Below are positions 1 to 64,000 of a stretch of DNA of 64,000 bases, piece after piece. How positions within the stretch are numbered: the first letter of the stretch is position 1; every line of letters starts with the position of its first letter. The stretch lies in the IMG/VR virus record IMGVR_UViG_3300021963_000036. One strand, written 5' to 3'. A program made the position numbers and the translations under genes. This DNA is from a virus. Lineage: Duplodnaviria; Heunggongvirae; Uroviricota; Caudoviricetes. The notes under the pieces were generated by a model that saw nothing but the letters and a program-made list of their open reading frames with translations, did no database searches and had not been told where the DNA came from.

Positions 1-3000
1 TACCCTGTAGATGATGTTACATCGCCACTACCAGCTAACAAAATTAGAACAGAAAATATTCCAGCATACACTGCTGATAATGGTACCAAATATTATCTTA
101 GAGATGTTATAGATGTTAGACCGTATGCTGCAAACACTGCAGCATACGCTGCTACTGCTGCGGCTGCAACATTAAACCCAGTGAGTACTGAAACTTTCAG
201 TGCTGGAAAATTCGTAGCACCAAATGCGATTGTTGAAACAAATCTTGATTATTACTTAGGTCGTAATGATATAGTAATCATCGACAAGAACGGTGAATTT
301 GCTGTAATTGGCGGAACTGCTTCAGATCATCCTGCATACCCGCAAGAGCCAACAAAGGGTATGGTACTTGCACGTATGAACATTCCACCGTTTCCAAGTC
401 TTCCTTCTTCAAAAGCAAACGCGGTTGGGAAAAAAGATTATGGTATTGCTATTAGCTCTAATCAGACGAAGCGCTATACTATGGCTGAAATTGGAGGAAT
501 CGAAAAAAGACTTGGCAATCTAGAATATTACACATCATTGTCACTGCTTGAAACTTCAGCAAAAGACTTTATGGTTACAGATAGCACTGGTGCAAATCGT
601 TTCAAAAACGGTATCTTTGTTGATAACTTTGATAATCTAATTCTTGCCGACGTAAATGGTGGCGAGTTTGCTGCAGCTATCGATCCTTCAAACAAAGATA
701 TTCATCCTAAGTTTAGACAACACTCTCTTGGCTTGAAGGTTGCTTCTACGACAAACGTCACAAACTTTAATGATGTGGCAATCACATTGCCAAAGACAGA
801 TTACTATCTTGAGTCAACATCACAGCCGTATGCAAGTAACTATAAAAACTGCGTGACTAGCTTCTACAATTACGCTGGTAAGATGTCTATTACTCCTGGA
901 TATGATTCTGGTCCAGATACTGTAAAAGCTCCAGACGTAAATATCGACATTGACCTTGCGACTCCTTTCATTGAATTTACTGCAGCTCTTAGTGAAGTCA
1001 TTCCTCTTACTAAGACACAAAGCACAAGATTAAGTAATCGCGTAACCCAAATTACAACTACGACACTTGACACTGTTGCTGGTGATGCGGTTACGAATAA
1101 AATTGGTGATTTTGTTACTGATGTCAACTTCTCGCCGTTTATGAGAAGCATAAACGTTAGTGCACACATTGTTGGGTTAAGACCTTTTACTCGATTCTAT
1201 TTCTTCTTCGACGGTAAAAATGTTGATGCGCATGTAGCATCTGGCAGATACGACGCAACTATCACTGTGCCAAATAAGATTGTCAAAACTTCTAATTTTG
1301 GTGGACGTGTTATGACTTCCGACGCTGAAGGTACACTCAGCGCAGTATTCAGAATTCCTGCTGAAACGTTCTATGTTGGAGACAGAATTCTAGAAGTTCT
1401 AGATGTTCCTGATATCGCAAATAGAGATGCAGCGACTTCTAGTGCCAGTGCAACGTATAGTGGTTTTAACTTCTCGGCTTCAAAGACGACGCTATCAACC
1501 ATTACACGCCCACCATCTTTCTTGATTGATGTCGATGTTACTACAGTAACCAGAAGAAGAAGATCAGACCCAATTGCGCAAACATTTATCATTGACAAAG
1601 ATGCGTCGTCTGATACCGATGTATTTGTGTCTAGACTAGATTTGTACTTTGCTAAAAAGAGTAAAGTCGGTGCAGGTGTTGGTGTGCAAATTAGAGAAGT
1701 AGTTAATGGCTATCCTGCTGGTAATGAAATTCCATTCTCTTCAGTTTATCTAACTGCAGCGCAAGTGAATGCTCCAACAGCATCTGTTGCTAATAACACT
1801 ACAGCATATGGAGCAACAACTATTACGTTTACCGCGCCTGTAGCACTTAAGACTGATACTGAATATGCTATCGTTATTGCACCTGACGCAAATGATCCTG
1901 ATTATCTTGTATGGATCAGCCGCACAGGTGGCACTGATGTTGATAGTAATCTTGCTATTACTCAAGACACAAATTCTGGTGTTCTGTTTACATCAACCAA
2001 TAACAAGACCTGGACACCATACCAAAATGAAAATTTGAAGTTTAAACTTTATGCTTCAAGATTTACTGCTGCTACAGGTTCTGTCAAACTTACTAACAAA
2101 GACCACGAGTTCCTAAGTGTGCAGAATATTTCTGGTACATTCTTAGGTGGTGAATACGTATTCACCGATAAGACATCCGGCTTTGCTGCAGGTACGCTTT
2201 CACTTAATGAAGGTAATACAAGTGTTACTGGAAGCGGAACTTCATTCCTAAGTACTTACACAGCAGGCAAACACCTAGTTGTAAAGATCGGTGCAAGTGC
2301 GCCATATACTTATCAAGTGCTTAAGATTAGATCTGTGACTAATAATACTTCTATGGTTCTTCAAGACGTACCAACGGTAACTGAAATCGCAAATGCTACT
2401 CACTATCAGAGTGCTGTAGGTAACATGATCGAAGTAAATAATGGCGATCCTCAAATGATCATCCTAGAAGATTCTACAGCAGATGCATTAACTAAGTTTA
2501 CATCATCAACAACCGTAGTCGGAGAATCTTCTCTTGCTACTGCGCAGGTTACTGCTATATCGAACCTACCAATAAGTTACATTCAGCCAGCTATCTATCG
2601 TACGAACTTCACTAAGACAAGTACGACTCTGAGAGCAACAAAACTTTATAACGGGGTAGATGAAAGCGGCACGAAGAACCTAGCCTTTAATGACACAAAT
2701 TATCTTTACGAAAATACATACTATATTAAGAGCAAGTCTAACGATCCGGCTTCTTCTGGGTTCGAACTACAAGTTACTCTTAAAAACGAGTCTGCAACAA
2801 CTAGAGATACATCACCAGTAATCGACCATGAAATTTCATCAGTACTTCTTGCAGAATATCGAGTTAATGATATTGCGGCAAATGATATCACTGAGCGTGG
2901 AAGAGTTGGTGCGGCTACTTCTAAGTATGTATCAAAGATGGTACAACTTGCAGATGGTATGGATGCTACACATGCTAGAGTTCTTATTGGAGCTTATAAG

Positions 3001-3345
3001 CCAGTCGGAACAGAACTACGCGTGTACATGAAGTTCCAGTCGTTTACTGACAATAGAACGTTTAATGAAGTCGAATGGACTGAATTAACACTCAAGCCAG
3101 AAACAAACGTAAGATCTTCTACTGCGAACCGTTATGACTACCATGATTACGAGTATTATCTTGGTACTACAGCTAAGCTAGCAGGTGAAGGTGCTTGGGA
3201 CAATTCCGGTACAATCAATTATATCGATCCAAATGGTGCAGTCTATACAAACTACAAGTATTTTGCAGTAAAGATTGTAATGGAATCGGCTGGACACAAC
3301 GTTGTTCCAAGAGTAAAAGATCTAAGAGCACTCGCACTCACATGA
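1..3345 (+). CDS. Large virion structural protein, DUF4815-like (baseplate/tail-associated); 5'-truncated
   Basis: The frame is open from base 1 (YPVDDV...LRDVIDVRP) into the 181..3345 ORF. It has LEYYTSLSLLE, RFKNGIFVDNF, DPIAQTF and C-terminal FAVKIVM...PRVKDLRALAL, typical of T4-like DUF4815 proteins. Confidence 0.75.
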   Translation, partial: YPVDDVTSPLPANKIRTENIPAYTADNGTKYYLRDVIDVRPYAANTAAYAATAAAATLNPVSTETFSAGKFVAPNAIVETNLDYYLGRNDIVIIDKNGEFAVIGGTASDHPAYPQEPTKGMVLARMNIPPFPSLPSSKANAVGKKDYGIAISSNQTKRYTMAEIGGIEKRLGNLEYYTSLSLLETSAKDFMVTDSTGANRFKNGIFVDNFDNLILADVNGGEFAAAIDPSNKDIHPKFRQHSLGLKVASTTNVTNFNDVAITLPKTDYYLESTSQPYASNYKNCVTSFYNYAGKMSITPGYDSGPDTVKAPDVNIDIDLATPFIEFTAALSEVIPLTKTQSTRLSNRVTQITTTTLDTVAGDAVTNKIGDFVTDVNFSPFMRSINVSAHIVGLRPFTRFYFFFDGKNVDAHVASGRYDATITVPNKIVKTSNFGGRVMTSDAEGTLSAVFRIPAETFYVGDRILEVLDVPDIANRDAATSSASATYSGFNFSASKTTLSTITRPPSFLIDVDVTTVTRRRRSDPIAQTFIIDKDASSDTDVFVSRLDLYFAKKSKVGAGVGVQIREVVNGYPAGNEIPFSSVYLTAAQVNAPTASVANNTTAYGATTITFTAPVALKTDTEYAIVIAPDANDPDYLVWISRTGGTDVDSNLAITQDTNSGVLFTSTNNKTWTPYQNENLKFKLYASRFTAATGSVKLTNKDHEFLSVQNISGTFLGGEYVFTDKTSGFAAGTLSLNEGNTSVTGSGTSFLSTYTAGKHLVVKIGASAPYTYQVLKIRSVTNNTSMVLQDVPTVTEIANATHYQSAVGNMIEVNNGDPQMIILEDSTADALTKFTSSTTVVGESSLATAQVTAISNLPISYIQPAIYRTNFTKTSTTLRATKLYNGVDESGTKNLAFNDTNYLYENTYYIKSKSNDPASSGFELQVTLKNESATTRDTSPVIDHEISSVLLAEYRVNDIAANDITERGRVGAATSKYVSKMVQLADGMDATHARVLIGAYKPVGTELRVYMKFQSFTDNRTFNEVEWTELTLKPETNVRSSTANRYDYHDYEYYLGTTAKLAGEGAWDNSGTINYIDPNGAVYTNYKYFAVKIVMESAGHNVVPRVKDLRALALT

Positions 3346-3545
3346 TACAAACCGACGAAAAAGACTTCTCAAGAGATATAACAACTAGAGCCCTAATAAA
3401 TACTAATGTTAGGGCTCTACAAGATCATATCGCTAAAAAAGAACAAGCAAGAAGAATTGAAAAGCTTGAAAGTGATGTGAGTTCTATTATGAGCATTCTG
3501 TTTGAAATACAACACACGATTAAGAATTTAGGAACGGGTAAGTAA
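3342..3545 (+). CDS. Small conserved hypothetical protein (67 aa)
   Basis: The ATG at 3342 overlaps the upstream TGA (ATGA). Sequence MIQTDEKDFSRDITTRALINTN..., with a coiled-coil-like C-terminus. Confidence 0.7.
   Translation: MIQTDEKDFSRDITTRALINTNVRALQDHIAKKEQARRIEKLESDVSSIMSILFEIQHTIKNLGTGK
3395..3402 (+). promoter_or_regulatory. T4 late-promoter-like element (AATAAATA)
   Basis: One mismatch to TATAAATA, about 145 nt upstream of the tail fibre gene. Confidence 0.4.
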
Positions 3546-3547
3546 GA

Positions 3548-6418
3548 ATGGCAAAGGCATTAGTATATCTAGTCAATGGCGTTTTAAGTCCGAACGTCGA
3601 AGCTACCGACACGTTCGCAAGTTGGATTGACACAACCAACCAACTAGTATATGATATGGGTACGGTAGTACTTACTGCTACGGCTAATACTCAGCCTAAT
3701 GGTACGACATCGGCTGCCGGTTGGACAGCTGGTAACTCTCATCTTGAAGGGTTCTTCTCAGCAAATACTCTTGTGGCAGCTACGGCTCTGCGCGGTGGTA
3801 CAGTAAGCACTACCACAGATTTACTTATCACATCTAATACTATATTCAGTCAAGGATCACTCGTTCTAGTTGGTGCGAATACAAATAACTTCACCGTGAA
3901 TGCTAATAACTCATTGTTTACAAGCAACGTTGCTATTGCTAACACATCAAAAGTGTTTACAATTTCTGTTGCAAATACATCAATCAACGACGGCCCGTTA
4001 TACGTAAAGACTAATGCATGGTTCACCGGTGCTATTACAGATATTCTTGGTACAACTGCTAACGTTACGTCAAATACAGTATTCACTTCAAGTACGATGT
4101 TTGCAAACGTTGACCTAGTTACGATTGGTGCAAACGCATCTGATAGTTTAGTCGTAAATTCTGTAGTTGACATCAACTCAAATACAAACATCGACGGTAT
4201 TCTGACTGTAACCGCGAATGCAAACTTTAGCGGTACAAATACAACCTTTACTGCTATTGAAGCATCAGGTGAAATCCGACTCAAGGGTACGTCTACTCGT
4301 ACTATTAAGACACAGAGTACGAACTCAACAATGTCTTCGCTGAATATCAGTGTGGCAAATACATCTGCTACTGTAACTCCACTTATTGTATCTTCTACTG
4401 CTTTGCTGCCAGATACTACGACAACATACGATATAGGTTCTGCTTCCGCAACATGGAATAAGGCATGGTTCAAAGATCTCGATGTAGCGAACAGCGTAAA
4501 CATTCAGGTTGACGCCGAAGTCGATCGTGATATGGTTGTGCGTCGTGACTTATATGTTTATGGAAGTACAACTCTTTCTTCTAACGCAACTCTCTCGCTA
4601 AATACTTCTAGTATTACAGATCTAAATGTATTGAGTACATTATCCTTTATTGGTGGTGCTGGGTTCGATACAAACGCATTACCTACAGCTAACGTGACAT
4701 ATTCGCTCGGTTCAAGCACTATGCGTTGGAATCAATTGTTCGCGAATAATGTAACGGCAAATACCGCTACACTTACAGTGTTGACGACTGGTTCGGTTGG
4801 TTCTGATTTAATTCCATCTGCTAACGTAACATATTCTATCGGTGCTACTGCTACTCGTTGGAATCAGGTATTTGCTAATAACGTAACTTCAAATACTGTT
4901 AACGCCACAACAGTGACTGCAGCGCTTGTAGGTAATGCTTCGACAGCTACTACTTTACAGACGGCTCGAACCATTAACGGTGTTTCATTCAACGGTTCGG
5001 CAAATATTACAGTAACAGCGAATACAAACAATACTCTTACGCGTGGGTCTTATCTTACAGGATCAAACTTTGATGGCTCTGCTGCTACAACTTGGGCGGT
5101 CGATGCTACAACTACTGCAACTGCAAGTAAGGTTGTAGCAAGAGATACTCTTGGTAACTTTGCAGCAAATACTATCAGCGCAGATCTTGCAGGAAATGCA
5201 ACTACGGCAACAACTCTACAAACTATACGAACCATTAACGGTATAAGTTTTGATGGTTCTGCTAATATCATTGTTACAGCGAATACTAATACTACATTAA
5301 CACGTGGAACGTATCTCACTGGTTCTAACTTTAATGGATCTACTGCTACTACATGGGCAGTTGACGCTACAACTACTGCAACAGCGTCAAAGGTAGTTGC
5401 AAGAGATACTCTTGGTAACTTCTCTTCTAATACCATCACTGCAGATCTTGTAGGTAACGCAACTACAGCAACAACCTTTGAAACGGCTAGAACCATTAAT
5501 GGCGTATCGTTCAACGGTTCTGCTAATATCACGGTTACTGCAAACACTAACGCAGTGTTGACAAATGGTTCTTATCTAACTGGTTCTAACTTCAATGGCA
5601 GCACTGCTACAACTTGGGCAGTCGACGCAACATCTACTGCTGCTCTAAGTAACATCGTAGCCAGAGATGCATCAGGAAACTTTGCTGCGAATACGATTAC
5701 TGCGGCATTATTCGCTGGAGTCGGTTCGTCTATAACAAACATTAATGGCACTAACGTTACTTCTGGTACAATTGCAGATGCTAGAATTGCAACCACTCTA
5801 GTTCGCACATCAACGGCTATTACCGCCGGTGACGGTATTGATGGTGGTGGAGATTTAAGTGCGAGTAGAACAGTGGCTGTCGATGCTACGGTTGTACGTA
5901 CAACTGGCGCGCAAAGTATTGCTGGAGGTAAATCTTTTACTTCTAACATTACTACAAACACCGTGACGCCAAATGCTAACGTAACATATAACGTTGGTTC
6001 ATCTAATATGCGATATAACGCTATGTGGGCGACTACATTTAATGGTATCGCTACAACCGCACAGTACGCTGACCTTGCAGAAAAGTATCTAGCAGATGCA
6101 GAGTATTCAGTTGGAACAGTTATTGCAGTAGGTGGTACTGCTGAAGTGACTGCAGCTAGTGTTGATAATGCTCACTCAGTCCTCGGTGTTGTATCCGACA
6201 AGCCAGCATATCTCATGAACAGCGATCTCGAAGGTGGTACTACAGTTGCTCTTAAGGGTCGAGTTCCTGTAAAAGTTGTATACGAAATTAAAAAGGGTGA
6301 CAGACTTGCGCCTTCACCAGTGTCTGGTTATGCATGGGCGGACAACACAAAGGGTGCATGGGCATTCGCAATCTCGCTTGAAGATGGAACTGATATTGTA
6401 GAGGCTGTTATCCTCTAA
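3548..6418 (+). CDS. Tail fibre protein 1 with C-terminal intramolecular-chaperone-like domain
   Basis: T/A/N/S-rich, with three 87-aa repeats. C-terminal YADLAEKY...VALKGRVPVKV domain (peptidase G2/IMC-like). Confidence 0.8.
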   Translation: MAKALVYLVNGVLSPNVEATDTFASWIDTTNQLVYDMGTVVLTATANTQPNGTTSAAGWTAGNSHLEGFFSANTLVAATALRGGTVSTTTDLLITSNTIFSQGSLVLVGANTNNFTVNANNSLFTSNVAIANTSKVFTISVANTSINDGPLYVKTNAWFTGAITDILGTTANVTSNTVFTSSTMFANVDLVTIGANASDSLVVNSVVDINSNTNIDGILTVTANANFSGTNTTFTAIEASGEIRLKGTSTRTIKTQSTNSTMSSLNISVANTSATVTPLIVSSTALLPDTTTTYDIGSASATWNKAWFKDLDVANSVNIQVDAEVDRDMVVRRDLYVYGSTTLSSNATLSLNTSSITDLNVLSTLSFIGGAGFDTNALPTANVTYSLGSSTMRWNQLFANNVTANTATLTVLTTGSVGSDLIPSANVTYSIGATATRWNQVFANNVTSNTVNATTVTAALVGNASTATTLQTARTINGVSFNGSANITVTANTNNTLTRGSYLTGSNFDGSAATTWAVDATTTATASKVVARDTLGNFAANTISADLAGNATTATTLQTIRTINGISFDGSANIIVTANTNTTLTRGTYLTGSNFNGSTATTWAVDATTTATASKVVARDTLGNFSSNTITADLVGNATTATTFETARTINGVSFNGSANITVTANTNAVLTNGSYLTGSNFNGSTATTWAVDATSTAALSNIVARDASGNFAANTITAALFAGVGSSITNINGTNVTSGTIADARIATTLVRTSTAITAGDGIDGGGDLSASRTVAVDATVVRTTGAQSIAGGKSFTSNITTNTVTPNANVTYNVGSSNMRYNAMWATTFNGIATTAQYADLAEKYLADAEYSVGTVIAVGGTAEVTAASVDNAHSVLGVVSDKPAYLMNSDLEGGTTVALKGRVPVKVVYEIKKGDRLAPSPVSGYAWADNTKGAWAFAISLEDGTDIVEAVIL
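4931..5713 (+). repeat. 3 x 261-nt (87-aa) coding tandem repeat in fibre 1
   Basis: GNA(S/T)TATT...RTING units start at 4931, 5192 and 5453. Confidence 0.85.
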
Positions 6419-6426
6419 AGGGCATC

Positions 6427-8445
6427 ATGAATATTGTTTATGTAAACTACACAGTGAGAGACAGTGTATTTGATTATGCATGGCTCTCATTTAAAAGTTA
6501 TGTTGAAGATCATTACAAAGGCTCAGTGAATTGGAATTGGCACTATCCAATTAACGATTCACGAGCTAGTAACCCAGAAGAACTCGCACAGAGAATATTG
6601 CACCTTGACCCGAAGGTTGTGATGTTCTCTGCGTACGTTTGGAATGTTGGTCTATCAAGAGAAGTTGCTCGAATCGTTAAATCGCTTCGTTCAGACCTGC
6701 ATATTGTATTTGGTGGCCCTTATTGTGAATACAAAGAAGATCCCGAATATTTCACAAAGCATCCCTACATCGACTTTACTTGCCAGACCGACGGATATGG
6801 CGAACCGTTCATGAACGAGTTCCTGTACCAAGTCGAAACGGATCTAGATTGGGATAAAGTTCCTTTCATGGTCCGTGAAAATGGTTATTCAAAAGCGGTT
6901 TTTAATAAGCGAGACTTTGAATGGCCAAAAAGAATATTCAAACGTAACGCTGACTATCTCCAAAAAGTCAAGGACGAACGTGTCGGATCAATCACGCTTA
7001 TGACTATTTACGAGACACAACGTGGGTGTCCATATGGTTGTACGTTCTGCGAATGGAGCGGTGGCATCAACTCAAAGGTAACTTTTAAGCCGAGTGAAAG
7101 TGTGATTGAAGACTTCACTTGGTTAGCACAGAATGGTTTCCTTGAAGACCTACATATGGTAGAAGCAAACCTTGGTCAACTCGATAGGGACGTTATGCTC
7201 GTTGAAGAGCTGTGCAAGATCAAGAAAGAATACGGTGTGCCTCGTGACGTTATCCTCGCAGGACTGAGCAAGTCAAAGAAACCGAATGTCTATAAGATCG
7301 ACCGACTCTTAGCAGCTTCTGGATTGTCAAACGGATTCAAGATCTCTATGCAGGACATGGATCCACAGGTTCTGAAAAACATCGAACGCGTTGATGAGCC
7401 TTGGGAGAAGCAGTTCAAAGTCTACAACGAACTTCGCGATGAGTTTGGAATCAAACTTCGTGCTGAGATGATTCGCGGACTTCCGGGTACTACACTCGAA
7501 AGCTTCTATAAGCAAGCGGGAGAAATGGCAAAGCACGGAGTGTTCTGGGATAAATACACATGGCATCTGCTCCCAACATCTCCGGCATCAAACCCTGAGT
7601 ATATGAAGAAATTCAGTATCGAAGCAATTGACCTGCTAACGGACTCTATGAAGGGTTCTGCATTCAAAGCTAAGATGATCGATGAGGACGAGTTTACACA
7701 GATCGGCGGACTCGTAAACGATCAAAGGTTTATTCAACCATCGAAGATCGTAGTTGCTACTATGTCATACTCACGAGAAGACTATGCTGAGATGGTAGTC
7801 TCTGATGGAATCATATTTGCTATGGAGACCGAAGGCTATCTATCTCGGATAACCTCATATCTTGACTCCATCGGAATATCACATGCTACATTCTATAAGA
7901 GATTCTATGATACTTTCATTGACCAGAAGTATTTAAATCCTATCCAATTTAATGTGCTTAAAGCAATTATACACCAAGCACTGGATAAAGTAAAGGAAAA
8001 AAGCACAGCTCCGTTCGAATACTACAAGCTCGAAGGCCTACCTTGGAACATCTACGCGAAGATCCCTACTCTCGTCAATATCGCCATCAATGTTAACCGT
8101 GTAGAATTTTATGCTTCCCTTCTTCGATGGATTGTTGACGAATTCGGCAGCGATGAGAAGCTAGATGATCTAATCAACTGGTCAGCGAATTCAGTGAAGT
8201 GGATAGACTATGATCCGACAAAACCTAGAACATTCTTGACTGAGTATGATTGGACTTCAGACGATTTGATCAAAGGTACTTATTTGAATATTCCGTCAGA
8301 CACCGTCTATTCGAACGAGAATATGGATATTGATTGGCATACATTGTCAATGGAAGAAAGAGTGAAACGGTATTTTATTCGGCTATGTGCTTTGCATGGT
8401 AGCAATAAGATGTTTGAACACGTGAGGGTTACTCATGTTGAATAA
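6427..8445 (+). CDS. B12-binding radical SAM protein
   Basis: N-terminal cobalamin-binding-like region (VVMFSAYVWN...IVFGGP) and RGCPYGCTFCEW (CxxxCxxC). Confidence 0.8.
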   Translation: MNIVYVNYTVRDSVFDYAWLSFKSYVEDHYKGSVNWNWHYPINDSRASNPEELAQRILHLDPKVVMFSAYVWNVGLSREVARIVKSLRSDLHIVFGGPYCEYKEDPEYFTKHPYIDFTCQTDGYGEPFMNEFLYQVETDLDWDKVPFMVRENGYSKAVFNKRDFEWPKRIFKRNADYLQKVKDERVGSITLMTIYETQRGCPYGCTFCEWSGGINSKVTFKPSESVIEDFTWLAQNGFLEDLHMVEANLGQLDRDVMLVEELCKIKKEYGVPRDVILAGLSKSKKPNVYKIDRLLAASGLSNGFKISMQDMDPQVLKNIERVDEPWEKQFKVYNELRDEFGIKLRAEMIRGLPGTTLESFYKQAGEMAKHGVFWDKYTWHLLPTSPASNPEYMKKFSIEAIDLLTDSMKGSAFKAKMIDEDEFTQIGGLVNDQRFIQPSKIVVATMSYSREDYAEMVVSDGIIFAMETEGYLSRITSYLDSIGISHATFYKRFYDTFIDQKYLNPIQFNVLKAIIHQALDKVKEKSTAPFEYYKLEGLPWNIYAKIPTLVNIAINVNRVEFYASLLRWIVDEFGSDEKLDDLINWSANSVKWIDYDPTKPRTFLTEYDWTSDDLIKGTYLNIPSDTVYSNENMDIDWHTLSMEERVKRYFIRLCALHGSNKMFEHVRVTHVE

Positions 8446-9004
8446 GATAGTACTCGCAATGAACATTGAGGTAGACGAAGTCTATAAGATTCGAAATCAA
8501 ACTAACCGCGGTGTGAATGCTGAGTTTATAGAATTTTGTATTGAAGATTCCTATGTAAGAGAGCGTGCACTGAAGAATCTAATTGCGAATAAGATGAGTC
8601 CCGACATTATTGCTGCGTTCAAGAAGTTAGACTTACAGACAGTGTTTAGTTCGGTTCCAGATGAACAGTTGGTTGACTTCTTTGAGAAAATGTGTTATAA
8701 ATTAAATGATATGATCTATACGAAATTTGAGGCCAATACCTATAAGCATCATGATCTGAGTGGAACTATTGTGCTACCAGTAGTATATTCTGGCAATAGG
8801 CCATTTACCGATCACAAATACATAGGTTGGATAACTCCGTATAGCATCGACCATTTGTTAGAACATGAGAAGACCACTGAAGACGTTGCTTCAAAAGTAC
8901 AACTCAGATATGCTGAAATGATGAGAAAACATAAGGATGAGTTCGATGTATTTTTTGATGGATCTTCTATAGAAGAAGTATTGGAGTATATCAACAATGA
9001 TTAA
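8435..9004 (+). CDS. Hypothetical protein
   Basis: 189-aa ORF overlapping both neighbours. Confidence 0.6.
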   Translation: MLNKIVLAMNIEVDEVYKIRNQTNRGVNAEFIEFCIEDSYVRERALKNLIANKMSPDIIAAFKKLDLQTVFSSVPDEQLVDFFEKMCYKLNDMIYTKFEANTYKHHDLSGTIVLPVVYSGNRPFTDHKYIGWITPYSIDHLLEHEKTTEDVASKVQLRYAEMMRKHKDEFDVFFDGSSIEEVLEYINND

Positions 9005-10010
9005 CTGGGCATTCACATGGTCTTCGCGCCGAGCACCTGCATGGGAAAATTGTAATGACGCAATGAACCTTGCTCTTGGGCAAGAATGGATCTTCGGTGA
9101 CTACTATCTTCCGGTAAATTCGGGCCGTACTGGTTCACCATTAGTTGACTTTGTGAATGACGAACGTATTGCTCAGCTAAAAGCGCCTATAATTGAACAG
9201 TTTGAATCAGAGTCATTCAAATATGTTATAGAAGATAACAGATCTGGGCAAAACTTTGATGTGGGTGCAAGAAAAGGCCAGTTGATTCTAAAAGAGCATA
9301 TGACCTTGAGTATTTCTCTTACTGAAGAAAATAGTAGAGTAATCGATTTAGATGAGGTGTATTCTTACTTACAAGAATACGATTGGGTAGCACTTGGTAC
9401 ACCTATGAATAACATCGAAATCAGTAAAAAAACTCTGATGGCAAAATCTTTCTTTTACAGTCGTGATAAGTCTTTTAACATAGTGAATCTATCTGGAGAA
9501 AATCAACCTGATAACCTAGTCAAGTCTATCCCAACGGTTACGTATTGTGTATTTAAGAAGACACGAAATGGCGAACTGATTAGCTGCATCGTTAATCCGC
9601 ATTTAGTAGCAGTTCCTCATATGGATCTAAAGATCTATGGAGATAAGCATGCTGTCTTCGCTCTCGATTCATTTGACTCCACAGTTGAAGATTACTTTTT
9701 GAGACCAGTCATATCTGGAAGTGATACAAACGTACTTAATGGAAATGTTATCTTTACAAACGTACAATTCGAACTGCGTGAATACGAAGCTGGTCTGTAT
9801 TTTACGCGCCACAAATCGTATATACCATTTCCAAGAACGATTAAGACTAATCTTGGAATAACGACAGTTGGTAATGTTATTCAAGTAAATCCAACTCGAC
9901 ATTATGGATATATCTCTATAGAGTATGACGTTGACTCTATGATAAATAGCTATGGCCAAGTATCTAAAATTGGCAAACATAAAATCGAATATACCGTAAT
10001 TAGAGGATAA
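8997..10010 (+). CDS. Hypothetical protein
   Basis: 337-aa ORF coupled to its neighbours. Confidence 0.6.
   Translation: MINWAFTWSSRRAPAWENCNDAMNLALGQEWIFGDYYLPVNSGRTGSPLVDFVNDERIAQLKAPIIEQFESESFKYVIEDNRSGQNFDVGARKGQLILKEHMTLSISLTEENSRVIDLDEVYSYLQEYDWVALGTPMNNIEISKKTLMAKSFFYSRDKSFNIVNLSGENQPDNLVKSIPTVTYCVFKKTRNGELISCIVNPHLVAVPHMDLKIYGDKHAVFALDSFDSTVEDYFLRPVISGSDTNVLNGNVIFTNVQFELREYEAGLYFTRHKSYIPFPRTIKTNLGITTVGNVIQVNPTRHYGYISIEYDVDSMINSYGQVSKIGKHKIEYTVIRG
9941..9948 (+). promoter_or_regulatory. Late-promoter-like element (GATAAATA)
   Basis: One mismatch to TATAAATA, about 70 nt upstream of the 10016 ORF. Confidence 0.35.
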
Positions 10011-10015
10011 CCATT

Positions 10016-10210
10016 ATGGTTGCTGACGTAACAAGCACATTTACAGCTAGTCCTACAGTCACCCCAGCAAAAGCAACTGGCTCAACTATTGATGCTGCTT
10101 CTTTTCGAGAGATGGTGAATACGCTCGACGCATTGATTCAGCATAGTCATACCTTTACCGATGACTATACATCTAACTGTCAGTGTAACTGCCAGAGAGG
10201 CAGCATCTAA
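10016..10210 (+). CDS. Small protein with HxH motif and Cys-rich tail; putative radical SAM substrate
   Basis: 64 aa ending HSHTFTDDYTSNCQCNCQRGSI, directly abutting a SPASM radical SAM gene. Confidence 0.65.
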   Translation: MVADVTSTFTASPTVTPAKATGSTIDAASFREMVNTLDALIQHSHTFTDDYTSNCQCNCQRGSI

Positions 10211-11860
10211 GTGACAACAAATTATGTGAATGTGAAAAGGGTACTCAGTGAAGCCCAAAAGAAACGCTTAGAAAATCATACGCCAACTGTTGTTGAACAG
10301 GATGGCAAGTTAGTCACAACCTTTGAGACCATCAATATCTCAGGTAAAGGGCAGAAGACAAACAAACTCATTACGGTTCTTCCAGCTGAAGAAGAGCAAG
10401 CAGTTCCATTTGCCGATGCGGAGTTTCTATATCGTGACCTGATTCAAGTCAATGCGATGTTGACAAACGCATGTAACCTCAGTTGCTCTTACTGCTACGA
10501 GCAACACAATAAAGACTTTGGTCGATTCACAAAAGAATCCCTTAAGCAAGTCTATGATTGGATGAACTCTCGTAACAATGGCAAGAAGAAGGTGTTCCAA
10601 TTCTTTGGTGGTGAACCCCTTATCCATAAGCCTCTGATTAAAGAGTTTCTCGAAACCTACGATGAAGAGTTGTCGGGTAACTATAAAGACTATCGTGGCA
10701 CATACATTTCGATGTGTACAAACGGACTTCTATTGAATGATGAATTCATTGAGTTCTACTTTGGTAAACCATACACTCACATGATGTTGAGTCTTGATAC
10801 CCTCAATTCTGCAATTGATCATAGAGAAATCACTCCTGCACAGCTGAACAAAGTTCTCAAGAGTATCGACAAGATCGTAGAAGTTCTCGGTGATGATGCG
10901 AACCGTCTTGTGATTCGAGCTACGCTCTCACAAGAGACTTCACGTGACATGAAGAACTTCATCGAGACCTTGTATGACCACGGAATTCGTAACATGGTTG
11001 TTCATCCACTCGTGCTTGACTCAAGACATGGCTACATCTCATGGAAAGACGATAACTGGCAGAATATGCGAAATGCAATCTTCGGTGCACTTGAGAAGTA
11101 TGAAGACCTTTACATTCGATTCTCTGAAGGTGTTGGTCTGAAGGAAGATAGCAACTGCATGGTTGGCTCACATATGGTGGCTATCGATGCGTCTGGTGAC
11201 TTCTCAGGTTGCTACTTCTTTACGAATCAGAAATCTAATGGCGCTGACATCGCTGTGCTCGGGAATGTGTTCCAGGATCGTGTATACATAGATCGGTACA
11301 AGAAGTTTCAAAGCGCTTATCAGGAGATGTTCGACACAGAAGAGCAGTGTCGAACCTGCGACTATCAGGATGCTTGCTATCAATGCCCTGCTGGTAATAT
11401 GGATACTGGTTCGAGAATCTTCCGCCCTGACGATATGTGCCAAAAGATTGTAAAGCTTTACGTTGACTTCCAACATGACGTAGCAAAGAAACTATTCATG
11501 CGACACGTGAAGAAACGATACACTCGACTGCAAGAACATGGTGAAAAAGTCTTAGCTGCGGAGTTGCAGTACTTTTATGAGAAATTTAATGGGAGCGGCA
11601 TAGATGATTTTGAGCATTATTTACGGATGGATCTTCCTCATTATAGTGATGTCATACGTGCCTGGACCGTGGACAGCGAAACCCAAGCAGCCGATCTACG
11701 TTCGCTCTACAACGTCCTCGCAAAAAGATTCGACAAACCAAGAATCGATATCGAAATCACATCTGACTTCATAAAGTGTTATTATATCCAATGCATATCG
11801 ACGATCATCTTCGACAAGAACAGAATGAACGAAGTCAAACTTACGACTTTGCTGGAATAA
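10211..11860 (+). CDS. Radical SAM/SPASM protein
   Basis: CNLSCSYC, FFGGEPL, SPASM-like CMVG...GCYFF and CRTCDYQDACYQCPAG...C. Confidence 0.85.
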   Translation: MTTNYVNVKRVLSEAQKKRLENHTPTVVEQDGKLVTTFETINISGKGQKTNKLITVLPAEEEQAVPFADAEFLYRDLIQVNAMLTNACNLSCSYCYEQHNKDFGRFTKESLKQVYDWMNSRNNGKKKVFQFFGGEPLIHKPLIKEFLETYDEELSGNYKDYRGTYISMCTNGLLLNDEFIEFYFGKPYTHMMLSLDTLNSAIDHREITPAQLNKVLKSIDKIVEVLGDDANRLVIRATLSQETSRDMKNFIETLYDHGIRNMVVHPLVLDSRHGYISWKDDNWQNMRNAIFGALEKYEDLYIRFSEGVGLKEDSNCMVGSHMVAIDASGDFSGCYFFTNQKSNGADIAVLGNVFQDRVYIDRYKKFQSAYQEMFDTEEQCRTCDYQDACYQCPAGNMDTGSRIFRPDDMCQKIVKLYVDFQHDVAKKLFMRHVKKRYTRLQEHGEKVLAAELQYFYEKFNGSGIDDFEHYLRMDLPHYSDVIRAWTVDSETQAADLRSLYNVLAKRFDKPRIDIEITSDFIKCYYIQCISTIIFDKNRMNEVKLTTLLE

Positions 11861-12894
11861 GATCTGTCACAATCTATCTTGGCGATACGTGCAACTTCGA
11901 CTGCGTCTACTGTGATAGAGCATATATTAAGCACGACATTGGTTCACAGAACCTGAACAAATCTGACTTTGACGACATCATAGAGTTTATGAAAGTCGTT
12001 AAAGAACAAGCCAAAGATCTGAAAGCAATTTCATTTCATGGTGGCGAACCATTTTTATATGTGAAGAGAATGGACGAATTACTCGACGCGCTTGATCCGA
12101 TCTTTGGCAAAGACATGGAATACTACATCACGTCGAATGGATCGAAGATCGTTGAGAATGAATGGTTCTTTCAGAAGTGGCCAAAGATTCATATCACTCT
12201 GAGTTACGACTTTAATTATCAATTAGTCAATAGAGAATATGTAGACCTGAAAGCAATTTCAGATGTAATCTATCGTAACGATTGCTACATGATGTTTCAG
12301 TTTGTTATTCCACCAGACGGTTTTGGTGAAGACACACTTGCTGAAGTAATTCGATCATGCAAACTGGCTCGATGCGATACTATCAATATCATTCCACTTC
12401 GGCATCATCGTGGCGCAAGAAAGTTCAAAGTCCTTATTGACGATTTTGATATGAAGTGGTATAGTGTTTACTTAATGCGGTTCATTCATACGCTGTATGT
12501 ACAAGGAATCACTCTCAACATCGACGGAAACTATCATGGCATCGACAAACAATACTTAAACAACCACAGCAAAATGATTCTGAGTCCCGATGGATACGTC
12601 TATCCGGAATTCGATTATCTTGAGTATAAGAGAAAAGAATTTCGAATTGGTAAGTGGAAGGGCGGCATCGAACTCGATCGAGTCAAGGACGAGAATCAAT
12701 TCATTCTTCCCGGCTGTGTCTCGTGTCATATGAGAGACGCATGTGGATTGAAGTATCTCTATAAGATGTTCGATGAAGAGCCAAAGGGAAATTGTGTTGA
12801 CTTCTACACTACTATCAATCTCATGGTGAAACACCTTCATGCGCTCAAACAGAAACCAACTCTGATGCATTGGATTGGGATCGGCGATGGATGA
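11776..12894 (+). CDS. Radical SAM protein with partial SPASM-like C-terminus (start uncertain, 11776 or 11791)
   Basis: CNFDCVYC, FHGGEPF, C-terminal CVSCHMRDAC...C. Confidence 0.8.
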   Translation: MLLYPMHIDDHLRQEQNERSQTYDFAGIRSVTIYLGDTCNFDCVYCDRAYIKHDIGSQNLNKSDFDDIIEFMKVVKEQAKDLKAISFHGGEPFLYVKRMDELLDALDPIFGKDMEYYITSNGSKIVENEWFFQKWPKIHITLSYDFNYQLVNREYVDLKAISDVIYRNDCYMMFQFVIPPDGFGEDTLAEVIRSCKLARCDTINIIPLRHHRGARKFKVLIDDFDMKWYSVYLMRFIHTLYVQGITLNIDGNYHGIDKQYLNNHSKMILSPDGYVYPEFDYLEYKRKEFRIGKWKGGIELDRVKDENQFILPGCVSCHMRDACGLKYLYKMFDEEPKGNCVDFYTTINLMVKHLHALKQKPTLMHWIGIGDG

Positions 12895-13396
12895 ACTATA
12901 TCGAGCTGCATGTAGCGTGAAGACAATTCCGGCAATGAGCTACCACAATTGGAAGACGTGGCACGAATGGCCGTATCGCACGATTGCTGATCATATTACA
13001 CATGACAAAACTATCATCGACGTCGGTGCAGGTTGTGGCTTTCTAAGCATGCATCTTCTCATGACTGGAAAATGTGATAGGGTTATTGCTTACGATACAC
13101 GAGAAACCATGTGTGAGTTCATGTCGATATTGAGTAACGTATTAGGGCTCGCGACTCGACTTGATGTAAAGTGCGAACCTTTCCAAAGTAATCGACATGA
13201 CAACTTAACGGTCTCGACTCGACTTGGGTTTCCAAACATACTATTCAACAACAAAGCTACAACCGTAACGATGGCTCGTACAAAGGAATGTGAGCCGATC
13301 TTTAAGTACGTCGAAACTCCAATTGATTGGAATGAGAAAGTCGCTACTCGTGACGATGGATTCACTATGAGGTTGCTATGGAACTATCAGCAATAA
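12887..13396 (+). CDS. Class I SAM-dependent methyltransferase
   Basis: Motif I IIDVGAGCGFLS followed by VIAYD. ATG at 12887. Confidence 0.7.
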   Translation: MDELYRAACSVKTIPAMSYHNWKTWHEWPYRTIADHITHDKTIIDVGAGCGFLSMHLLMTGKCDRVIAYDTRETMCEFMSILSNVLGLATRLDVKCEPFQSNRHDNLTVSTRLGFPNILFNNKATTVTMARTKECEPIFKYVETPIDWNEKVATRDDGFTMRLLWNYQQ

Positions 13397-13746
13397 TTCT
13401 CCTATACGATGATGATTTTGAAGTTCCTCTCGAAGGAATCTATGGTGTTGTCTATATGATTCCGGGCTTGACAAGGCAATTCCCTTGGTGGATACGTCGA
13501 TTCTCTTTTGCTGAGCATTACCCTATGCCAGATTTTGTAATACCTAATCCAGGAAAGTCAACAGTAATCGGTGTGCCGCTGAGTGAAACTGCTCACGTGT
13601 ATCGCATGGCGATCTTTGGTCAACGTTGGATTGAAGACGTCAATAGAGAAATTGTTTCAACGTTTCCACCTGTGAATGAAGTGAGCGTGCAGGGAGATGA
13701 TTACGTTCCTGACATAGATTTGATGAGGGTTCTCCAAAATGTCTGA
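13378..13746 (+). CDS. Hypothetical protein
   Basis: 122-aa ORF overlapping both neighbours. Confidence 0.55.
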   Translation: MELSAIILLYDDDFEVPLEGIYGVVYMIPGLTRQFPWWIRRFSFAEHYPMPDFVIPNPGKSTVIGVPLSETAHVYRMAIFGQRWIEDVNREIVSTFPPVNEVSVQGDDYVPDIDLMRVLQNV

Positions 13747-14875
13747 TGAAGGCGAAGAGTTCCGTAAGTTCAAAGACCATGACTCGTACTTCATAACTGA
13801 AGATGCGCTCATGCCTCTACATCATGATATAACGTTTAGTCCGACTCGTAAATACTATTGTGCTGCGAATTGCCAAGTTTGTTACATCAAGAAGAAACTG
13901 AACGCACATCTACCGTTCTATTCGGAAGCTATTCCAGAGAAGATCACTAGTGAAGACGAGAAGCGATGGTACGACATTTTTAGTTACTTCTATGTGATAA
14001 GAGTTGTTGACGATCTGAAGTTTTTGAAAGCTCATTACCCTCACATCTATGGTTGGTACAAAGAGCATGCACCGACTTTCGAATACGGCATGACTGACAA
14101 CGCGATCATTCAACAACACGAGACTCTCATGGAACTCGACATGAAGAGTCTATCCGAGGTTGCATTGAGTGAAGAGTTCATGAACAAAGTGAATTCGAAA
14201 AAGAACTATAACAAAGTCATGGAAATCCTGCAAGACTATATTGACAAATACGATCTTCATAAAGTCAAAGTGATCAAGACTTCGAACGAAGAACTTCCAT
14301 ATCATGCAAGAGAACTTGTCGAATGGATCAATGACAAAGGAATCGTTACTTCACTTCACAATGATTATCGTAAAACAAATGTGAATGATAACGAACTTGG
14401 GAATGTTGATCACGATTTGAATGGGCTCTTTGATTATCAGAATAGTCACGTCCTTTGTTATAATGATCGAACGTATCAAGTCTATCGTGGTTCTTTGCAC
14501 CTGTATGGCGATCGATTCTTCTATAGTATTGACGATGCAACTGACATCAATTGGGATCCGTTTCATACGATGAATGGCGACTTCGATCATCAGAAGTTTA
14601 TGACCGATATGATCCAAGGCAAGTTTAATTTGTATTCTAAGTTTGCTAATGAATTAAAGAATGCTGGAAGCGATATCGCAGAAAAATTCCGTAGCTACTA
14701 TATAAATACTACTGACAAGTTTATGGTTGACCGTGAATTCAATTTCATTCCCAATATTATGCTGAGCGACAAATCAAAATACTATCACAAGTTGGTAGAA
14801 CTCGGTTATCGTCCTACTGAAGTTGGATTGTATTTACCAAATGGTTCTCCAAAACCAATTATTGGATTCAGGTAA
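13739..14875 (+). CDS. Divergent radical SAM-like protein
   Basis: CAANCQVC (CxxxCxxC) near the N-terminus; no GGEP and no SPASM cysteines. Confidence 0.55.
   Translation: MSDEGEEFRKFKDHDSYFITEDALMPLHHDITFSPTRKYYCAANCQVCYIKKKLNAHLPFYSEAIPEKITSEDEKRWYDIFSYFYVIRVVDDLKFLKAHYPHIYGWYKEHAPTFEYGMTDNAIIQQHETLMELDMKSLSEVALSEEFMNKVNSKKNYNKVMEILQDYIDKYDLHKVKVIKTSNEELPYHARELVEWINDKGIVTSLHNDYRKTNVNDNELGNVDHDLNGLFDYQNSHVLCYNDRTYQVYRGSLHLYGDRFFYSIDDATDINWDPFHTMNGDFDHQKFMTDMIQGKFNLYSKFANELKNAGSDIAEKFRSYYINTTDKFMVDREFNFIPNIMLSDKSKYYHKLVELGYRPTEVGLYLPNGSPKPIIGFR
14701..14708 (+). promoter_or_regulatory. T4 late promoter
   Basis: Exact TATAAATA about 175 nt upstream of the 14881 ORF. Confidence 0.55.
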
Positions 14876-14880
14876 AAGAA

Positions 14881-15252
14881 ATGGCAATATTAGCAGGAAC
14901 TACTTCTACTGACGTAGCATTATCGTTACGTACAACTTATACTACACCGCTGTTGGCACAAATCGCAAGCGGTAACACAGTGCAAGCTGCGCACATGACA
15001 TTACTCAAAAACTTCATTAATGCTATTGAACCGCATACTCATACGCTAACCGACTATTCTAAAATTCACGAATTTGGAAACACAGATAGTACATTATCAA
15101 CTGTAGATACTGTTACTGCCGTATCAACATCTCCTATATCAGCGACATATGCGACTGGTGGCACCATTACTGCAGCTGATTATACAGCAATGCGTACAAC
15201 TGTAGAGGCACTCAGAGTACACAATCACGCATGGGATGATCTAACGGCATGA
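14881..15252 (+). CDS. Small fibre-like protein with two HxH-motif repeats; putative radical SAM substrate or structural partner
   Basis: Internal repeat ASGNTVQAAH...HTHTLTD / ATGGTITAAD...HNHAWDD, similar to the 10016 protein. Confidence 0.65.
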   Translation: MAILAGTTSTDVALSLRTTYTTPLLAQIASGNTVQAAHMTLLKNFINAIEPHTHTLTDYSKIHEFGNTDSTLSTVDTVTAVSTSPISATYATGGTITAADYTAMRTTVEALRVHNHAWDDLTA

Positions 15253-16523
15253 TGCAATTACCTTGTTATGAACTCAGTGATGGTAGTTCGTTTTATTATG
15301 ACTCTCATTCAAATACAATCTACAACACAGAAGGTGAGCAATTAAGTTTGCCACCTTCAAAAGCTATTGAGTACTACGAAGCTGAAGCGGCGAATCATGG
15401 TGTTGATTATAAGGTCAACAATCCATTTGCGATTCGTATCCTTCTTGGACATGCTTGTAATTACAACTGTACGTATTGCATGCAAAAAGATATTGGAAAT
15501 CCTTTAGAGAGACCGCAGTCAATCTATACCGAAACCTTCATTGTTAATATCAAGAAGAATCTAAATCTCGATAGGCTCAATCGAATCGAACTTTGGGGTG
15601 GTGAACCATTTTTATATTGGAAAGACATGGTCGAGCTTATGAAGTTCTTTGACTCTCCTGATCGAGAGTTCTTCATATCGACAAACGGTTCGGCCTTTGT
15701 ACAAAAACATGTTGACTTCTTCGCGACTTTGAAATCAACTATTCTCATCAGTTGTAGTCATGACGCAGTTGGTCAAAAAGAACTTCGCGGCGACGACATT
15801 CTTGAGAATCCAAAGAAGGTTGACATCATTAAGAAACTGCTTGCACTTCCAAACGTACAACTGGGTTTCTCTTCAGTAGTAAGCAATCAGAACCACGATC
15901 TATACGCGATCAACGATTACTTCAGAGACTTCTGTGATCGCGAAGGCATCAAGGATATGAAGATCACTTTCATTCCAGCAAAGAACTACGACGTGCATGA
16001 TACTGAGATGGCTTCATCGAATTACATCCTTCGTGGTGAGAAACTGAAAGCATTTGCTCAGCACTTATATGACTTTACTCAGGATTCGTTTAAAGATCGA
16101 ACGAAGTTCTTACGTAATAACATCTTGTATTCACCTGAAGGTGTGATCGACTACGCAAAGTTCTTAAGACAGCAGACTCCTATTACAACAAAGTCTGGAT
16201 GTGGTGCCGATTCGAACGATGTATTATCCGTTGATATTCAAGGAAACATTCGCTTGTGTCCTCATACTGACAGTAGTTTTATTGCTGGTAAGTTAGAAGA
16301 CGTCGGGTCTGTAAAGATCAAAGGTATGGACCTTGCCCGTAAGAAAAATCATTGCATGAAGTGCCCAGTAAAACGCTTGTGTAGATCGTCGTGCCCTATC
16401 AAGTTTCCAGATCACGTGTTCTATTCTAATTGCGCACTCGAAAAAGTCTGGTGGGGAAACATTCAACTTCACGCATTCAAATTGTTATTCGGACAAACTG
16501 TGTCCATGAAAGGTACATCATGA
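15249..16523 (+). CDS. Radical SAM/SPASM protein
   Basis: CNYNCTYC, LWGGEPF, CGAD...LCPH, CMKCPVKRLCRSSCP...C. Confidence 0.85.
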   Translation: MMQLPCYELSDGSSFYYDSHSNTIYNTEGEQLSLPPSKAIEYYEAEAANHGVDYKVNNPFAIRILLGHACNYNCTYCMQKDIGNPLERPQSIYTETFIVNIKKNLNLDRLNRIELWGGEPFLYWKDMVELMKFFDSPDREFFISTNGSAFVQKHVDFFATLKSTILISCSHDAVGQKELRGDDILENPKKVDIIKKLLALPNVQLGFSSVVSNQNHDLYAINDYFRDFCDREGIKDMKITFIPAKNYDVHDTEMASSNYILRGEKLKAFAQHLYDFTQDSFKDRTKFLRNNILYSPEGVIDYAKFLRQQTPITTKSGCGADSNDVLSVDIQGNIRLCPHTDSSFIAGKLEDVGSVKIKGMDLARKKNHCMKCPVKRLCRSSCPIKFPDHVFYSNCALEKVWWGNIQLHAFKLLFGQTVSMKGTS

Positions 16524-17266
16524 AACTGAACAAAGCACTCATTGAAGAACATACATCGATGCTACGAAACCATTCGTTGCTTGTGACGAATAATATTCAA
16601 AGCAAAGCTGATCTTCGAATCTTTATGGAACATCACGTCTTTGCTGTATGGGATTTTATGTCACTACTCAAGACTCTTCAAAATGAAGTCGTTCCGAGTA
16701 AGACTATATGGATGCCAACTCGTGGAACACGTTCTGATATCGCACGAATGATCAATGAGATTGTTTTAGGGGAAGAGACTGATATCGCTCCGGGAGGTGG
16801 ATCTATTAGTCACTTTGATCTATACCTTCAGGCGATGTTAGAAGTCAACGCAAGTACTGGTCCTATTTTAACGTTCCTAAACAATCTAGAAACAAACTTG
16901 TCAATACCGTATCATCTTGCCTCGAGGCCAGCTGAGAAGTTCATGCGAAACACATTTGGTACTATCAATCGTGGACCGCATTGTGTTGCTGCATCTTTTG
17001 CGTATGGTCGCGAAACGATCATTCCAGATATGTTCACTCGACTATTAACTCAATTAAATATAAGCAAGCTTGAAGCCCCAAAGTTTCATTATTATCTTCA
17101 AAGACATATCGAAGTTGATGGTGATGAGCATGGCCCAATGTCTGAACATCTCGTTGAATACTTCTGTAATAATGATCCAATTAAGATTCATGAAGCTGAA
17201 CAATCTGCTGTTTCGGCGATCAAAGCCCGTATTGAGTTCTTCAACGATATCGAAAAACTTATGTAG
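16520..17266 (+). CDS. DUF3050-family heme-oxygenase-like (dimetal oxidase fold) protein
   Basis: FMEHHVFAVWDFMSLLK, INEIVLGEETD, SHFDLYL, GRETIIPDMF, RHIEVDGDEHG. ATG at 16520. Confidence 0.75.
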   Translation: MKLNKALIEEHTSMLRNHSLLVTNNIQSKADLRIFMEHHVFAVWDFMSLLKTLQNEVVPSKTIWMPTRGTRSDIARMINEIVLGEETDIAPGGGSISHFDLYLQAMLEVNASTGPILTFLNNLETNLSIPYHLASRPAEKFMRNTFGTINRGPHCVAASFAYGRETIIPDMFTRLLTQLNISKLEAPKFHYYLQRHIEVDGDEHGPMSEHLVEYFCNNDPIKIHEAEQSAVSAIKARIEFFNDIEKLM

Positions 17267-17275
17267 GCAAATTCT

Positions 17276-17283
17276 TATAAATA
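17276..17283 (+). promoter_or_regulatory. T4 late promoter
   Basis: Intergenic TATAAATA followed by an AAGGAG RBS. Confidence 0.8.
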
Positions 17284-17308
17284 GTCATAGAACTTAAGGA
17301 GTAAATCT

Positions 17309-17641
17309 ATGGCTATTAAAGCGAATCTTGTTATAGATCAAGGGTCAACTTTCAGCGCTACAATTGATTTGACCGACACATCTGGTGCTGTTTTTAATCT
17401 TGTAAATTACACAGTTGCTGCACAGATGCGTAAAAATTATGCATCTTCTACTGCTGTATCGTTTGTAGCTAGTCACGGTGGTCTATCTGGTGAAATCAAC
17501 CTATCACTCTTACCATCAACGACAAACGCTCTTGCACCCGGTAGGTATCTCTATGATGTGGAGATAACTTCTCCGGGCGGTGCTGTTACGCGAGTCGTTG
17601 AGGGTATCGTAACCGTAACGCCAGGTATAACGAGAATCTAA
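17309..17641 (+). CDS. Ig-like virion adaptor protein (BppU-N-like)
   Basis: NLVIDQGSTF...GRYLYDVEI...RVVEGIVTVTPGITR, a protein typically found before fibre genes in T4-like phages. Confidence 0.65.
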   Translation: MAIKANLVIDQGSTFSATIDLTDTSGAVFNLVNYTVAAQMRKNYASSTAVSFVASHGGLSGEINLSLLPSTTNALAPGRYLYDVEITSPGGAVTRVVEGIVTVTPGITRI

Positions 17642-17642
17642 C

Positions 17643-17888
17643 ATGAGTATCAAAGCAGTTGTTACACAGGGCATTTCGACTACCGCTAAGGTAACTCCTC
17701 AGCAAAATATTTTAGTCACTAACTACCAAGTAAGTACGAGCAATATTACACTCGATGATCTTTCTGATGTTGTTGTCGGCAATTTGCAGGACGGCGCGCT
17801 TATCACTTACGACGAATCGACACAAACTTGGAGAGCTCAGACTGTGATCGAGAATCCAAACACAGAAATTAACGGAGGATTCTTCTAA
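17643..17888 (+). CDS. Small virion/fibre-associated protein
   Basis: 81 aa with LDDLSDV...GALITYD...W, a fibre-type motif. Confidence 0.6.
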   Translation: MSIKAVVTQGISTTAKVTPQQNILVTNYQVSTSNITLDDLSDVVVGNLQDGALITYDESTQTWRAQTVIENPNTEINGGFF

Positions 17889-20788
17889 TGTCACTCATCA
17901 GAATCAAACGATCAGGTTCTTCCGGATCACCTGGCGCACTCGCTCAAGGTGAAATGGCCTACTCGTTTCTTGGCGGTACACAGTCTAATGGCGGTGAACG
18001 TTTATATATCGGCACTGGTACAGAAACTGGCGGTATTGCAGCGAATATTGAAGTAATTGGTGGTAAATATTTCACTGATAAGTTAGATCATGTTCCGGGA
18101 ACGCTCACCGCAAGTTCAGCATTAATCGTTGACGCAGATAGTAAAATCGATGTACTCAATATCGATAATATCACCATCAACGGAAATTCAATTACATCTA
18201 CAGACGCAAATGGAAACATCGTTCTCGACCCAAATGGTACAGGAAGTGTTAACGTAAGTTCTGCTAAGATCATAAACCTTGCTACACCAACGACCGGCAC
18301 AGATGCTGCGACTAAACAATACGTCGATGATAGATTTGCAGGTGGCTCTGTTGCTATTCAAATCGCTGCAGACTCTGGTACAACCGATTCGGTATTAACG
18401 AACGAAATTGTCACCTTCACTGGCGATACTGGAATTACAACAACTGTAGCTAACAACTCAATCACTATTGATCTTGACGACACTGCTGTCACGCCGGGTT
18501 CGTATGGTAACACAACTTCTATCGCTACATTCACTGTAGATCAACAAGGTCGTTTGACCGCGGCAAGCACTGCAGCGATTGCAACAAACCTGTCAATCGC
18601 CGGTGATAGTGGTACAGACTCAGTTTCATTGCTCAGTGATACTCTTAATTTCAGTGGTAACACTGGTATCACCATTGCTGTTACTAATAATAGAGTCGAT
18701 GTAGATCTTGACGACACCGCAGTAACTCCTGGGTCATATGGTAATACAACTTCTATCGCTACATTTACTGTAGATCAACAAGGTCGTTTGACAGCAGCAG
18801 GTACTGCAGCAGTTGCTACGATTCTTAATATTGCTGGAAACTCTGGCACTGATGGTATATCACTTATCTCTGATACATTGTCTGTAATCGGTGATACAGC
18901 AATCACTGCTACAGTTACAAACAATACAATCACACTCAATCTAGACAACACCACTGTAACTCCTGGAACTTATGGTACAGCAACAGCAATTCCTACGATT
19001 GTTATAGATCAACAGGGTCGTATTACTTCATCGTTTGCGAACACGATTGCTATTCCTTCTACTCAGATCACAGATTTTGCAGAAGCTGTTCAAGATACTG
19101 TTGGTGGTATGCTCACCGGTACACAGAATGGTATCAGCGTAACCTATACTGATAATGGTGTAGGCGGCGGGTATCTTAACTTCGATGTTGCAGATCCTAC
19201 AATTACATTGAGTGGTGATGTTGTTGGTTCTGCAACAATGACAAATCTTGGTAACGTGACTATTAGCACTACGATCCAGCCAAACTCAGTTGCTCTTGGA
19301 ACTGACACAACTGGAGATTATGTGTCAAGTCTTGTTGCTGGAACCGGTGTTACACTTACGAATAATTCTGGTGAAAGCGCGACGCCAACAATTGCTATTG
19401 GGCAAGACGTATCAACTACATCTAACGTCACGTTTGCTTCGGCTACATTCACAGGTTCTGTGTCTATTGATGGTGACTTATACATCGGTGGTAACACCGC
19501 AAGCATTAGCGTGTCAAACCTCAGTGTTGACGATAACATAATCTATCTTAACGCGAATAGTACTGTTACAAATCCAGATATAGGATTTGTGGGCAACTAT
19601 AATGACGGTACCTACGCCCATACCGGCTTCTTCCGCGACGCAAGTGACGGATATTTTAAAGTATTTAAGGGATATACACTCGAACCGGACGTTGGGCCGT
19701 ACATTGACACCACACATGCTTCATTTGCGTTAGCAGATATTGAAGCAGCAAACTTCAGAGGTGCTTTGATTGGCAACGCTGATACTGCGACCAAGTGGGC
19801 AACTGCTAGAACAATTAATCTCTCTGGAGACGTAAATGGTTCTGTGTCTATCGATGGTACAGCTAACGTAACTATCACTACAACGATTCAACCAGATTCA
19901 GTCGCTCTTGGAACTGACACAACTGGTAACTATGCAGGTTCTGTTGCAGTATCTGGTAATGGTCTATCTATCATTGGCACGGCTGGTGAAGGAACTGATT
20001 ATACAATCAACTCAAATGCTACAAGTCTAGTAACTGCTTCTACTATTGTTTACAGAGATGCATCTTCTAACTTTGCAGCAAATACGATTACCGCTGCGCT
20101 TGTTGGTAATGCTTCAACAGCAACTACATTACAAACCGCAAGAACTATATCTCTTTCTGGAGACGTTGCAGGTTCGGTATCGTTTGATGGCAGCGGCAAC
20201 GTTAATATCACAACAGCAGTACAGCCGGATTCGGTTGCTCTTGGAACTGACACTACTGGTAACTATGTTGCATCGATCACGAATGGTAACTATATTACTG
20301 GCGCTGATAGTGGATCAGAAGCTTCTGCACTTACTTTAAACGTTGATGCTACAACTACTCCAACACCAAACAAAGTTGTTGCTCGTGATGCATCTGGTAA
20401 CTTCTCAGCAAATACTATCACTGCTGCTCTTACTGGTAATGCTTCTACGGCAACTACACTTCAAACTGCTCGTACGATTACACTGTCCGGAGACGTTGCA
20501 GGTTCTATATCGTTCAATGGTAGTTCAGACGTCAATATAAGTACTACAATACAGGCTGATTCAGTAGCTCTTGGAACTGACACAACCGGTAACTATGTTG
20601 CTACTATCGCAGTTACATCCGGTACTGGTTTAAGTATATCTGGATCAGGTTCTGAAACAGCTGCAGTTACTCTTGCAGGTATTGATGCTACTACATCTGT
20701 TAAAGGTGTTGCAAGCTTCAGTTCAACTAACTTTACAGTTACTTCTGGTGCAGTATCAATTAGCACTATAGATGGTGGAACTTACTAA
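17888..20788 (+). CDS. Tail fibre protein 2
   Basis: N-terminal IRIKRS...L..GE.AY attachment motif; repeats TPGSYGNTTSIATFTVDQQGR and DSVALGTDTTGNY. Confidence 0.8.
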   Translation: MSLIRIKRSGSSGSPGALAQGEMAYSFLGGTQSNGGERLYIGTGTETGGIAANIEVIGGKYFTDKLDHVPGTLTASSALIVDADSKIDVLNIDNITINGNSITSTDANGNIVLDPNGTGSVNVSSAKIINLATPTTGTDAATKQYVDDRFAGGSVAIQIAADSGTTDSVLTNEIVTFTGDTGITTTVANNSITIDLDDTAVTPGSYGNTTSIATFTVDQQGRLTAASTAAIATNLSIAGDSGTDSVSLLSDTLNFSGNTGITIAVTNNRVDVDLDDTAVTPGSYGNTTSIATFTVDQQGRLTAAGTAAVATILNIAGNSGTDGISLISDTLSVIGDTAITATVTNNTITLNLDNTTVTPGTYGTATAIPTIVIDQQGRITSSFANTIAIPSTQITDFAEAVQDTVGGMLTGTQNGISVTYTDNGVGGGYLNFDVADPTITLSGDVVGSATMTNLGNVTISTTIQPNSVALGTDTTGDYVSSLVAGTGVTLTNNSGESATPTIAIGQDVSTTSNVTFASATFTGSVSIDGDLYIGGNTASISVSNLSVDDNIIYLNANSTVTNPDIGFVGNYNDGTYAHTGFFRDASDGYFKVFKGYTLEPDVGPYIDTTHASFALADIEAANFRGALIGNADTATKWATARTINLSGDVNGSVSIDGTANVTITTTIQPDSVALGTDTTGNYAGSVAVSGNGLSIIGTAGEGTDYTINSNATSLVTASTIVYRDASSNFAANTITAALVGNASTATTLQTARTISLSGDVAGSVSFDGSGNVNITTAVQPDSVALGTDTTGNYVASITNGNYITGADSGSEASALTLNVDATTTPTPNKVVARDASGNFSANTITAALTGNASTATTLQTARTITLSGDVAGSISFNGSSDVNISTTIQADSVALGTDTTGNYVATIAVTSGTGLSISGSGSETAAVTLAGIDATTSVKGVASFSSTNFTVTSGAVSISTIDGGTY
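18362..19063 (+). repeat. 3 x 234-nt (78-aa) coding tandem repeat in fibre 2
   Basis: IA(A/G)(D/N)SGT units start at 18362, 18596 and 18830, with near-identical DNA between units 1 and 2. Confidence 0.8.
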
Positions 20789-20836
20789 TACTATAATCTC
20801 ATAGGCTATATAGCCATTATACACAGATGAGGACAC

Positions 20837-23800
20837 ATGTCAACACTTATTAAAGCAAAAAGAAGCTCTGTACAGGGCAAAGTTCCTCTTACTACGGACT
20901 TAGAACTCGGCGAGTTTGCTATCAACACGTTTGACGGCAAACTCTTCATTAAAAAGAATGTGAATGGTACCGAAAGTATCATTGACATAACTGCAGCTGC
21001 AGTTCCTACACTAGATAGCGTAGTCATTGGTGGAAATACCACGACAAATTCTATTACCGTTGGTGGACTTACTGTTAATGGCGATATTACTGTAACTGGT
21101 ACGGTGGACGGTCGCGACGTATCTGTAGATGGAACTAAACTAGACGGCATTGAATCTGGGGCCACCGGTGATCAAACCGCAACTGAAATTCTTACTGCTA
21201 TTAAAACTGTTGACGGGTCTGGATCTGGACTTGACTCTGATCTTTTAGACGGTCAAGACGGATCATATTATCTGGATTGGACAAACGCTACAAACAAACC
21301 GGATCCAGTAATTACCCTTGCTGGCGATCTGAGTGGATCTGTTACACTTACCGATCTTGCATCAGGTACACTCACTGCTACTATTGTCGCAGATTCGGTT
21401 GCTCTTGGAACGGATACCACCGGTAACTATGTTGCTTCGATTACAAATGGATCTTACATTACCGGTGGAAACGGCGGCTCTGAAGGCGCTGCGCTTACCC
21501 TTGCCGTAGATGCTGCTACGACTGCTACTGCGTCAAAGGTCGTAGCAAGGGATGCATCTGGTAACTTTAGCGCTAATACGATTACTGCAGCCCTTACTGG
21601 CAATGCTACAACTGCAACAACTTTGCAGACATCCAGAACTATTGGCGGAGTTTCATTCGACGGTTCTGCAAACATTAACTTACCCGGAGTTAATACCACA
21701 GGCAATCAAAATACTACTGGTTCGGCAGCAACACTTACTACTGCTAGAACTATTTCTCTTGGTGGGGATCTTTCAGGTTCAGCGTCGTTTAACGGATCCA
21801 CCAATATAACGATCACTGCGACAGTTCAACCAGATTCAGTTGCTCTTGGAACTGATACAACTGGTAACTACGTTTCAAGCGTAACCGGTGGCACAGGTGT
21901 GACTATTACCGGCACAATCGGTGAAGGTTGGTCGCCGACTATTTCTATCGGCCAAAACGTTGCCACAACATCTAACGTAGAATTTCATGATCTGATCCTT
22001 TCTGGAAACCTCACGATTAACGGTACAACAACTACTATTAACGCTACTGAACTAGCGATTAGCGATAACATAATTTATTTGAATGATGGTCTCGCCGTAG
22101 CTAATCCAGATCTTGGTATTGTTGGTAATTATAACGATGGTACCACCTATGCCCATACTGGTGTATTCAGAGACGCTACTGATGACCGTTGGAAATTTTT
22201 CAAAGGATATACGCCGGAACCTGGCCAAACAATTGACACTGCTCACGCCTCATTCCAATATGCCGATGTACAGGCAAATACATTCTATGGTGCATTAAGC
22301 GGTAATGCGACAACAGCTACAACTCTACAGACTGCAAGAACGATCGCAATCAGCGGTGATATAACTGGAACAGCAACTTCATTCAACGGCGGCGCTGATA
22401 TTACTATTTCATCAGCGATTACTGCTGGTGCAATTGTTAATGCTGACATCAATGCAAGTGCTGCAATTGCCGATACTAAACTTGCTACTATCTCAACAGT
22501 AGGCAAGGTATTAAATTCTGCTACAACCGCAACTAACCTGAATACTGCAAGCGCTATTGTAGCACGAGATGCTTCCGGAAACTTTACAGCCGGCACAATT
22601 ACTGCGGCACTTACCGGAGCAGCTTCGAGTAACGTATTGAAAGCTGGCGATACAATGACCGGCAAATTAAACACTGCTGGAAATGATAGTGCTAGATTAA
22701 TTGAAAGTTTAAATACAAGCGCAAGTAGTGCAATTCAATTTTATGTCGAACATAACCTCGCTACGACAAATGTAGGAAATGCACGAGGAGTGCTCAATCT
22801 TGTGAGCACCGGTGCACTCACCATCGGTGGAAGTGTTGCTCTTACAGCAAGCAACTACAGCACTTATGCGTCGCCTCTTGCTGGATCATCGTCGTTAACT
22901 ACTACTGGCACAGTTACATCTGGTACATGGTCAGGATCATTCGGTGCAGTGTCAGGTGCAAACTTAACATCACTAACCGCTGGTAACTTGACCGGAACTA
23001 TTCCATCAGCCGTTTTAGGTAACTCAACCCATTATATCGGTACTACCGCAATTGCCCTTAACAGGGCAAGCGGTTCGCAAACTCTAACGGGCGTTAGTAT
23101 TGATGGTAATGCTGCCACAGTAACAAACGGTGCTCTCACTACCGGAACATTAGCACAATTTGCCGCCACCACTTCCTCCCAACTTGCCGGTGTTATCTCG
23201 GACGAAACTGGATCGGGCGCGCTTGTATTTGGTACGTCACCTTCATTTACAACTGGTATTAACGCTGCTAGTGCAACGATGGCACTATTTGACACCACAG
23301 CAACAACTGTAGATGCGTTCGGTGCTGCCACGTCACTCAATTTGGGTTATGATGGTACAGCGTCATCGTCAACAACAAATATATCAGGTGGCGCAGCAGC
23401 CTCTGCAGTAACAAAGACGATTAATATTGGTATAAATGGTGCTTCTGGATCTATCACAAACATTAATATTGGCTCTGCGACTGCTGGAGCAGTCGGTAAT
23501 ACAGTAGTTAACTCTACATCGCTAATTGTTCCGGGCAATATGTCTGTCGGTTCAAATATTCTTGCTACTACTGGACCAATTCTAACGCTCGGCACTCTTG
23601 CCGGCGGTGGTTCTGGTTATATGGACGGTACACATACTAACCAAGGTCTTACAGGTGGTACTGGTGCGTATATGCTTGGCACGGTTACTGTTGCGCTTGG
23701 AGTTGTAACCGCTATTACTCTTACTTGGGGTGGTCATAGATATTCGGCAGGCGATGTTCTTACTGTGCCTTCGTTATCTACAACTTTAGCTACAACTGCT

Positions 23801-24913
23801 GCTAGCGGTAGTGGTACTACTGTAACGCTCACATTTGCTGCTCAAGCTGCAGCACCGTTTCAAGTCGGTTCACAAATTATTGTAGCGGGTGTTACACCTA
23901 CTGGTTACAACGGAACATTTACCGTCACTGCATGTACGACAACCACGGTTTCTTATGCGAATGCAACGACAGGTGCTCAGACTGTTGCAGGCACAGTTAA
24001 GATGGGCGCTGCACTCACGAACTCAACTATTCCAGTAGCTACAGTACAAGGCACTGATGTATACGTATCTTCTTGGACATCAGACTCAATTGGTGCAAGA
24101 ATTCGTCTTGAAGCAAATGATACCTCAATATCTGCTGGTCAAGAATATGGTGCAATCGCCTTTAGTAGTCGTGATGCTACTGTAAATGGATCTGGCGATT
24201 TAGCATTAATCCGTGGGGTTGCCGTTAATACTTCCGGTGGTGGCGAAATACAATTCTGGACTGCAGGAAATGGCGAAGCACCTAATATATCAGCAACTAT
24301 TACTTCAGGCGGAAACTTTAGACTTTATAACGCGGCTGGTACATTCTATTCAGAGCTTGCAAACAGCCCAACTGCAAACAGAACAATTAGTTTCCCAGAT
24401 TCCACGTTTACTGTAGCAGGAACTAATATAGCTCAGACATTTACTGCTGTTCAAACACATAGCGCAAATATTATACCTTCAACCACAGCTGCATACGATC
24501 TTGGCACAACCGCACTCCGCTGGAACGTTATGTATGGTACAGCAACTGCTGCTCGATACGCTGACCTTGCAGAAAAGTATCTAGCAGATGATGAGTATCC
24601 CGTAGGTACCGTTATGAGTGTTGGTGGTGAAGCAGAAGTAACTGCTGCAACTCCTGAAACAGCACATTCAATCGTAGGTGTTGTCTCTGAAAAGCCAGCC
24701 TATCTTATGAATGACTGCTTAGAAGGTGGTACGGCAATCGCACTTCGCGGCCGTGTTCCAGTAAGAGTAGTTGGAGTAGTGAAAAAAGGCGACAGACTTA
24801 CAGTCTCTACTACTCCGGGTTGTGCAGTTTCTGACAACAACGCAGTTAGATCCTTTGCAATTGCCCTGCATGATTCAAACAAAACTGAAATAGTAGAAGC
24901 AATCATTCTATGA
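20837..24913 (+). CDS. Tail fibre protein 3 with C-terminal intramolecular-chaperone-like domain
   Basis: N-terminal IKAKRSS...P...L..GE..IN..DGKLF, repeat modules shared with fibres 1 and 2, C-terminal YADLAEKY...ALRGRVPV. Confidence 0.8.
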   Translation: MSTLIKAKRSSVQGKVPLTTDLELGEFAINTFDGKLFIKKNVNGTESIIDITAAAVPTLDSVVIGGNTTTNSITVGGLTVNGDITVTGTVDGRDVSVDGTKLDGIESGATGDQTATEILTAIKTVDGSGSGLDSDLLDGQDGSYYLDWTNATNKPDPVITLAGDLSGSVTLTDLASGTLTATIVADSVALGTDTTGNYVASITNGSYITGGNGGSEGAALTLAVDAATTATASKVVARDASGNFSANTITAALTGNATTATTLQTSRTIGGVSFDGSANINLPGVNTTGNQNTTGSAATLTTARTISLGGDLSGSASFNGSTNITITATVQPDSVALGTDTTGNYVSSVTGGTGVTITGTIGEGWSPTISIGQNVATTSNVEFHDLILSGNLTINGTTTTINATELAISDNIIYLNDGLAVANPDLGIVGNYNDGTTYAHTGVFRDATDDRWKFFKGYTPEPGQTIDTAHASFQYADVQANTFYGALSGNATTATTLQTARTIAISGDITGTATSFNGGADITISSAITAGAIVNADINASAAIADTKLATISTVGKVLNSATTATNLNTASAIVARDASGNFTAGTITAALTGAASSNVLKAGDTMTGKLNTAGNDSARLIESLNTSASSAIQFYVEHNLATTNVGNARGVLNLVSTGALTIGGSVALTASNYSTYASPLAGSSSLTTTGTVTSGTWSGSFGAVSGANLTSLTAGNLTGTIPSAVLGNSTHYIGTTAIALNRASGSQTLTGVSIDGNAATVTNGALTTGTLAQFAATTSSQLAGVISDETGSGALVFGTSPSFTTGINAASATMALFDTTATTVDAFGAATSLNLGYDGTASSSTTNISGGAAASAVTKTINIGINGASGSITNINIGSATAGAVGNTVVNSTSLIVPGNMSVGSNILATTGPILTLGTLAGGGSGYMDGTHTNQGLTGGTGAYMLGTVTVALGVVTAITLTWGGHRYSAGDVLTVPSLSTTLATTAASGSGTTVTLTFAAQAAAPFQVGSQIIVAGVTPTGYNGTFTVTACTTTTVSYANATTGAQTVAGTVKMGAALTNSTIPVATVQGTDVYVSSWTSDSIGARIRLEANDTSISAGQEYGAIAFSSRDATVNGSGDLALIRGVAVNTSGGGEIQFWTAGNGEAPNISATITSGGNFRLYNAAGTFYSELANSPTANRTISFPDSTFTVAGTNIAQTFTAVQTHSANIIPSTTAAYDLGTTALRWNVMYGTATAARYADLAEKYLADDEYPVGTVMSVGGEAEVTAATPETAHSIVGVVSEKPAYLMNDCLEGGTAIALRGRVPVRVVGVVKKGDRLTVSTTPGCAVSDNNAVRSFAIALHDSNKTEIVEAIIL

Positions 24914-25410
24914 TAACAACAAGTGAAGCGTATGAGATTCTTTCTCATACGCTATTATATGAGCAGAAGTTAGTAAGAGCAATAGACACTCAGCACCTTC
25001 AACACGACGTGCACGACTTCGGTGAACTCATTCGGTATAGATCAAGCGGATGTTCGATCAAAGTTGAAGGAATGGAACGATTTTCTATTGACATCTTCAA
25101 CCAAGGTAGATTGTATGCTAAGTCGTATCTGCACGACGGTCCAGTGACTTGCCATATGTTCATCTCTCCGGCCGGTTCACCATCATTTCCGATGCATACC
25201 GATCCAGATCATGTAATCATACATTGCTGCGAAGGTATTAAGCGGATGAAGATTCGAGATGATATGATTGATCTTCATCCTGGCTCGTACGCATATATAC
25301 CTTATGATACGCCACATATGGCGTTGAATGAGTATGATGCTCTTACACTTAGTTTTGGATTAGAGCGATTTTTGAAGGACAAGATGAATGAACTGGGTGT
25401 TCTATCTTAA
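24910..25410 (+). CDS. JmjC/cupin-type Fe(II)/2OG oxygenase
   Basis: SFPMHTDPDHVII...EGIKRM (HxD) and YIPYDTPHMA (distal His). Confidence 0.7.
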   Translation: MITTSEAYEILSHTLLYEQKLVRAIDTQHLQHDVHDFGELIRYRSSGCSIKVEGMERFSIDIFNQGRLYAKSYLHDGPVTCHMFISPAGSPSFPMHTDPDHVIIHCCEGIKRMKIRDDMIDLHPGSYAYIPYDTPHMALNEYDALTLSFGLERFLKDKMNELGVLS

Positions 25411-26407
25411 GACTACTGAAACGTGCAATCTGAATTGCAGTCATTGTTTCACAAATGGTATCAATGGAGCAAAGATCTATTTTGATCCGGTAAAAGTATC
25501 GAATTGGATTCACAACTTTCATAAAGAAAAATTCAAAGACGGCGATACGATTCACTATGAGTTTCATGGCGGAGAACCGTTTCTTGCACCACTAGAACAC
25601 ATGAAAATGGTTGTAGACCGATGCAAAGATTTATCAACTAATCAATCATTCGGAGCAACGACCAATTTAACATACAAGTTAAAACAGGATCAGATAGAGT
25701 TTATAAAAAATGAACTTGGTGGTAGGATTGGCACATCCTGGGATCCTAAGATTCGGTTCACTAATAACAAGCAATATAAGTTGTGGCATTCTAACGTTAA
25801 GACCTTGCTAGCCGAAGGCATTCACGTCAAGTTGTTTATAAGCGTCACTCGAGATACGATCTCTTATAAGCCGATCACGTTACTGCGATGGATTCGTAGA
25901 CTTGGAGTTCAAGAAGTATCGTTTGAGCGGTTAACAAGTAACGGATCAGCTAAGATGTTTCCACACATTTTCCCAACTAATATAGAGCTTAATAAGTGGT
26001 TTGTAGACCTACACCTCGACTCCGAACATTATCAGGCTCGCAATTGGTTTGATAACGAATCTTTAGAGAACATATATTCTAAGTTTGAAAAGGGGTACAC
26101 TTGTGCTGGAACTTTCTGTAGAGATTGTGAAGAAAAGATTTTCACAATAAACGCGGATGGCACAATATCTGGTTGTCCTAATGCTGCACCAGAGTTTCAT
26201 TATGGATCAATAGACGACACTGTTAGCGCCATTATAAATAGTCCAAGAAGGCTTCGTAGTATTGTAGAAGAACGAAGCAGAAACCCTAAGTGCTACACAT
26301 GCCCAGTCTTTCAGTATTGTAATGGCGATTGCCATCAGTTAGAATGGCAAGATGACATATGTGGAGCTCCGAAGAGTCTGATGAAATTATTGGCTAAGAT
26401 GGAATAA
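25388..26407 (+). CDS. Radical SAM/SPASM protein
   Basis: CNLNCSHC, FHGGEPF, CAGTFCRDC...GCPN, CYTCPVFQYCNGDC...C. Confidence 0.85.
   Translation: MNWVFYLKTTETCNLNCSHCFTNGINGAKIYFDPVKVSNWIHNFHKEKFKDGDTIHYEFHGGEPFLAPLEHMKMVVDRCKDLSTNQSFGATTNLTYKLKQDQIEFIKNELGGRIGTSWDPKIRFTNNKQYKLWHSNVKTLLAEGIHVKLFISVTRDTISYKPITLLRWIRRLGVQEVSFERLTSNGSAKMFPHIFPTNIELNKWFVDLHLDSEHYQARNWFDNESLENIYSKFEKGYTCAGTFCRDCEEKIFTINADGTISGCPNAAPEFHYGSIDDTVSAIINSPRRLRSIVEERSRNPKCYTCPVFQYCNGDCHQLEWQDDICGAPKSLMKLLAKME
26233..26240 (+). promoter_or_regulatory. T4 late promoter
   Basis: Exact TATAAATA about 170 nt upstream of the 26410 ORF. Confidence 0.55.
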
Positions 26408-26409
26408 GT

Positions 26410-27024
26410 ATGGCTACTTTAACAAATAACATAAATGACCAAAACGTAGTAGACCGTTTCGCTGACTATGTTGTTGCAACTGCAAATGCTAGTATTATAT
26501 ATGCTGATAATGCTAACCCATTCGCACCAACTTATTCATCGTATTTCCCAAACATATGGGGTGGCTCGACAACGGGTAAAACGATCGGTATCACTGGAAC
26601 AAACTTAGGAGGTACTGGATCACTTATTACTGCTGCAACAATCGTAAGTGTGTTGCGTGCAGAAACTACCGCATATACTCGAATTAGAAACCTCAGAGCA
26701 GTATTAACGATTAGTGGAGCTGGCAATACCGTCGGTGCTGGTACTAGAGTCGATGCTGGCCCGATTACTGGTCAGGGTCCTGGAAACATTATTGACGTCA
26801 CTGGTAAAGCAAATCTTAGCACAACATATCTGCAAACTTTAGGCGCGACTGCGTCAACTGGTATAGCTACTGATAGTGATATTAATACTTTGAATTTAGA
26901 AACATTTTTTACGAATTTGCGAACTGCATATACTACTGCTAGGGATACTGTACAACTACAGCAAGTTACAGTATGTCACGCATCATGTCACAGCAATTGC
27001 CACAGCTCGCGTGGTCGGAGATAA
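26410..27024 (+). CDS. Fibre-like protein with C-terminal (CHxx)3 tail; putative radical SAM substrate
   Basis: T/A/G-rich body ending VCHASCHSNCHSSRGRR; its only Cys and His residues are in the tail. Confidence 0.65.
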   Translation: MATLTNNINDQNVVDRFADYVVATANASIIYADNANPFAPTYSSYFPNIWGGSTTGKTIGITGTNLGGTGSLITAATIVSVLRAETTAYTRIRNLRAVLTISGAGNTVGAGTRVDAGPITGQGPGNIIDVTGKANLSTTYLQTLGATASTGIATDSDINTLNLETFFTNLRTAYTTARDTVQLQQVTVCHASCHSNCHSSRGRR

Positions 27025-27028
27025 TATT

Positions 27029-27739
27029 ATGAGTGTCATTTACACCAAAGCCCCTATCGGTTTAGAAGACCTGAAAGTGTATTTTCAAGACAAAGATACT
27101 AAGTACTTAATCGATTATGGTACATCAGATCTGAAAGGTGAAAAACTATTAACATATCTCGGTAATCTAGATATACCTTGCGATATCATATACGATAATG
27201 ATGAATCGTTATTTGAAATGGTTGAAGCATATCTCAAGTTTAATCACATTGTAAACATTGAATCGTTAGAGTCAAGAGTAATTGACATGATCTTTCAACG
27301 AAAGAATCTTAAGCCACAATTCACACCAGAGATTATTGATAAATTTTCTGGTATGCTTGATCAATGGATTCAAAAATTAGAATCGCTTGTACTCTTCAAT
27401 ATATTCTGTGTAAATGACGAGACACTCAAAGATTATGTTCGCGCACAAAAAGAAGATGATACTAATAGTACAGAAGGTATCAACTTTGTCAGTCTGCTGA
27501 AGCATCAAAATTTCTATACCTTTTTCGAAGGTGTTAATGAGTCTGATCTTATATACTACTCTAAATACTTTAATGAATATATGTTTAAAGGAAAAAACTT
27601 ATATTCGTATTGGGCAAATGAGAATAACCCGATGTTTCTTCTTACTTGGGGAATCGTTACTGGTGGCTTTGAAAACCAAGATTATATAGATGCAAAGATA
27701 AAATCAATCGGAGAAGTAGTCGATGTTTCACCTGTTTAA
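27029..27739 (+). CDS. Hypothetical protein
   Basis: ATG at 27029, just after the previous stop. Confidence 0.6.
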   Translation: MSVIYTKAPIGLEDLKVYFQDKDTKYLIDYGTSDLKGEKLLTYLGNLDIPCDIIYDNDESLFEMVEAYLKFNHIVNIESLESRVIDMIFQRKNLKPQFTPEIIDKFSGMLDQWIQKLESLVLFNIFCVNDETLKDYVRAQKEDDTNSTEGINFVSLLKHQNFYTFFEGVNESDLIYYSKYFNEYMFKGKNLYSYWANENNPMFLLTWGIVTGGFENQDYIDAKIKSIGEVVDVSPV

Positions 27740-28889
27740 TAAAGTCTATATAGATTTTGATGAAAAAATTAATATGAGTTATGATCGAATTATCGTGTCG
27801 TCTGAACACGGTGGTAATGAGATTTTAACTGACCTGAAAGTTGTGTTTTATGGTAGTGTTTTAGCTACCGTTAAATCTGTTGATAATCTATTTGGCGAAA
27901 GCGCACCATACTCATCGTTTTTAGATATGTTGATTGCAGTAAAAGAGTGCGGTGATGAAAGTAACCGCCCTGTATACATTTACTGTGATTTTGAATCATA
28001 CTACAAACTAGCTAGTAAATGGCTTAAATTGCTTTTGCCTAATGCTACTACTACAGATGGATGGAAGTTTTTTAAATCACATATGTTCAAAGAAAAGAAC
28101 TTTATCAACAGCCGTATGTCAGCTACACAGCGATTCGCAAATAGTGTTTCTGAGACTTGGGCTTTAGAAGAAGCGCTATTCACAACTTGTTGGGAAGCAG
28201 ACGCAGAAATCAGATCTGACTATAAACAATTCATCGATTCTGTGAAATCAAAACTTAGAGTTGAGTTCCTATTAGCGTCTTATCTTTACGATGGCAGATA
28301 TGCTGAAGAATTAGCTTTTTGTATGTCTCCACTTATCAAGAAAGATATTGAAAAGTTTCTATACGAACATAAAGAAATTTTGCTTGTACACTTCCAAAAA
28401 CCACTGTTTCAACAGCTACTGCAAGTTCAAAACGGACCATATACGTTTGATAATTTTTATGATATGCCAAACGATCCAGCTCCAATGATCGAAGTAATGT
28501 GTCGTCCATCCATTTGGGGTAACACAAAGACGTCTATGTCTGCACCATCTGCTGCTGGCAATATCAACTTGCAAAATATTACAGCAGTTGACATTTCTGT
28601 TCTAAGGCAGTATAGTATTGTAACCGGCACAGTTTGGACTGATGAGCAATGGTATACTATACTGAGATCTGAAATAGATAAGCTAGATTTTATTCCATTC
28701 TTTGCTAATGGTGATGTCATTAGTGTTGCGGATATGCAGAAAGTTATCGATTATGAACTGCACCATCACAATCATGCTGCCGGTGCATTCTATGCTATCG
28801 ACCTAGGATCTGTCAATACATACTTCGTTGACTTTATCCTACAGAACCACCAAAATAAAGAACTCCTTCTTAAATATACGTTAGGTTAA
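27723..28889 (+). CDS. Hypothetical protein
   Basis: 388-aa ORF overlapping the upstream gene. Confidence 0.6.
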   Translation: MFHLFNKVYIDFDEKINMSYDRIIVSSEHGGNEILTDLKVVFYGSVLATVKSVDNLFGESAPYSSFLDMLIAVKECGDESNRPVYIYCDFESYYKLASKWLKLLLPNATTTDGWKFFKSHMFKEKNFINSRMSATQRFANSVSETWALEEALFTTCWEADAEIRSDYKQFIDSVKSKLRVEFLLASYLYDGRYAEELAFCMSPLIKKDIEKFLYEHKEILLVHFQKPLFQQLLQVQNGPYTFDNFYDMPNDPAPMIEVMCRPSIWGNTKTSMSAPSAAGNINLQNITAVDISVLRQYSIVTGTVWTDEQWYTILRSEIDKLDFIPFFANGDVISVADMQKVIDYELHHHNHAAGAFYAIDLGSVNTYFVDFILQNHQNKELLLKYTLG

Positions 28890-28891
28890 TA

Positions 28892-29374
28892 ATGCTTGAG
28901 AACTTTTTATTGAATGGATTCGCGACTGGTATTATGCAGTCTGATTTGGCTTTTTTGTTTAAGAGATTCCAGTTTGCTGATTGCAACGATGGTGATTCTG
29001 AGATAGACCCTGAAGCAGTAAACTTGCTAAATGCACTACACTCATTCATCAGCAATACTTATGTGTCACCTCTATTTAGTGAATACACCATTGCGCGAAG
29101 CTGTATGTGGACCGGCGTGGATAGTCTATCTAAAGACTGGCATAATGATAACTGTGCAGAGTTCAACAGCAATTTCTTAATATATCTAGACGATGGGGAG
29201 ACCTACGGTAACTCTATTGAGATCAAAACACCTTCTGAAGAGTTTAAAATCTATCCAAAGAAGAATCAATTTGTATGGTTGAACCAAGACAAAAAATTCT
29301 TGCACAGAGCTACTCATGTCAGTGGTCCTAGACGCCTGTTGTCATTCGAGTTTAAGATACCAGCCATTCCATGA
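28892..29374 (+). CDS. 2OG-Fe(II) oxygenase
   Basis: WHND...LIYLDD...LHRA...GPRR (HxD...H...R). Confidence 0.7.
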   Translation: MLENFLLNGFATGIMQSDLAFLFKRFQFADCNDGDSEIDPEAVNLLNALHSFISNTYVSPLFSEYTIARSCMWTGVDSLSKDWHNDNCAEFNSNFLIYLDDGETYGNSIEIKTPSEEFKIYPKKNQFVWLNQDKKFLHRATHVSGPRRLLSFEFKIPAIP

Positions 29375-30381
29375 GCATATATGATGTAATTGGCCAGAAG
29401 GTCATTGATTACGCAGAAATCGTAGTCTGTTTATTTGAACATTGTAATCTTGCGTGTGTATTCTGTCCTCAGGATCACCGATCAATAGTTGGCGCGAGTA
29501 GAGAAGAAATACTTGCGAAGGTCGATAGCATAGCCGAGTGGATAAACAACAACAAAAGATCAAAGCATTTTAAGATCCACTTGATGGGTGGTGAGTTGTT
29601 TCAGGACCATTGGATAGAACGCGGTTTTCTTGACATCTACCAAGAGTTTATAGAAAGCATTCGTAACAAAGTGATTGGCGACAAATTTGTTGAAGCCAAC
29701 TTTATCACTAATCTATTGTTTGATGATGTAGAAACGATTCAGTCATTCTTAGAAGAACACGACTACATCATATCTGTATCGTACGATCCGACTGGCAGAT
29801 TTAACAACGATCAACTAGAACAGTTTAAGTCTAACGTAGTTCTGCTAAAAGATCGAATTCGAATGATCAGTTGTGTTGCGACTAAGCAAAGCATTAAGCG
29901 TATCATAGACGGTGATACGTTCTTTGATTATCTGTATGCTAACTTCCCGTGTGATTTTGATTCGCTTATTCCAGCTGTTAGCACATCAGAAGCACTGATG
30001 CCAAGCGAGACTGAGATGCTGGCATTCTACAAGCATCTTGTCGACAACTATCCTGACTGTATAAATATTGCGTACTTCACTGAAGATACTCCGACGAATA
30101 AGATGTCATGTACTAGAGGTAATAGTTATACTGTATTACCTACCGGTCCAGTTCCAATTGGGTGCTCTGGCTCTATATTTCTAACGAACCCATCATCGAA
30201 CGATCTATTCTCTGGTATGATAGTAGAGAAGTTTATCAATCGGTATAATTGCTTTGAATGTGAGTTCTACAAGAAGTGTCCATTTACATGCTTTATTAAA
30301 AATGACTACTCTAAGATAAAAAGAGACCTAGGTGAATGTGTTTTCAAAGAGACCTTTAAGTATGTTGAATCAAAAAGTTAA
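29371..30381 (+). CDS. Radical SAM protein with SPASM-like C-terminus
   Basis: CNLACVFC, LMGGEL, CFECEFYKKCPFTC...C. Confidence 0.8.
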   Translation: MSIYDVIGQKVIDYAEIVVCLFEHCNLACVFCPQDHRSIVGASREEILAKVDSIAEWINNNKRSKHFKIHLMGGELFQDHWIERGFLDIYQEFIESIRNKVIGDKFVEANFITNLLFDDVETIQSFLEEHDYIISVSYDPTGRFNNDQLEQFKSNVVLLKDRIRMISCVATKQSIKRIIDGDTFFDYLYANFPCDFDSLIPAVSTSEALMPSETEMLAFYKHLVDNYPDCINIAYFTEDTPTNKMSCTRGNSYTVLPTGPVPIGCSGSIFLTNPSSNDLFSGMIVEKFINRYNCFECEFYKKCPFTCFIKNDYSKIKRDLGECVFKETFKYVESKS

Positions 30382-32110
30382 TATAGCGTTTATCAACCCG
30401 CCTCATGCTGATTGGTGTTTGGCAAATAACGCTGCGTATCTGATGTTTCAAAGTCACTACAGTAGATACGGTAAGTTTGGTGATAAAGTAAACTGGATTC
30501 CGGCTCCGTATAAGTTCAACGAGTATCAATCTATTGAAGACATCTATGAAGAAGTAAAAGATGCCGACATCTTCTTATTCTCTAGCTATATCTGGAACTA
30601 TGACATATGCGACTCGTTATGTTCATTTGTCAAAGATGTTAAGCCAAATGCAATTTGTGTATTAGGTGGTCCGCAGATTGGTACTAACGATGCCGAATTT
30701 TTAAACTCTCGACCGGCATATGACTTCATACTTAAGCCGACTAAACCTGGAGAAGAGTTTGTAAAAGATCTGATCGACTCATACTTCGAGAATAATAAAC
30801 AACCGAAGCGTGAAGATCTATCATGGGAACTGAACAGTGAGAAAACTTGCCCGCAATTCATGCAAGACTATAGTGTATATAGCGAACACTTCGACTATTT
30901 GAAAGAGACACGAACCTACGCTCAAGACAACTACCTTGAACCGTTCTGTATTTTAGAAACCACCCGTGGGTGTCCATACAGTTGTAGTTTTTGCGAATGG
31001 GGAGGTGGCATTGGATCTAAGGTATACAAAAAACCAACGGATGTTGTGAAGCAAGACATCCTTGCTCTTAGAGATGCTGGCTTCAGAGACATGTATCTAA
31101 CAGATGCAAACTTCGGAGCCTTTGTCGAAAGAGACATGGAAATCTTTAAGTTTGCATATGATAACAAAGCAAACCTCACCGACATTAGTACAATGAAAAG
31201 TAAGGATCTAGCCAGACGTATCAGTTTGGTTGATGCTTGCTTCAACGTAGTTGGAACTGGTCCCGAGATGCATAGCATATCTACTACCAAAAAAGAAGGC
31301 GGGTTTATCCTTGTAGCAGGAGCACCAGAATATACCGCGCAGGTTAATGAAGGAAATCCATACATCAGTATAGTACCAACCGTCAGCCTGCAAAGTGTCA
31401 GTGAAGAAGCTATGAAGGTTGCTGCAAGGGTTGACTTGAAGCTAGATGATAAGTTGAAGTTAAGCGAACACATCAATAAAAGATGTCACGAACAGGGCTA
31501 TCCCGTGCCAGCGTTAGAGTTGATTTTAGGTATGCCGGGAAGTACGAAAGACGACTTCTATAGAGAGTTCGATATACTATGGAACTTTAAGTCGTGGAGT
31601 AGTTTCAGACATGATTATATGTTTTTGCCGGATTCGGCCTTGACAAACCCAGAATACATCAAGAAGTATAAGATCGAACTAGTAGAAGTTTACACCGATC
31701 TTATTGACGAAGAGGGTGTTGACAATCAGTTAAGTTTCTACAAGTCGAAGAGAAATCGGTTTAAGACGATATCGTCTTGCTACTCATACAGTTACACCGA
31801 CATGTGCGAAATGTGGTTTATGAATATCGCTGGTAATACTCTGTTGAAAGAACTTTACCACCTATTTGAAAATGATATAACTCCTGGAAATTTCGGTAAA
31901 CTATGTTACGAAATAATTTCAAGACTCGACGATTATAAACCAATACGCGATGAGATCGCAGATATATTGAATCCTGCAACACCTGCTAGAAATATTAAGC
32001 GCTTAGATGGTGTGCTTAGAAATCAGACTATTAACAATCTACTAGATAAGTATAAAACAATCATAATATCAGAGATGTTTAAACATCTTCATGTTAAGGG
32101 TGCAGCATGA
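30362..32110 (+). CDS. B12-binding radical SAM protein (paralogue of 6427..8445)
   Basis: FLFSSYIWN...VLGGP and RGCPYSCSFCEWGGGIGSK. ATG at 30362. Confidence 0.8.
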   Translation: MLNQKVNIAFINPPHADWCLANNAAYLMFQSHYSRYGKFGDKVNWIPAPYKFNEYQSIEDIYEEVKDADIFLFSSYIWNYDICDSLCSFVKDVKPNAICVLGGPQIGTNDAEFLNSRPAYDFILKPTKPGEEFVKDLIDSYFENNKQPKREDLSWELNSEKTCPQFMQDYSVYSEHFDYLKETRTYAQDNYLEPFCILETTRGCPYSCSFCEWGGGIGSKVYKKPTDVVKQDILALRDAGFRDMYLTDANFGAFVERDMEIFKFAYDNKANLTDISTMKSKDLARRISLVDACFNVVGTGPEMHSISTTKKEGGFILVAGAPEYTAQVNEGNPYISIVPTVSLQSVSEEAMKVAARVDLKLDDKLKLSEHINKRCHEQGYPVPALELILGMPGSTKDDFYREFDILWNFKSWSSFRHDYMFLPDSALTNPEYIKKYKIELVEVYTDLIDEEGVDNQLSFYKSKRNRFKTISSCYSYSYTDMCEMWFMNIAGNTLLKELYHLFENDITPGNFGKLCYEIISRLDDYKPIRDEIADILNPATPARNIKRLDGVLRNQTINNLLDKYKTIIISEMFKHLHVKGAA

Positions 32111-32628
32111 TGAAAGACATTACCATAAAGGGTTTTATCAAGTTTTCAGAGCCTGAAGCACTGGGTCTCATTAACGTGTCAGAATTTAGACTTCTAAACA
32201 CCGAAGAGCGTTCTCGCGATAACGGTGAGAAGGACATCCACCCCGAACTAAAAAGTCGAATGAACATCTTTGCGCAGTATTTGACTCACAAGTATATCTT
32301 ACCTGAGTGGCCAACTGCAAGATATAATAAATTCTTAATATGGGACGGGGTTGATGCTGATAACCAAGGTTGGCATACTGATATGTTTGAAGGATACGAC
32401 ATATTCTTTCTATACTACTTCGACACTCAGCATCCAGATACAGGTGGATCTATCAATTTCAAATGGCGTGATGATACAGGTACTGAACAGACTGCTCAAT
32501 TTTATCCACAAGCTGGCGATTTGTTTATGGTCAATAATTGTAGAGGGTTCTGGCATCGAGCGGAGTCAACTAAGATTACTCGACGAGTAGCCAGTTTCGA
32601 TTTTAACGTGGGGTTGATCGATGACTGA
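32107..32628 (+). CDS. 2OG-Fe(II) oxygenase
   Basis: GWHTD...LYYFD...TGG...WHRA...RR. Confidence 0.7.
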   Translation: MMKDITIKGFIKFSEPEALGLINVSEFRLLNTEERSRDNGEKDIHPELKSRMNIFAQYLTHKYILPEWPTARYNKFLIWDGVDADNQGWHTDMFEGYDIFFLYYFDTQHPDTGGSINFKWRDDTGTEQTAQFYPQAGDLFMVNNCRGFWHRAESTKITRRVASFDFNVGLIDD

Positions 32629-32926
32629 AACGGAAGAGTTACTAAAGAAGAAAGAAGACCTTAGTCAAGAGCGAGATCTTTGCGCTGAGGTTTACAACGT
32701 ATGGATTACTAAGATGCATGATCATCAAGACAATCCAGAAAAGTACAAAATGTACATGGATATGATCCAAGTGATGGAACCTTACGGTCAAGTAATCAAA
32801 GCAGAGATCAGAGACATAAATCGCAGGCTGTGCGAGATAGAAGGTGTTGACTCTATCGATCAAACCAAGTATATTAGAGAATGCAGTTATAAGTATGGAA
32901 AAGATCGTCCTAACGCAGACGTTTAA
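32621..32926 (+). CDS. Hypothetical protein
   Basis: 101-aa helical ORF coupled to its neighbour. Confidence 0.55.
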   Translation: MTETEELLKKKEDLSQERDLCAEVYNVWITKMHDHQDNPEKYKMYMDMIQVMEPYGQVIKAEIRDINRRLCEIEGVDSIDQTKYIRECSYKYGKDRPNADV

Positions 32927-32938
32927 CAAAGTGACATA

Positions 32939-33976
32939 ATGGACCTAATAATCAAGCCGACAGAAGTGTGCAACTTCAAATGCACGTTCTGTTCGTCAAC
33001 AAAAATATCTGCAGATCATACAAGTCAATTAGACTTAGATCGAGTGTACCGTTTTCTCAAGAGATATCCGAACACTAACACAATAATTGTGAACGGCGGA
33101 GATCCTTTGATGATGAGTCCAGCTTACTACTGGAGACTCATCAAGCATCTCGATGATAACAACTACCCAGCGACGATATCGCTTACGACTAACCTGTGGC
33201 CATTCTATAAGAATGTGTCAAAGTGGAAACAGTTATTTCTTCATCCTCGTATAGGTGTAGCAACGTCATTTCAGTATGGCAATGGTAGACTGAAAGGTGA
33301 TTATTCAGTCTTCACTGAAGAAGACTTCTGGGCTGCTTCGAATTCGATGTTGGAACATGTTGGATACCGACCAAGCTTTCTAGCTGTGATCACCGAAGAA
33401 AACGAAGACAGCGTGATACAGACTGTTGAGTTAGCTAAGAAGATGGACGTGGTCTGCAAAGTTAACTATGCTATGGCAAGTGGAGATCAAGACAAGCCGT
33501 ACAGATTGTCAAAGATCTACGAGAAATACATTGAGATATGGAAAGCCGGACTGGCACCATGGGAGCATAACACTCAACAGATGTTGAAGCGTCTAAAGGG
33601 TGAAAACACAATCTGCCCACAGAGTAGAACATGTGACTCGCATATTAGAAATATCAATCCAGAAGGAGACTACTATTCATGTGGTTCGTTTGGAGATGAC
33701 AAAGATAAGTCTATAGATTTTGAATACGAGATGGCAGGAGGATTCTCTACTCCACTAACTGATGACTTAAACTTACTATCTCTGAAAAGATCGTGCTTGA
33801 CGTGTCCAATGTTTGAAATATGTAATGGTTGTAGAAAGACTGTAAAGGACCTAAAGAACTTTGGGATGGTTGAAGAGCATTGCCGCCATATGAAACAACT
33901 TGCGCCAGAAATTATTCTAGCAAATGGATTAACTCTAGAGCCAACTCCATATGTGGATGAATCATGTATACTGTAA
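32939..33976 (+). CDS. Radical SAM/SPASM protein
   Basis: CNFKCTFC, VNGGDPL, CPQSRTC...SCGS, CLTCPMFEICNGC...C. Confidence 0.85.
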   Translation: MDLIIKPTEVCNFKCTFCSSTKISADHTSQLDLDRVYRFLKRYPNTNTIIVNGGDPLMMSPAYYWRLIKHLDDNNYPATISLTTNLWPFYKNVSKWKQLFLHPRIGVATSFQYGNGRLKGDYSVFTEEDFWAASNSMLEHVGYRPSFLAVITEENEDSVIQTVELAKKMDVVCKVNYAMASGDQDKPYRLSKIYEKYIEIWKAGLAPWEHNTQQMLKRLKGENTICPQSRTCDSHIRNINPEGDYYSCGSFGDDKDKSIDFEYEMAGGFSTPLTDDLNLLSLKRSCLTCPMFEICNGCRKTVKDLKNFGMVEEHCRHMKQLAPEIILANGLTLEPTPYVDESCIL

Positions 33977-34875
33977 GTATCAACCCGTCATACTTCTGCA
34001 ATTTCAGTTGTGATTTTTGTTATCTAACTGACTCTCAACTTCGTGATACGAAAAAGATAAGTTTAGAGAAATTAGATGAATTACTGAGTCAAGTACCTGG
34101 CATAGAACATATTGATCTTTATGGCGGTGAAATCGGTGCGCTGAAGAAAGATTACTTCTATTTGATGAAGGACGTAATTCGAAAGCATTACAACGGAGAC
34201 ATCAATATCATCACAAACTACTCAATGATCCATGACGGTTTCTATGAAGACGATGTATACCTCTCAGTGTCTTATGATTTTGAAGCAAGAGAAAAGTCTG
34301 AACTGGTCTATAGGAACATGCTCATGTCGCCCGTTCCTATCGCCGTACTCATACTTGCTTCGCCAAAGGTATTACAGATGAATGTTGAAGAGATGATATC
34401 GATGCTGAACATGTGTTCTTCTATTGAGTCAGTAGAGATAAAACCGTATTCAATAAACCAAGCCAACTCATTTAAAGTTACACACCAAGATTATGAGAAC
34501 TTTGTTATCAAGTGGTTAACAGCTATCACTACAAAGAAGTTTCAGTTTATAAATGAGTCTCACATTCAGAATTCATACAATGGTAACTATAATGCGTTCT
34601 CTGATAACCACGTCTACATTACGCCAAATGGAAAGTTTGGTGTACTTGAATTCGATAAATATGATAGAGAGTACTTTTTAGAACTTGATTCTTGGGGTGA
34701 ATATGTATCATGGGCGCAAAAGGAAAAGACTGAGCTAAGTGATATTTGTAAGGAATGTAAATACTACGGCGGATGTCTAACTGAACACTATAGATATGTA
34801 GAAAATTTAGACACTAGCTGCAATGGATACAAAGGGCTTTTAGATTGGTATGGCTATGCAAGAATGGAAAGTTAA
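33964..34875 (+). CDS. Radical SAM protein with partial SPASM-like C-terminus
   Basis: CNFSCDFC, LYGGEI, CKECKYYGGC...C. Confidence 0.8.
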   Translation: MYTVSINPSYFCNFSCDFCYLTDSQLRDTKKISLEKLDELLSQVPGIEHIDLYGGEIGALKKDYFYLMKDVIRKHYNGDINIITNYSMIHDGFYEDDVYLSVSYDFEAREKSELVYRNMLMSPVPIAVLILASPKVLQMNVEEMISMLNMCSSIESVEIKPYSINQANSFKVTHQDYENFVIKWLTAITTKKFQFINESHIQNSYNGNYNAFSDNHVYITPNGKFGVLEFDKYDREYFLELDSWGEYVSWAQKEKTELSDICKECKYYGGCLTEHYRYVENLDTSCNGYKGLLDWYGYARMES

Positions 34876-35254
34876 ACAAGAAATCTATCATAGACTCAAT
34901 CAAGAGTACACTGATGATTTAAACAGTGTTGACATTACTATAAGCGAAGATTACAGCGATATCGTTCGACACTTCCACGAAAAGGTTGATGAATGGATAT
35001 ATCCAGCTAAGAGTTATTTTGTCGCAGTATGTTATGCAAGTTGGATCAGTTCTGACTACGGCGAAGATCTTATTGACTTACTCAAAGATTCGATGTTACT
35101 TGCTGGAAATGATCCATATTTTGTAACTTACAATCAAGATCCTGAGACGTACGACAAAATCTTAAACGACATTACATTACCACTAAAAATGACTGGTATG
35201 GTGCCAGATGTGAGGGAATATTACAATGAAGAGATTGGATTTAGGATTCAATAA
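34850..35254 (+). CDS. Hypothetical protein
   Basis: 134-aa ORF overlapping both neighbours. Confidence 0.55.
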   Translation: MAMQEWKVKQEIYHRLNQEYTDDLNSVDITISEDYSDIVRHFHEKVDEWIYPAKSYFVAVCYASWISSDYGEDLIDLLKDSMLLAGNDPYFVTYNQDPETYDKILNDITLPLKMTGMVPDVREYYNEEIGFRIQ

Positions 35255-35795
35255 TCTTTACCCAACTTCGGTGTACTTATCGAAGATTAGTAAAGAAGAT
35301 TGCGAAACTATACTGACAGGTGTCATGTCAAACGAAGTTGTTACCTCTCCGGGTGATGATGACGCTTCACTCGTAATACATAAGATACCAAGACTTCGTG
35401 AACTTGCAGAAGAAAAGTTCGCTGAGTACCTCGATAAGGTGTGTGGTATTAGCCTTTATGACTACGAGTTTAAGTTCAAATCATGGTTGACTGGTAGTCG
35501 TGGCGGCTACAGTATGGATACTCATAACCATGCCGGTTCGCCATTTGTTGCTGTTTTCTATATCATGGCTGAGCATGAAGACAAAGGTGGAGAGATTGTT
35601 TTCAGTGATCCTCGAACCAACGCAAACCGCGGATATACTTTAGAATTCCAACAGCAGTTTAAGCCGACTGTTCATATGCCACAGACTGGAGATGTTGTTG
35701 TTTTTCCAGGTTTTCTATATCACCATGTCAGAAGATATGATTCAACTCTGCGCATAGCACTACCTGTCGATTTGTTTCTATACGATCACGATTGA
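35226..35795 (+). CDS. 2OG-Fe(II) oxygenase (TIGR02466-like)
   Basis: THNH...VAVFY...GGEIVFSDPR...GDVVVFPGFLYHHV...RI. Confidence 0.75.
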   Translation: MKRLDLGFNNLYPTSVYLSKISKEDCETILTGVMSNEVVTSPGDDDASLVIHKIPRLRELAEEKFAEYLDKVCGISLYDYEFKFKSWLTGSRGGYSMDTHNHAGSPFVAVFYIMAEHEDKGGEIVFSDPRTNANRGYTLEFQQQFKPTVHMPQTGDVVVFPGFLYHHVRRYDSTLRIALPVDLFLYDHD

Positions 35796-35814
35796 TATTT
35801 TAATATGGAAATAG

Positions 35815-35822
35815 TATAAATA
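35815..35822 (+). promoter_or_regulatory. T4 late promoter
   Basis: Intergenic TATAAATA before gp13. Confidence 0.8.
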
Positions 35823-35843
35823 TCATTAAAGCAGGAGAACATC

Positions 35844-36584
35844 ATGGCTCAACCAACATCACGTACGGAATTCAAAGAATATTGCTTACGCAAATTGGGT
35901 AAGCCAGTCATTGAAATCAACGTCGACGACGATCAGATTGAAGATCGAATTGACGAAGCACTCGCATACTATTGGGACTATCACTTTGATGGCACTGAAA
36001 AAATGTACGTGAAATACCAGATGACTCAAACTGACCTCAACAACGGTTATATTCTAGTTCCAGAAAACGTGATTGGTGTCGTGAATCTATTTCCCATTGC
36101 TGGCAATCTAACAGGGTCTGGTATCTTTAGTGCTACCTACCAGTTTGTTCTAAACAATCTTCACGACTTTGTCAACTATGATCTAATCAACTATTACATG
36201 TCTTTCCAACATCTTGCCTTTATGCAAGAGACGTTAAGTGGTCGTCAGCCGATTCGTTATAATCGTAATCAGAACAAGCTTTACATTGATATGAATAAAG
36301 ACAAGATCAATGTCGGTGAGTTTATCGTTTACGAATGCTACCAAGTCTTAGACCCAGTTACTTACGCAGATGTATGGAAAGACCGTTGGCTTCAAAACTA
36401 CGCAACCGCGAAGATCAAGTATCAGTGGGGTGCAAACCTTACTAAGTTCATCGGTATGAACCTTCCAGGCGGCGTACAGTTCAATGGTGAAAAGATTTTG
36501 AACGACGCTGATGAAGAAATAAAGAAGATGGAACAAGAGATGCTTTCGAGTTATTCTCTACCAATTACTGACATGATCGGATAA
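35844..36584 (+). CDS. gp13: Neck protein gp13
   Basis: YCLRKLGKPVIEINVDDDQIEDRIDEAL...KYQWGANL.KF.G..LPGG. Confidence 0.9.
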   Translation: MAQPTSRTEFKEYCLRKLGKPVIEINVDDDQIEDRIDEALAYYWDYHFDGTEKMYVKYQMTQTDLNNGYILVPENVIGVVNLFPIAGNLTGSGIFSATYQFVLNNLHDFVNYDLINYYMSFQHLAFMQETLSGRQPIRYNRNQNKLYIDMNKDKINVGEFIVYECYQVLDPVTYADVWKDRWLQNYATAKIKYQWGANLTKFIGMNLPGGVQFNGEKILNDADEEIKKMEQEMLSSYSLPITDMIG

Positions 36585-36589
36585 ATGAA

Positions 36590-37249
36590 TTGGCAACGAA
36601 CTTTTACTTCAGTAACTTTTCTAACTCGATGGAGCAAACACTTATCGAGGATTTGATTATTGAAAGCATTCGTATTCATGGTGTTGATATGTGGTACTTG
36701 CCTCGAGTGCTCGGTGCTAAGGATGACTTACTAAACGAAGATGATCTTCCGATCTTCAACAACGCATATCAGATTGAGATGTACATCAAGAACGTCGAAG
36801 GCTTTGGCGGTGATGGAGAATTCCTATCTAAGTTTGGCCTACAGATCAGAGACTCTGTTACTTTCTCTGTTGCTATGAGACGTTATGCTGAAGATGTTGG
36901 AAGATATGACGAGCAGGTCAGACCGAATGAAGGCGATTTAATCTACTTCCCACTCAATCGCAAAATGTATGAAGTGATGTTTGTAGATAACAAGCCTATC
37001 TTCTATCAACTCGGTGCGCTTCAGATGTATGATCTTCGCTGCGAACTGTTTGAATTCTCGAACGAGAGATTCAATACTGGTGTTGAAGAGATCGACATCA
37101 TCTCAGCTAATCTTATCACAACCGCAAATAACACAATGGCTGGCGTTGAATCGATTGACTTTGCTGCTGACAACCTAACTATCGAAAATGTTGCTGATGG
37201 TATTCTCGACTTCACTGAAGAAAACCCGTTTGGTGAGGAAAATTACTAA
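36590..37249 (+). CDS. gp14: Neck protein gp14
   Basis: EQTLIEDLIIESI...SKFGLQIRD...RPNEGDLIYFP...ENPFGE. Confidence 0.9.
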   Translation: MATNFYFSNFSNSMEQTLIEDLIIESIRIHGVDMWYLPRVLGAKDDLLNEDDLPIFNNAYQIEMYIKNVEGFGGDGEFLSKFGLQIRDSVTFSVAMRRYAEDVGRYDEQVRPNEGDLIYFPLNRKMYEVMFVDNKPIFYQLGALQMYDLRCELFEFSNERFNTGVEEIDIISANLITTANNTMAGVESIDFAADNLTIENVADGILDFTEENPFGEENY

Positions 37250-38046
37250 TGTTCGGATACTCATATTACAACCAAACAACGAGAAGATATGTTGCCATAT
37301 TTGGTACACTCTTTAATGATATCTCTATTGGTCGTTCAAATAATGCTGGTCAAGAACAACAACGTTTTAAGGTACCAGTTAACTATGGCCCGTCACAAAA
37401 GTTTCTAGCGAAGATCGAACAAGATCCGAATCTACAGGCTCAAGCAATTACCTTACCTCGTATTACGTTTGAACTCACTTCTATGAACTATGATGGCGAA
37501 AGAAAGCTTACAAACCGTACGCTAGTATCAAAGGGTATCGCCGGTACGAACGACAGAGTCCGTACGCAGTTTACTGCTACACCATATAATCTTGAATTTC
37601 AACTCAACATCATGGCTAAGTATTCTGAAGATGCTACTAAAATAGTTGAACAAATTCTTCCATTTTTTAAACCAGAATTTACTGTTACTGCAAAGATGGT
37701 TGATACAATGGATAACTTAACTGACATTCCGATCATTTTGAATTCTGTCACTACAGAAGACACATATGAAGGAAGTTATGACGAACGTAGAGCAGTTATT
37801 TGGACACTTCAATTTACGCTCAAGGGTTACTATTATGGACCAACTTCTGATAAGAAAGTTATCAAGTTTGTCGATACTAATATCTACTCAGACACTCTTG
37901 CTGCTGCACCTGTAGTGAATATCACGGTTCAACCCGGACTTACAGCAAATGGCCAACCAACAACTATCTTAGCGAATAGTGTTCCATACGCAAACGTGAA
38001 CATCGATGATGATTGGGCTTACATTGTCCAGATAGAGGATTTATAA
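37249..38046 (+). CDS. gp15: Tail terminator / sheath stabiliser gp15
   Basis: FGTLFNDI...VPVNYGP..KF...LPRITFE...EQILPFF.P. Confidence 0.9.
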   Translation: MFGYSYYNQTTRRYVAIFGTLFNDISIGRSNNAGQEQQRFKVPVNYGPSQKFLAKIEQDPNLQAQAITLPRITFELTSMNYDGERKLTNRTLVSKGIAGTNDRVRTQFTATPYNLEFQLNIMAKYSEDATKIVEQILPFFKPEFTVTAKMVDTMDNLTDIPIILNSVTTEDTYEGSYDERRAVIWTLQFTLKGYYYGPTSDKKVIKFVDTNIYSDTLAAAPVVNITVQPGLTANGQPTTILANSVPYANVNIDDDWAYIVQIEDL

Positions 38047-38047
38047 T

Positions 38048-38539
38048 ATGAGTAATGATCAAATCAGTCGGTACCTTGGCTTACCGCCAATGGGAGTAAT
38101 TCCTGACGCTGAAGTGGTTGAAGAGAAAAAACCAGTTGCTACTGTTACTTCTCAGCATATCTCTAAAAAACTTAACAAGAATTTGCCTAAAGAGCCTGAA
38201 ACTCGAGTCGAGCAAGCAGAGAATGATTACGACTATGCACGAAAGAATATGTATGATGTGATCGAAAAAGGTACACAAGCCCTTGAAGAACTACTGGGCG
38301 TAGCAACTCAGTCACAGCACCCTCGAGCCTATGAAGTCCTCGCGACTACAATGAAGACCCTCGTTGATGCAAACAAAGAACTCGTCACCCTTTCAAAGAA
38401 GAAGGTTGAAGAGGAAAAAATTAATGATGAACCTCAGACAGGATCTGGCGGTGTGACAAATAACAACCTATTCGTGGGCACAACGCATGATCTGCTGAAG
38501 GTTTTAGCAGACATGAGGAAAAATGGAAAATCCCAATAA
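38048..38539 (+). CDS. gp16: Terminase small subunit
   Basis: DYDYARKN...HPRAYEV...TNNNLFVG; position before gp17. Confidence 0.85.
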   Translation: MSNDQISRYLGLPPMGVIPDAEVVEEKKPVATVTSQHISKKLNKNLPKEPETRVEQAENDYDYARKNMYDVIEKGTQALEELLGVATQSQHPRAYEVLATTMKTLVDANKELVTLSKKKVEEEKINDEPQTGSGGVTNNNLFVGTTHDLLKVLADMRKNGKSQ

Positions 38540-40166
38540 AGAACCGGAAAAGCAGAAGGGTTACTTAGGTAACAATCTTCTCAAGCGCATCGGCCAACAA
38601 CAGAACTGGACTCCTGAGCAACTTGCTGAAATGGCAAAATGTATGATGGATCCGATCTACTTCGCTGAAACATACATCAAGATCGTTCACGTTGACCGTG
38701 GACTTATCAAGATGCAGATGTACGATTACCAAAAAGACATCGCCCTTAAAATCTTCAACAACCGTCGTGTTGCAGTTCTGACCGCTCGTCAGGCCGGTAA
38801 GACTACTACCGCTGTTGCTATCATTCTACACTATATCATCTTCAATGAACACAAGAATGTGGGTATCCTTTCAAATAAAGGTGAAGGCTCAAAAGAAGTA
38901 CTTGAACGTATCAAACTTGCTTATGAAAATCTTCCAAAGTGGATGCAACACGGTATTCTCGAATGGAACAAGAACTCGATCGAACTTGAGAATGGTTGTA
39001 AGGTCTATGCTGGTACGACTACTTCAAGCTCAATCCGTGGTAAGTCTATTGCGTTCCTTTACATCGACGAATGTGCGTTCGTGGAAGGTTACGACGAATT
39101 CTTCGCTTCGGTTTATCCTACCATCTCATCTGGTGAAGAGACTAAACTTCTTATGACTTCAACGCCGAATGGGTTGAATCACTTCTTTAAGATCTGTGAA
39201 GGTGCAAAGCAAGGCACAAATGGCTATCAATACACTGAAGTAACTTGGGACAAAGTTCCTGGACGCGGGCCTGCGTGGAAGCAAGAGACACTTGAAGCTC
39301 TGAACTTCGACACTGAGAAGTTCGCTCAGGAATACGAGGCTCAGTTCCTTGGTTCATCCGGCACACTCATTGATGGTGCTACACTGAAGATGCTTCAATC
39401 ATCATTCAAGATCCCTCTACATGAGGCTCAGGGCTTAACTGTGTATTCTCTACCTGAGAAGGGCAAGACGTACGTAGCTGTGGCTGACGTGTCCCGTGGC
39501 AAAGGTCTGGACTATTCAGCTTTTCATATCTTCGACGTGAGCCAGATGCCTTACCGACAAGTGGCAGTCTATCGAAACAACTTGATCACTCCAGTCGATT
39601 ATGCAGACATCATCTTCCGAACAACGAAATCATACAACGACGCATACATCCTTATCGAGATCAACGACATCGGTGCTCAGGTATCTGATACGTTGCACTT
39701 TGAATTTGAAGTCGAGACCCTGCTCTACACTGAATCTGCTGGTCGATCTGGCAAAAGGATCTCTGGCGGTTTTGGTGCAAATGCTGATAAGGGTATTCGT
39801 ACCACAAAGCAGGTGAAATCAGTTGGCTGTTCAATCCTTAAACTACTTCTTGAACAGAAGCAATTAGAGGTTGTTGACTTCAATACGATCAATGAGCTAT
39901 CAACATTCTCTAAAAGAGCTTCGTCCTATGAAGCCGAATCTGGATGTCACGACGACTTGGTGATGGGACTTGTTCTATTTGCATGGCTCAGTACACAGAC
40001 ATTCTTTAAAGACATCACTGATATTAACACTATGATGAGATTAAGAGAGAAGACTGATTCAGAGATTATGGACGATTTGCTCCCATTTGGTTTAACCTAT
40101 GACGATATTGAAAATGCCGAACCTGTTTACATGCCGAAGCACGACAGTTGGTTAAATGATTGGTAA
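38523..40166 (+). CDS. gp17: Terminase large subunit
   Basis: ARQAGKTT Walker A, YIDECAF Walker B, STPNG, DVSRG...DYSA, HDDLVM. Confidence 0.95.
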   Translation: MENPNKEPEKQKGYLGNNLLKRIGQQQNWTPEQLAEMAKCMMDPIYFAETYIKIVHVDRGLIKMQMYDYQKDIALKIFNNRRVAVLTARQAGKTTTAVAIILHYIIFNEHKNVGILSNKGEGSKEVLERIKLAYENLPKWMQHGILEWNKNSIELENGCKVYAGTTTSSSIRGKSIAFLYIDECAFVEGYDEFFASVYPTISSGEETKLLMTSTPNGLNHFFKICEGAKQGTNGYQYTEVTWDKVPGRGPAWKQETLEALNFDTEKFAQEYEAQFLGSSGTLIDGATLKMLQSSFKIPLHEAQGLTVYSLPEKGKTYVAVADVSRGKGLDYSAFHIFDVSQMPYRQVAVYRNNLITPVDYADIIFRTTKSYNDAYILIEINDIGAQVSDTLHFEFEVETLLYTESAGRSGKRISGGFGANADKGIRTTKQVKSVGCSILKLLLEQKQLEVVDFNTINELSTFSKRASSYEAESGCHDDLVMGLVLFAWLSTQTFFKDITDINTMMRLREKTDSEIMDDLLPFGLTYDDIENAEPVYMPKHDSWLNDW

Positions 40167-40176
40167 TTGTCTTTCT

Positions 40177-40184
40177 TATAAATA
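40177..40184 (+). promoter_or_regulatory. T4 late promoter
   Basis: Intergenic TATAAATA before gp18. Confidence 0.8.
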
Positions 40185-40234
40185 AAAGGAAGAAGTTATA
40201 CCAAAATAATGCTCATAAAAGGAGATAACCAACC

Positions 40235-41812
40235 ATGGCATATCAATTAAGCCCAGGAATCAACGTATCTGAGGTCGACCTTACTTCTGTCGTTCCAGCT
40301 GTATCAACTACGACTGGAGCTATCGCAGGCGTTTTCGCATGGGGACCAACAAATACTCCAATTCTTGTATCATCAGAAACAGATCTTGTTAATAGATTCG
40401 GCGAACCAGTCACTGGTTTTAATGCTGAAACGTTCTATACAGCTGCAGACTTTCTAGCATATGGAAATTCGCTATATGTAGTTCGTGTAAGTGATGGTAT
40501 TGCTGCTACACCAAACACTGGTTCATCATATGATACATCAATCAGTGCTAAGTACCCTGGAACATATGGTAACAGTCTCAGTGTTTCAGTTATTGGTCCT
40601 ACCGGTAATACATCGCTACTTGGTGTTGGTGCGAAGTTCTATGCTGATAAACTTAGAACCCCTGCAACAGGTAAAGTAAACGTTGTTGTTATGGATACAT
40701 CAGCAAACGTTGCGCTTGAAGTTTATGAATCACTTTCAACTTCAAATACGGCTGTAACTGAAGACGGCGCTACAAACTACATTGCTGAAGTTATTGCACA
40801 AAAATCAAACTACGTTACACTAACGGACGCAGCAGTAACAACAATTATCAGTTCTGGTTCAACCATTGCGATCGAAGAAGGCCTTGTTGGTGGCACATCT
40901 GGTGCTAACGAATCTGCTGTAACTGCTGCAGCACTCATTGCTGGTTACAACTACTTTGTTTCACCTGAAGACATTGATATCTCATTGATTCTTGCTGGTA
41001 AAGCAATGGGTACTAACGGTGTTCAAGTTGCAAATCACATCATTGACAACATCTGCTCAGTTAGAAAAGACTGCATGGTATTCGTATCTCCTTCTTATGC
41101 TAACGTTGTGGCAAACGCTGGAAACGAACTCGCTGCGATCAAAACTTTCAGTGGAAACCTTTCATACTCTTCATACGCTGTTCTTGACAGCGGCTATAAG
41201 TATCGTTACGACCGTTATAATGACAGATACATCTATACTCCGTTGAACGGTGATATCGCTGGTCTATGTGTAAGAACTGACGAAGTACGTGACCCATGGT
41301 TCTCACCTGCTGGTTACAACAGAGGTTTGATCAAAAACGTAATCAAGCTTTCATACAATCCTAAAAAGGCTGACCGCGACGAGCTATACAAAGCTGGTGT
41401 AAACCCAGTAGTAACTCAGCCAGGTCAAGGTACGCTATTGTTCGGTGACAAGACTCACTTAAACGTTACATCTGCATTCGATAGAATCAACGTTCGTCGT
41501 CTATTCATCGTCCTTGAAAAAGCAATCTCAAGAGCATCTAAATCAACTCTATTTGAATTCAACGATGCTTTCACTCGCGCTCAGTTCAAGAACTTGGTTG
41601 AACCATTCCTTAGAGATGTTCAAGGTCGTCGTGGTATCTATGACTTCAAAGTTGTATGTGATGAAACAAATAACACAGCCCAAGTCATTGATAGCAACTC
41701 TTTTGTCGGTGACATCTACATTAAGCCAGCGCGTGCAATCAACTTCATCCAACTTAACTTCGTCGCGGTTAGAACCGGCGTAGAGTTTGATGAAATCATT
41801 GGTCAACGCTAA
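40235..41812 (+). CDS. gp18: Tail sheath protein
   Basis: LSPGINVSEVDLT...WFSPAGYNRG...RINVRRLF...FEFND.FTR. Confidence 0.95.
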   Translation: MAYQLSPGINVSEVDLTSVVPAVSTTTGAIAGVFAWGPTNTPILVSSETDLVNRFGEPVTGFNAETFYTAADFLAYGNSLYVVRVSDGIAATPNTGSSYDTSISAKYPGTYGNSLSVSVIGPTGNTSLLGVGAKFYADKLRTPATGKVNVVVMDTSANVALEVYESLSTSNTAVTEDGATNYIAEVIAQKSNYVTLTDAAVTTIISSGSTIAIEEGLVGGTSGANESAVTAAALIAGYNYFVSPEDIDISLILAGKAMGTNGVQVANHIIDNICSVRKDCMVFVSPSYANVVANAGNELAAIKTFSGNLSYSSYAVLDSGYKYRYDRYNDRYIYTPLNGDIAGLCVRTDEVRDPWFSPAGYNRGLIKNVIKLSYNPKKADRDELYKAGVNPVVTQPGQGTLLFGDKTHLNVTSAFDRINVRRLFIVLEKAISRASKSTLFEFNDAFTRAQFKNLVEPFLRDVQGRRGIYDFKVVCDETNNTAQVIDSNSFVGDIYIKPARAINFIQLNFVAVRTGVEFDEIIGQR

Positions 41813-41814
41813 GG

Positions 41815-41822
41815 TATAAATA
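41815..41822 (+). promoter_or_regulatory. T4 late promoter
   Basis: TATAAATA before gp19. Confidence 0.8.
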
Positions 41823-41845
41823 TAGAAAGATAAGGAGAATCTAAA

Positions 41846-42397
41846 ATGGCTTTCAATATTAACGACCTTAGATCACAACTAACATTTGGAGGAGCGAAAT
41901 CATCGCTCTTCCAAGTACAAATTACAAACCCAGTTAATGGTCTAGCAGACATTAAAGTTCCTTTCATGGTAAAGGCTTCTTCTATTCCTGCTAGCACATT
42001 GAGCACGGTTGAAGTTCCTTACTTTGGTCGTAAGATCAAAGTTGCTGGTAACAGAACTTTTGCTGAATGGTCTGTCACAGTTATCAACGATGAAGACTTT
42101 CTCGTTCGTAACGCGATGGAAAACTGGATGGCTTCTATCAACAGCCACCAAGGTAATATCACAGCACTTGCTTCTGCTCAACCACTTCAGTACAAAGCAC
42201 AAGCACAAATCAGTCAGTTCTCTAAGACTGGTGCAATTCTACGTACATATGAGTTCAGCGGACTCTTCCCTGTAGAAATTAGCGCGATGGAAACTAACTG
42301 GGAAGCCGATGGTATCCAAGAGTTCAACGTTACATTCCAATACGACTGGTGGAGCGTAAATGGTGGCATCACTGGTGATGCTGGTACTCAAGCTTAA
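41846..42397 (+). CDS. gp19: Tail tube protein
   Basis: IPASTL..VEVPYFGRKIKVAGNRTFAEWSVTVINDEDF. Confidence 0.95.
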   Translation: MAFNINDLRSQLTFGGAKSSLFQVQITNPVNGLADIKVPFMVKASSIPASTLSTVEVPYFGRKIKVAGNRTFAEWSVTVINDEDFLVRNAMENWMASINSHQGNITALASAQPLQYKAQAQISQFSKTGAILRTYEFSGLFPVEISAMETNWEADGIQEFNVTFQYDWWSVNGGITGDAGTQA

Positions 42398-42447
42398 GTG
42401 AAAGAAAGCAACAAGCTTTCAATAGATAACTGATCAAGGATAACTAA

Positions 42448-43998
42448 ATGCAGCTGTTCGGCTTCGAAATAAAGCGAAAAGAAGAAGCGAAGGATCAGAT
42501 AAGGTCCTTCGCCGAACCTACTAATGATGATGGAGCTATTTCAGTTGCGACTGGTGGCGCACAAAGTTCGTTTGTAGACTTAGACGGTACGGCAAAGACT
42601 GAAGCAGAATTGGTAAATCGTTACCGCGGAATGCTTCAGCAGCCGGAAGTACAGTCAGCAGTAGATGATATTGTGAACGAAGCAATCACTATTGCTGATG
42701 ATGATAATGTAGTTGAGTGCGTGACTGACGACATCGAAATGCCAGACAGCATTCGTAAGAAGATTCGCGAAGAATTTGAAAACATTCTGAAACTCCTTGA
42801 CTTTTCTAATCAAGGTTATGATATTTTCCAGCGTTGGTATGTAGATGGGCGTTTGAATTATCATATACTTATTGACGAATCTGCTCCACGAAAAGGGATC
42901 ATGGAACTTCGTTACATCGACCCACGTAAGATTCGTAAGATTCGTGAGTTCGAGCGTCAAAGAGTTGATGGTACAAACTTCGCGGTCAAGAAAGTAAAAG
43001 CCGAGTATTACATGTACTCGGAAAGAGGATATGACGGTCAATCTGCAAACGTTCTTGGTGCTACTGATTCTATTCAGGGCTTGAAGATCGCAAAAGACTC
43101 GATCATTCACTGTAACTCTGGTATGCTGAACGAGAGAAACACAGTTGTTCTCTCTTATTTGCATAAGGCATATAAGCCTCTGAACCAACTTCGCATGATG
43201 GAAGATGCTGCTGTTATCTATAGAATCTCACGTGCCCCAGAACGTAGAATTTTCTATATCGACGTCGGTAACTTACCTAAACTCAAGGCTGAACAATATC
43301 TTCGTGATATGATGGTCAACCACAAGAACAAACTCGTATATGATGCTGCAACTGGTGAAATGAGAGACGATCGTAAGTTCATGACGATCACTGACGACTT
43401 CTGGCTTCCTCGCCGTGAAGGCGGTCGTGGTACGGAAATTACGACTCTTCCAGGTGGTCAGAACCTTGGTGAACTCGATGATATTAACTACTTCCAAAAG
43501 AAGTTGTATAAGTCATTGAACGTTCCAATCTCACGCATGGAACCAGAGACTGGTTTCTCGCTTGGAAGAGCTTCTGAAATCTCTCGTGATGAAGTCAAGT
43601 TTGCAAAGTTCATTCGTCGCCTTCGTGCTCGCTTTACTATTCTATTTGATAAAGCTCTTGAGAAGCAATTGATTCTGAAGGGTGTTATTAAGCCTGAAGA
43701 GTGGGATCTTATTAAAGACAAGATTCGTTATAACTTCATGAATGATAATCATTTTGAAGAGTTAAAAGAAGCTGAAATCCTTCGTGATAGATTAAGTATT
43801 CTGGGTGATATAAGTAATTACACCGGCGATTACTTCTCTAAAGAGTGGGTTCGTAAGAACGTGCTTCATATGAGCGAAGACGACATCGAAGAAATTAAGA
43901 AACAAATTGATCAAGAAGCTAAGGATGAGCCTCCAGAAGAACCTGTGACACCGCCTGGACCACTTGATTCAAACCAACCAATTGAACAACCTAAATAA
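42448..43998 (+). CDS. gp20: Portal protein
   Basis: NQLRMMEDAAVIYRISRAPERRIFYIDVGNLPK...DFWLPRREGGRGTEITTLPGGQNLG. Confidence 0.95.
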   Translation: MQLFGFEIKRKEEAKDQIRSFAEPTNDDGAISVATGGAQSSFVDLDGTAKTEAELVNRYRGMLQQPEVQSAVDDIVNEAITIADDDNVVECVTDDIEMPDSIRKKIREEFENILKLLDFSNQGYDIFQRWYVDGRLNYHILIDESAPRKGIMELRYIDPRKIRKIREFERQRVDGTNFAVKKVKAEYYMYSERGYDGQSANVLGATDSIQGLKIAKDSIIHCNSGMLNERNTVVLSYLHKAYKPLNQLRMMEDAAVIYRISRAPERRIFYIDVGNLPKLKAEQYLRDMMVNHKNKLVYDAATGEMRDDRKFMTITDDFWLPRREGGRGTEITTLPGGQNLGELDDINYFQKKLYKSLNVPISRMEPETGFSLGRASEISRDEVKFAKFIRRLRARFTILFDKALEKQLILKGVIKPEEWDLIKDKIRYNFMNDNHFEELKEAEILRDRLSILGDISNYTGDYFSKEWVRKNVLHMSEDDIEEIKKQIDQEAKDEPPEEPVTPPGPLDSNQPIEQPK

Positions 43999-44008
43999 GG
44001 AGACCGAC

Positions 44009-44671
44009 ATGTCAATTAAAGATCTAATCGCAGCAGCATACAATAAAGATGCTATGTCATTTGAATCAGCTTTCCAGTCAATCATGCAGGACAAAGTTGC
44101 TGCAGCAGTTCATTCAGCTTTTGTTCCAGAGGAAGTCGAAGAAGAACTCGAAGAAGCTAAGAAGTCCGAAAAGGACGACGAAGAAGATGAAGACGAAGAA
44201 GATGAAGACGAAGACGAAGAAGACATGAAAGAAGAAGCCGAACAAATCGACGAACTTTCAGACGACAAGTTGAAAGCATACCATGCTAAAGCTGGTGCAG
44301 ATCGTCAAAAGGCTAAAGCAACTGTCACAAAGAACATGAATGCTAAGAATCCTACTGTTGGTGGAATCGATAAAGCTACTGATGCATATAAGCGCTTTCA
44401 AAAGCGTGGTGCTGGCATGACTGCCGCCGCAAACAAAATGTCTGAAGAAGTCGAAGAACTTGACGAGCTTTCAAAGAATACTGTCCGCAGCTATTACAAC
44501 AAGGCTGGTGAACAAGGTAAGAAAATCATGGGCAATATGATGGTCGGCGGTGGTGATTGGTCTAAAGATGGCAAAGACACAGCAACTCTTAAGAAGAGAG
44601 CCGCTGGTCGTGCGATGGCCCTCAAGCGTCGTAGTGGCGAAGTAAAAATGTCTGAAGAAACCGAAGAGTAA
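44009..44671 (+). CDS. Prohead core / internal head protein (gp67-like N-terminus plus repeats)
   Basis: Position after the portal, AGGAG RBS, acidic run, EQIDELS repeats. Confidence 0.6.
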   Translation: MSIKDLIAAAYNKDAMSFESAFQSIMQDKVAAAVHSAFVPEEVEEELEEAKKSEKDDEEDEDEEDEDEDEEDMKEEAEQIDELSDDKLKAYHAKAGADRQKAKATVTKNMNAKNPTVGGIDKATDAYKRFQKRGAGMTAAANKMSEEVEELDELSKNTVRSYYNKAGEQGKKIMGNMMVGGGDWSKDGKDTATLKKRAAGRAMALKRRSGEVKMSEETEE

Positions 44672-44682
44672 TAGGTAATCAA

Positions 44683-46971
44683 ATGAAGACCATTAAGCAA
44701 ATTTTAGAGACTACCTATCTCCCAAAGGGCGGAGATGAGAAGAAGTTCTGGGATAAGCATACCCGAAAGTTGCTTGATCATCCTGTCGCAGAGCCAACTC
44801 AATTCAAAGCAAGCACTAAAAAGTCAACTACGAATACCGCTAACCGTGACGAGGCTTCAAGCGAGTCCGTTTACGAAGCTGCATTCAATGACACATCTGT
44901 GCACACAAAACGCGCCGACAAAGAGCCTGTAATTTCAAGAAGCATCGATCCAAAGACTCGTAAGGGTATTAACGTAGTGAAGAAAGCTGCTACCGGAGAG
45001 ATCAAGATCGGTGAAGAAGTTGAACTCGAAGAAGGCACTGTCGGTCACGGAAAGTACACTATCACAACTGGACCAAAAATGTCTGGTATGGGCGAAGGTG
45101 GTCCTGCGCATGTTGTAGCAAAACGGGCTAAGATGGCGAAACTCGGTGTTCCGCATCATGACGATCCAGGCGAATATGGCCACACCGTAAGAGTCACAGT
45201 GAAGAACAACGAAACTGGTGATACAACTCATCACCATGTCTATCAGAGTGATACGGATCGTGGAAGTAAAGAAGCACTTGTTTCAACACGTTCTGTTGGC
45301 TCTGTTCGTGCTAAGCAAAAAGAGCATGAAAATGTTCTTCACAACTATCTCTCTGGCAAGAAAGTTTCTTCACTAAAAGAAGATCTTGACGAAGCGGTAA
45401 ACGAAAAACAGATCAAAAAGGATCTGGATTCTGGTATGTCGCACGACGTCGTTATCGGTAAGCACGCTAATAAAAAGCTTACGAATACAGATGAAATCCG
45501 CAAAGTGATCCAACAACATGCGTGGAATAAGCGTATGAAGAAGGAAGAAGTCGACCTCGATGAGAAAGTAAAGAACCCATACGCTATCGGCATGGCTGCT
45601 GCTATGAAGCAAGCTGGTGATACTCCTCCATTGAAGAAGTCAACTATCGTCAAGGGTCACGAGATCGCTAAGAGCATTAAGAAAGAAGCAATGGATCCAG
45701 TTGGTAAAGCTGATGCAGACATCGACAATGATGGTGATGTAGATAAGTCAGACAAGTACCTACACAATCGTCGTAAAGCGATTAGTAAAGCTCTTAAAAC
45801 TGAAGGTGCGAAAGAATCGTCAGAAGCGAATCATAAGAAGTACATTGCCGGTGCTAAGAAGACTAAAGAAGAGTTCAAAGAAGAAGCTGAACAGATCGAT
45901 GAACTTTCAAAGAAGACTCTCGGTTCATATGTAGCAAAGGCTTCATCGGCTGCCGCTTCAGATGCAGCTAAGTATGGTCAGCAAGGAAGTTCTGAAAAGG
46001 GTCTCAGTCATTTCCGTAAAGCTTACAGTAGACTTCAAAATATCAAGACAGCTGCCGGCAAACTAGCAAAAGAAGAAGTTGAACAGATCGACGAACTTTC
46101 ACCAGATACTCTGCATGCTTACATTAAGAAAGCAGTACCAGATGTTGTAGGTCGTACTATGTCAGCTGTAGCTTCTAATCAGTCTGCTGAAACAAAGAAG
46201 CATGCTTCAAAACTTGGTAAACGCATTAGCGGTATCACGAGTGCTTCAGGTCGTTTGGCTGACAAAGCAAATGCTGATCAATATGAAGAAGTCCAGCAAA
46301 TGGATGAAATCTCAAAGAAGACTCTCGGTTCGTATGTGAAGAAAGCAAGCACTGACCAATATCTCAAGGGTCAAGCAGTTCAGTATCATACAAATAGAGC
46401 AAATACTGCTCAGGGTGCAGATGCGGCTTTTACAAAAACAACTCGTAAAAAGCACAATGATGCAGCAGGTGAAGCTCTTCGTAAAGCTTCGAATCGTGAC
46501 ACCGGTATTGGTCGTGCGATTAACCGTCTTACGAAAGAAGAAGTTGAACAGATCGACGAAATCTCAAAGAAGACTCTTGGTTCTTATATCAATAAGGCAA
46601 GCATGAGAGTTGCCGACAAAGCAAATCATGCTGGAGAAATCGAAGGCAGAGGCGATAGTAATATTACTCCAGCAGCTAGATCAACTCTAACAAAGCTTAA
46701 CAGAAAAACTGCTAATAGTTTGACTGGTATCTCAAGAGCAACAAGCCGTCTTACAAAAGAATCGGTAGATCTTGACGAAGCTTTCAAAGCAGGTCAGATG
46801 AAACTCAAAGATGGTTCTTCTGTAACGGTCAGCAAAGATTGTGCAGAATCACTTAACTCACTATTCAGTCAATTGAACCCAGCGAATAAGACCAAAATGG
46901 AAGAGCGTCTCATGTCAAGTCCAAAGGGTTATAACGAGATCCTCAGCTTTGCGGAGAACATTAATGGTTGA
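44683..46971 (+). CDS. Large prohead core / internal head protein with repeated EEVEQIDELSKKTLGSY modules
   Basis: Lies between gp20 and gp21. Basic segments separated by (I/L)xE motifs; gp68-like C-terminus. Confidence 0.6.
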   Translation: MKTIKQILETTYLPKGGDEKKFWDKHTRKLLDHPVAEPTQFKASTKKSTTNTANRDEASSESVYEAAFNDTSVHTKRADKEPVISRSIDPKTRKGINVVKKAATGEIKIGEEVELEEGTVGHGKYTITTGPKMSGMGEGGPAHVVAKRAKMAKLGVPHHDDPGEYGHTVRVTVKNNETGDTTHHHVYQSDTDRGSKEALVSTRSVGSVRAKQKEHENVLHNYLSGKKVSSLKEDLDEAVNEKQIKKDLDSGMSHDVVIGKHANKKLTNTDEIRKVIQQHAWNKRMKKEEVDLDEKVKNPYAIGMAAAMKQAGDTPPLKKSTIVKGHEIAKSIKKEAMDPVGKADADIDNDGDVDKSDKYLHNRRKAISKALKTEGAKESSEANHKKYIAGAKKTKEEFKEEAEQIDELSKKTLGSYVAKASSAAASDAAKYGQQGSSEKGLSHFRKAYSRLQNIKTAAGKLAKEEVEQIDELSPDTLHAYIKKAVPDVVGRTMSAVASNQSAETKKHASKLGKRISGITSASGRLADKANADQYEEVQQMDEISKKTLGSYVKKASTDQYLKGQAVQYHTNRANTAQGADAAFTKTTRKKHNDAAGEALRKASNRDTGIGRAINRLTKEEVEQIDEISKKTLGSYINKASMRVADKANHAGEIEGRGDSNITPAARSTLTKLNRKTANSLTGISRATSRLTKESVDLDEAFKAGQMKLKDGSSVTVSKDCAESLNSLFSQLNPANKTKMEERLMSSPKGYNEILSFAENING

Positions 46972-47212
46972 TATTGTACTTAAACCTACAGGTACGCAGG
47001 TTGATATCGCAACCGCAAATACTGTTCATAATTCAACGTTGGTGCGTGTATATGCACCAACTGAAGCTCTTATTACATATGCCGATTCTACTAATACCAC
47101 TATTGGTACTATGATAATGCCAGCTGGCTTTGTTGAAATTATGGAAAAACTTAGAACTGATAAACTGTCGGCAAATACTACTGTATGGGCTACTCCATTG
47201 GCTTATAAATAA
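46964..47212 (+). CDS. Small conserved head-region protein
   Basis: ATG at 46964 after a GGAG RBS. Confidence 0.6.
   Translation: MVDIVLKPTGTQVDIATANTVHNSTLVRVYAPTEALITYADSTNTTIGTMIMPAGFVEIMEKLRTDKLSANTTVWATPLAYK
47204..47211 (+). promoter_or_regulatory. T4 late promoter
   Basis: TATAAATA before gp21. Confidence 0.75.
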
Positions 47213-47229
47213 AGGAAAAGGAGAATAAA

Positions 47230-47892
47230 ATGGCCTTACTTATTAAAGATATTGTCGAAGATATTCAATATATCACCGAATCAAATGAAAAAGGTGAAAA
47301 GAACACTTTCATCGAAGGTATCATTATGCAAGGTGATATTAAGAACCGTAATGGTAGAATCTATCCATCAAATGTTTTGGTGAGAGAGATGAACCGTTAT
47401 AACGAAAACTACGTATCCAAAAATCGTGCGTTTGGAGAACTCGGTCACCCACAAGGTCCAACTATCAACCTTGATCGTGTATCACACATGTTCACCGAAC
47501 TGAAGTCAGATGGATCTAACGTAGTTGGCCGTGCTAAAATCGTTGATACTCCTATGGGTGATACGGTAAAAGGTCTGATCAAATCAGGTGCACAACTTGG
47601 TATTTCTTCACGCGGAATGGGTTCTGTGAAGCCTAACAAACAAGGCATCATGGAAGTTCAGGACGACTTCATGCTAGCGACGGCTGGTGACATTGTTGCT
47701 GATCCTTCAGCTCCAGATGCCTTTATCAAAGGTATCATGGAAGGTGTAGAATGGATCTATGATGTTGCGTCTTCTTCTTGGAGAGCAGCTAACACATTTG
47801 ACCGCATCGAAGAAGAAGTGAAGAAAAACTATAAGCAATTCGATGAAGCTGCTGCTGCAGACATCTTTAAGAAGTTCTTGAATAGCTTATAA
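47230..47892 (+). CDS. gp21: Prohead protease
   Basis: NRNGRIYP...GELGHPQGPTINLDRVSH...GISSRGMGS...DIVADPSAPDA. Confidence 0.95.
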   Translation: MALLIKDIVEDIQYITESNEKGEKNTFIEGIIMQGDIKNRNGRIYPSNVLVREMNRYNENYVSKNRAFGELGHPQGPTINLDRVSHMFTELKSDGSNVVGRAKIVDTPMGDTVKGLIKSGAQLGISSRGMGSVKPNKQGIMEVQDDFMLATAGDIVADPSAPDAFIKGIMEGVEWIYDVASSSWRAANTFDRIEEEVKKNYKQFDEAAAADIFKKFLNSL

Positions 47893-47909
47893 TCAAAAAA
47901 CCGTATTCT

Positions 47910-47917
47910 TATAAATA
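47910..47917 (+). promoter_or_regulatory. T4 late promoter
   Basis: TATAAATA before gp22. Confidence 0.8.
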
Positions 47918-47946
47918 ATACTGAATTACCATAAAGGAGAACCAAA

Positions 47947-48846
47947 ATGGATGACCTAAATGAAAAGAAAGCTACTGGTGAAGAGTCATACTCTGCTGAT
48001 CCAGTAGTGGGCGCTGGCGGTCCAGTAAAGAGCCGTCTTGGCGATGTAAAGAAAAAAGTAGACCCAGTTGCTGACGACATTGAGAAGAATGTTAAGACTC
48101 CTCAAGGTTCAAACAACGCTGGTCTTCATGAAGCAATCGCTGCGCTATTTGGCGACACCGAACTTTCAGAAGACTTCAAAGAAAAGACAGCAACTCTTTT
48201 CGAAGCAGCAGTGCACGAAAAAGTTGAAGAAGCTCGTACTGCTATTGCAGAAGAGTTTGAAGTAGCTCTTGAAGAACAGACTGCAGCTATTGTCGAAGAT
48301 CTTACCGACAAACTCGATGCATACCTCGATTATGTAGTTGAGAATTGGATGTCAGAAAACGAAGTTGCGCTTGAAACTGGCTTCAAAGTTCAAGTTGCAG
48401 AATCACTATTTGATGGACTTAAGTCGCTTATGTCCGAGCACAACATTGAAGTTGACGAAGAAACCGTTGACGTCGTTGCTGCTATGGAAGAGCAAGTCGC
48501 AGAATCAAACGCTAAGTACAACGCACTCTTTGAAGAAATGCTTGCACTTCGCGAAGAAACCGAAATGCTTCAGAAGAACGCAGCACTTGCAGCAATCTCT
48601 GAAGGTATGGTTGCAACCGACGCTGAAAGATTCAAGGTTCTCGCTGAAGGCGTAAATTACGAATCAGTAGAAGAATTCGTAGCTAAGCTTGAAACAATCA
48701 AGGAAAGCTATTTCTCTGAATCAGTCGCTCGTGCAGAAGATCAATCCGATCTTCTTGAAGAAGAAGTAGACGAAGTTAAGGCGCCAGCTGTTACTGGTGC
48801 AGTTGCTGCATATGTCGCTTCACTAGATAAATTCGGCAAAAACTAA
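47947..48846 (+). CDS. gp22: Prohead scaffold protein
   Basis: LSEDFKEKTATLFEAAV...LDAYLDYVVENWMSENE...IKESYF. Confidence 0.9.
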   Translation: MDDLNEKKATGEESYSADPVVGAGGPVKSRLGDVKKKVDPVADDIEKNVKTPQGSNNAGLHEAIAALFGDTELSEDFKEKTATLFEAAVHEKVEEARTAIAEEFEVALEEQTAAIVEDLTDKLDAYLDYVVENWMSENEVALETGFKVQVAESLFDGLKSLMSEHNIEVDEETVDVVAAMEEQVAESNAKYNALFEEMLALREETEMLQKNAALAAISEGMVATDAERFKVLAEGVNYESVEEFVAKLETIKESYFSESVARAEDQSDLLEEEVDEVKAPAVTGAVAAYVASLDKFGKN

Positions 48847-48850
48847 TTCT

Positions 48851-48858
48851 TATAAATA
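48851..48858 (+). promoter_or_regulatory. T4 late promoter
   Basis: TATAAATA before gp23. Confidence 0.8.
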
Positions 48859-48892
48859 ACTATATCTAATCCATCAAAGGAGAAAATAACAA

Positions 48893-50161
48893 ATGAGAAA
48901 CGAAGAGTTAATGAAAAAGTGGGGCCCAGTGCTTGAGCACAACGCCCTACCAGGAATTAAGGATTCACACAGAAAGTCTGTCACTGCACAGCTTCTTGAG
49001 AATACCGAGATTGCTCTCAAAGAAGGTTCAAGCTATTCACCTAGCTCATTCCTTACCGAAGCCCCAGTGAACGCTACTGGTGTAGCACAGAACTACGATC
49101 CAGTGCTTATCAGCCTCGTTCGTCGTGCAATGCCTAACCTCATCGCTTACGATATTGCTGGCGTTCAGCCAATGACTGGCCCAACCGGCTTGATCTTCGC
49201 AATGCGTTCGAACTATGCTAACACCACTGCTGCAACCGGCGAAACCTTCTACAACGAAGTTAACACCGCGTTCTCCGGCACTGGTACAATGGCTGGTACA
49301 ACCGGTACTGCAGCTACTGCAAACACCGGTACTGGTATGTCAACAGCAGCTGCTGAAGCTCTTGGTGACGGCGCAGGTACTGACTTCGCACAAATGTCAT
49401 TCAGCATTGAAAAAGTGTCCGTGACTGCAAAGTCCCGCGCTCTCAAAGCAGAATACACAACTGAACTTGCACAAGACTTGAAGGCAATCCACGGTCTTGA
49501 CGCTGAGTCAGAACTTGCTAACATGCTTCAGGCTGAACTGCTTGCAGAAATCAACCGTGAAGTTGTTCGTACAGTGTATAACACAGCTGTAACTGGTGCA
49601 CAAACAGGTACTGCAGTTGCAGGTATCTTCGACCTAGACGTCGACGCAAACGGCCGTTGGTCAGTTGAAAAGTTCAAGGGACTTATGTTCCAAATTGAAC
49701 GTGAAGCTAACCAAGTCGCAAAAGATACACGTCGTGGTAAGGCTAACATCCTCATCTGCTCTTCTGACGTAGCTTCTGCTCTTCAGATGGCTGGTGTTCT
49801 GGATTATACCCCAGCGCTTAACAGCAACTCACTTAACGTTGACGACACTGGCAACACCTTCGCTGGTGTGCTTAACGGTCGTTTCCGTGTATACATCGAC
49901 CCATATGCTGGTGCAAACTACATGGTCGTTGGTTACAAAGGTTCTTCAACATTCGACGCAGGTCTCTTCTACTGCCCATACGTTCCGCTACAAATGGTTC
50001 GTGCAGTTGGCGAAAACAGCTTCCAGTCAAAGCTCGGCTTCAAAACCCGCTACGGCATGGTTGCTAACCCATTCGCTCAGGGTCTTACAGCTGGTGCTGG
50101 TGCTATCACCGCAAACAGCAACCTCTACTACCGTAGAGTTCGCGTTACTAACATTCTCTAA
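48893..50161 (+). CDS. gp23: Major capsid protein
   Basis: LVRRAMPNLIAYDIAGVQPMTGPTGLIFAMR...KSRALKAEYT.ELAQDLKAIHGLDAE...GFKTRYG. Confidence 0.97.
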   Translation: MRNEELMKKWGPVLEHNALPGIKDSHRKSVTAQLLENTEIALKEGSSYSPSSFLTEAPVNATGVAQNYDPVLISLVRRAMPNLIAYDIAGVQPMTGPTGLIFAMRSNYANTTAATGETFYNEVNTAFSGTGTMAGTTGTAATANTGTGMSTAAAEALGDGAGTDFAQMSFSIEKVSVTAKSRALKAEYTTELAQDLKAIHGLDAESELANMLQAELLAEINREVVRTVYNTAVTGAQTGTAVAGIFDLDVDANGRWSVEKFKGLMFQIEREANQVAKDTRRGKANILICSSDVASALQMAGVLDYTPALNSNSLNVDDTGNTFAGVLNGRFRVYIDPYAGANYMVVGYKGSSTFDAGLFYCPYVPLQMVRAVGENSFQSKLGFKTRYGMVANPFAQGLTAGAGAITANSNLYYRRVRVTNIL

Positions 50162-50196
50162 TAAGAGAATCGGGTTAACCGATCAAAACCTAAACT

Positions 50197-50222
50197 GGGA
50201 CTCCTTCGGGAGTCCCTTTTTT
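50197..50222 (+). terminator. Rho-independent terminator after gp23
   Basis: GGGACTCC-TTCG-GGAGTCCC followed by T6 (UUCG tetraloop). Confidence 0.9.
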
Positions 50223-50237
50223 ATTCTGTGCTGTTAA

Positions 50238-50245
50238 TATAAATA
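50238..50245 (+). promoter_or_regulatory. T4 late promoter
   Basis: TATAAATA before gp3. Confidence 0.75.
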
Positions 50246-50282
50246 TAGTCAGTATCACACTAAATGTCAATAGGAAAAGTGA

Positions 50283-50774
50283 ATGCAGCAGAACTTTCTT
50301 TCACCTACAGGGTTTAGATTCTCAATTAAAAGACTTCCGAATGTAGCGTTCTTTGTTCAGTCAGCTACGATTCCTGGAATCAGTATGAATGCTATTGAGT
50401 ATCCAACTCCGTTTAAGACTCTTGAATTTGCATCAAGTAAATTAGCATTTGAGCAATTTACAATTAATATCCGTGTAGATGAATACATGGATAGTTATAA
50501 TGAAATTTTTGATTGGATGGTTGGTCTGGCTCCCACAAAATCTTTTGATCAATATAATGCACTCAATAAGAGCGAATTCGGATTATACTCTGATGCTTCA
50601 CTTATAGTACTGAACAGCAGACAGAATCCAGCTCTTGAAGTAACTTTTCAAGATATTTTTCCTGTATCTCTTGGCAGTGTATCACTTGATACGACAACTC
50701 CAGACATCAATTACATCTCTTGCAGCATCACGTTTGCACATAATGGATACAAAATTACTCGTATAAATGGTTGA
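50283..50774 (+). CDS. gp3: Tail tube terminator / completion protein
   Basis: NFLSPTGFRF.IKRLPNV.FF.Q...IPGI...YNEIFDWM...F.D.FP.SL. Confidence 0.85.
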   Translation: MQQNFLSPTGFRFSIKRLPNVAFFVQSATIPGISMNAIEYPTPFKTLEFASSKLAFEQFTINIRVDEYMDSYNEIFDWMVGLAPTKSFDQYNALNKSEFGLYSDASLIVLNSRQNPALEVTFQDIFPVSLGSVSLDTTTPDINYISCSITFAHNGYKITRING

Positions 50775-50799
50775 CATTTCTACTACTTTGTAGTAATAT
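50771..50799 (+). promoter_or_regulatory. Sigma70-type promoter for uvsY
   Basis: TTGACA-N17-TAATAT, then an AGGAG RBS. Confidence 0.6.
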
Positions 50800-50819
50800 A
50801 GCATGTCAACCATAGGAGT

Positions 50820-51260
50820 GTGATGATGGATATTGAAGCGATCTACAGTGAATGGGCCAAAGATGGCGAGATCGATCAAACAAATGTTTCTAGGGCAGTT
50901 ACAGACATCCCGAAACTACACAATAAATACTTTAAGATCTACGTAGACGAAGGTCTTAAACTCAAGAAGCTTAAGGCAGAGTATAAGATTCTCTGGAAAA
51001 TCAAGGGCGAGTACTATCGCGGAGAACTTGATGAAGAGGAACTTAAGCAACACGGATGGAAGCCACAGGCACTCCGTATTCTCAAAGCAGACGTTCCTTC
51101 TTATTTAGAAGCTGACCCAGAAGTGGTCAAGAAGTCTCTGCTTATTGGGTTACAAGAAGAAAAAGTCGCATATTTAGAATCAATTGTTAAACATATCAGT
51201 AATAGAAACTTCCTCCTGAAAACCATCGTTGATTGGGAGAAATTTAGAACAGGCGCATAA
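50820..51260 (+). CDS. uvsY: Recombination mediator UvsY
   Basis: IPKLHNKY...EYYRG...YLEAD; position before uvsW. Confidence 0.8.
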   Translation: MMMDIEAIYSEWAKDGEIDQTNVSRAVTDIPKLHNKYFKIYVDEGLKLKKLKAEYKILWKIKGEYYRGELDEEELKQHGWKPQALRILKADVPSYLEADPEVVKKSLLIGLQEEKVAYLESIVKHISNRNFLLKTIVDWEKFRTGA

Positions 51261-52717
51261 TGGATTTAGTACAAGTTGAGAAAGTCGACGAAGTTTATGT
51301 AAGAGTACTTGCTGAGCCATCTATAAAGATGGAAATGTCAGAATACTTTACGTTTGAAGTGCCAGGTGCAAAGTTTATGCCAGCAGTTCGAAACAAAGTA
51401 TGGGATGGCAAAGTAAGACTTCTCAACACAATGACTGGTTATATCTATCATGGCCTAGTTGCGTACATCCAAAAGTTTTGTGATAAGAATGGTTATGAAT
51501 GCAGACTTGATAAGAACCTACAAAATCAAGAACCAGTTCCAGATAGCTATGCTGAAGAGATAGCTAAAGAAGTAGAAGCAGCATTTGAAGTTAGAGACTA
51601 TCAGGCCGAAGCGGTTAATCATGCCATTCGTAATAACAGAGCTCTGTTCTTATCTCCAACAGCATCGGGTAAATCGTTCATCATCTACCTGATCATGTGT
51701 CACTATTTGATGCTTGGTAAAAACATACTGATCGTAGTTCCTACCACATCGCTAGTCGATCAAATGGCTTCAGACTTTGTTGAATATAACAAAGGTCGTA
51801 GGATGGACATACACAAGATTCGTGGTGGCATGGAGAAAATATCTGATGCTAGAATCACTATCACTACATGGCAATCCGTCTATAAGATGAAGAAGGAATT
51901 CTTCGAGAAGTTTGATGTGGTGTTTGGTGACGAAGCTCATAACTTCAAAGCCAAGTCACTCACTTCTATCCTCGAAAAGATGCCACACGCTAAGTACCGC
52001 TTTGGTCTCACTGGTACACTTGATGGGACACAGACTCATAAGCTTGTGCTTGAAGGACTTTTTGGTCCAGTGTATCAGGTGATCAAGACAAAGAAGCTCA
52101 TCGATGATAAGGTTCTTGCTGCGTTTGATATCAAAGCTATTGTGTTGAAGTATTCAGACGAGACCCGAAAAGCGAACAAGGGTAAGACATACCAAGAAGA
52201 AATCGACTGGATCGTTCGCAACCAAGCACGAAATATGTACATACGAAATCTTGCATGGAACCTGAAGGGTAACACACTTATACTGTTCCAGTTTGTTGAC
52301 AAACACGGACAAGTTCTATATGATATGTTAAACAAGTCTGAAGAACATTCTGTACACTTTGTACATGGTGGAGTCGGTACAGATGAACGCGAAGCGATTC
52401 GACTTGATGTTCGAAAGACACGTGGTAATATTATATGTGCTTCTTATGGTACTTTCAGTACAGGTATAAATATTCCTGAATTGGATAATCTCATATTTGC
52501 TTCTCCTTCAAAGGGTCGTATTCGTAACCTTCAGTCTATCGGTAGAGTACTACGTAAAGGAAAAGAAAAATCAACTGCAACGCTATACGACATCGCTGAC
52601 GACCTTCAGTGGAAAAATACACAGAACTTTGCAGTAAAGCATTTTGTTGAGCGTGTAAAGATTTACAATGATGAAGGTTTCGACTTCAAGATCTACAACG
52701 TAGACGTAAAGGGATGA
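51260..52717 (+). CDS. uvsW: DNA helicase UvsW
   Basis: SPTASGKS, DEAH, GLTGT, TFSTGINI, QSIGRVLR. Confidence 0.93.
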   Translation: MDLVQVEKVDEVYVRVLAEPSIKMEMSEYFTFEVPGAKFMPAVRNKVWDGKVRLLNTMTGYIYHGLVAYIQKFCDKNGYECRLDKNLQNQEPVPDSYAEEIAKEVEAAFEVRDYQAEAVNHAIRNNRALFLSPTASGKSFIIYLIMCHYLMLGKNILIVVPTTSLVDQMASDFVEYNKGRRMDIHKIRGGMEKISDARITITTWQSVYKMKKEFFEKFDVVFGDEAHNFKAKSLTSILEKMPHAKYRFGLTGTLDGTQTHKLVLEGLFGPVYQVIKTKKLIDDKVLAAFDIKAIVLKYSDETRKANKGKTYQEEIDWIVRNQARNMYIRNLAWNLKGNTLILFQFVDKHGQVLYDMLNKSEEHSVHFVHGGVGTDEREAIRLDVRKTRGNIICASYGTFSTGINIPELDNLIFASPSKGRIRNLQSIGRVLRKGKEKSTATLYDIADDLQWKNTQNFAVKHFVERVKIYNDEGFDFKIYNVDVKG

Positions 52718-52718
52718 C

Positions 52719-53069
52719 ATGCAACTGATCCACATTAAAATGAAGAATGGTGAAGACCTATTGGGATACCTTGTTTCTTCAACGGATCATCATATCGAAG
52801 TTACTACACCTATTGCTGTTGACATAGAACCATCACTTGGATTCTTTGCCAAGTCTTGGTTGATGCTCTCAGAGAGTAACTCTGTAAAACTATCAAAAGA
52901 AGACTATATGTTCTGGTCGAATGCAAACAAGAAAGCTACAGAGTACTATGAAGAATTTATGCATAGACTCACTGATAGACCAGATACACAACACGATGCT
53001 GACTACACTTCCGAACTGGAAGATGTATTTACAGCTCTACTTGAATCAAAGTCATCTATTAAACACTGA
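52719..53069 (+). CDS. Conserved hypothetical protein (Sm-like fold suspected)
   Basis: IKMKNGEDLLG; usual position between uvsW and gp55. Confidence 0.6.
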   Translation: MQLIHIKMKNGEDLLGYLVSSTDHHIEVTTPIAVDIEPSLGFFAKSWLMLSESNSVKLSKEDYMFWSNANKKATEYYEEFMHRLTDRPDTQHDADYTSELEDVFTALLESKSSIKH

Positions 53070-53145
53070 AATATCCAAAAGCCATAGATGGATTATACAC
53101 CTTTGTTCTAGAGTGTCAACCAAAAAGTGCACTCGAAACAAACTG

Positions 53146-53174
53146 TTGACACTGTTACATTTTTATGGTATACT
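53146..53174 (+). promoter_or_regulatory. Sigma70 promoter for gp55
   Basis: TTGACA-N17-TATACT with an extended -10 TG. Confidence 0.75.
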
Positions 53175-53200
53175 GGTCAAAATACAGAAAAGGAGGGAGC

Positions 53201-53785
53201 ATGGCCCTTACGACAAAGAAGAAAAAGAACTATGTGAACAACGCAGAGTTCTTAGCAGCAATGATTGTTTACAAGAAGGCTGTTCGAGAAGCTGAAGACA
53301 GTGGTGAGCAATTGCCACGTATCCCCAATTATATCGGGGAATGTATCTACCAGATTGCAAATCGGTTAGCATACAAACCAAATTTCATCAACTATACATA
53401 TCGTGATGACATGGTTGCAGATGGTCTTGAAAATGCCATTACATGTATCAACAACTTTGATCCAGAGAAGTCGAGCAATCCATTTGCCTACTTTACTCAG
53501 GTTATCTATTTTGCTTTCATTCGGCGTATCCATAAAGAGAAAAAGCAGACATATGTTCGACATAAAGTTCTTGAAAATGCAATGCTTACTGATACAGCAT
53601 TTCAACACGGTGAACAGAGTGACTTTAATAGTTCTTCTATGAAGGAACTTACTAACGATTATATGAATGACTTTGTAGAAAAGTACGAAGCGACCATGGA
53701 AAACAAAAAGAAAATTGTGAAGAAGAAAAAGGGTCTTGAAGTGTTTTATGATGAGGCTTCTGATACTCAGGAGAATCTTGATTGA
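53201..53785 (+). CDS. gp55: Late transcription sigma factor
   Basis: NYVNN.EFL...IPNYIGEC...NFINYTYRDDMVADG.EN...NFDPEKSSNPFAYFTQ. Confidence 0.95.
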   Translation: MALTTKKKKNYVNNAEFLAAMIVYKKAVREAEDSGEQLPRIPNYIGECIYQIANRLAYKPNFINYTYRDDMVADGLENAITCINNFDPEKSSNPFAYFTQVIYFAFIRRIHKEKKQTYVRHKVLENAMLTDTAFQHGEQSDFNSSSMKELTNDYMNDFVEKYEATMENKKKIVKKKKGLEVFYDEASDTQENLD

Positions 53786-54843
53786 AAGTAGCAGTAATTA
53801 CTGATCAACACTTCGGAGTTCGAGGTGATAGTATACTATTCCTCGATTACTACGAAAAATTCTATCGTGATGTATTCTTTCCAACGCTTGATGCTCGCGG
53901 TATCAAAGTTGTTCTAGACCTTGGTGATACATTTGATCGTCGTAAGTATATCAACTATCTCACACTTCGTCGTGCAAAGGAAATGTACTTCGACGAGCTG
54001 CAGAAACGTGGCATTAAAGTCTACTCGGTTGTTGGCAACCACACCACATATTTCAAGAACACGAACGAAACCAACTCGATGGATCTCTTGCTAAAAGAGT
54101 ATCCAAACTATAAAGTTTATACCGACGAACCGGTTACAATTACTATAGATGGTTGTGACATCATGCTATCTCCTTGGATCTGCGCAAGTAACTTAGAAGC
54201 TTCTTTCAAAGCTTTTAAAGAGACGAGTGCCAAGATAGTCATGGGTCACTTTGAGTTTGCTGGCTTTGAAGTTATGAAGGGGCAGTTAGCAGAACATGGC
54301 CTTGAAACTGCTGACTTCAAAAAGTTTTTAGCTGTATACTCGGGTCACTATCATCATCCATCATCTCACGACAACATCACGTATCTTGGTGCTCCTTACG
54401 AGATGACTTGGACTGATTATGATGGTAAGCGTGGCTTTCATTTGTTTGATACTGAAACACTTGACATGGAATTGATTCAAAACCCATATAGTATCTTCCA
54501 CAAGATCGACTACGATGACGTCGATATGACTGTAGAAGATATTGATGAACTTGATGTTTCTGTGTTGACATCTACCTATGTTAAGGTTATAGTAAAGAAC
54601 AAAACAAATCCCTACACGTTTGACTTGTTCATCGACAAGTTACAGTCTGCTGGCTGTGCTGACATCAAAATCATCGAAGATCACTTGAACTTCGAAGCAC
54701 TGGATAGTAATGAGTTGATTGATGAGGCACAGGATACTATGTCCTTGCTGCGCACATATGTTGATAGCATGGAAATCAAAGCAAACAAAGAAAAGGTTAC
54801 GGTCTTCTTAAGAGATCTGTACCAGGAGGCTATGAGTCTATGA
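53782..54843 (+). CDS. gp47: Recombination endonuclease, Mre11-like
   Basis: ITDQHFG, LGDTFDRRK, VGNH, GHFE, SGHYH. Confidence 0.92.
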   Translation: MKVAVITDQHFGVRGDSILFLDYYEKFYRDVFFPTLDARGIKVVLDLGDTFDRRKYINYLTLRRAKEMYFDELQKRGIKVYSVVGNHTTYFKNTNETNSMDLLLKEYPNYKVYTDEPVTITIDGCDIMLSPWICASNLEASFKAFKETSAKIVMGHFEFAGFEVMKGQLAEHGLETADFKKFLAVYSGHYHHPSSHDNITYLGAPYEMTWTDYDGKRGFHLFDTETLDMELIQNPYSIFHKIDYDDVDMTVEDIDELDVSVLTSTYVKVIVKNKTNPYTFDLFIDKLQSAGCADIKIIEDHLNFEALDSNELIDEAQDTMSLLRTYVDSMEIKANKEKVTVFLRDLYQEAMSL

Positions 54844-54998
54844 AGACTAAAATCGTTGAGCGTAAGCTTGAGGATGGTTCGACCGAGTATGGTGTTCAAT
54901 ACCACGACGGTCATATAAAATGGTTCGCTTCACTTCCACATGCGCAGTACGCGTACGGAAAGAACCTTAACAAGAAGAAGCATAAGGTTACTGCATGA
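54840..54998 (+). CDS. Small hypothetical protein (52 aa, absent from the ORF track)
   Basis: MKTKIVERKLEDG...KVTA, with ATGA overlaps at both ends (gp47 and gp46) and an AGGAGG upstream. Confidence 0.6.
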   Translation: MKTKIVERKLEDGSTEYGVQYHDGHIKWFASLPHAQYAYGKNLNKKKHKVTA

Positions 54999-56704
54999 TT
55001 TATTTTACTGAGGTTCGTTACAAGAATATCCTTTCAACTGGAAACACTTGGAACGTAATCAATTTGAACCGAAACAAGTCTACACTGATTGTCGGCGAGA
55101 ATGGTGCTGGAAAGTCAACCATTCTCGACGCAATCTCATTTGCATTGTATGGTAAAGCTTTTCGCAAGATTAACAAACCACAGTTGATGAACTCTATCAA
55201 TCAGCGTGATCTGATGGTGGAAGTATCATTCACATCGAATGGTACTGATTACGTAATCAAACGTGGTATGAAACCTAACATTTTTGAGATTTGGAAGAAC
55301 AACGAACTCCTAAACCAAGATGCATCTTCGCGCGATTACCAAGCTTATCTCGAAGAGAATATTCTCAAGATGAACTACAAGTCATTTGGTCAAGTAGTTG
55401 TACTAGGTAGTTCTACGTTTGTTCCTTTCATGCAACTTCCAGCTCAGCATCGCCGCGAAGTGATCGAAGATCTTCTTGATATTCAGATCTTCAGCACAAT
55501 GAACAACTTGCTGAAAGAGAAGGTGTCAACTAACAAGACTGATACAACTGAAGTCAAGTACCAGATTGAACTGATTAAGAACAAAATCGAAGCTGCAAAA
55601 GAGCATAATGAGTCTATTCGAAAACTCAAAGAAGACGAGGTTCTTCGGGTAAAAGAAAAGATGAGAGAAAAGATCACTCTCATTGAATCAGAAGAGAAGC
55701 TTTCTGACGCTCTTGATGAAGAGATTACAACACTAATTTCTACAATCGAAGATAAACAGGACTGTAAGACTAAATTCGAAAAATTCAAAGGTATCAAAAA
55801 CGATCTTGATACAAAACTTCTTGCTCTGCACAAAGAGGTAAAATTTTATGATGCGCATGATAACTGTCCAACATGCAAGCAAGGGATCGAGCACGAATTT
55901 AAAGCATCGACCATTGGTGAAAAGTCTGGGAAAATTTCTGAAATCGAAGACGCCTTATTGGTCCTTAGTGAAAAAATCTCAAAGGCTTCAGCACGGCTCG
56001 ATGAAATTTCCGAAACCGAGTCAAAACTACATGGACTCAGTCTACGTCGAAATGATCATACTGCGAACATACGAATCGCAAAGTCGGCGCTTGTTGGACT
56101 TAAAAAGGAACTTGACGATGCTGAGAAATTTGCATCTGAAATCGACACCGCGAAAATTGACGGATATCAAGAAGAACACCGGGCGTTAGTAGTTCATCAG
56201 AAGTCATTGCATGATGATAAAGAAACGCTTGCTATAGTTAGTTCTATGTTGAAAGATGGTGGTATCAAAACCCGTATCATCAAACAATACGTTCCCATCA
56301 TGAACAAACTAATCAATAAATACCTCGCGGCTATGGACTTCTTTGTTGACTTTCAACTCGATGAGAGTTTTAATGAGAAGATCCTAAGCCGTTTCCGAGA
56401 TGAGTTTTCTTATTCTTCGTTCTCTGAAGGAGAGAAGCTTCGTATCGACCTCGCTCTTATGTTCACATGGAGAGCAGTATCTAAACTTCGTAACTCAGTA
56501 ACAACAAACCTTCTTATTATGGATGAAGTACTTGACGGCTCACTCGACCAAGCTGGTACAGATGAGTTTTTGAAGATCATCAACGAACTGACCGCAGACT
56601 CGAACGTGTTCATCATCAGTCATAAGGGTGATCAATTATACGACAAGTTTGATCATGTAATCAAATTTCAGAAGGTAAAAAACTTTAGTCATATGGCTGC
56701 ATAG
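54995..56704 (+). CDS. gp46: Recombination ATPase, Rad50/SMC-like
   Basis: GENGAGKST, CPTC zinc hook, FSEGEK, MDEVLDGSLD, ISH. Confidence 0.95.
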   Translation: MIYFTEVRYKNILSTGNTWNVINLNRNKSTLIVGENGAGKSTILDAISFALYGKAFRKINKPQLMNSINQRDLMVEVSFTSNGTDYVIKRGMKPNIFEIWKNNELLNQDASSRDYQAYLEENILKMNYKSFGQVVVLGSSTFVPFMQLPAQHRREVIEDLLDIQIFSTMNNLLKEKVSTNKTDTTEVKYQIELIKNKIEAAKEHNESIRKLKEDEVLRVKEKMREKITLIESEEKLSDALDEEITTLISTIEDKQDCKTKFEKFKGIKNDLDTKLLALHKEVKFYDAHDNCPTCKQGIEHEFKASTIGEKSGKISEIEDALLVLSEKISKASARLDEISETESKLHGLSLRRNDHTANIRIAKSALVGLKKELDDAEKFASEIDTAKIDGYQEEHRALVVHQKSLHDDKETLAIVSSMLKDGGIKTRIIKQYVPIMNKLINKYLAAMDFFVDFQLDESFNEKILSRFRDEFSYSSFSEGEKLRIDLALMFTWRAVSKLRNSVTTNLLIMDEVLDGSLDQAGTDEFLKIINELTADSNVFIISHKGDQLYDKFDHVIKFQKVKNFSHMAA

Positions 56705-56712
56705 GAGGTAAG

Positions 56713-56925
56713 ATGACAACCTGGAACGAAACTCATGACGACACATTTGTGGCACCTCAGCGATACAGACACAAGAAAACTGGTGGAGTTTATCAAGTGT
56801 TGTTCGAAGGATTAGAAGTAACTGGTGACGAAGGTGTTCCTTCTGTTGTATACCAAAGTGGTAATGGTCAGGTTTTCATTCAGACGAAGTCAAGATTCGA
56901 AGACGGGAGATTTGAAAAGCTATGA
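56713..56925 (+). CDS. DUF1653-like small protein
   Basis: RYRHKKTGGVYQVL...VVYQ...RFE. Confidence 0.55.
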   Translation: MTTWNETHDDTFVAPQRYRHKKTGGVYQVLFEGLEVTGDEGVPSVVYQSGNGQVFIQTKSRFEDGRFEKL

Positions 56926-57077
56926 CATTTGAAAAAATCCAAGAGAAGATCAAGAGTCTAACTGAACGAATCCACGTTCTAGAAGCTGAACGTGCGAACG
57001 AAAAGTACATACTACCTTTATATGTAGAACTCAGCACACTCCTTGACAAGATTCAAAAGGCACAAAGATTACCGTGA
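56922..57077 (+). CDS. Small coiled-coil hypothetical protein (51 aa, absent from the ORF track)
   Basis: MTFEKIQEKIKSL...RLP, with 4-nt overlaps at both ends. Confidence 0.5.
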   Translation: MTFEKIQEKIKSLTERIHVLEAERANEKYILPLYVELSTLLDKIQKAQRLP

Positions 57078-57775
57078 ACAGATACATATTTGATGTTGAT
57101 GGAACCCTTACACCATCACGAGAATCGATAGATAAAGACTTTGAACAATGGCTCATAGAGTTTTGTACTAAGAACAAAGTCTATATTGTAACCGGAAGCG
57201 ACAAGCATAAGACTATCGAACAGTTAGGCCAGAAGATCTGGTCGTTAGCACAAACTGTTTATCAGTGTTCAGGTAACGATGTTTGGATAGATGGTAAGAA
57301 CGTTCGAGTGAATACGATGCATCTCTCTAAAGAGATGGAGCAATTCTTCCATAACTGGCTTGAATCAAGTTCATACCAGACGCGTACTGGGCAGCACGTT
57401 GATATTAGACCTGGTCTGATTAATTTTAGTATAGTTGGACGAGGCGCTACAAAATCTGAGAGAGCTGATTATGTGAAGCATGACATATCGACTTTCGAGA
57501 GAATCAACATAGCTGAAGCTTTCAATAAGCAATTTGGTAAAGACATGGTTGCTCAAGTTGCAGGCGAAACTGGTCTAGACATCATAATGAAAGGTCGCGA
57601 TAAGTCACAGATCATACACGACTTCAGTCCACACGACAAACTGTATTTCTTCGGTGACAAAATGCAGCCAGATGGTAATGACTATACACTCGCTATAGAA
57701 GTTGCTAATTCTGGTGGAAATATTTACTATGTAAAGGATTGGAGAGAAACATGGGAACATCTGAAAAAACTATAG
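57074..57775 (+). CDS. HAD-IIB hydrolase, phosphomannomutase (eukaryote-type PMM)-like
   Basis: FDVDGTLT, GSD..K..EQL, INFS..GR.A...ER, FFGDK...GNDY. Confidence 0.7.
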   Translation: MNRYIFDVDGTLTPSRESIDKDFEQWLIEFCTKNKVYIVTGSDKHKTIEQLGQKIWSLAQTVYQCSGNDVWIDGKNVRVNTMHLSKEMEQFFHNWLESSSYQTRTGQHVDIRPGLINFSIVGRGATKSERADYVKHDISTFERINIAEAFNKQFGKDMVAQVAGETGLDIIMKGRDKSQIIHDFSPHDKLYFFGDKMQPDGNDYTLAIEVANSGGNIYYVKDWRETWEHLKKL

Positions 57776-58185
57776 GGTTTACTGCATCTACATTTGACCT
57801 TCTCCATGCAGGTCATATATCGATGTTGAGAGAAGCAAAGACGCAGTGTGATTACCTCATCTGCGGATTACAAGTCGATCCTTCGATTGACAGACCAACG
57901 AAGAACAAACCGGTGCAGACTCTCGTCGAAAGACACGTTCAGCTTTCGGCTGTAAGCTATGTCGATGAAATCGTTCCTTACGTCACTGAAGAAGATTTGG
58001 TTGACATTCTGAGTATGTATGATATAAATGTAAGGATACTCGGCGACGAGTACAAAGACAAAGACTTCACTGGCAAAGACGTGTGTCAAGCCCGTGGAAT
58101 TGACCTGTACTTCAACAAACGTGATCATCGGTTCAGTAGTTCCGGATTGCGTAAACGTATTTTCGAAATGGAGAAATCTAAATGA
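57739..58185 (+). CDS. Cytidylyltransferase (TagD-like)
   Basis: FDLLHAGH (HxGH), YVDEI, LGDEY, R...SSS..R. Confidence 0.8.
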   Translation: MERNMGTSEKTIGFTASTFDLLHAGHISMLREAKTQCDYLICGLQVDPSIDRPTKNKPVQTLVERHVQLSAVSYVDEIVPYVTEEDLVDILSMYDINVRILGDEYKDKDFTGKDVCQARGIDLYFNKRDHRFSSSGLRKRIFEMEKSK

Positions 58186-58628
58186 GTGAGAACTGGGTAC
58201 AAGACATCAATGATATGCATGCTAAGTTTGGTGTGCACAAGTGGGTAGCACAGAAAGTCGCCGAACGTGATTATGAGTCACTCCGTAAGTTTATGCAGTT
58301 TCGTGTTAACTTCTTAAAGGAAGAACTGAAAGAGACTTCTGACGCTTTTTGGTTGAGTCAAGATGGTTCTGAACGTGTTATCGATCCAGAAGAAATCGTG
58401 GATGGTCTGATCGATCTTTGTGTTGTTGCCATTGGAACTCTTGATGCTTTTGGCGTTGACGCCCACAAAGCTTGGGATGCAGTACACGCAGCTAACATGA
58501 GTAAAGAACCCGGCGTGAAGCCTTCTCGCCCGAATCCGCTTGGTCTGCCTGATCTGATCAAGCCTGAAGGTTGGACTGCACCTTCGCACGAAGGTAACTA
58601 TGGCGACATTGATATGTTGGGTGCCTGA
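58182..58628 (+). CDS. MazG/PRA-PH-like NTP pyrophosphohydrolase
   Basis: EELKE...EIVDGLIDL...AWDAVHAANMSK...DLIKPEGW. Confidence 0.7.
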   Translation: MSENWVQDINDMHAKFGVHKWVAQKVAERDYESLRKFMQFRVNFLKEELKETSDAFWLSQDGSERVIDPEEIVDGLIDLCVVAIGTLDAFGVDAHKAWDAVHAANMSKEPGVKPSRPNPLGLPDLIKPEGWTAPSHEGNYGDIDMLGA

Positions 58629-58659
58629 AAAATAATTGCGAAAAAGTGCATTTTGCCTA

Positions 58660-58688
58660 TTTACACTAGCTGCGTCTTTGTATATAAC
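58660..58688 (+). promoter_or_regulatory. Early sigma70-type promoter
   Basis: TTTACA-N17-TATAAC with an upstream A-tract. Confidence 0.6.
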
Positions 58689-58723
58689 TAACTAGTAAGG
58701 CAAAACAAAGCAAGGTAGAGAAA

Positions 58724-59086
58724 ATGACCAAGTTCGCAAAATTCGATCGTAAGAACCTCACCGCTCTTCGTGACGAAATGAGCGCTCTCTTGAGCAAATA
58801 CGGTGTTGACACGAACATCAACTTTGAAGTCGGTAACATGAAGTTCAGCGAAAACGAAGTTGAGATCAAAGTCAAAGCGAAAATCGTCGGTGCCAAAAGC
58901 TTCACTAACGTCATCCTTGAGTCTCGTGTAGCTGCTCTCGGTTTGAAGCTGAAAAACGCTCTCGGTGATGAACTCGTAGATTACAATACGAAAGCTTACA
59001 AGATGCCCTTCGTCTATCTCAACGCTCGCGACGGTAAGCGTTACAAGTGTGACGAACGTACCGCACAAATTCGGTTCGCAGCTTAA
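58724..59086 (+). CDS. Hypothetical early protein
   Basis: 120-aa ORF after a promoter and RBS. Confidence 0.65.
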   Translation: MTKFAKFDRKNLTALRDEMSALLSKYGVDTNINFEVGNMKFSENEVEIKVKAKIVGAKSFTNVILESRVAALGLKLKNALGDELVDYNTKAYKMPFVYLNARDGKRYKCDERTAQIRFAA

Positions 59087-59093
59087 ATAATGA

Positions 59094-59124
59094 AAAAGAG
59101 GGGTTGACAATCTTCCCCTCTTTT
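59094..59124 (+). terminator. 10-bp inverted repeat (terminator-like) with TTGACA in the loop
   Basis: AAAAGAGGGG-TTGACAATCTT-CCCCTCTTTT. Confidence 0.55.
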
Positions 59125-59158
59125 GTTATATCTAACTAGAGCAAACAATAGGTATATC

Positions 59159-59404
59159 ATGACTCGCACTCAAAACTATCGTTATACTGTCAAAATGAAA
59201 GACGGTAAACCTGTCGGCTGTGACCTCTCGATGGTAACTGCCCTTCGTCAATTTGTTTCATTTCTGAACAAATCGAACGGTTCAAAACTTTACGTTAAAC
59301 TTCAAGGTCGTGGCCCTCGTAAGGTGAACGGCCGCAAATATTTTCAATCACTTCCGCTCAAATTTGCAGAAACCGCTGACGTTTACGTGTACGAACGGTA
59401 TTAA
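59159..59404 (+). CDS. Hypothetical basic protein
   Basis: ATG at 59159; LYVKLQGRGPR...DVYVYER. Confidence 0.6.
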   Translation: MTRTQNYRYTVKMKDGKPVGCDLSMVTALRQFVSFLNKSNGSKLYVKLQGRGPRKVNGRKYFQSLPLKFAETADVYVYERY

Positions 59405-59412
59405 GGAGTTGT

Positions 59413-59988
59413 ATGTCATTATGTAAGACGCCGCAAACAGTTACTTTTACATTAACTGAAGAGCAAAAATCCCATATTCAAACTATGGCTGAAGGGATTC
59501 ACGGTTGTCCTATTAGATCGCGCAGAAGAAATTTCGACGCGATCTATAAGTCTGTGAAGAACGGTGCTATCCTCGAGTTCGCTCTAGTTGAACAAGGAGC
59601 AGTCAAGAACGAAGCCGAGTTCGATCATACCAACCCATTGTCGTATTGCTGGGATGTGTTCTGGGATGGGCAACGCGCAGAAGTCAAATGCTTCTATTTC
59701 GACTCATCAATGTCGTGGGTAACGTTCCCTTTGAGGTTTGTACAGACCTTCATCAATACCACTAAGCGCGGCAAAAATCTTGTTGACATTATCATCTTTG
59801 GATACTATGATGAAACTCCAGAAGGTGTGATCACCGCCAAGTGGCGACTGATCGCGCCGAGTGATACATTCGCGAGCAAACTTCGAAAGTGTAACACACA
59901 ATACAAAAGTAGTTATGACTCTTTCACAGGTGAGTTGAAGTATTTCTATTCTCATCCATCTGAACCAAGGGCAATATTCATTAAGTGA
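59413..59988 (+). CDS. Hypothetical protein, possible PD-(D/E)XK nuclease
   Basis: AAGGAG RBS; E...WDV...AEVK arrangement. Confidence 0.35.
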   Translation: MSLCKTPQTVTFTLTEEQKSHIQTMAEGIHGCPIRSRRRNFDAIYKSVKNGAILEFALVEQGAVKNEAEFDHTNPLSYCWDVFWDGQRAEVKCFYFDSSMSWVTFPLRFVQTFINTTKRGKNLVDIIIFGYYDETPEGVITAKWRLIAPSDTFASKLRKCNTQYKSSYDSFTGELKYFYSHPSEPRAIFIK

Positions 59989-59994
59989 GGCACA

Positions 59995-60324
59995 ATGAAA
60001 TACGATAAAGGTAAACCCAAAATTCATCTAGTTCCACCAGAAGCAATTTATGCCATCGCTTCTGTCTATGGTTTTGGCGCAGAAAAATACGGTGAAAACA
60101 ACTGGCGTAAGGACATTCATAAGTATCCTTACTCGAGACATTACTCGTCTATTATGCGTCATATGCTAGCGTTTCATTCTGGTGAAGATACTGATCCAGA
60201 GTCTGGACTTCCTCACCTTGCACATGCAATGACTCAGATGATGATCCTTTACATGACCACTCTTGAAGCTCCTGAGATGGATGATAGATTTAAAGCGGAG
60301 AACGATGATGCAGAAAGTAAGTGA
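59995..60324 (+). CDS. DUF5664 / dATP-dGTP diphosphohydrolase-like protein
   Basis: KYDKGKP...FGAEKY...NW...RH...GEDTDPESGLPHLAHA. Confidence 0.75.
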   Translation: MKYDKGKPKIHLVPPEAIYAIASVYGFGAEKYGENNWRKDIHKYPYSRHYSSIMRHMLAFHSGEDTDPESGLPHLAHAMTQMMILYMTTLEAPEMDDRFKAENDDAESK

Positions 60325-60973
60325 TATTCGGGCTAAGCTCATTCAACAATACAAAGATCAAGAGTTTGTGACTGACAAAACTGGCGTGAAGACTATCGAG
60401 TTGATCGGTGAGTCTTTCATCGCTGACGAAGATGCTATCTTTGGTAAAGTCAACTGGGATTATGTTCAGCGTGAACTCGATTGGTATAAGTCGATGTCTT
60501 TGAATGTGAACGGCATTCCAGGCGGTGTAAAGCAAGAGACAAATCCTCCTCAGATCTGGATGACTGTTGCTGATACCGAAGGCTTTATCAATTCTAACTA
60601 TGGTTGGGCGATCTGGTCCGATGATAACTGTAATCAATATGAACATTGTGTTGCTGAACTGAAAAAGAACCGCGACTCTCGTCGTGCAATCATGATCTAC
60701 ACTCGTCCGCAGATGTGGTATGATTATAACAAGAATGGTCGTTCTGACTTCATGTGCACAAATTCTGTTCAATACCTCGTTCGTAACGACAAGGTTCATG
60801 CAGTTGTTCAGATGCGTTCGAATGATGCTATCTTTGGCTACAAAAATGATCGCGCATGGCAAGATCACGTTCTGCGTGAAGTTGCTCGTGAAACCGGATA
60901 TGGAGTCGGTGACATCATCTGGAATGCCGGATCACTTCACATCTATGAACGCCACTTTGGATTAGTTGAATGA
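60305..60973 (+). CDS. gp42: dCMP hydroxymethyltransferase (thymidylate synthase fold)
   Basis: INSNYGW, RRAIMIYTRP, SDFMCTN, MRSNDAIFGYKND (Asp at the dCMP-specificity position), GSLHIYERHF. Confidence 0.8.
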   Translation: MMQKVSDIRAKLIQQYKDQEFVTDKTGVKTIELIGESFIADEDAIFGKVNWDYVQRELDWYKSMSLNVNGIPGGVKQETNPPQIWMTVADTEGFINSNYGWAIWSDDNCNQYEHCVAELKKNRDSRRAIMIYTRPQMWYDYNKNGRSDFMCTNSVQYLVRNDKVHAVVQMRSNDAIFGYKNDRAWQDHVLREVARETGYGVGDIIWNAGSLHIYERHFGLVE

Positions 60974-61422
60974 ATAAGTGGGATCACCGCTATCTCAAGC
61001 TCGCGTATGGAGTAGCGCAATGGTCGAAAGACCCATCGAGTAAGATCGGTGCTGTTACAGTTGGAGCTAAAGGACAAGTTTTGTCCCAAGGCTTCAACGG
61101 CTTTCCTCGTGGTCTGAAAGACGACTTCACTCGTTTGAACGATCGTGAAACAAAGTACAAGTTTATCGTTCATGCTGAGATGAATTGCATTTACAACGCA
61201 ACATATAATGGTGTATCGCTAGACGGTGCAACTCTCTATGTCTATGGCCTTCCGATCTGTTCTGAATGTGCCAAGGGTGTTATTCAAGTTGGGATCAAAC
61301 GTGTTGTCATGCCTAAGCAAGAGATGCCTGAAAAGTGGCGAGACTCTTGGATGACGAGTATGAACTTCTTTGACGAAGCAGGAGTAGACTTTGACTTCAT
61401 CGATTTTGATCCTCGGGATTAA
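60970..61422 (+). CDS. cd: dCMP deaminase
   Basis: SKDPSSKIGAV, GFNGFPRG, HAEMN, PICSECAK. Confidence 0.88.
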   Translation: MNKWDHRYLKLAYGVAQWSKDPSSKIGAVTVGAKGQVLSQGFNGFPRGLKDDFTRLNDRETKYKFIVHAEMNCIYNATYNGVSLDGATLYVYGLPICSECAKGVIQVGIKRVVMPKQEMPEKWRDSWMTSMNFFDEAGVDFDFIDFDPRD

Positions 61423-61756
61423 TCCTTCGAGTGGTCGGCCAAACAAGACGAGTGCAACCATCCAGCGGCTCAATCGCTGGATGGACACTCTAGGATTCAT
61501 TCACTATTCATTCACAAACGTGATACATACTACGGGCAAGTACCGACCAGAACTTGTAGACCTAGATACAATTAAGCTATTCTCTGAAGGATATGAGAAG
61601 GTGATTGCTCTTGGCCCCTTTGTTTCAAAATCACTAAATAGAGCACACATCAACCACTTTACACTTCCGCATCCGTCACCTCTGAATCGACAGTTGAACG
61701 ATAAGACGTTTGAGCAAGACTGTCTGATGAAGTGTAAATCATATCTAGAGGAATAA
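61391..61756 (+). CDS. Uracil-DNA-glycosylase-like fold protein
   Basis: ILGINPS...SFTNV...VIALG...LPHPSPLN. Confidence 0.5.
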   Translation: MTSSILILGINPSSGRPNKTSATIQRLNRWMDTLGFIHYSFTNVIHTTGKYRPELVDLDTIKLFSEGYEKVIALGPFVSKSLNRAHINHFTLPHPSPLNRQLNDKTFEQDCLMKCKSYLEE

Positions 61757-61757
61757 T

Positions 61758-62618
61758 ATGCAAGTACTTGTAACTGGCGCAGCAGGCTATATTGGCTCTC
61801 ACGTTGTAAAAGCTCTATACAATCGAGGTTATACTGTAGATACGCTTGATCGAGCGATTACAACTAACAGCGAAGTAATACAGCATATGGTACGGCACAT
61901 GTACCACGGTAATATCATTGAACGTATGATAATCGACGTACGTTACGACGCAGTAATTCATTGTGCTGCACTCATATCTGTAGAAGAATCGATGCGGCTT
62001 CCTCTCGTGTATTACGAAGTAAACACTGCTGGAACGCTTAAGCTTCTGCAGGAACTGAAGTACGACCACTTCATATTTGCATCGACCGGTGGTGCGTTTG
62101 ATCCTATTTCGCCTTATGCTAAATCAAAGATCATTGCTGAAGAAGCAGTTCGACAGATTGCTCCTAAGTATTCTATCTTTCGATTTTTCAACGTTGCCGG
62201 AAATGATGGTCAACTGAGACAACCATACCCAGCAAGTCATATCATCAGAATTGCGGCAGAAGTTGCTGCTGGAAAACGTGATAAGATGGTAATCTTTGGT
62301 AATGATTACGACACTCCTGATGGCACATGCATACGTGACTATGTTCATGTCGTTGACCTCGCCGAAGCAATCGTTAGAAGCGTACCTCTTCCAGCAAATT
62401 CAAACTATGAATGTATCGGTTCCGGTTCAGGATTCTCTAATCTTGACATCATAAATACCATGAAGGAAGTAACCGGCATGAACTTCCCTGTAGAATTCGG
62501 TCCAAGACGTTCTGGAGATCCAGCTAAACTTTTAGTTGACACTGTATCAAAATATGTTAAGATCGATCATGACTTGAGAGATATGTGCCGCTCAGCATAC
62601 ACTATGGAGTTGAAATGA
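61758..62618 (+). CDS. galE: NAD-dependent sugar epimerase, GalE-like
   Basis: TGAAGYIGSH, YAKSK (YxxxK), FRFFNVAG, DGTCIRDYVHVVDLA, RRSGDP. Confidence 0.8.
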   Translation: MQVLVTGAAGYIGSHVVKALYNRGYTVDTLDRAITTNSEVIQHMVRHMYHGNIIERMIIDVRYDAVIHCAALISVEESMRLPLVYYEVNTAGTLKLLQELKYDHFIFASTGGAFDPISPYAKSKIIAEEAVRQIAPKYSIFRFFNVAGNDGQLRQPYPASHIIRIAAEVAAGKRDKMVIFGNDYDTPDGTCIRDYVHVVDLAEAIVRSVPLPANSNYECIGSGSGFSNLDIINTMKEVTGMNFPVEFGPRRSGDPAKLLVDTVSKYVKIDHDLRDMCRSAYTMELK

Positions 62619-63718
62619 AAAAAATTCTAATCACCGGTATGAACCGGTTGCAATGCAATAAAGACTTCTATCTGAAGCAGCAGTTGCAAGTTGTCCCTTC
62701 TCATTATTCAGTGATTCGTTGTCTTGAAGACATGAACTATGAAGTAGAGCAACGTGACGTTACTCTTGGAGAAGACCTATCTGCTTATGACGAAGTGATC
62801 GTCTATATCCACAGTATTCAAGCGTTCTGCCAACATATTTGGTCTGGCTTGTACGCTGTTGCTGCTCGCCCTAACTGCATCATCGCATTTGATGATTGGC
62901 AATTTAACCAGATCTATGGCGCAATTCAAACGTATCACGATGACCTAGTTGCTGGTGATGAGTCCGTTTATCGCGACTATCTATTTGATCTATGGGCAGG
63001 TAAAGAAGATCGTGATACTGTTAAGAAGTATCATCAGTCATATATTGACGCTTGTAAAATCATCGTGTCAAAACAGAACCGTCTATTGGTGAGTGCCTTC
63101 TCAGGTGGTGATATTTCGCTATTGAACCTTGGCTGGGAAGACTCCAAAATTCACGTGTTTAATCCAAACCCTTATCACCTGAACCGTCGAGCTGATAACG
63201 GATATGGCACTGGTCAGATTGTATCTACAATCGATTCACTTTTTGGTGACGAAGAAGAAAAGACGTTCCGTTGGAATTTTGCTTCGCTGGTTCAAGAAAA
63301 GACTCGCAAGTGGTTGAAACTTCAGAATCCAGAAAAATGGAAATGGGAAATCGAGTACTTCGGTGCTAAGCGCGGTAAGTATAAATCAGAGCGTAAGACA
63401 GAACCTGATATGGTTAAAGTGTTTGAACAACAATGGGGTTGTCTGATGCCGGGTTACTTCCATGCCGGTTCTGGCTGGTGGAGAGCACGCCCACTTCAAG
63501 TTGCCGATGCTGGATCGATTATTATTGGTGACATTCCCGAGATGATGGTATACTATAAGGATGAGTCCATTGCTAAACTGCGCGTGCAGGATATTGAAGC
63601 GATGGATGTTACTCAGCTGAAAGCTACTGCTGCAGCTCAGAAAGAAGCATTGTATGCTACTCATCCTCTTAATAAAGCAGTTCAACGTGAAGAACTGAGA
63701 AAGATCCTCGAAGCATGA
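62615..63718 (+). CDS. Putative GT-B DNA glycosyltransferase
   Basis: Sits between the epimerase and the mutase in the gp42 cluster. About 367 aa, with a YFG...R segment and C-terminal RARPLQVADAGS. Fold call is inference only. Confidence 0.4.
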   Translation: MKKILITGMNRLQCNKDFYLKQQLQVVPSHYSVIRCLEDMNYEVEQRDVTLGEDLSAYDEVIVYIHSIQAFCQHIWSGLYAVAARPNCIIAFDDWQFNQIYGAIQTYHDDLVAGDESVYRDYLFDLWAGKEDRDTVKKYHQSYIDACKIIVSKQNRLLVSAFSGGDISLLNLGWEDSKIHVFNPNPYHLNRRADNGYGTGQIVSTIDSLFGDEEEKTFRWNFASLVQEKTRKWLKLQNPEKWKWEIEYFGAKRGKYKSERKTEPDMVKVFEQQWGCLMPGYFHAGSGWWRARPLQVADAGSIIIGDIPEMMVYYKDESIAKLRVQDIEAMDVTQLKATAAAQKEALYATHPLNKAVQREELRKILEA

Positions 63719-64000
63719 AACAAATTCTCGTAGTTGGCGCTGGCTTGTCCGGCGCCACTATTGCTCGTGAACTTGCAGAGACTGAGCAATATAAAGTCTG
63801 GATATTTGATAAGCGCAATCACGTCGCGGGAAATGCTTATGACTACACAAACATTCATAACATCAGAGTGCATGAATACGGCCCGCACTTGTTCCATACA
63901 AACAATGTAGAAGTGTACAATTACCTCAGTAAATTCACAGAGTGGGTTGAGTATAAGCACAAGGTCAAAGCGCAACTTGATGATGGTCGGCACGTTACTC
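63715..64000 (+). CDS. glf: UDP-galactopyranose mutase; 3'-truncated, absent from the ORF track
   Basis: MKQILVVGAGLSGATIARELA...DKRNHVAGNAYD...VHEYGPHLFHTNN.EVY.YLSKFTEW..Y.HKV. Confidence 0.88.
   Translation, partial: MKQILVVGAGLSGATIARELAETEQYKVWIFDKRNHVAGNAYDYTNIHNIRVHEYGPHLFHTNNVEVYNYLSKFTEWVEYKHKVKAQLDDGRHVT

Follow-up and report, generated by a model that had tools for sequence, protein, structure and literature searches.

Two independent radical SAM cassettes behind tail-fibre genes of a marine T4-like phage, each a candidate maturation system for its own small cysteine-tailed protein

The radical SAM (rSAM)/SPASM enzyme of the QhpD/QhpC system of quinohemoprotein amine dehydrogenase makes intra-protein cysteine thioethers in the small subunit of a larger assembly, and the anaerobic sulfatase-maturating enzyme (TIGR03942) acts on a cysteine or serine in a C-x-x-x-R context. 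In ranthipeptide, sactipeptide and CXXX-repeat maturation (PapB/PapA, CteB/SCIFF, TIGR04115) a SPASM rSAM enzyme stands beside a C-terminal core with Cys repeats. In the HXS antiphage system a whole protein, HxsA, is matured at a His-x-Ser repeat by the two rSAM enzymes HxsB and HxsC together with HxsD, and mature HxsA exerts its action at the cell envelope (Li et al., 2026, PMC13128918). In the window, the 64,000-nucleotide stretch of IMG/VR record IMGVR_UViG_3300021963_000036 analysed here, two of the tail-fibre genes of an uncultured marine T4-like phage are each followed by a separate, widely conserved enzyme set: cassette I (6427-17266, from a B12 rSAM to a DUF3050 protein) and cassette II (24910-35795, from a cupin to a 2OG-Fe(II) oxygenase), with all genes described below on the plus strand. 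The original prediction had merged them into one joint, RiPP-like maturation pathway; the two cassettes are unrelated and each is conserved separately, so that the single system falls away and the dedicated maturase sets, each with its own Cys-tailed protein, remain. We favour, with reasonable though by no means firm confidence, the reading that each cassette matures its own small Cys-tailed protein post-translationally, in the style of RiPPs or protein cofactors, and that the cassette II product is located in the virion. In line with the first impression that the system had not been described, a literature search found no paper presenting either cassette as a maturation system, the papers found merely listing the genes.

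The enzyme inventory comprises ten ORFs with a CxxxCxxC motif, two of them B12-type, as well as four cupin/2OG oxygenases, a DUF3050 protein and a methyltransferase. All ten motif-bearing ORFs claimed as rSAM enzymes are present (6427, 10211, 11776, 13739, 15249, 25388, 29371, 30332, 32939 and 33964), each with one motif (at residues 201, 88, 39, 41, 70, 13, 25, 214, 11 and 12, respectively), and nine of them match Radical_SAM (Pfam) or rSAM families (NCBIfam). The sole family match of ORF 13739 is weak (CbpB, E 7.8e-4), and comparing the profile of its family with that of a true rSAM family gave no significant match; its CxxxCxxC is invariant across 17 relatives. As had been proposed, both cassettes contain SPASM enzymes with the full CX2CX5CX3C motif (10211 and 15249 in cassette I; 25388, 29371 and 32939 in cassette II), a partial motif being found in 11776 and 33964, and both contain one B12-type enzyme, the B12-binding domain of 6427 scoring above the Pfam cut-off and that of 30332 below it, with a KedN5-type match at E 3e-30. 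Two of the four oxygenases called earlier exceed the Pfam cut-off (24910, Cupin_2, 29.6 bits; 35226, 2OG-FeII_Oxy_5, 43.3 bits), the other two lying just under the 27-bit cut-off (28892, 24.1 bits; 32107, 25.9 bits). Likewise, the DUF3050 assignment is clear (PF11251, E 1.4e-77) and the methyltransferase match is weak (25.2 bits against a 27-bit cut-off). The best family matches of the cassette enzymes are peptide and protein maturases (PapB, sulfatase maturase, DynA, QhpD and HxsB), all of them far below the curated cut-offs; crosslinks, C-methylation and hydroxylation are candidate chemistries put forward because of this resemblance, that is, from family names.

The spacing noted earlier was found at both sites: tail fibre 1 (3548..6418) stops 8 bases before 6427, and 24910 overlaps the stop of tail fibre 3 (20837..24913). 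Both genes match tail-fibre PHROGs, and they share the "YADLAEKY" end (about 5939-6415, some 155 residues with an invariant D-L-A-E motif, and about 24431-24910), as predicted, with 57% identity over 153 residues. This end is, judged by sequence and predicted fold, a Peptidase_G2-type self-cleaving chaperone domain: PF11962 matches 27 of 29 members of the shared-end family (best E 4.8e-8), and the predicted fold matches the phi29 gp12 entries 3suc and 3gqh. Such a G2-type fibre end lies directly upstream of the cassette in 61/64 loci. The usual right-hand neighbour of either cassette is a block (17309..20788; PHROGs, synteny) encoding a 110-aa fibre-assembly-like protein (phrog_3304), an 81-aa protein and tail fibre 2 (17888-20788, tail-fibre PHROG match). 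The long fibres are unlikely substrates of the enzymes; fibres 1 and 2 contain no Cys, and an HxH motif is found in none of the three.

Cassette I opens with accessory genes, namely a B12-binding rSAM of the KedN5-like C-methyltransferase type (6427..8445; Pfam B12-binding and Radical_SAM; NF033712 E 3.6e-37, far below cut-off), found in 13/29 loci and missing from the more distant ones, and two proteins of 189 and 337 aa (8435..10010) that co-occur with it and had no match in family searches. The core consists of a 64-aa peptide, its 123-aa two-repeat paralogue, four rSAM enzymes and the DUF3050 protein, and is syntenic in 29 phage loci including ORF074-080 of the Ralstonia jumbo phage RP12. 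The 64-aa candidate precursor (10016..10210) runs from a helix through HxHxFxDDY to a C-terminal CxCxC-xRGxx, with H43, H45, D49, C55, C57, C59, R61 and G62 invariant in 21 relatives, and its stop directly adjoins the start of 10211 (10211..11860), an rSAM/SPASM enzyme (Pfam Radical_SAM and SPASM, motif at residue 380; PapB E 3.5e-32, below cut-off) with 42% identity to RP12 ORF076. It is followed by an rSAM with a partial, twitch-like auxiliary Cys set (11776..12894; family match, 36% identity to ORF077), a segment, present only in the closest relative, that encodes the 173-aa protein with the weak SAM methyltransferase match and one further protein of 122 aa (12875..13746), and the divergent rSAM-like protein (13739..14875; 30% identity to ORF078), whose small cassette-specific family has only 115 clusters among 1.84 billion representatives. 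The 123-aa paralogue (14881..15252), similar in sequence to the 64-aa peptide, has two helix + HxHxxxD repeats (H52, H54, D58, H114, H116 and D120 invariant) and no Cys. A further rSAM/SPASM enzyme (15249..16523; family matches, 36% identity to ORF079) and the DUF3050 protein (16430..17266; HamA/MgoB-type, heme-oxygenase-like; 34% identity to ORF080) end the cassette; a protein of the latter type is named MgoB-like in PMC5468394.

The CxCxC..RGxx tail is present in 29/29 cassette I loci and in 0/29 of the cross-control. Complex prediction for the 123-aa protein with the 64-aa peptide gave a score of 0.51, the best of three controls reaching 0.00, which is weak support, as the mark was reached by 58/80 solved complexes and 2/110 mismatched pairs, and scores up to 0.60 include only 7 of the 80 solved complexes yet both mismatched pairs that passed. 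Between runs at least 77% of contacts agree, with a partner pLDDT of at least 56. The two proteins would probably form a three-helix bundle whose three HxHxxxD motifs make a possible metal site, and which the four rSAM enzymes and the heme-oxygenase-like oxidase would modify, chiefly at the CxCxC end. A role of this product in the virion is conceivable; the published RP31 virion proteome lacks a cassette I homologue.

Cassette II begins with a cupin/JmjC-like oxygenase (24910..25410; in 35/36 complete loci) and an rSAM/SPASM enzyme (25388..26407; family matches, 42-48% identity in jumbo phages) that is translationally coupled to the tailed protein, the next gene starting -28 to +39 nt from its stop in 52/56 loci. 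The T4 late-promoter consensus TATAAATA (26233..26240) falls within the coding sequence of this enzyme, 177 nt ahead of the gene for the tailed protein; the motif occurs within 400 nt upstream of that gene in 47/53 loci, as against 0/58 for the cupin gene. The 204-aa product (26410..27024), a candidate substrate and probable virion protein, ends in (Cys-His-x-Ser)x3-RGRR, invariant in 37 relatives and kept in jumbo phages. The small proteins had been called fibre-like; this one is modelled as globular (pLDDT 83), with a confidently folded, conserved 185-residue body, and structure comparison matched it to no known fold, so that the fold offers no clue to its place in the particle. Downstream lie two conserved proteins of 242 aa (phrog_20767) and 388 aa (27011..28889; synteny), a 2OG-Fe(II) oxygenase-like protein (28892..29374), an rSAM/SPASM enzyme (29371..30381; family matches, 31/36 loci), the accessory B12-binding rSAM (30332..32110; 22/36 loci), a second 2OG-Fe(II) oxygenase-like protein with a 101-aa protein (32107..32926; Pfam match, synteny), the most conserved cassette II gene, an rSAM/SPASM enzyme (32939..33976; 54-62% identity to jumbo-phage genes), whose family comprises at least 1418 clusters and occurs in 337 viral contigs, an rSAM with a partial auxiliary Cys set (33964..34875; family matches, 36/36 loci), and finally a 134-aa conserved protein (phrog_20737) with a 2OG-Fe(II) oxygenase (34850..35795; Pfam, synteny).

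This cassette is found in at least 337 viral contigs, in several cultured jumbo phages (RSL2, RSF1, FLC6/8, DT01, Atu_ph07 and Phosso), and on Bdellovibrionota chromosomes, where no fibre gene is nearby (10/301 sampled genomes, 5 of the 10 being seeds). Its CH tail is present in 36/36 complete loci and in 0/80 of the cross-control, and in both tailed-protein families the tails are invariant while the bodies vary. Because every complete locus of either cassette has its tailed protein, the small tailed proteins, rather than the long fibres, are the likely substrates. Of the proposed action on virion appendages, a virion location is supported for the cassette II family, whose 204-aa member is probably a virion protein. 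The evidence comes from one distant homologue with the same tail, gp170 of Atu_ph07 (29% identity over 69 aligned residues), for which the published virion proteome reports 8 peptides (35% coverage) and peak abundance in the top gel band despite a mass of 31.9 kDa; the cassette enzymes were not detected there. We propose that the globular fold leaves the 16-residue tail free, and that its most likely modifier is the SPASM rSAM of the preceding gene, which would probably form a Cys thioether crosslink or oxidize Cys/Ser, compare PapB, QhpD and sulfatase maturase. Additional modifications would come from the other rSAMs, the cupin/2OG oxygenases and, where present, the B12-type methylase. With a late promoter of its own, the gene would yield a protein that joins the particle once finished, probably at fibre or baseplate, and the enzymes would stay behind.

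The classic precursor-maturase layout, a 64-aa peptide of typical precursor size, two tandem copies of the tailed protein or a multiplied repeat in some loci, the cellular copies in Bdellovibrionota that lack a phage context and the absence from RP31 virions would all suit cassettes whose products are released as peptide natural products (bacteriocin-like peptides, signals or metal binders), the core being cut off and acting away from the particle. We regard this as unlikely, since family searches recognised no protease or exporter gene in either cassette, the cassette II protein has a folded body unlike a leader peptide, gp170 is found in virions, and the cassettes keep a constant position among late structural genes, with the late promoter motif on the tailed-protein gene. 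The favoured reading has a difficulty of its own here, as the cassette proteins without assigned function yielded no recognisable leader protease, recognition domain or exporter.

The Cys/His tails could also simply be metal-binding, given that CxCxC, CH repeats and HxH motifs commonly serve as metal ligands; they would then be plain metal or iron-sulfur sites of structural or chaperone proteins, with the enzymes acting on fibres, on a glycan or lipid of the host envelope, on a cofactor or on nucleotides. Phage radical SAM enzymes are reportedly known in DNA hypermodification, and relatives of this phage were noted for many Fe-S proteins (PMC5332604). Against this reading, which we judge quite improbable, unrelated phage lineages and bacteria alike carry the enzyme genes coupled to, and inherited together with, the gene of the tailed protein, the family matches are peptide maturases and not nucleotide or lipid enzymes, no nucleotide-, sugar- or lipid-handling gene was found in either cassette by family searches, and the fibres have the Cys and HxH deficits described above. 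That both cassettes sit in one and the same position behind a fibre with a G2 domain, that their distribution is patchy, down to the few Bdellovibrionota genomes, and that the RSL2 and RSF1 copies have taken up homing endonuclease and DHFR genes would fit selfish or accessory cargo at a recombination hot spot, with an incidental virion link and a role in host takeover or counter-defence. This is very unlikely in view of the strong purifying selection (the identity of the 32939 enzyme cited above is between marine and soil phages), the homologue in the virion, and the phages that lack a G2 domain and still have the cassette beside structural genes.

The favoured reading, maturation of a dedicated tailed protein by each cassette, can be placed among the described systems. 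The fibre 1/3 end, which concerns the fibres and not the cassettes, resembles the phi29 gp12 C-terminal auto-chaperone (Peptidase_G2) in sequence, fold and an invariant D..E pair; in the window it scores 15.5 bits against the 25-bit Pfam cut-off of PF11962, and its cleavage is predicted. QhpD is matched weakly, at 19-69 bits where the cut-off is 453; the dehydrogenase partner is missing and the motifs differ. For 25388, TIGR03942 is the second-best full-length match (E 1.5e-13; 50.6 bits, cut-off 349), and the last unit of the cassette II tail reads C-H-x-S-R; the cassette differs in having a three-repeat tail and no sulfatase. The family that both 10211 and 25388 match best is PapB (60-112 bits, cut-off 340). 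Compared with PapB-type systems, the substrates here would be a folded protein of 204 aa in one cassette and a pair of proteins in the other, and more rSAMs plus oxygenases are encoded, within a phage structural module and with no recognised protease or exporter. HXS shares with cassette II the His-x-Ser unit, of which the tail holds three. The cassette enzymes reach 15-69 bits with the HxsB/HxsC models (cut-offs 268-370), and the 204-aa protein gave no match to the HxsA models. In the phage cassettes there are 4-5 rSAM enzymes together with oxygenases, and in cassette II a Cys precedes every His and the repeat lies at the extreme C-terminus, ending in RGRR.

The window derives from a T4-like phage that is uncultured and aquatic. 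Its genes downstream of both groups of radical SAM genes include those for T4-type neck, sheath-stabiliser and terminase proteins, and the capsid gene has about 75% DNA identity to cyanomyovirus genes. Neither island has a near-identity DNA relative among 50,697 phage records, and the enzyme encoded at 6427 and the 204-aa protein encoded at 26410, used as protein queries against cultured phages, gave no match. The original prediction had treated the two islands as a single RiPP-like pathway that modifies virion proteins. By sequence comparison the stretch instead comprises two cassettes, cassette I (6427-17266) and cassette II (24910-35795), each of which is conserved separately.

The gene order of cassette II is kept in the Pseudomonas phage DT01, the Ralstonia phages RSL2 and RSF1, the Burkholderia phages FLC6/8 and the Agrobacterium phage Atu_ph07; in the Sinorhizobium phage Phosso, two of its genes have homologues. 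Its radical SAM enzyme encoded at 32939 is 54-62% identical to the jumbo-phage counterparts and belongs to a family of at least 1418 clusters at 90% identity, with relatives on at least 337 viral contigs. Across 36 complete loci, the constant genes are those for a cupin (24910 in the window), three to four radical SAM enzymes, a tailed protein, a 242-aa protein and a 134-aa protein, and the presence of the B12 enzyme and the number of oxygenases vary. In RSL2 and RSF1 (L011:11918-12454, L150:8188-9477), dihydrofolate reductase genes and an HNH endonuclease gene are inserted in the middle of the cassette. Cassette I was found by protein search in the Ralstonia jumbo phage RP12, in which ORF074 and ORF076-080 match 14881, 10211, 11776, 13739, 15249 and 16430 at 30-42% identity and stand in the same order as the matching genes of the window. 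A profile of the 13739 family retrieved only 115 clusters among 1.84 billion representatives and 27 viral loci, which together with two further contigs make up 29 cassette I loci. All 29 contain a core of a 123-aa two-repeat protein, a 64-aa peptide and four radical SAM genes, usually accompanied by a DUF3050 gene; the B12 enzyme, two unknown proteins and the methyltransferase are restricted to closer relatives.

The ten ORFs originally proposed as radical SAM enzymes each carry one CxxxCxxC motif, and nine of them have HMM support from Pfam or NCBIfam. The cut-off of PF04055 (Radical_SAM) is reached by 6427, 10211, 11776, 15249, 32939 and 33964, and 25388, 29371 and 30332 score below it with the backing of NCBIfam models; with CxxxCxxC inside a Radical_SAM domain, these proteins classify as members of the radical SAM superfamily. 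For the tenth, 13739, the assignment depends on a weak family match and on the invariance of CxxxCxxC in 17 relatives; a profile comparison of its family with a true radical SAM family aligned only the cysteine motif, at a non-significant probability of 0.65%. As called, ORFs 10211 and 11776 overlap by 85 nt (11776-11860), and the second gene may start further downstream. The full C-terminal SPASM motif CX2CX5CX3C, by which proteins are assigned to the SPASM subfamily, occurs in 10211, 15249, 25388, 29371 and 32939, and matches to Pfam SPASM or TIGR04085 were also obtained. Two further proteins, 11776 and 33964, have a partial motif, whereas 13739 and both B12 enzymes lack it. The B12 enzymes pair an N-terminal B12-binding domain with a radical SAM core and reach 128 and 105 bits against the KedN5-type model NF033712 (cut-off 700), so that they group, as judged from domain content and score, in the same class as KedN5-type methyltransferases and outside the family NF033712. 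The model of the ranthipeptide maturase PapB, NF047865, was matched below its cut-off of 340 bits, with best scores of 111.9 bits (10211) and 59.6 bits (25388). Two of the oxygenases score above their Pfam cut-offs and two slightly below. The match of the methyltransferase is weak and that of the DUF3050 protein clear: 16430 matches the heme-oxygenase-like DUF3050/HamA/MgoB family PF11251 over its full length with 261 bits (cut-off 22.2). Cassette proteins of unknown function had no match in NCBIfam or in PDB profile searches, and a search against the Atlas returned nothing except a 0.80 lead to the viral DUF7698.

The association of the enzymes with a dedicated small protein is borne out by the neighbourhood analysis that had been proposed as a check. 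Such a protein accompanies the enzymes in every complete locus, with the CH tail, (Cys-His-x-Ser)x3-RGRR in the window, in 36/36 complete cassette II loci and a CxCxC..RGxx end in 29/29 cassette I loci, and the cross-controls gave 0/80 and 0/29. The tailed-protein gene starts between -28 and +39 nt from the stop of the upstream SPASM gene in 52 of 56 loci. Among 37 relatives of the 204-aa protein of cassette II the only invariant residues are R93 and those of the tail, C-H-x-S-C-H-x-x-C-H-x-x-R-x-R-R, and the homologues in DT01, RSL2 and Atu_ph07 end in the CH tail as well. Its body is predicted to form a globular alpha/beta domain (pLDDT 83, pTM 0.79), which counters the earlier description of the small proteins as fibre-like. 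Foldseek found no match for this fold in the PDB, the best VIA-align Z of 4.6 is at noise level, and the only matches in AFDB and BFVD were members of its own family. At some loci the tailed protein occurs in two tandem copies, with a multiplied repeat, with an added glycine-rich domain or with a large insert. On a Dysosmobacter segnis contig (L130:3-362), about 15 Cys-His-x-Ser units precede the RGRR end. Three metagenomic proteins, P0259, P0266 and P0267, are longer forms of the tailed protein, with either a glycine-rich domain (PF21722) added at the N-terminus or a large insertion within the fold, and in view of these forms the body may be a variable display scaffold.

In the 64-aa peptide of cassette I (10016), residues H43, H45, D49, C55, C57, C59, R61 and G62 are kept in 21/21 relatives, and at the C-terminus of the family three to five Cys-x units precede xRG and two final residues. 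The RP12 copy is an unannotated 65-aa ORF between ORF074 and ORF075 (L034:6105-6302, equivalent to about 10870-11068 of L001) that ends in CNCNCACTRGSL. The 123-aa protein (14881) consists of the helix and HxHxxxD unit of the 64-aa peptide, present twice, and lacks cysteine, so that the two proteins jointly hold three such units. Structure prediction lends weak support to a complex between them, with a score of 0.51 against 0.00 for the best control. In the benchmark, 58 of the 80 solved complexes passed the mark for this score, against 2 of the 110 mismatched pairs; the passes at 0.60 or below comprise just 7 of the 80 solved complexes and both of these mismatches. The runs had a contact agreement of at least 77%, with a partner pLDDT of at least 56.

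In 47 of 53 loci the T4 late-promoter consensus TATAAATA occurs in the 400 nt preceding the tailed-protein gene, frequently inside the upstream enzyme gene; it stands upstream of the cupin gene in 0/58 loci and of the 32939 family in 2/70. This distribution suggests late synthesis of the tailed protein, in amounts that would exceed those of its enzymes. The plus strand of the window holds twelve such motifs (14701, 17276, 26233, 30060, 35815, 40177, 41815, 47204, 47910, 48851, 50238 and 52465), compared with about four expected from base composition by our own estimate. Most are situated 15-45 nt before structural genes, and one precedes the 123-aa gene by 180 nt.

Three fibres of the window, fibre 1 (3548-6418), fibre 2 (ending at 20788) and fibre 3 (20837-24913), match tail-fibre PHROGs, and both their spacing to the islands and the common end of fibres 1 and 3 were confirmed. 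Peptidase_G2 is the self-cleaving chaperone domain of phi29 gp12. Within the fibre-end family, 27 of 29 members match it (PF11962, best E 4.8e-8), and the window copy has an E of 0.011, below the cut-off. The structural model of the fibre end, which has no sequence relative in the PDB, matches 3suc and 3gqh in a fold search, and D45 and E48 are invariant. By sequence match, predicted phi29 gp12-like fold and Asp/Glu pair, the fibre end is assigned to Peptidase_G2, and self-cleavage is predicted. In 61 of 64 loci, fewer than 700 nt separate the stop of the fibre-end ORF from a following cassette of either type, the gap being mostly under 65 nt, and the slot of cassette I in the window is that of cassette II in most other phages. 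No G2 domain is detectable near the cassettes of RP12, RSL2 and DT01, which still adjoin structural genes. The idea that the long fibres themselves are the substrates was rejected on the lack of cysteine in fibres 1 and 2 and of an HxH motif in any of the fibres.

Virion data are available for Atu_ph07, in which gp170 (L115:9983-10873) is the homologue of the 204-aa tailed protein and gp176 carries the shared fibre end. The RefSeq calculated masses of 31.89, 66.07 and 21.66 kDa equal those in Table S5 of the proteome study, and the gene numbering therefore agrees. In this table gp170 was detected by 8 unique peptides at 35% coverage, gp176 and gp177 are listed, and gp164-169, gp171 and gp172 are absent (Attai et al., 2018; PMC6102473). 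gp170, a protein of 31.9 kDa, was spread over gel bands 1-9 with its peak in band 1, the top SDS-PAGE band, whereas bands 7-8 hold the maxima of other proteins near 30 kDa (PMC6102473). Migration of this kind is anomalous and hints at a complex that may be covalent, or else very stable and SDS-resistant. The virion table of RP31 lists no cassette I homologue; as that proteome was obtained from excised gel bands and lists nothing below 12.8 kDa, it could have missed the small proteins. The original reading as a phage protein-maturation system is partly supported, with dedicated small proteins as likely substrates and one family of these in virions, and the single pathway gives way to two cassettes.

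In a species-genome scan, about two dozen assemblies of Bdellovibrionota proved to contain the cassette II core with the CH tail. Some of these copies lie on contigs of 2.4-2.8 Mb, and one is flanked by housekeeping genes and not by a prophage. Among 301 sampled Bdellovibrionota genomes just 10 carry cassette II, 5 of them being seeds, and the cassette I marker was not found in five genomes of this group. No G2-domain protein lies within 10 kb of the Bdellovibrionota cassettes, which indicates that cassette II can work without phage fibres.

Phage particles are generally viewed as being completed by folding, proteolysis and self-assembly. If the maturation of small proteins by the cassettes is confirmed, many large phages would spend 10-20 kb on oxygen-sensitive radical enzymes that chemically rebuild the end of a small particle protein. 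With cassette II on at least 337 viral contigs and in at least 1418 protein clusters, the phages affected would form an abundant group spanning marine, freshwater and soil environments. Radical SAM peptide chemistry would gain substrate motifs and enzyme families, the adsorption or entry of phages would be connected with machinery that predatory bacteria also have, and jumbo-phage gene blocks would receive a testable explanation. A far-reaching reading, which we consider rather improbable, is that a Cys-His device, built by enzymes and either covalently cross-linked or redox/metal-active, sits on a small host-contact protein both in large phages and in predatory Bdellovibrio-like bacteria. Phages would carry it at the tip freed by G2 self-cleavage of the fibre and would use it for attachment to, or passage through, the Gram-negative envelope; it would thereby mirror the function of the bacterial HxsA gatekeeper and represent a new class of virion chemistry made by enzymes.

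A RiPP in the strict sense has a precursor with leader and core, a modification shown on the core and removal of the leader. Of this, the cassettes show the arrangement of the genes and the invariance of the putative C-terminal cores, and Pfam and NCBIfam searches found no protease gene in them. In jumbo-phage papers the cassette genes are listed under "other genes" (PMC5468394, PMC8066314, PMC11898562), and Nishimura et al. interpreted the 12 radical SAM genes of a T4-like marine genome in terms of Fe-S metabolism (PMC5332604); we found no functional description of these cassettes in the literature. The HXS defence system has a protein whose maturation by radical SAM enzymes takes place at a His-x-Ser repeat (PMC13128918). 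Scores of the window against the models of this system (TIGR03976-03979) are far from the cut-offs, at most 69 bits for HxsB (370) and at most 29.8 bits for HxsC (268), and no NCBIfam model, HxsA included, matched the tailed protein. With HxsB and HxsC equivalogs and an HxsA match lacking at the level of sequence, the cassettes classify outside the HXS system; with three H-x-S units in the tail of the cassette II protein, HXS is nevertheless their nearest published precedent.

Follow-up and report, generated by a model that had tools for sequence, protein, structure and literature searches.

Two gene cassettes near tail fibre genes

The DNA that we analysed is a 64,000-nt window from a marine T4-like phage (Caudoviricetes; IMGVR_UViG_3300021963_000036). 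Fibre genes flank a region of the window that holds two systems of small proteins and radical-SAM (rSAM) enzymes. The first comprises cassette A (8997-17266) and the small proteins p64 and p123:

8997..10010, + strand: 337-aa protein with no recognised fold; conserved partner just upstream of the Cys-tailed peptide
10016..10210, + strand: p64, 64 aa; one helix-HxH unit and a DDY-TSN-CQCNC-QRGSI tail
10067..10168, + strand: helix-HxH unit of p64 (aa 18-51); 65.6 bits with the unit profile
10169..10207, + strand: Cys-rich end of p64 (aa 52-64); its C-x-C-x-C keeps register with the HxH
10211..11860, + strand: rSAM549, PapB/CteB-like rSAM/SPASM protein, 549 aa (Pfam Radical_SAM and SPASM)
11776..12894, + strand: rSAM372, 372 aa; 35% identical to RP12 ORF077
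12875..13396, + strand: methyltransferase-like protein, 173 aa (Pfam Methyltransf_18, 25.2 bits, cut-off 27)
13739..14875, + strand: divergent rSAM-like protein with CAANCQVC, 378 aa; CX3CX2C at aa 41; phrog_36229, E = 1.6e-33; 30% identical to RP12 ORF078
14701..14708, + strand: T4-type late-promoter-like site TATAAATA, 180 nt upstream of p123
14881..15252, + strand: p123, 123 aa; two helix-HxH units and no cysteine
14956..15060, + strand: unit 1 of p123 (aa 26-60); 56.7 bits with the unit profile
15142..15246, + strand: unit 2 of p123 (aa 88-122); 61.0 bits with the unit profile
15249..16523, + strand: rSAM424, rSAM/SPASM protein, 424 aa; 36% identical to RP12 ORF079 and 27% to JWF gp030 and RSP15 ORF045
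16430..17266, + strand: DUF3050 / heme-oxygenase-like protein, 278 aa (PF11251, E = 1.4e-77); 34% identical to RP12 ORF080

System B (24910 to about 30381) comprises p204 and cassette B:

24910..25410, + strand: cupin/JmjC-like protein, 166 aa (Cupin_2 and JmjC_2); 31-41% identical to RSL2 ORF066, DT01_067, and Atu gp172
25388..26407, + strand: rSAM339, rSAM/SPASM protein, 339 aa, without an N-terminal extension; 42-49% identical to jumbo-phage rSAMs
26410..27024, + strand: p204, 204 aa; globular alpha/beta protein with a (CHxS)3-RGRR tail
26617..26637, + strand: G-S-L-I-T-A-A string of p204 (aa 70-76)
26971..27021, + strand: p204 tail VCHASCHSNCHSSRGRR (aa 188-204)
27011..27739, + strand: conserved partner of cassette B, 242 aa; 27-32% identical to DT01_064, Atu gp169, and RSL2 ORF070
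29371..30381, + strand: rSAM/SPASM-like protein of cassette B, 336 aa (Cys motifs); 26-28% identical to Atu gp168 and DT01_062

rSAM549, rSAM424, and rSAM339 each have CX3CX2C and the seven-Cys SPASM signature (as judged from Pfam, NCBIfam, and Cys motifs). As originally predicted, each of the three small genes adjoins one of these full-SPASM enzymes. The GTG start of rSAM549 comes directly after the stop codon of p64 (10208-10210), the 3' end of p123 overlaps the ATG of rSAM424 at 15249, and p204 starts 3 nt after the end of rSAM339. (p64 has a Shine-Dalgarno sequence, GAGGA, 8 nt upstream.) The prediction that small Cys-ended proteins lie beside SPASM rSAMs in a tail-fibre region is also borne out, and the pairing is retained in distant phages.

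Cassette A is kept in the Ralstonia jumbo phage RP12 (30-42% identity), where an unannotated 65-aa homologue of p64 precedes ORF075-080. The 337-aa protein has no match in Pfam, NCBIfam, or PHROG. L021 (31% identity, E = 4e-38), L017, and L018 each have a homologue of it in the equivalent place. In system B, the order of cupin, rSAM, and tailed protein is kept, along with the tail, in RSL2, Atu_ph07, pPa_SNUABM_DT01, and metagenomic T4-like phages. The system (a cupin, an rSAM, and a (CHxS)3-RGRR protein) is conserved across four jumbo-phage lineages. (RP12 ORF074 and RSL2 ORF068 are annotated merely as hypothetical proteins. Overall, the cultured phages that we could connect to the window are RP12, RSL2, Atu_ph07, DT01, JWF, and RSP15.)

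A helix-HxH unit in p64 and p123

The helix-HxH unit is about 35 residues long and consists of G-x-x-[IV]-x-A-[AS], a helix, and an invariant H-x-H-x-[FWLY]-x-[DE]. Judging by sequence, p64 (one copy of this unit) and p123 (two copies) are paralogues; their families (27 and 36 clusters of homologues) match each other in hhalign (96.6%, E = 5.8e-10). The extended pattern occurs three times in the window, always in p64 or p123. The two histidines are the only invariant columns across 33 aligned units, and they are also invariant in the alignments of both families.

The original prediction was that p64, p123, and p204 share one leader-like segment (G-x-x-[IV]-x-A-A and a helix) that is recognised by each adjoining SPASM enzyme. 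The four strings are present (ATGSTIDAASF in p64, ASGNTVQAAHM and ATGGTITAADY in p123, and GTGSLITAATI in p204), and such strings occur four times in the 391 residues of these proteins and just twice elsewhere in the window's six-frame ORFs. Three of the four segments are indeed homologous (56-66 bits), although they are part of a longer unit that ends with HxH. But p204 does not carry the motif. It scores -0.2 bits with the unit profile as a whole protein and 3.9 bits (i-E = 0.2) as a segment, the hhalign values are 0.6% and 4.4%, and the AF2 model places the string at the start of an internal helix (75-91) of a globular fold. Also, the G-x-x-[IV]-x-A-A and helix half of the unit is generic, and long bacterial proteins without the HxH carry matches to this repeat as well.

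We found three units per locus in all nine of the adequately covered cases (the window, L001/L003, RP12, L018, L021, L022, L023/L024, L026, and P0293, in which all three are within one chain). L026 is a phage locus with three units, yet it has no ORF with CX3CX2C within 7 kb, and its one-unit peptide ends in ...HTHNYSDD, without a Cys tail. Since the unit is found at three per locus and is present in the rSAM-free L026, it would seem to be a structural module for the assembly of a small fibre-associated protein, and not a leader for recognition by an enzyme. (The segment had been proposed to act in recognition or trimerisation; the second option fits the three units per locus, but the first is not supported.) Furthermore, the three enzymes are from different subfamilies, and one of them lacks an N-terminal recognition domain. 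We consider a shared leader to be largely refuted and highly improbable.

The suggestion of a fibre-like scaffold fared better, as p64 and p123 look fibre-related. In relatives, two units are fused to beta-rich or Hint domains, and in P0231 and P0257 the gene comes after a fibre-like gene. The AF2 monomer models of p123 (pLDDT 76.5) and p204 (pLDDT 83.7, pTM 0.78) are compact and not fibre-like.

HxH sites are well known for binding metal in trimeric phage fibres (T4 gp12 and gp37). The short fibre gp12 and the tip of gp37 resemble the helix-HxH unit in having an invariant His-x-His, a two-residue (beta) register after it, and a fibre-gene context. In the T4 proteins, a homotrimer of a long fibre brings together three copies of the motif. 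The three units that we count per locus are instead shared 2+1 between two tiny proteins or lie in one chain. From the unit counts and this analogy, we suggest that p64 and p123 may combine 2+1 into a pseudo-threefold module (a pseudo-trimer), in which six histidines would coordinate a metal much as the T4 fibres do. We found no Pfam match to the gp12 or gp37 domains, and no hit from Foldseek or VIA was better than chance (TssK-type necks came first, with Z of 5.3-5.8).

The Cys tail of p64 tracks with rSAM genes

Residues 25-63 are almost invariant in the p64 family, and N54, C55, Q56, C57, N58, C59, R61, G62, and S63 of the tail are fully so. The part that the original prediction took for a variable core turns out to be the most invariant of the protein. 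The consensus tail of one-unit peptides is D-D-Y-x3-(C-x)n-R-G-[ST]-h, with a fixed two-residue register after the HxH. The H-x-H-x-Phi-x-D-x-Y-x3-C spacing is constant in all of the tailed members that we saw, including divergent ones.

We have several pieces of evidence that link this tail to rSAM enzymes. First, the Cys tail is present at every rSAM-linked locus that we saw and is absent from the single rSAM-free locus. Second, divergent one-unit peptides with Cys tails retain an rSAM549- or rSAM424-type gene next door. (The adjoining gene is rSAM549 in the window and is rSAM424-type in L021, JWF, and RSP15.) Third, in Achromobacter phage JWF and Ralstonia phage RSP15, annotated tail fibres beside rSAM424-like genes have alternating-Cys ends. 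We propose that the Cys tail of p64 would be the substrate of cassette A. The tail-modifying set would include rSAM549, rSAM372, the 378-aa rSAM-like protein, rSAM424, and the heme-oxygenase-like oxidase, and it would most probably lock the small module by installing thioether cross-links at Cys residues.

Another explanation is that these are metal-binding structural proteins and nothing more. On this view, a small fibre or tip would bind Fe, Zn, Cu, or an Fe-S cluster through the HxH and the Cys tails. The ten nearby rSAM enzymes would have targets elsewhere (for example, cofactors, lipids, sugars, or further fibre proteins), and a shared late operon would be their only link to these proteins. 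HxH and C-x-C could indeed chelate metal without any enzymatic modification, and the HxH is of the type found in trimeric fibres. Also, the His, His, Phe, Asp, Tyr, and Cys residues share one two-residue register, like one face of a beta strand; the helix-HxH unit exists without rSAMs; and the islands carry other enzymes with no assigned substrates (B12-rSAMs, 2OG oxygenases, and a methyltransferase-like protein). However, metal binding alone does not account for how the Cys tail tracks with rSAM genes, for the alternating-Cys fibre ends beside rSAMs in unrelated phages, or for the translational coupling of these genes to SPASM enzymes of peptide-maturase type. We think that this explanation is unlikely.

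Comparison to peptide and protein maturases

The best match of rSAM549 in NCBIfam is to the PapB model (111.9 bits, cut-off 340), and the nearest solved structure is CteB (PDB:5WGG; E = 2e-14); both PapB and CteB are thioether synthases. In PapB/PapA (freyrasin) and CteB/CteA (ranthipeptide/SCIFF), a full-SPASM rSAM adjoins a short, co-oriented gene for its Cys-rich substrate, and the window has this layout with a candidate substrate. In contrast to those systems, the candidate phage substrate carries a helix-HxH assembly unit, its Cys pattern is C-x-C-x-C instead of C-x3-D, and its product is probably a virion-module protein. Also, the phage genes lie in a tail-fibre region, four or five more enzymes are encoded with them, and a protease or exporter is absent. 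rSAM339 and rSAM424 score lower with the PapB model (59.6 and 43.3 bits), and rSAM339 has just 22.7 bits with the SCIFF maturase model (cut-off 425). For all of the rSAM enzymes, every curated NCBIfam cut-off is far above the scores obtained.

This similarity raises the possibility that p64 and p204 are precursors of classical RiPP natural products, with leaders that are cleaved and modified Cys-rich cores that are released as diffusible peptides against the host or competitors. The order of genes (precursor, then rSAM/SPASM) fits, RiPP maturases are the closest enzymes by similarity, and rSAM549 has an N-terminal extension of 83 unmatched residues where CteB has its RRE. (No rSAM enzyme has a Pfam match to a PqqD-like RRE.) But scans of the ORFs in 6427-34875 against Pfam, NCBIfam, and PHROGs turned up no leader peptidase or exporter, the invariant part of p64 is its entire C-terminal two thirds, which is more than a core, and p204 is predicted to be a folded protein whose neighbour rSAM339 lacks an N-terminal domain. 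Furthermore, the genes are in a late structural region, the same tails are found on full-length tail fibres, and the helix-HxH unit is fused to structural domains. We doubt very much that these are classical RiPPs. In our preferred explanation, the products would remain virion-module proteins and would not be released as diffusible peptides.

SPASM rSAM enzymes that modify whole proteins may be better models. QhpD is a SPASM rSAM that cross-links Cys residues within a whole protein or subunit (QhpC). The closest functional analogy is to QhpD/QhpC and CrpC/CrpA, in which Cys residues of a whole protein or subunit are cross-linked and the product stays functional as a protein. In the second of these, CrpC cross-links a whole protein (PMC13692751). 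Both systems are cellular (archaeal or bacterial) and lack the HxH unit or a phage context; the likeness that we draw is one of function. (The QhpD model, TIGR03906, gave 69 bits, with a cut-off of 453.)

p204 and system B

According to our profile comparisons, the p204 family and its cassette are unrelated to p64/p123 and cassette A. The p204 family has over 319 homologues, and a fold search with p204 matched only uncharacterised phage proteins. (p204 and p64 had no NCBIfam match at E <= 0.01.) Its tail has three repeats with a Cys at every fourth residue (C-H-A-S-C-H-S-N-C-H-S-S), and C189, H190, S192, C193, H194, C197, H198, R201, R203, and R204 are invariant. RSL2 ORF068, Atu_ph07 gp170, and DT01_065 have the same type of tail. 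The original prediction noted that p64 and p204 both have Cys-rich tails with SNC and a near-terminal RG. The tails are nearly invariant within each family and R-G is conserved in both, but members of the p204 family do not all keep SNC, and the period of the cysteines is two in p64 and four in p204 (C-H-x-x).

The strict four-residue Cys period beside an rSAM/SPASM gene recalls the CXXX-repeat rSAM target system (TIGR04115), but this is a match of pattern only. p204 has just three repeats, each C-H-x-S and followed by RGRR; the tail is on a folded phage protein of 180-300 aa; the cupin is an obligate partner; and rSAM339 and rSAM549 score 24 and 72.7 bits (cut-off 350). No NCBIfam model for CXXX substrates matches the p204 tail. 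For the His-Xaa-Ser system, the best scores were 69 bits for HxsB (cut-off 370) and 29.8 bits for HxsC (cut-off 267.9). We also considered an anaerobic sulfatase maturase and rejected it: rSAM339 scores 50.6 bits (cut-off 349), and the last p204 repeat, C-H-x-[SA]-R, has S, G, or N where the C/S-x-P/A-x-R target needs P or A. The sequence of rSAM339 begins right at the rSAM motif. We suspect that the invariant (C-H-x-S)3-R-G-R-R tail of p204 would be modified by the cupin and rSAM339, which are encoded just upstream.

Possible cross-linking of virion proteins

Overall, we lean towards the view that the window contains two unrelated phage systems, each with a small late protein that has a conserved Cys-rich C-terminus and is encoded beside a SPASM rSAM, and that RiPP-type cross-linking of virion-module proteins is the most likely mechanism. 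We infer cross-linking from the comparisons above; the rSAM enzymes would chemically staple small fibre-like parts of the virion. More speculatively, many unrelated phages might use RiPP-type radical-SAM chemistry on their own virion parts. In the window, this would involve a 2+1 heteromeric mini-fibre module with a six-histidine metal site that is stapled via its alternating-cysteine tail, and a second, unrelated tail, (CHxS)3-RGRR, that is processed by a cupin and rSAM pair. We hold this broader proposal only tentatively, and we give it less than an even chance. If it is true, then enzymatically cross-linked fibre or tip proteins are a general and undescribed class of phage structural modification. 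We found no paper that describes these pairs of small proteins and rSAMs.

p123 does not fit so neatly. It is Cys-free, but its gene adjoins that of rSAM424 and is preceded by a separate promoter-like site; it may be modified in some other way or may be unmodified. On the + strand of the window, TATAAATA has 12 matches, versus 3.3 expected. The site is also found at -180 or -181 in L001, L011, and L013, and in L017 and L018 it immediately precedes p64-like genes.

A shared unit in two of the three small proteins

The original prediction was that three small proteins, each beside a SPASM radical SAM (rSAM) enzyme, share one leader-like motif. The genes lie in two cassettes, System A (8997-17266) and System B (24910 to about 30381), and the enzymes are named by their lengths:

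8997-10010, 337-aa protein (System A)
10016-10210, p64, a 64-aa ORF
10211-11860, rSAM549, a SPASM enzyme
11776-12894, rSAM372
13739-14875, 378-aa protein
14881-15252, p123, a 123-aa ORF
15249-16523, rSAM424, a SPASM enzyme
25388-26407, rSAM339, a SPASM enzyme (System B)
26410-27024, p204, a 204-aa ORF

All four of the strings that had been named are present in the window, and the small-protein genes adjoin the enzyme genes as claimed. (The stop codon of p64 is followed directly by the GTG of rSAM549, p123 overlaps the ATG of rSAM424, and p204 starts 3 nt past rSAM339.) Each of these three enzymes has the rSAM motif and the seven-cysteine SPASM signature.

The claim of a single motif holds for p64 and p123; in p204 we found a mere resemblance. 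The true repeat is longer than the motif first proposed. It spans 35 residues: G-x-x-[IV]-x-A-[AS], an amphipathic helix, and then H-x-H-x-[FWLY]-x-[DE]. The window has three copies of this helix-HxH unit in all, one in p64 and two in p123. Each of these two protein families is kept in dozens of metagenomic clusters, and a profile-profile alignment between them (96.6% probability, E = 5.8e-10) shows that they are homologous. Among 33 aligned units, only the two histidine columns are invariant.

p204 belongs to a separate family with over 319 members. AlphaFold2 predicts a confident globular alpha/beta fold (pLDDT 83.7, pTM 0.78), in which the segment named in the prediction is an internal helix (residues 75-91). 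We considered homology between this helix and the HxH unit and dropped it: profile alignments to the p64 and p123 families had probabilities of 0.6% and 4.4% and fell outside the segment, and the unit profile scored -0.2 bits on p204.

Database comparisons gave few leads. Against Pfam, NCBIfam, and PHROGs, the three small proteins matched no family with a name; their hits were limited to two PHROGs of unknown function, phrog_31780 and phrog_35144. The p204 fold matched only uncharacterised phage relatives in BFVD, and Foldseek searches of PDB with the p204 and p123 models found nothing at E ≤ 0.001. In wide searches with VIA-align, the best Z was 3.9 for p204 and 6.0 for p123 (a designed filament, with TssK/IglD necks at 5.3-5.8), all within the range that the tool states for chance.

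Overall, the observation is partly confirmed and its interpretation partly supported: the shared segment fits an assembly-type unit, with two separate systems rather than one common leader.

The full unit is a specific phage family

At E ≤ 0.001, the unit profile matched 193 representatives among 1.84 billion proteins, which fall into four groups.

Groups of proteins matched by the unit profile
Group 1: two-unit proteins, 120-170 aa
Group 2: one-unit peptides, 54-97 aa, mostly ending ...D-[DT]-Y-x-[ST]-[NV]-C-x-C-x-C...R-G-[ST]-h
Group 3: units fused to other parts, namely a beta-rich C-terminal domain (P0257, P0280), a Hint domain (P0231), or three units in one chain (P0293)
Group 4: long bacterial proteins without HxH, with the match limited to profile positions 1-25 (P0213, P0216, P0219)

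Because the bacterial proteins match positions 1-25 only and lack HxH, the short half of the unit (G-x-x-[IV]-x-A-A plus helix) is generic. As an rSAM-linked motif, this half does not survive: its profile hits a generic repeat without rSAM linkage. The full unit, including HxH, is a specific phage family. In the bacterial proteins (P0213, P0216, P0219, P0284, P0296, and P0318), we noticed a widespread triple repeat, G-x-x-I-[KR]-A-[AS]-H-h-x-E-L-R-x-A-V-N, again without HxH and often after an FN3-like region. The first half of the phage unit is related to this generic repeat.

Cysteine tails occur with SPASM enzymes

System A encodes rSAM549, rSAM372, the 378-aa CX3CX2C protein, rSAM424, and a DUF3050 protein. 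The 337-aa protein is a further conserved partner of unknown fold, for which an Atlas look-up gave no lead (score 0.78). In the phage collection, megablast with 9000-17500 and tblastn with p123 and p204 gave no match; relatives in RP12, RSL2, Atu_ph07, and DT01 were reached via enzyme searches.

The cassette recurs in the Ralstonia jumbo phage RP12 (ORF076-080) at 30-42% identity. Upstream are the two-unit protein ORF074 and a 65-aa ORF, unannotated and ending ...HTHVFYDNYGSNCNCNCACTRGSL, which is a copy of p64 in a cultured phage. (This ORF, at 963-1160 of locus L004 or about 82888-83085 of NC_041911.1, is flanked by ORF074 and ORF075 and shares its last base with the start of ORF075. It encodes a one-unit HxH peptide that ends in NCNCNCACTRGSL.) A 174-kb contig, L023, has the same gene set, with a two-unit plus Hint protein and a 67-aa Cys-tailed peptide upstream. 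Divergent Cys-tailed peptides have a rSAM549-type neighbour (L017 and L018) or a rSAM424-type neighbour (L021).

Where the DNA was long enough, six-frame translations gave three units per locus: in the window, L001/L003, RP12, L018, L021, L022, L023/L024, and L026. The last of these, a 65-kb myovirus contig, is a telling exception to the rSAM linkage: its two-unit protein carries a beta-rich domain, its 50-aa one-unit peptide is cysteine-free and ends ...HTHNYSDD, and there is no CX3CX2C ORF within 7 kb. Similarly, we saw no rSAM neighbour for P0293, a single chain of three units that lacks a Cys tail. As these two carry units without a rSAM neighbour or a Cys tail, the unit is independent of the enzymes and the Cys tail is dependent on them. 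Cys tails co-occur with SPASM rSAMs.

A side observation concerns L021, where 1.5 kb without called genes is followed by a 108-aa ORF (together 3859-5716). Its similarity to the window's B12-rSAM (43% identity) is confined to the C-terminal end of that enzyme, and the stretch may hold a B12-rSAM gene that was miscalled or is interrupted.

System B also has a constant cysteine-rich end

Metagenomic T4-like phages and the jumbo phages RSL2, Atu_ph07, and pPa_SNUABM_DT01 share the gene order cupin, rSAM339, tail protein, 242-aa protein. In the jumbo phages, the tail proteins vary in body and length (178-296 aa) and end constantly in [VFI]-C-H-x-S-C-H-x-S-C-H-x-x-R-[GS]-R-R. In the jumbo-phage papers, the cupin and rSAM genes appear only as accessory genes with no assigned function (PMC5468394, PMC8066314, PMC11898562).

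Possible modification of the cysteine tails

Every tailed member has the spacing H-x-H-x-Phi-x-D-x-Y-x-x-x-C-x-C-x-C, so both histidines, the aromatic residue, Asp, Tyr, and all the cysteines share one two-residue register. This fits a beta-strand with one face toward a common axis. It fits equally well with a set distance from a docking element to the modification sites. A three-copy complex prediction for p64 with its family alignment scored 0.01 and 0.02, without controls, and speaks neither way on trimerisation.

Alternating-Cys ends also terminate annotated tail fibres next to rSAM424-like genes (27% identical) in phages JWF and RSP15. JWF gp028 has ...QNCNCDCNCNCS immediately ahead of a Hint domain, and RSP15 ORF048 ends in ...NTNCQCGN. 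Two fibre-type proteins have a C-terminal Hint (intein-like) domain: gp028 of Achromobacter phage JWF (L005 2655-4106), directly after a (N-C)5 run, and P0231 (L023 7001-8356), after two HxH units and a beta-rich region. Self-cleavage by Hint in such proteins would leave the Cys run as the mature C-terminus.

The Cys tails are likely the targets of the enzymes. As substrates of the SPASM rSAMs, they would undergo Cys thioether formation, because the best matches of rSAM549 are PapB and CteB. CrpC/CrpA is a precedent for protein substrates (PMC13692751). All the enzymes fall far under every curated family cut-off, so we do not assign them to the PapB, SCIFF, CXXX-repeat, Hxs, or anSME families. 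(For anSME/formylglycine, His-Xaa-Ser, and CXXX-repeat membership, neither scores nor motifs fitted.) More speculatively, p123 and p64 might assemble 2+1 around a six-His metal site, similar to the metal sites of T4 gp12 and gp37, and the product might be a virion-module protein. The three-unit HxH module would then be a compact natural case of a pseudo-trimeric metal site divided over two genes.

Radical-SAM/SPASM peptide maturases have been described in natural-product clusters of bacteria and for a few cellular protein substrates. In full-text literature searches, we found no paper linking them with phage fibre proteins and no description of p64, p123, or p204. If the tails are enzyme-stapled, this would be an unrecognised phage route to harden or tune the adsorption apparatus. 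Since RP12, RSL2/RSF1, FLC6/8, Atu_ph07, pPa_SNUABM_DT01, JWF, and RSP15 are cultured phages with these systems, the question is directly testable.

Late-promoter motifs

The T4 late-promoter motif TATAAATA has 12 matches in the window, all on the + strand (3.3 expected), and most are 26-58 nt ahead of structural genes. One copy, at 14701-14708, falls within the 378-aa gene, 180 nt before p123. Relatives with a p123 of only 46-68% identity retain it at -180/-181. The p64-like genes of L017 and L018 have the motif at -24 and -57. This placement fits with late expression and with boosted production of the small proteins. Another copy (26233-26240), about 180 nt upstream of p204 and inside the preceding gene, is not conserved at that distance in relatives.

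Genomic setting

The window comes from an uncultured marine myovirus of the T4-like kind. Matches to PHROGs mark the terminase, sheath, portal, scaffold, and major head protein. The last of these shares about 70% identity with its counterparts in Sinorhizobium phages phiM12 and phiN3, and 68% with that of Methylophilales phage Melnitz. Between 6427 and 34875 are ten genes with the CX3CX2C radical-SAM motif, interspersed with two very long fibre genes (17888-24913). Together with the accompanying enzymes, this is an unusually large outlay for a phage. Nishimura et al. described a marine T4-like genome with 12 rSAM genes, with no function given (PMC5332604). Enzymatic stapling of the tails, if it occurs, would account for the ten or more rSAM genes in some marine T4-like phages.

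After the DUF3050 gene, at 17309-17888, come two ORFs of 110 and 81 aa with matches to PHROGs 1084/3304 (L-shaped tail fibre assembly-like) and 13853. L011 also has this pair after its cassette, which links System A to where the long fibre genes begin.

Two of the ten rSAM genes are B12-binding (6427-8445 and 30332-32110). The region also encodes DUF3050 heme-oxygenase-like, cupin, and methyltransferase-like proteins and two weakly 2OG-Fe(II) oxygenase-like proteins (28892-29374 and 32107-32628). The 378-aa protein, kept in RP12 (ORF078), L018, and L023 as phrog_36229, contains CAANCQVC and has no match to Pfam's Radical_SAM; it looks like a very divergent rSAM.

Follow-up and report, generated by a model that had tools for sequence, protein, structure and literature searches.

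The cross-linking of Cys-rich peptides by radical-SAM enzymes is known in bacterial antibiotics and in a few cellular proteins, but not in lytic phages. Among the systems described, the SCIFF-type pair CteB/CteA of Clostridium thermocellum (PDB 5WGG/5WHY) comprises a radical-SAM enzyme with a seven-Cys SPASM region and a Cys-rich substrate encoded adjacent to it. PapB, of the PapB/PapA (freyrasin) system, and NxxcB are ranthipeptide maturases that join Cys to Asp/Glu or Asn side chains. In the QhpD/QhpC and CrpC/CrpA systems SPASM enzymes form thioethers in small Cys-rich proteins that remain proteins: QhpC, a subunit of an amine dehydrogenase, is cross-linked and is not a cleaved peptide. CrpA, from a methanogen, carries a C-X-X-Q/D motif, and its ranthionine cross-linking by a SPASM enzyme has been shown (PMC13692751).

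Runs of several adjoining radical-SAM genes, some beside tail fibres, have been reported in lytic phages, namely Campylobacter phages CP220/CPt10, the host-recognition clusters of pelagimyophages and the Ralstonia jumbo phages RP12/RP31 (PMC2853527, PMC7029224, PMC5468394). In these reports the genes are listed or read as metabolic helpers, and small substrate proteins figure in none of them. The fibres and spikes of phages offer a different parallel: T4 gp37 and gp12 and the apex of P2 gpV hold iron at sites where three identical, beta-structured chains each supply an invariant H-x-H motif.

The locus considered here lies in a 64,000-nucleotide stretch of DNA from a T4-like tailed phage (IMG/VR record IMGVR_UViG_3300021963_000036), referred to below as the window. 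A preliminary description had singled out a 64-aa open reading frame with C-terminal SNCQCNCQRGSI and a CxCxC tail, whose stop codon abuts the GTG start of a SPASM radical-SAM gene, the pair being placed among phage tail-fibre genes and read as the classic precursor-maturase layout of sactipeptide and ranthipeptide loci. The structural part of that account is borne out by the letters of the window: the tail reads C55-Q-C57-N-C59 in translation, the TAA ending at 10210 and the GTG at 10211 are separated by zero nucleotides, and the flanks at 3548-6418 and 17888-20788 match PHROG tail-fibre families. The classic reading fares less well, as discussed below. The pair and its elements are as follows.

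9941..9948, plus strand: putative late-promoter box GATAAATA, one mismatch to the T4 box TATAAATA, 75 nt 5' of the peptide start
10016..10210, plus strand: 64-aa mini-protein with a Cys tail (the peptide); conserved, with purifying selection acting on it
10088..10162, plus strand: amphipathic helix with the H43-x-H45-x3-D49 module; H43, H45 and D49 invariant in 41 diverse homologues
10178..10207, plus strand: (Cys-X)n tail C55-Q-C57-N-C59-Q-R61-G62-S-I
10211..11860, plus strand: 549-aa radical-SAM/SPASM enzyme (Pfam PF04055, PF13353, PF13186)
10472..10495, plus strand: CX3CX2C cluster motif of the enzyme (C88, C92, C95), invariant in 24 homologues at 43-81% identity
11156..11440, plus strand: SPASM region with seven Cys (C316, C334, C380, C383, C389, C392, C410), all invariant

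The peptide gene runs from the ATG at 10016 to the TAA at 10208-10210 and its product ends in DDYTSNCQCNCQRGSI. Ribosome-binding sites precede both genes, GAGGA 8 nt 5' of the peptide ATG and AGAGAGG 10 nt 5' of the enzyme GTG. The preliminary description had made its case depend on conservation of the small ORF, and homologues were found in 27 clusters at 64-95% identity, the C-terminal 40 residues being nearly invariant. Comparison of the window with a 94% relative over the core 30 codons gave 14/19.3 for synonymous and 2/70.7 for non-synonymous changes; indels in the family are all in-frame, and conservation extends down to ∼35% identity in very different phages. The peptide ORF is a true gene under constraint. 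It is short, matches no family in Pfam, PHROG or NCBIfam and is unannotated in RP12, features that would suit a chance ORF or an untranslated spacer ahead of the enzyme gene. Nevertheless, the strength of purifying selection, the in-frame indels, the depth of conservation and the Shine-Dalgarno sequence leave that explanation a negligible probability, and the selection pattern rules it out as far as sequence evidence reaches.

In the peptide a variable N-terminus precedes an amphipathic helix that closes with H-x-H-x3-D, and the (Cys-X)n-R-G tail is C-terminal. In the tail, C55, C57, R61 and G62 are invariant among the 41 diverse homologues and C59 is kept in more than 90% of them, whereas the number of tail Cys varies from 3 to 6 across the family. 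The residues between these Cys are N (41%), Q (33%), A (12%), E (7%) and D (6%), so that N, Q, E and D together account for 87%. This bias matches the C-X-X-Q/D motif of CrpA and supports the view that the interleaved residues are those expected of ranthionine acceptors.

The adjoining enzyme is recognized by Pfam as a radical-SAM protein (E 1e-18) with a SPASM domain (E 2e-5; 25.2 bits against a cut-off of 21.5). Its SPASM Cys follow the pattern C-x17-C ... C-x2-C-x5-C-x2-C ... C, which would allow two auxiliary 4Fe-4S clusters, one of them with an open site as in CteB. Its homologues in metagenomes fall into more than 406 clusters. The top NCBIfam matches are PapB, nif11-type, CXXX-repeat, QhpD and HxsB; PapB (NF047865) is the best, scoring 111.9 bits where the cut-off is 340 and aligning over profile positions 7-321 of 330, while QhpD (TIGR03906) reaches 69 bits, below its cut-off of 453, and TIGR04463 is likewise matched far below cut-off. 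Among PDB entries CteB ranks first both by sequence (5wgg, E 4e-17) and by fold (5why, E 3e-13), other fold matches including ChlB, SuiB and anSME. Sequence and fold thus support the thioether-forming maturases PapB, CteB and QhpD as the nearest relatives, and the enzyme looks like a thioether former; its reaction could differ, because all the curated equivalog cut-offs exceed its scores by a wide margin (for PapB, 340 against 112).

The likeness to each of these systems is partial. The phage enzyme is ∼17-18% identical to CteB and differs from it in having no detectable N-terminal RRE and an extra helical C-terminal domain of 140 residues. Residues 1-83 gave no Pfam match, PqqD-like recognition domains included, at E up to 0.1, and the AF2 model builds the N-terminal ∼80 residues as a beta-hairpin between two helices, with low confidence (pLDDT 32-64). 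In contrast with CteA, the phage substrate combines Cys of period 2 with an HxH module and belongs to a phage-borne, multi-enzyme cassette. As in the PapB and NxxcB systems, acceptor-type N/Q/D/E residues lie three residues from Cys, and the PapB profile is matched over its whole length; however, the phage repeat is C-X, not C-X3-D, and the predicted rings would overlap. QhpD/QhpC and CrpC/CrpA, whose products remain proteins as is proposed here for the phage, are cellular and have neither an HxH module nor a partner of the kind described below.

The pair sits within a larger set of conserved genes, all on the same strand.

6427..8445, plus strand: B12-binding radical-SAM enzyme (PF02310, PF04055)
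8997..10010, plus strand: 337-aa protein of the family here called h8997, the most constant neighbour of the peptide gene
11776..12894, plus strand: second radical-SAM enzyme, twitch-type (Pfam Radical_SAM E 4e-10; NCBIfam N_Twi_rSAM 52 bits)
13739..14875, plus strand: 378-aa protein with a CX3CX2C motif (phrog_36229), kept downstream of the second radical-SAM gene
14881..15252, plus strand: 123-aa protein with two HxH...D modules, predicted partner of the peptide from a complex model and conservation
15249..16523, plus strand: third radical-SAM enzyme with a SPASM-like end (phrog_1802 E 6e-45; TIGR04085 SPASM 27.6 bits), cassette-conserved
16520..17266, plus strand: DUF3050 (haem-oxygenase-like) protein (PF11251 E 1e-77), in many loci but not all

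The fixed cassette consists of the peptide, the SPASM enzyme, three more radical-SAM-like enzymes (those of 11776, 13739 and 15249), an Ig-like protein of ∼300 aa and the two-HxH protein, usually with DUF3050. Four radical-SAM-like enzymes, the SPASM enzyme among them, are co-conserved, and with so many candidates the assignment of the SPASM enzyme to the Cys tail rests on position and homology. The second radical-SAM gene overlaps the 3' end of the SPASM gene, an order found in almost all loci, and the ATG of the DUF3050 gene overlaps the stop of the preceding gene (ATGA). The B12 radical-SAM gene occurs in L006-L012, L064 and a few other loci, mostly within the window's clade, where a methyltransferase-like gene is also present. 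Terminase, sheath, portal and major head genes lie downstream of the cassette. Megablast of the island against GenBank phages returned no match, and the literature on phage radical-SAM enzymes, RiPPs, ranthipeptides and tail fibres yielded no description of the cassette.

The h8997 family is non-enzymatic. Its members, of ∼300 aa, share no invariant residue. One is present in 58 of 63 loci (jackhmmer), and in 44 of the 48 non-redundant loci no more than 60 nt separate its gene from that of the peptide. The AF2 model (pLDDT 81) ends in a C-terminal Ig-like sandwich, whose best structural match is generic (Z 7.9, rmsd 2.3 Å, 79 aligned residues); Foldseek and VIA likewise gave only generic Ig-like matches to this C-terminal domain, a protein-atlas search a single 0.78 match of no value, and Pfam, PHROGs and NCBIfam no family.

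Across the enzyme family, an HxH...D module with a (Cys-X)n-RG tail C-terminal to it is encoded at 47 of the 48 non-redundant loci, the remaining one being cut at a contig end, and the co-occurrence of peptide and enzyme is near-obligate. The exact abutment of stop and start is limited to the window's clade. Elsewhere the peptide gene ends no more than ∼50 nt 5' of the enzyme start, overlaps it by a few codons or is separated from it by one or two genes, and it directly adjoins the SPASM gene in only 25 of 48 loci. At three loci (L042, L055 and L060) the peptide gene lies away from the enzyme with the two-HxH gene relocated alongside, joined in L055 by the h8997-family gene: the substrate genes move as a unit. 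The enzyme family is essentially phage-only, with 58 IMG/VR loci and occurrences in 3 of 185,579 species genomes, two of these being short MAG contigs. It can be traced from marine, estuarine and freshwater T4-like phages to the Ralstonia jumbo phages RP12/RP31, which carry the cassette with its peptide ORF unannotated. The RP12 enzyme is 39% identical, and the RP12 peptide is an unannotated 65-aa ORF with C-terminal SNCNCNCACTRGSL, an example of how routinely annotation misses the key gene. In the RP31 virion mass-spectrometry table, which covers major gel bands only (PMC5468394, Table S3), cassette proteins are absent, as are the neighbouring fibre-like ORF68/69, so that their absence there is uninformative.

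The 123-aa protein has no Pfam or NCBIfam family and only a weak match to phrog_31780 (E 2.5e-05). Its residues H52, H54, D58, H114, H116 and D120 are invariant, and the H-x-H-x-aromatic-x-D pattern recurs in all of its modules and in that of the peptide. A complex of the two chains, predicted from our own alignments, reached an ipSAE of 0.65 (runs 0.59, 0.65 and 0.69), a value that expresses model confidence, against 0.18 for the best of three controls; in the calibration of the method, the mark applied is reached by 58 of 80 solved complexes and by 2 of 110 mismatched pairs. The runs agree in at least 82% of contacts, partner pLDDT is at least 64, and no solved homologue of either chain was found. 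The model supports binding of the peptide to the 123-aa protein, with peptide residues 4-48 as the predicted interface, all six His of the three HxH modules within it and the Cys tail outside it. A separate two-module protein, giving a 2+1 split, is present in 45 of 48 loci; the split is 1+2 in L066, whereas P0198 unites three modules and the tail in one chain of 230 aa, and P0183 has a domain of 180 aa after its Cys repeat. Cys-tailed forms with two modules also occur (P0177 type). Judged from sequence, the total of three modules is constant despite these splits and fusions. Being invariant family-wide and repeated in the partner, the HxH...D part is more than a leader.

From these data we infer a scheme for the chemistry, the enzyme acting on the tail, metal binding, the timing of expression and the location of the product. 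The helix and HxH module would dock the peptide onto the 123-aa protein, bringing three HxH...D modules into one complex that may, by analogy with the fibre and spike sites, enclose a metal ion. The analogy extends to the invariant H-x-H, the three copies in the predicted assembly and the tail-fibre neighbourhood; unlike the homotrimeric, beta-structured fibre sites, the modules are helical and shared 2+1 between two distinct small proteins, and any metal is hypothetical. For the adjacent CteB/PapB-like SPASM enzyme the likeliest substrate is the free Cys tail. We propose that the enzyme joins Cys sulfurs to side-chain carbons of the interleaved Asn/Gln/Asp/Glu in the registers C-x-x-[NQDE] or [NQDE]-x-x-C, so that thioether rings form a short and rigid ladder. 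Other modifications of the same small proteins would fall to the DUF3050 protein and the remaining three radical-SAM-like enzymes. The product would probably stay a protein, made late in infection and perhaps part of the adsorption apparatus, not a cleaved and exported antibiotic. That the peptide belongs to a phage-specific maturation cassette and has its Cys tail thioether-linked by the SPASM enzyme is, in our estimate, an evenly balanced proposition; it is probably a cross-linked phage protein of a kind not yet described. Its most specific form is a tentative suggestion: a virion heterodimer with a pseudo-threefold, six-His metal cage built from three modules and a tail of overlapping thioether rings, matured by four radical-SAM-type enzymes and serving adsorption or penetration.

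Several other explanations have to be weighed against thioether linkage in a phage protein. Since plain metal ligands also take the form of CxCxC tails and HxH motifs, and alternating Cys runs are typical ones, the tail might stay unmodified. The two proteins would then be scaffolds ligating iron, zinc or an Fe-S species, and the radical-SAM enzymes would act on another substrate, such as the tail fibres or a small molecule, or would build a cofactor on the scaffold. Three modules provide six His, the HxH motifs in fibres and spikes of phages form octahedral His cages around iron (PMC11705849; bioRxiv 10.1101/2023.02.25.529910), and four radical-SAM-like enzymes with a di-iron-type DUF3050 exceed the needs of simple cross-linking. 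However, a metal site does not require the strong N/Q/E/D bias between the Cys, the nearest relatives of the enzyme all modify peptide or protein cysteines, and the presence of seven rather than eight auxiliary-cluster Cys suggests that, as in CteB, one site is left open to a thiolate of the substrate; we hold the unmodified scaffold to be unlikely. Modification of the tail or of HxH...D by radical-SAM chemistry other than thioether formation would be in keeping with the presence of the cyclophane-type HxsB, GrrM and YhhB among the NCBIfam matches and of ChlB, SuiB and anSME among the fold matches. The candidates are cyclophane-type C-C links on His or aromatics (H-x-H-x-[FYW]-x-D, a pattern all modules share), C-methylation (the B12 radical-SAM enzyme and methyltransferase-like gene of the window's clade would fit), Cys oxidation and an intermolecular link to the partner or a fibre. 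Yet thioether formers rank top by sequence and fold and the invariant Cys demand an explanation, which makes such chemistry at this site distinctly improbable; it may hold for other cassette enzymes without displacing thioether linkage of the tail.

The classic RiPP natural product of the preliminary description survives in one respect, in that a conserved, selected small ORF with a Cys-rich C-terminal core is tied to a SPASM radical-SAM enzyme with thioether-maturase relatives. In such a system the helix and HxH would be a maturase-bound leader that is removed, and the cross-linked tail would be freed at lysis, without need of an exporter, as a bacteriocin, signal or anti-defence molecule. 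The precursor does lie beside a PapB/CteB-like enzyme, and its core does follow a more conserved segment. On the other hand, neither peptidase nor transporter domains were detected by Pfam or NCBIfam in any gene between 6427 and 17641, and the cassette lies outside the bacterial and archaeal secondary-metabolite clusters to which sactipeptides and ranthipeptides belong, its enzyme family being absent from bacterial genomes but for the few occurrences given above. A PqqD-type domain is not detectable, and radical-SAM-like enzymes number four, not one or two. The most constant neighbours of the peptide are the ∼300-aa non-enzymatic protein and the two-HxH protein, the latter being its predicted complex partner. 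In the supposed leader H43, H45 and D49 are invariant, and two further copies of this module are found in another conserved protein, one that lacks a Cys core; moreover, the fused chains carry three modules with the tail, or a domain after the Cys repeat. A cleaved natural product thus seems rather unlikely.

Four iron-sulfur enzymes are spent in this cassette on two tiny proteins beside tail fibres. A product that serves in the virion or in infection would extend the chemistry of phage particles by a new layer, give enzymology a new class of thioether-laddered peptides and provide a link, open to test, to the HxH sites proposed to bind iron in marine phages. The virion heterodimer, if real, would set a first for radical-SAM post-translational modification among virion components and define a new RiPP-like class, one with Cys of period 2.

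Late expression is suggested by the box upstream of the peptide gene, which may act as a promoter. Two relatives of 74% identity (L007 and L008) have the exact T4 sequence at the same -75 position, and this exact sequence occurs in 7 of 43 unique upstream regions, where about one occurrence is expected.

The 64-aa ORF and the radical-SAM/SPASM gene that it abuts are laid out as the preliminary description reported, the peptide having a Cys-rich end:

10016–10210, + strand: peptide ORF, from ATG 10016 to TAA 10208–10210; 64 residues, ending ...HSHTFTDDYTSNCQCNCQRGSI
10211–11860, + strand: SPASM enzyme ORF, with GTG start at 10211, the base directly after the peptide TAA; 549 aa; Pfam Radical_SAM, Fer4_12 and SPASM

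Both genes are preceded at the usual distance by a purine-rich ribosome-binding site. A search of 5.8 billion proteins yielded 27 peptide clusters at 64–95% identity, characterized by a variable, indel-rich N-terminal third and 40 almost invariant C-terminal residues, and a profile search of 1.84 billion representatives yielded 66 clusters at 50% identity. Among 41 diverse members H43, H45, D49, C55, C57, R61 and G62 never vary, and C59 is almost as fixed. When the core 30 codons are compared with those of L006, the locus whose enzyme is 94% identical to that of the window, 14 of 19.3 synonymous sites differ, as against 2 of 70.7 non-synonymous sites. Pooling 42 unique peptide sequences gives a pN/pS of 0.33, in a set where synonymous sites have reached saturation. 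The conservation on which the preliminary description had made its reading depend is evident in this nearly fixed C-terminal region and purifying pattern and, judged by these sequence comparisons, the peptide ORF is a gene. Its expression is probably late: exact TATAAATA boxes are over-represented ahead of the peptide genes (7 of 43, about 1 expected). The exact box lies 75 nt upstream of the gene in relatives, and the window has GATAAATA there. Exact boxes occur in the window at 14701, 17276, 26233, 40177, 41815, 47204, 47910, 48851 and 50238; they closely precede 14881, 17309, 26410 and several structural genes, a placement expected of T4-type late promoters; those ahead of 14881 and 26410 fall within the preceding coding sequence.

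At E below 1e-20 the enzyme family is large, exceeding 406 clusters. Queried with 24 aligned homologues, IMG/VR yields 58 loci that carry it at 37–94% identity. Among prokaryotes, sampled as one genome for each of 185,579 species, only three loci do so, two on MAG contigs and one on an Ewingella scaffold, and among GenBank phages the family is found only in the Ralstonia jumbo phages RP12 and RP31, at 39% identity. Co-occurrence of peptide and enzyme is near-obligate: a small ORF of the peptide design is present in 47 of 48 loci (duplicates removed), and the 48th ends at the contig end. The two genes directly adjoin in 25 of the 48. One relative at 74% identity (L003:6001–7644 / L008) has a SPASM gene that reads as two ORFs of 186 and 357 aa; the break is either genuine or an artefact of assembly.

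The flanking genes 3548–6418, 17888–20788 and 20837–24913 match PHROG tail-fibre families, bearing out the setting first described, and terminase, sheath, portal and major head genes lie downstream, which places the locus among the structural genes of a T4-like myovirus. What resides there is a cassette, not a two-gene pair. Comparison of the window proteins with all loci delineates a conserved block made up of the SPASM enzyme, a twitch-type second radical-SAM protein, a 378-aa CX3CX2C protein and a third radical-SAM protein, often accompanied by a DUF3050 protein (PF11251, E 1e-77). A protein with exactly two H-x-H-x3-D modules (window gene 14881–15252, 123 aa), in which H52, H54, D58, H114, H116 and D120 are invariant, is encoded in 45 of 48 loci. 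A 300–340-aa protein of the family of window gene 8997–10010 (h8997) lies at most 60 nt from the peptide gene in 44 of 48. Its model is confident (pLDDT 81); the absence of any invariant residue in the family, together with a generic Ig-like C-terminal domain as the only recognisable part, speaks for a structural or chaperone function and against an enzymatic one. In three loci (L042, L055, L060) the peptide gene is far from the SPASM gene and the two-HxH gene has relocated with it, joined in L055 by the h8997 gene. The RP12 homologue of the peptide is unannotated and ends SNCNCNCACTRGSL:

L005:4871–5068 (NC_041911, about 82888–83085): 65-aa ORF between ORF074 (two-HxH protein) and ORF075 (h8997 family), its stop overlapping the ORF075 start

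The stretch 12875–13746, inside the window cassette, contains a methyltransferase-like gene (under Pfam cut-offs) and a 122-aa ORF, both confined to the window and its closest relative L006; the 74% relatives lack them.

However the genes are divided, the cassette is accompanied by a total of three HxH modules. The usual split between the two-HxH protein and the peptide is 2+1; at the Ewingella locus it becomes 1+2, and there the two-module protein is the one that bears the Cys tail:

L066:5059–8710 (Ewingella americana scaffold NZ_RCZD01000008, 253 kb): 85-aa one-HxH protein, then 122-aa two-HxH protein with a six-Cys tail

The SPASM enzyme of this locus has 696 aa and a Cys/Gly/His-rich N-terminal extension. 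All three modules and the tail are united in one 230-aa chain in the family member P0198, and further three-module single chains exist. The 123-aa protein and the peptide, each entered as an alignment, were modelled as a complex in three runs with three controls. The score was 0.65 (runs 0.59, 0.65 and 0.69) versus 0.18 for the best control; the runs shared no less than 82% of contacts, with a partner pLDDT of 64 or higher. In calibration, 58 of 80 solved complexes and 2 of 110 mismatched pairs attained the mark applied, counts that are only rough here, since the alignments were custom-made. Neither chain has a solved homologue, so the result does not simply echo a complex already in the structure record. 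The model supports a predicted binding in which residues 4–48 of the peptide (the helix and H43/H45) contact the two module helices of the 123-aa protein, with H52, H54, H114 and H116 among the interface residues and the Cys tail (49–64) left free.

Ten cysteines of the SPASM enzyme are invariant: C88, C92 and C95 serve the SAM cluster, and the other seven fall in the SPASM region. Its best NCBIfam models are the PapB ranthipeptide maturase (112 bits, cut-off 340), the nif11-peptide maturase, the CXXX-repeat maturase, QhpD and HxsB, none of which reaches its curated cut-off. CteB is the closest PDB entry by sequence (E 4e-17) and also the closest fold to the AF2 model (pLDDT 72; E 3e-13), followed by anSME, SkfB, TigE, ChlB and SuiB. 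By these sequence and model matches, the enzyme belongs with the peptide- and protein-modifying SPASM group, nearest the thioether formers and outside every curated family. Residues 1–83 and the confident helical domain 409–549 match no Pfam family, and no PqqD-type recognition element was detected by Pfam in the extra regions.

The tail follows the design (Cys-X)n-Cys then x-R-G-x-x, and holds three to six cysteines; the residues that separate them, counted over 112 unique tails, comprise N (41%), Q (33%), A (12%), E (7%) and D (6%). The most likely reading, to which we give about an even chance, is a phage-specific small protein complex matured by radical-SAM chemistry and bearing a thioether cross-linked Cys tail. 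The three modules would pack together as a small bundle of helices, and their six histidines could enclose a metal, as HxH motifs do in T4 gp37, gp12 and the P2 spike apex (PMC11705849; bioRxiv 10.1101/2023.02.25.529910). That the small proteins are instead an unmodified metal or cluster scaffold appears unlikely. In the cross-linking scheme the free tail would enter the SPASM enzyme, where a substrate thiolate could ligate an auxiliary cluster having only three protein ligands, as in CteB; H abstraction from a nearby N/Q/D/E side chain would then yield the thioether. With their period of 2, the cysteines would offer registers that overlap, C-x-x-[NQDE] and [NQDE]-x-x-C; in the window these are C55...N58 and C57...Q60, or N54...C57 and Q56...C59. 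The remaining cassette enzymes may add further modifications. Some other radical chemistry is the most doubtful of the alternatives.

The preliminary description saw here a classic sactipeptide/ranthipeptide precursor–maturase locus. That view is partly supported: the proximity of the enzyme to thioether formers and its near-constant companion peptide agree with it, but the cassette organization and the lack of any peptidase or transporter in the cassette (Pfam and NCBIfam scans) do not, and a classic cleaved RiPP is rather improbable, slightly more so than the scaffold. By way of working, CteB/CteA and PapB/PapA are the nearest systems to the cross-linked complex; among those whose product stays a protein, QhpD/QhpC and CrpC/CrpA are nearest. 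Membership in any of these families fails on curated scores. A SPASM enzyme has been demonstrated to install ranthionine links in CrpA (PMC13692751), whose C-X-X-Q/D motif is of the same kind as the phage registers. The novelty lies in an essentially phage-only distribution, a tail with cysteines at period 2, an HxH...D module common to peptide and partner, the constant total of three modules and the grouping of four enzymes in a cassette beside tail fibres. Papers on RP12/RP31, Campylobacter phages and pelagimyophages mention radical-SAM genes only in passing, and no published description of the small proteins was found in the literature.

Several family members depart from the canonical tail. 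At L052:5807–6019 it is degenerate (ACNCWVNNNCTRGIL), the regular Cys alternation being lost and the HxH module and RG ending retained. The Cys run of P0180 is split by a poly-Pro insert, and in P0183 the repeat is not C-terminal: a proline-rich linker and then a domain of 180 aa come after it. The window also holds a second small-protein/SPASM pair, 26410–27024 with 25388–26407. Its 204-aa protein matches no Pfam family and ends VCHASCHSNCHSSRGRR, that is, (C-H-x-x)3 then x-R-G-x-x, the same ending as the peptide tail.

Follow-up and report, generated by a model that had tools for sequence, protein, structure and literature searches.

A conserved C-terminal Cys-His repeat tail on a probable phage virion protein is a candidate substrate of the adjacent radical SAM/SPASM enzyme

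Introduction

In cells, radical-SAM/SPASM enzymes are known to produce peptide natural products and the cofactors of proteins. Several described systems lie close to the one analyzed here. The His-Xaa-Ser system (HxsA, HxsB, HxsC; TIGR03978/TIGR03977) is built on H-x-S repeats and has two radical SAM (rSAM) enzymes per module, while CXXX-repeat peptides (TIGR04115) carry a Cys at every fourth residue and are encoded next to a SPASM enzyme. The enzyme anSME acts on C/S-x-P/A-x-R in folded proteins, and PapB and QhpD are thioether (ranthipeptide) maturases whose acceptor is an Asp or Glu, QhpD modifying a small protein. The triceptide synthases act on His motifs, HaaB on HAA, YhhB on HNR and HtkB on HTK, and join His-C2 to the Cbeta of the third residue (PMC11499958). 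Phage genomes with many rSAM genes have long been noted, their targets being left unassigned (PMC2853527; PMC5332604), and in papers on the jumbo phages considered below the cupin and rSAM genes count among the accessory genes to which no role is given (PMC11898562).

We analyzed a 64,000-nucleotide stretch of a Caudoviricetes genome (IMG/VR record IMGVR_UViG_3300021963_000036; hereafter the window), in which the gene following an rSAM gene encodes a protein with a C-terminal (Cys-His-x-x)3 tail. The original prediction was that this tail is a substrate of the neighboring enzymes or else a metal-binding tip. Our literature searches, with incomplete coverage that does not prove absence, found no description of the tail motif or of the module that carries it.

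Results

The Cys-His tail and its conservation

The gene, which we call the tail-protein gene, comprises the following features:

26410..27024, plus strand: tail-protein open reading frame, 204 aa
26410..26973, plus strand: globular alpha/beta body, residues 1-188 (AlphaFold2 pLDDT 87, pTM 0.83)
26974..27024, plus strand: tail C-H-A-S-C-H-S-N-C-H-S-S-R-G-R-R and stop codon (translation, homologue alignment, codon comparison)

The C-terminal end of the open reading frame reads VCHASCHSNCHSSRGRR. The residue directly before the first tail Cys is V (V-C-H-A-S...). In the DNA, the tail extends from 26974, the first base of its first Cys codon, to the stop codon at 27022-27024. Translation places the Cys at residues 189, 193 and 197 and the His at residues 190, 194 and 198; with three Cys, three His and none of either outside the tail, it bears out the earlier statement that these residues are confined to the tail. 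C189, C193 and C197 recur at every fourth residue as in CXXX-repeat peptides, a spacing that is invariant in 258 homologues, and H-A-S, H-S-N and H-S-S follow the aromatic-X-X pattern of triceptides. The window has a single match to the DNA pattern that encodes (Cys-His-x-x)2-Cys-His, and 100 dinucleotide-preserving shuffles contained none. This count aside, conservation is the real measure of non-randomness.

A word-indexed search with the tail protein recovered 319 relatives, all metagenomic and 180-216 aa long, and an exhaustive search of 50%-identity representatives gave 204 at E <= 0.001. The tail was present in all 120 of the closest homologues and in 138 of the 148 homologues among further proteins checked, a set that also held two cupin translations; the 10 exceptions were truncations, read-throughs or one-residue variants. 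Thus the tail is conserved in homologues, as the original prediction required. In the 258 sequences with the full motif, the family consensus is [VI]-C-H-x-S-C-H-x-[SN]-C-H-x-S-R-x-R-R-COOH: a Val or Ile precedes the first Cys, there is no change in the three Cys, the three His or the Arg at -4, -2 and -1, and the motif ends the protein in every case. Three residues after each tail Cys stands a Ser, with Asn less frequent and Ala or Asp rare; D occurs at one tail position in 2 of the 258 sequences. Identity of the body among the tail-bearing homologues falls to about 26%. Among 80 distinct tail DNAs, TGT/TGC, CAT/CAC, AGY/TCN and AGA/CGN interchange freely, and therefore selection acts on the peptide and not on the DNA. 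Judged from these alignments, the tail is far from chance. Natural variants include one sequence with Phe for the middle His and two without the middle Cys that keep H-x-N; these are 3 of about 270 sequences and may be defective proteins.

A globular body with a probably flexible end

In the AlphaFold2 model of the tail protein (111 sequences), three long helices pack against a sheet of three strands, and residues 113-121 form a disordered loop. The protein had been described as 'fibre-like'; with a confident globular alpha/beta domain as its body, we rejected this description. The last ~15 residues are modeled at a pLDDT of about 55, with a weak helix at 191-198, as would be expected for a flexible, accessible end. 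The body has no relative among solved structures (PDB Foldseek E>1; best VIA-align match Z 4.3, with an rmsd of 5.5 Å over 134 residues), and nothing beyond the family itself emerged from fold searches in PDB Foldseek, VIA-align wide, BFVD and AFDB clusters. The fold-level matches were family members only, among them gp170 of the Agrobacterium jumbo phage Atu_ph07 (E 2e-6, weak). No Pfam or NCBIfam model matched the tail protein (NCBIfam, 0 families at E <= 0.01), and the PHROGs match covered only its last ~50 residues, to phrog_35144, the unannotated family of Ralstonia phage RSL2. An ESM Atlas search with the tail protein returned a Cxxx-repeat target cluster at 0.79, which is sub-threshold and a lead only. 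In one metagenomic homologue, the domain is fused to a glycine-rich, tail-fibre-associated domain.

The enzymes around the tail gene

The tail gene lies in a cassette of enzyme genes and of two conserved genes, d1 and d2. The cassette belongs to the tail-fibre block of a phage of T4-like type; genes for the sheath, portal, major head protein and terminase follow downstream. The window holds eight rSAM genes among its fibre genes. The neighboring features are:

24910..25410, plus strand: cupin / JmjC-like Fe(II) oxygenase, first gene of the cassette (Pfam Cupin_2 5.8e-7, JmjC_2 1.9e-5)
25388..26407, plus strand: radical SAM/SPASM enzyme rSAM1, 339 aa, candidate tail maturase (PF13186, TIGR04085)
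26233..26240, plus strand: TATAAATA, a T4-type late-promoter-like element inside rSAM1, 177 nt before the tail-protein start
27029..27739, plus strand: d1, 236 aa, conserved downstream gene (phrog_20767)
27723..28889, plus strand: d2, 388 aa, conserved downstream gene, syntenic in most loci
28892..29374, plus strand: 2OG-Fe(II) oxygenase-like gene, 160 aa, variable member (PF13640 7e-5, below cut-off)
29371..30381, plus strand: second radical SAM enzyme rSAM2, 336 aa, conserved member (phrog_1802 1.1e-31)
30332..32110, plus strand: B12-binding radical SAM gene (methyltransferase-like), variable member (B12-binding and Radical_SAM Pfam matches)

The stop codon of rSAM1 lies 2 nt before the ATG of the tail protein. 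rSAM1 belongs to the radical SAM/SPASM enzymes, having both a CX3CX2C motif and the SPASM Cys set, and its scores pass the SPASM cut-offs (PF13186, 27.5 vs 21.5; TIGR04085, 39.5 vs 27). In 45 orthologues, C13, C17 and C20 are invariant, as are eight Cys of the SPASM part (244, 247, 263, 302, 305, 311, 315 and 325), which by their number would allow two fully ligated auxiliary clusters. Because the CX3CX2C motif sits at residues 13-20, rSAM1 has no N-terminal RRE; a complete SPASM domain and no RRE are also the architecture of the protein-modifying anSME. Solved structures were matched at E about 1e-7, the best being 8vpo and the second anSME 4k37 (E 6e-7). The models of PapB, anSME, DynA, DarE and QhpD matched rSAM1 over its full length, all with less than 1/5 of the cut-off scores. 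Since rSAM1 falls far below all curated maturase cut-offs, homology gives its class and not its reaction. A complex prediction for rSAM1 with the tail protein, SAM and three 4Fe-4S clusters scored 0.00 against a mark of 0.32, which speaks neither for nor against binding.

The cupin has the features of a JmjC-type oxygenase, an iron triad with a Lys, and scores 24.6 on JmjC_2 (cut-off 22). H96-x-D98, K111 and H136 are invariant in 33 orthologues. The Lys lies 13 residues after the Asp and may have the 2OG-binding role that it has in FIH and MINA53. The nearest solved protein hydroxylase was the histidyl hydroxylase MINA53 (2xdv, E 2.9e-5), ranked behind generic cupins. The translation of rSAM2 shows a SPASM-type C-terminal CX2CX5CX3C pattern, and the B12-binding rSAM protein matched a KedN5-family model at 3.3e-30, below its cut-off. 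For d1, no Pfam or NCBIfam model matched, a search of the ESM Atlas came back empty, and the predicted fold (AF2 pLDDT 86) had no clear match in PDB Foldseek or VIA-align wide (Z <= 4.4); no RRE-like partner was identified through these fold searches. For d2, there was no Pfam, NCBIfam or PHROG match. The element TATAAATA has 12 copies in the window, all on the plus strand, vs 3.3 expected, and most lie 26-58 nt before structural genes. The copy inside rSAM1 may lift production of the tail protein over that of its enzyme at late times of infection.

Two-way synteny of tail and enzyme

The linkage of tail and enzyme was examined from both sides. Around the tail-protein homologues, 80 IMG/VR loci were taken, 79 of them with upstream DNA. 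rSAM1 was directly upstream of the tail gene in 77 of these and within 2.3 kb in all 79; in the two non-adjacent loci, rSAM2 lies between the genes in one and rSAM1 is 2.2 kb off in the other. Around rSAM1 homologues, another 80 loci were inspected. The strict tail motif was found downstream of rSAM1 in 75, and in the other five the contig ends within ~300 nt after rSAM1. The linkage is thus two-way, 79/79 loci from the tail and 75/75 from the enzyme.

The usual gene order is cupin, rSAM1, tail, d1, d2, optional oxygenase, rSAM2 and optional B12-rSAM. The cupin is upstream of rSAM1 in most loci, including those of RSL2, Atu_ph07 and Pseudomonas phage DT01, and rSAM2 is found in these three phages and in nearly all loci. 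d1 follows the tail gene in every IMG/VR locus that has downstream DNA; it is also downstream of the tail gene in RSL2 and Atu_ph07, adjacent in the latter. The oxygenase-like gene occurs in part of the loci and the B12-rSAM gene in about half. The same module was present in 9 loci on MAG contigs, several of them labeled Bdellovibrio-like; a scan of MAG contigs by pattern gave ~600 further matches, a number of the order expected by chance. On one MAG contig, two tail proteins, of 134 and 137 aa, are encoded in tandem, and their body is a different one. Synteny that is complete in both directions and holds between very distant phages is, at the level of gene order, the pattern that an enzyme-substrate pair would leave.

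The same tail in cultured jumbo phages

Searches by tblastn with the whole protein and with residues 130-204 found nothing in 50,697 phage records, and the cultured orthologues of the tail protein were reached only via the rSAM gene. Orthologues of rSAM1 that are 42-49% identical occur in jumbo phages of Ralstonia, Burkholderia, Agrobacterium, Sinorhizobium and Pseudomonas. In all four cultured lineages examined, the gene after rSAM1 ends in the same tail:

Ralstonia phage RSL2, ORF068: 186 aa, tail ...VCHSSCHTSCHGSRGRR
Agrobacterium phage Atu_ph07, gp170: 296 aa, tail ...FCHSSCHASCHNSRSRR
Pseudomonas phage DT01, tail protein: 178 aa, tail ...ICHTSCHTSCHSARGRR
Sinorhizobium phage Phosso, tail protein: 306 aa, tail ...YCHTSCHASCHSSRSRR

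The bodies of these four proteins have no tblastn link to the window protein, while their tails are identical in type. Therefore, the tail is the constant element and the body is exchangeable.

The tail protein of Atu_ph07 is found in virions

Virions of Atu_ph07 have been analyzed by SDS-PAGE and ESI-MS/MS (Attai et al. 2018; PMC6102473). The protein gp170 (31.89 kDa) was identified in them from 8 unique peptides that cover 35% of its sequence; it appeared in gel bands 1-9, with the greatest abundance in band 1 (PMC6102473 Table S5). The listed mass equals that of the translated gene, and the neighbors gp176 and gp177 also match the RefSeq numbering. The other virion proteins of ~30 kDa peak in bands 7-8, and band 1 otherwise contains proteins of 75-139 kDa, except for two weakly supported small ones; the gel loading buffer as described had no reductant (PMC6102473). 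The products gp168, gp169, gp171 and gp172 (rSAM2, d1, rSAM1 and cupin) are not in the virion list (PMC6102473 Table S5). Accordingly, the tail protein of Atu_ph07 belongs to the virion and migrates as a species of high mass, and the enzymes are not packaged. A structural protein present in the virion and enzymes absent from it fit a structural substrate with non-structural maturases.

Discussion

A virion protein with a proposed C-terminal modification

We consider it rather likely, from the sequence comparisons above, that the tail is the site at which the adjacent enzymes modify a virion protein. The reading as a substrate is well supported by comparative genomics and one published proteome, and the tail protein is probably a virus-particle protein that the phage modifies by a chemistry not described before. 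In this respect the original prediction stands in its main part: conservation and two-way synteny with rSAM1 favor a substrate of rSAM enzymes, and H-x-S fits the His-x-x substrates of cyclophane formation. Membership of the curated CXXX-repeat or His-Xaa-Ser systems is not supported.

In the mechanism that we propose, the 16-residue tail, (C-H-x-S)3-R-x-R-R-COOH, would serve as both recognition and modification site of rSAM1, encoded directly upstream, and the JmjC-like cupin and rSAM2 would probably be further modifiers. The carrier would be a small globular protein of the tail-fibre/baseplate module that ends up in the virion. As rSAM1 lacks an RRE and the bodies differ between lineages, we infer that rSAM1 recognizes the exposed tail itself, through the Arg-rich end at its fixed distance from the repeats. 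rSAM1 would then abstract a hydrogen atom in each C-H-x-S unit and either close a small ring or oxidize a residue. We rank highest a triceptide-like cyclophane, formed three times, in which His-C2 would be joined to the Cbeta of the Ser or Asn two residues on. Next would come a thioether from Cys-S to the alpha or beta carbon of the same Ser or Asn, and last an anSME-like reaction that oxidizes Cys or Ser and leaves an aldehyde. Hydroxylation of His or Arg would fall to the cupin, whose distant relatives MINA53, NO66 and YcfD carry out such reactions. The module pairs two SPASM enzymes with two kinds of invariant residue, and it would be reasonable to suppose that each enzyme serves one kind. 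Once modified, the tail would be rigid and cationic, possibly a metal-binding or cross-linking anchor, and a rigid cross-linking anchor would fit the migration of gp170 at the top of the non-reducing gel.

Several observations bear on the choice among these reactions. For the cyclophane, H-x-[S/N] fits, by analogy, the aromatic-X-X motif of the triceptide synthases; the permitted third residues S, N, A and D are all unbranched at the beta carbon; one variant has Phe for His; and H-x-N is retained in the two variants that lost a Cys. The thioether-forming CteB reportedly has one cluster site open for the substrate thiolate, unlike rSAM1, whose eight SPASM Cys allow two full clusters. For a chemistry at Cys speak the invariance of Cys, which equals that of His, and PapB as the top match of rSAM1. 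The last repeat also resembles the C-x-x-x-R of sulfatase motifs, but rSAM1 has a Pro where anSME has an Asp. That two SPASM enzymes and a JmjC-type oxygenase form a dedicated pathway, which puts a new Cys/His cross-link on the C-terminus of a virion protein in phages from T4-like marine viruses to 490-kb jumbo phages, is a serious possibility that we hold at a little short of even chances.

Alternative explanations

Phage fibres and spikes hold metal ions on His motifs, and the tail may be an unmodified site for Zn, Fe, Cu or Fe-S, perhaps between subunits, in which case the rSAM link would reflect a shared function, for instance in assembly or in the delivery of metal or clusters. Within the repeats, invariance is limited to Cys and His, as it would likewise be in a plain metal site, and a period of four would place them on one face of a helix, which is weakly predicted at 191-198. 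However, a metal site needs neither Ser/Asn at the third position after Cys nor the exact R-x-R-R end, and one natural variant swaps His for Phe. The two-way synteny with a peptide-modifying enzyme class would be left unexplained, and the Atu_ph07 virion, which has the protein and not the enzymes, argues against a role for the tail protein as an enzyme helper. We regard a plain metal site as unlikely. The Cys might instead form intermolecular disulfides that lock the protein into the virion, with the rSAM enzymes acting elsewhere, for example on tail fibres. The eight rSAM genes among the fibre genes of the window do imply other targets, and gp170 ran mostly in the top band from a loading buffer described without reductant; simple disulfides or SDS-stable oligomers would explain this migration equally well as a modified anchor. 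Yet disulfides leave the invariant His, Ser and Arg unexplained, and likewise the strict adjacency to one rSAM orthologue group, so that we give this reading a low probability.

Cofactor precursors, unlike variable RiPP cores, typically have a short C-terminal segment that hardly varies at all. The tail, itself such a near-invariant segment, could thus be the precursor of a peptide-derived cofactor or small molecule, as in mycofactocin or PQQ, with the body as its carrier, and the enzyme-rich module (two SPASM enzymes, the cupin and often the B12-rSAM and 2OG oxygenases) would suit such a pathway. Against it, Pfam, NCBIfam and PHROGs searches recognized no peptidase in the module, and the carrier body is well folded, conserved within lineages and present in virions; this origin of the tail appears very improbable. 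As for attachment sites of haem c, two overlapping C-x-x-x-C-H strings can be read in the tail, but the neighbors are rSAM enzymes and not haem lyases. The strings are CX3CH only, in agreement with the earlier statement that the tail differs from the canonical CXXCH motif. With no canonical motif and no cytochrome family match in Pfam or NCBIfam, we rejected the haem reading, whose probability is close to nil. Modification of the tail by the adjacent enzymes therefore remains our preferred reading.

Significance

The tail gives one phage rSAM family a precise candidate substrate that is recognizable from its sequence, and it is found in hundreds of phage genomes, including those of the cultured and tractable phages Atu_ph07, RSL2, DT01 and Phosso. 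Should the tail prove to be modified, this would be the first case in which radical-SAM enzymes act post-translationally on a component of the virus particle, and it would bring a new chemistry to virion assembly or host recognition. It would also define a new RiPP-like substrate class, with an invariant 16-residue 'core' on interchangeable folded domains, and provide enzymologists with a compact RRE-free enzyme and a portable 16-residue tag.

Comparison with known systems

The tail and rSAM1 are best seen as a variation on the pairing of rSAM/SPASM maturases with their targets, with the unusual trait that the target here would be a virion protein. The models do not support a place for the tail in the curated CXXX-repeat and His-Xaa-Ser classes, as there is no precursor-model match and the maturase scores are far below the cut-offs. 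The locus resembles CXXX-repeat peptides in having Cys at every fourth residue next to a SPASM enzyme. It differs in that the tail has only three repeats, with an invariant His after each Cys; rSAM1 scores 24 bits vs 350 on the maturase model, over its N-terminal 75 residues only, and the precursor model is not matched. With the His-Xaa-Ser system it shares H-x-S repeats and two rSAM enzymes per module, and a weak pattern of matches pairs rSAM1 with HxsB (6.5e-7) and rSAM2 with HxsC (0.008). Unlike in that system, the tail has a period of 4 with Cys and lies amid phage structural genes, the scores are 28.5 vs a cut-off of 370 (HxsB) and 15.1 vs 267.9 (HxsC), and the NCBIfam models of the Hxs system matched none of the tail protein, d1 and d2.

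The likeness to anSME lies in rSAM1 being a compact SPASM enzyme without an RRE and in the last tail repeat, which reads C-H-x-S-R. Set against the anSME motif, this third repeat, C-H-[G/S]-S-R, has its Cys and Arg at the corresponding positions and carries G or S in the middle, or A in 6/258; the first two repeats have no Arg. In anSME, the Asp after the Gx4C cysteine is the proposed catalytic base. In contrast, this Asp aligns to an invariant Pro in rSAM1 (C263-P264), and rSAM1 scores 50.6 bits vs a cut-off of 349. PapB is the best NCBIfam match of rSAM1 (3e-16, full length), at a score of 59.6 vs a cut-off of 340, and QhpD likewise modifies a small protein. Unlike the substrates of PapB and QhpD, which have an Asp or Glu acceptor, the 16 residues of the tail in the window contain neither.

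Compared with triceptides, rSAM1 lies outside the characterized synthase families (YhhB, 26.8 vs 445; FxsB, 20.9 vs 370; AmcB, 30.5 vs 425), and ChlB (9gm3) was matched by rSAM1 only at E 8.8e-5. The invariant Cys before each tail His is a further difference, as is the place of the tail at the C-terminus of a folded virion protein of ~200 aa instead of in a leader-core peptide. The likeness consists in three H-x-[S/N] units with an rSAM/SPASM gene adjoining the target, in a variable middle position and a restricted third position, and in the natural His-to-Phe variant of the tail, which parallels the promiscuity of HtkB.

Radical SAM genes and further candidate target-maturase pairs

The tail-fibre block of the window carries eight radical SAM (rSAM) genes within ~25 kb (window 10211-34875), seven of which match phrog_1802. 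A 549-aa rSAM begins with GTG at 10211, immediately after the stop codon of a 64-aa ORF, and together they look like a second candidate target-maturase pair. The 424-aa rSAM at 15249 is directly preceded by a 123-aa ORF, with which it appears to form a third candidate pair.

Features of the tail-fibre block
10016-10210: 64-aa ORF, C-terminal end ...SNCQCNCQRGSI
14881-15252: 123-aa ORF, two internal repeats that end in H-T-H and H-N-H
10211, 11776, 15249, 25388, 29371, 30332, 32939, 33964: the eight radical SAM genes

Tail variants, other protein bodies and the tail module

Natural but rare variants of the C-terminal (C-H-x-S)3 tail were found among the metagenomic homologues P0195, P0166 and P0183. 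One of these has Phe in place of the middle tail His (C-F-T-S), while two lack the middle tail Cys and retain H-x-N (C-H-S-N-H-A-N-T-C-H). In the 453-aa homologue P0146, the tail-bearing domain is fused to a Gly_rich_2 domain (PF21722) comprising the N-terminal 265 residues, which also match phrog_863, tail fibre assembly. A tandem pair of genes encoding proteins of 137 and 134 aa, both with the tail, was observed at L090:5237-6054, on a contig labelled Rhodobacteraceae; the body of these proteins differs from that of the window tail protein, and genes for the JmjC-like cupin and the SPASM-type rSAM1 lie 4-5 kb away.

The tail module is also present, with its gene order rearranged, on five MAG contigs of up to 299 kb with a Bdellovibrio-like label (L085-L088 and L091). 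These may be jumbo-phage contigs binned among bacterial genomes.

The conserved gene directly downstream of the tail gene, d1 (27029-27739), encodes a protein with a confident predicted fold (pLDDT 86). A search with this fold returned no clear relative, the best match (Z 4.4) covering the first 55 residues only.

Late-promoter-like element

The window has 12 copies of TATAAATA, all on the + strand and none on the - strand, versus 3.3 expected.

Example sites of the element
35815, 40177, 48851: + strand, TATAAATA

Structural genes lie 26-58 nt downstream of most copies, a placement shared with T4-type late promoters.
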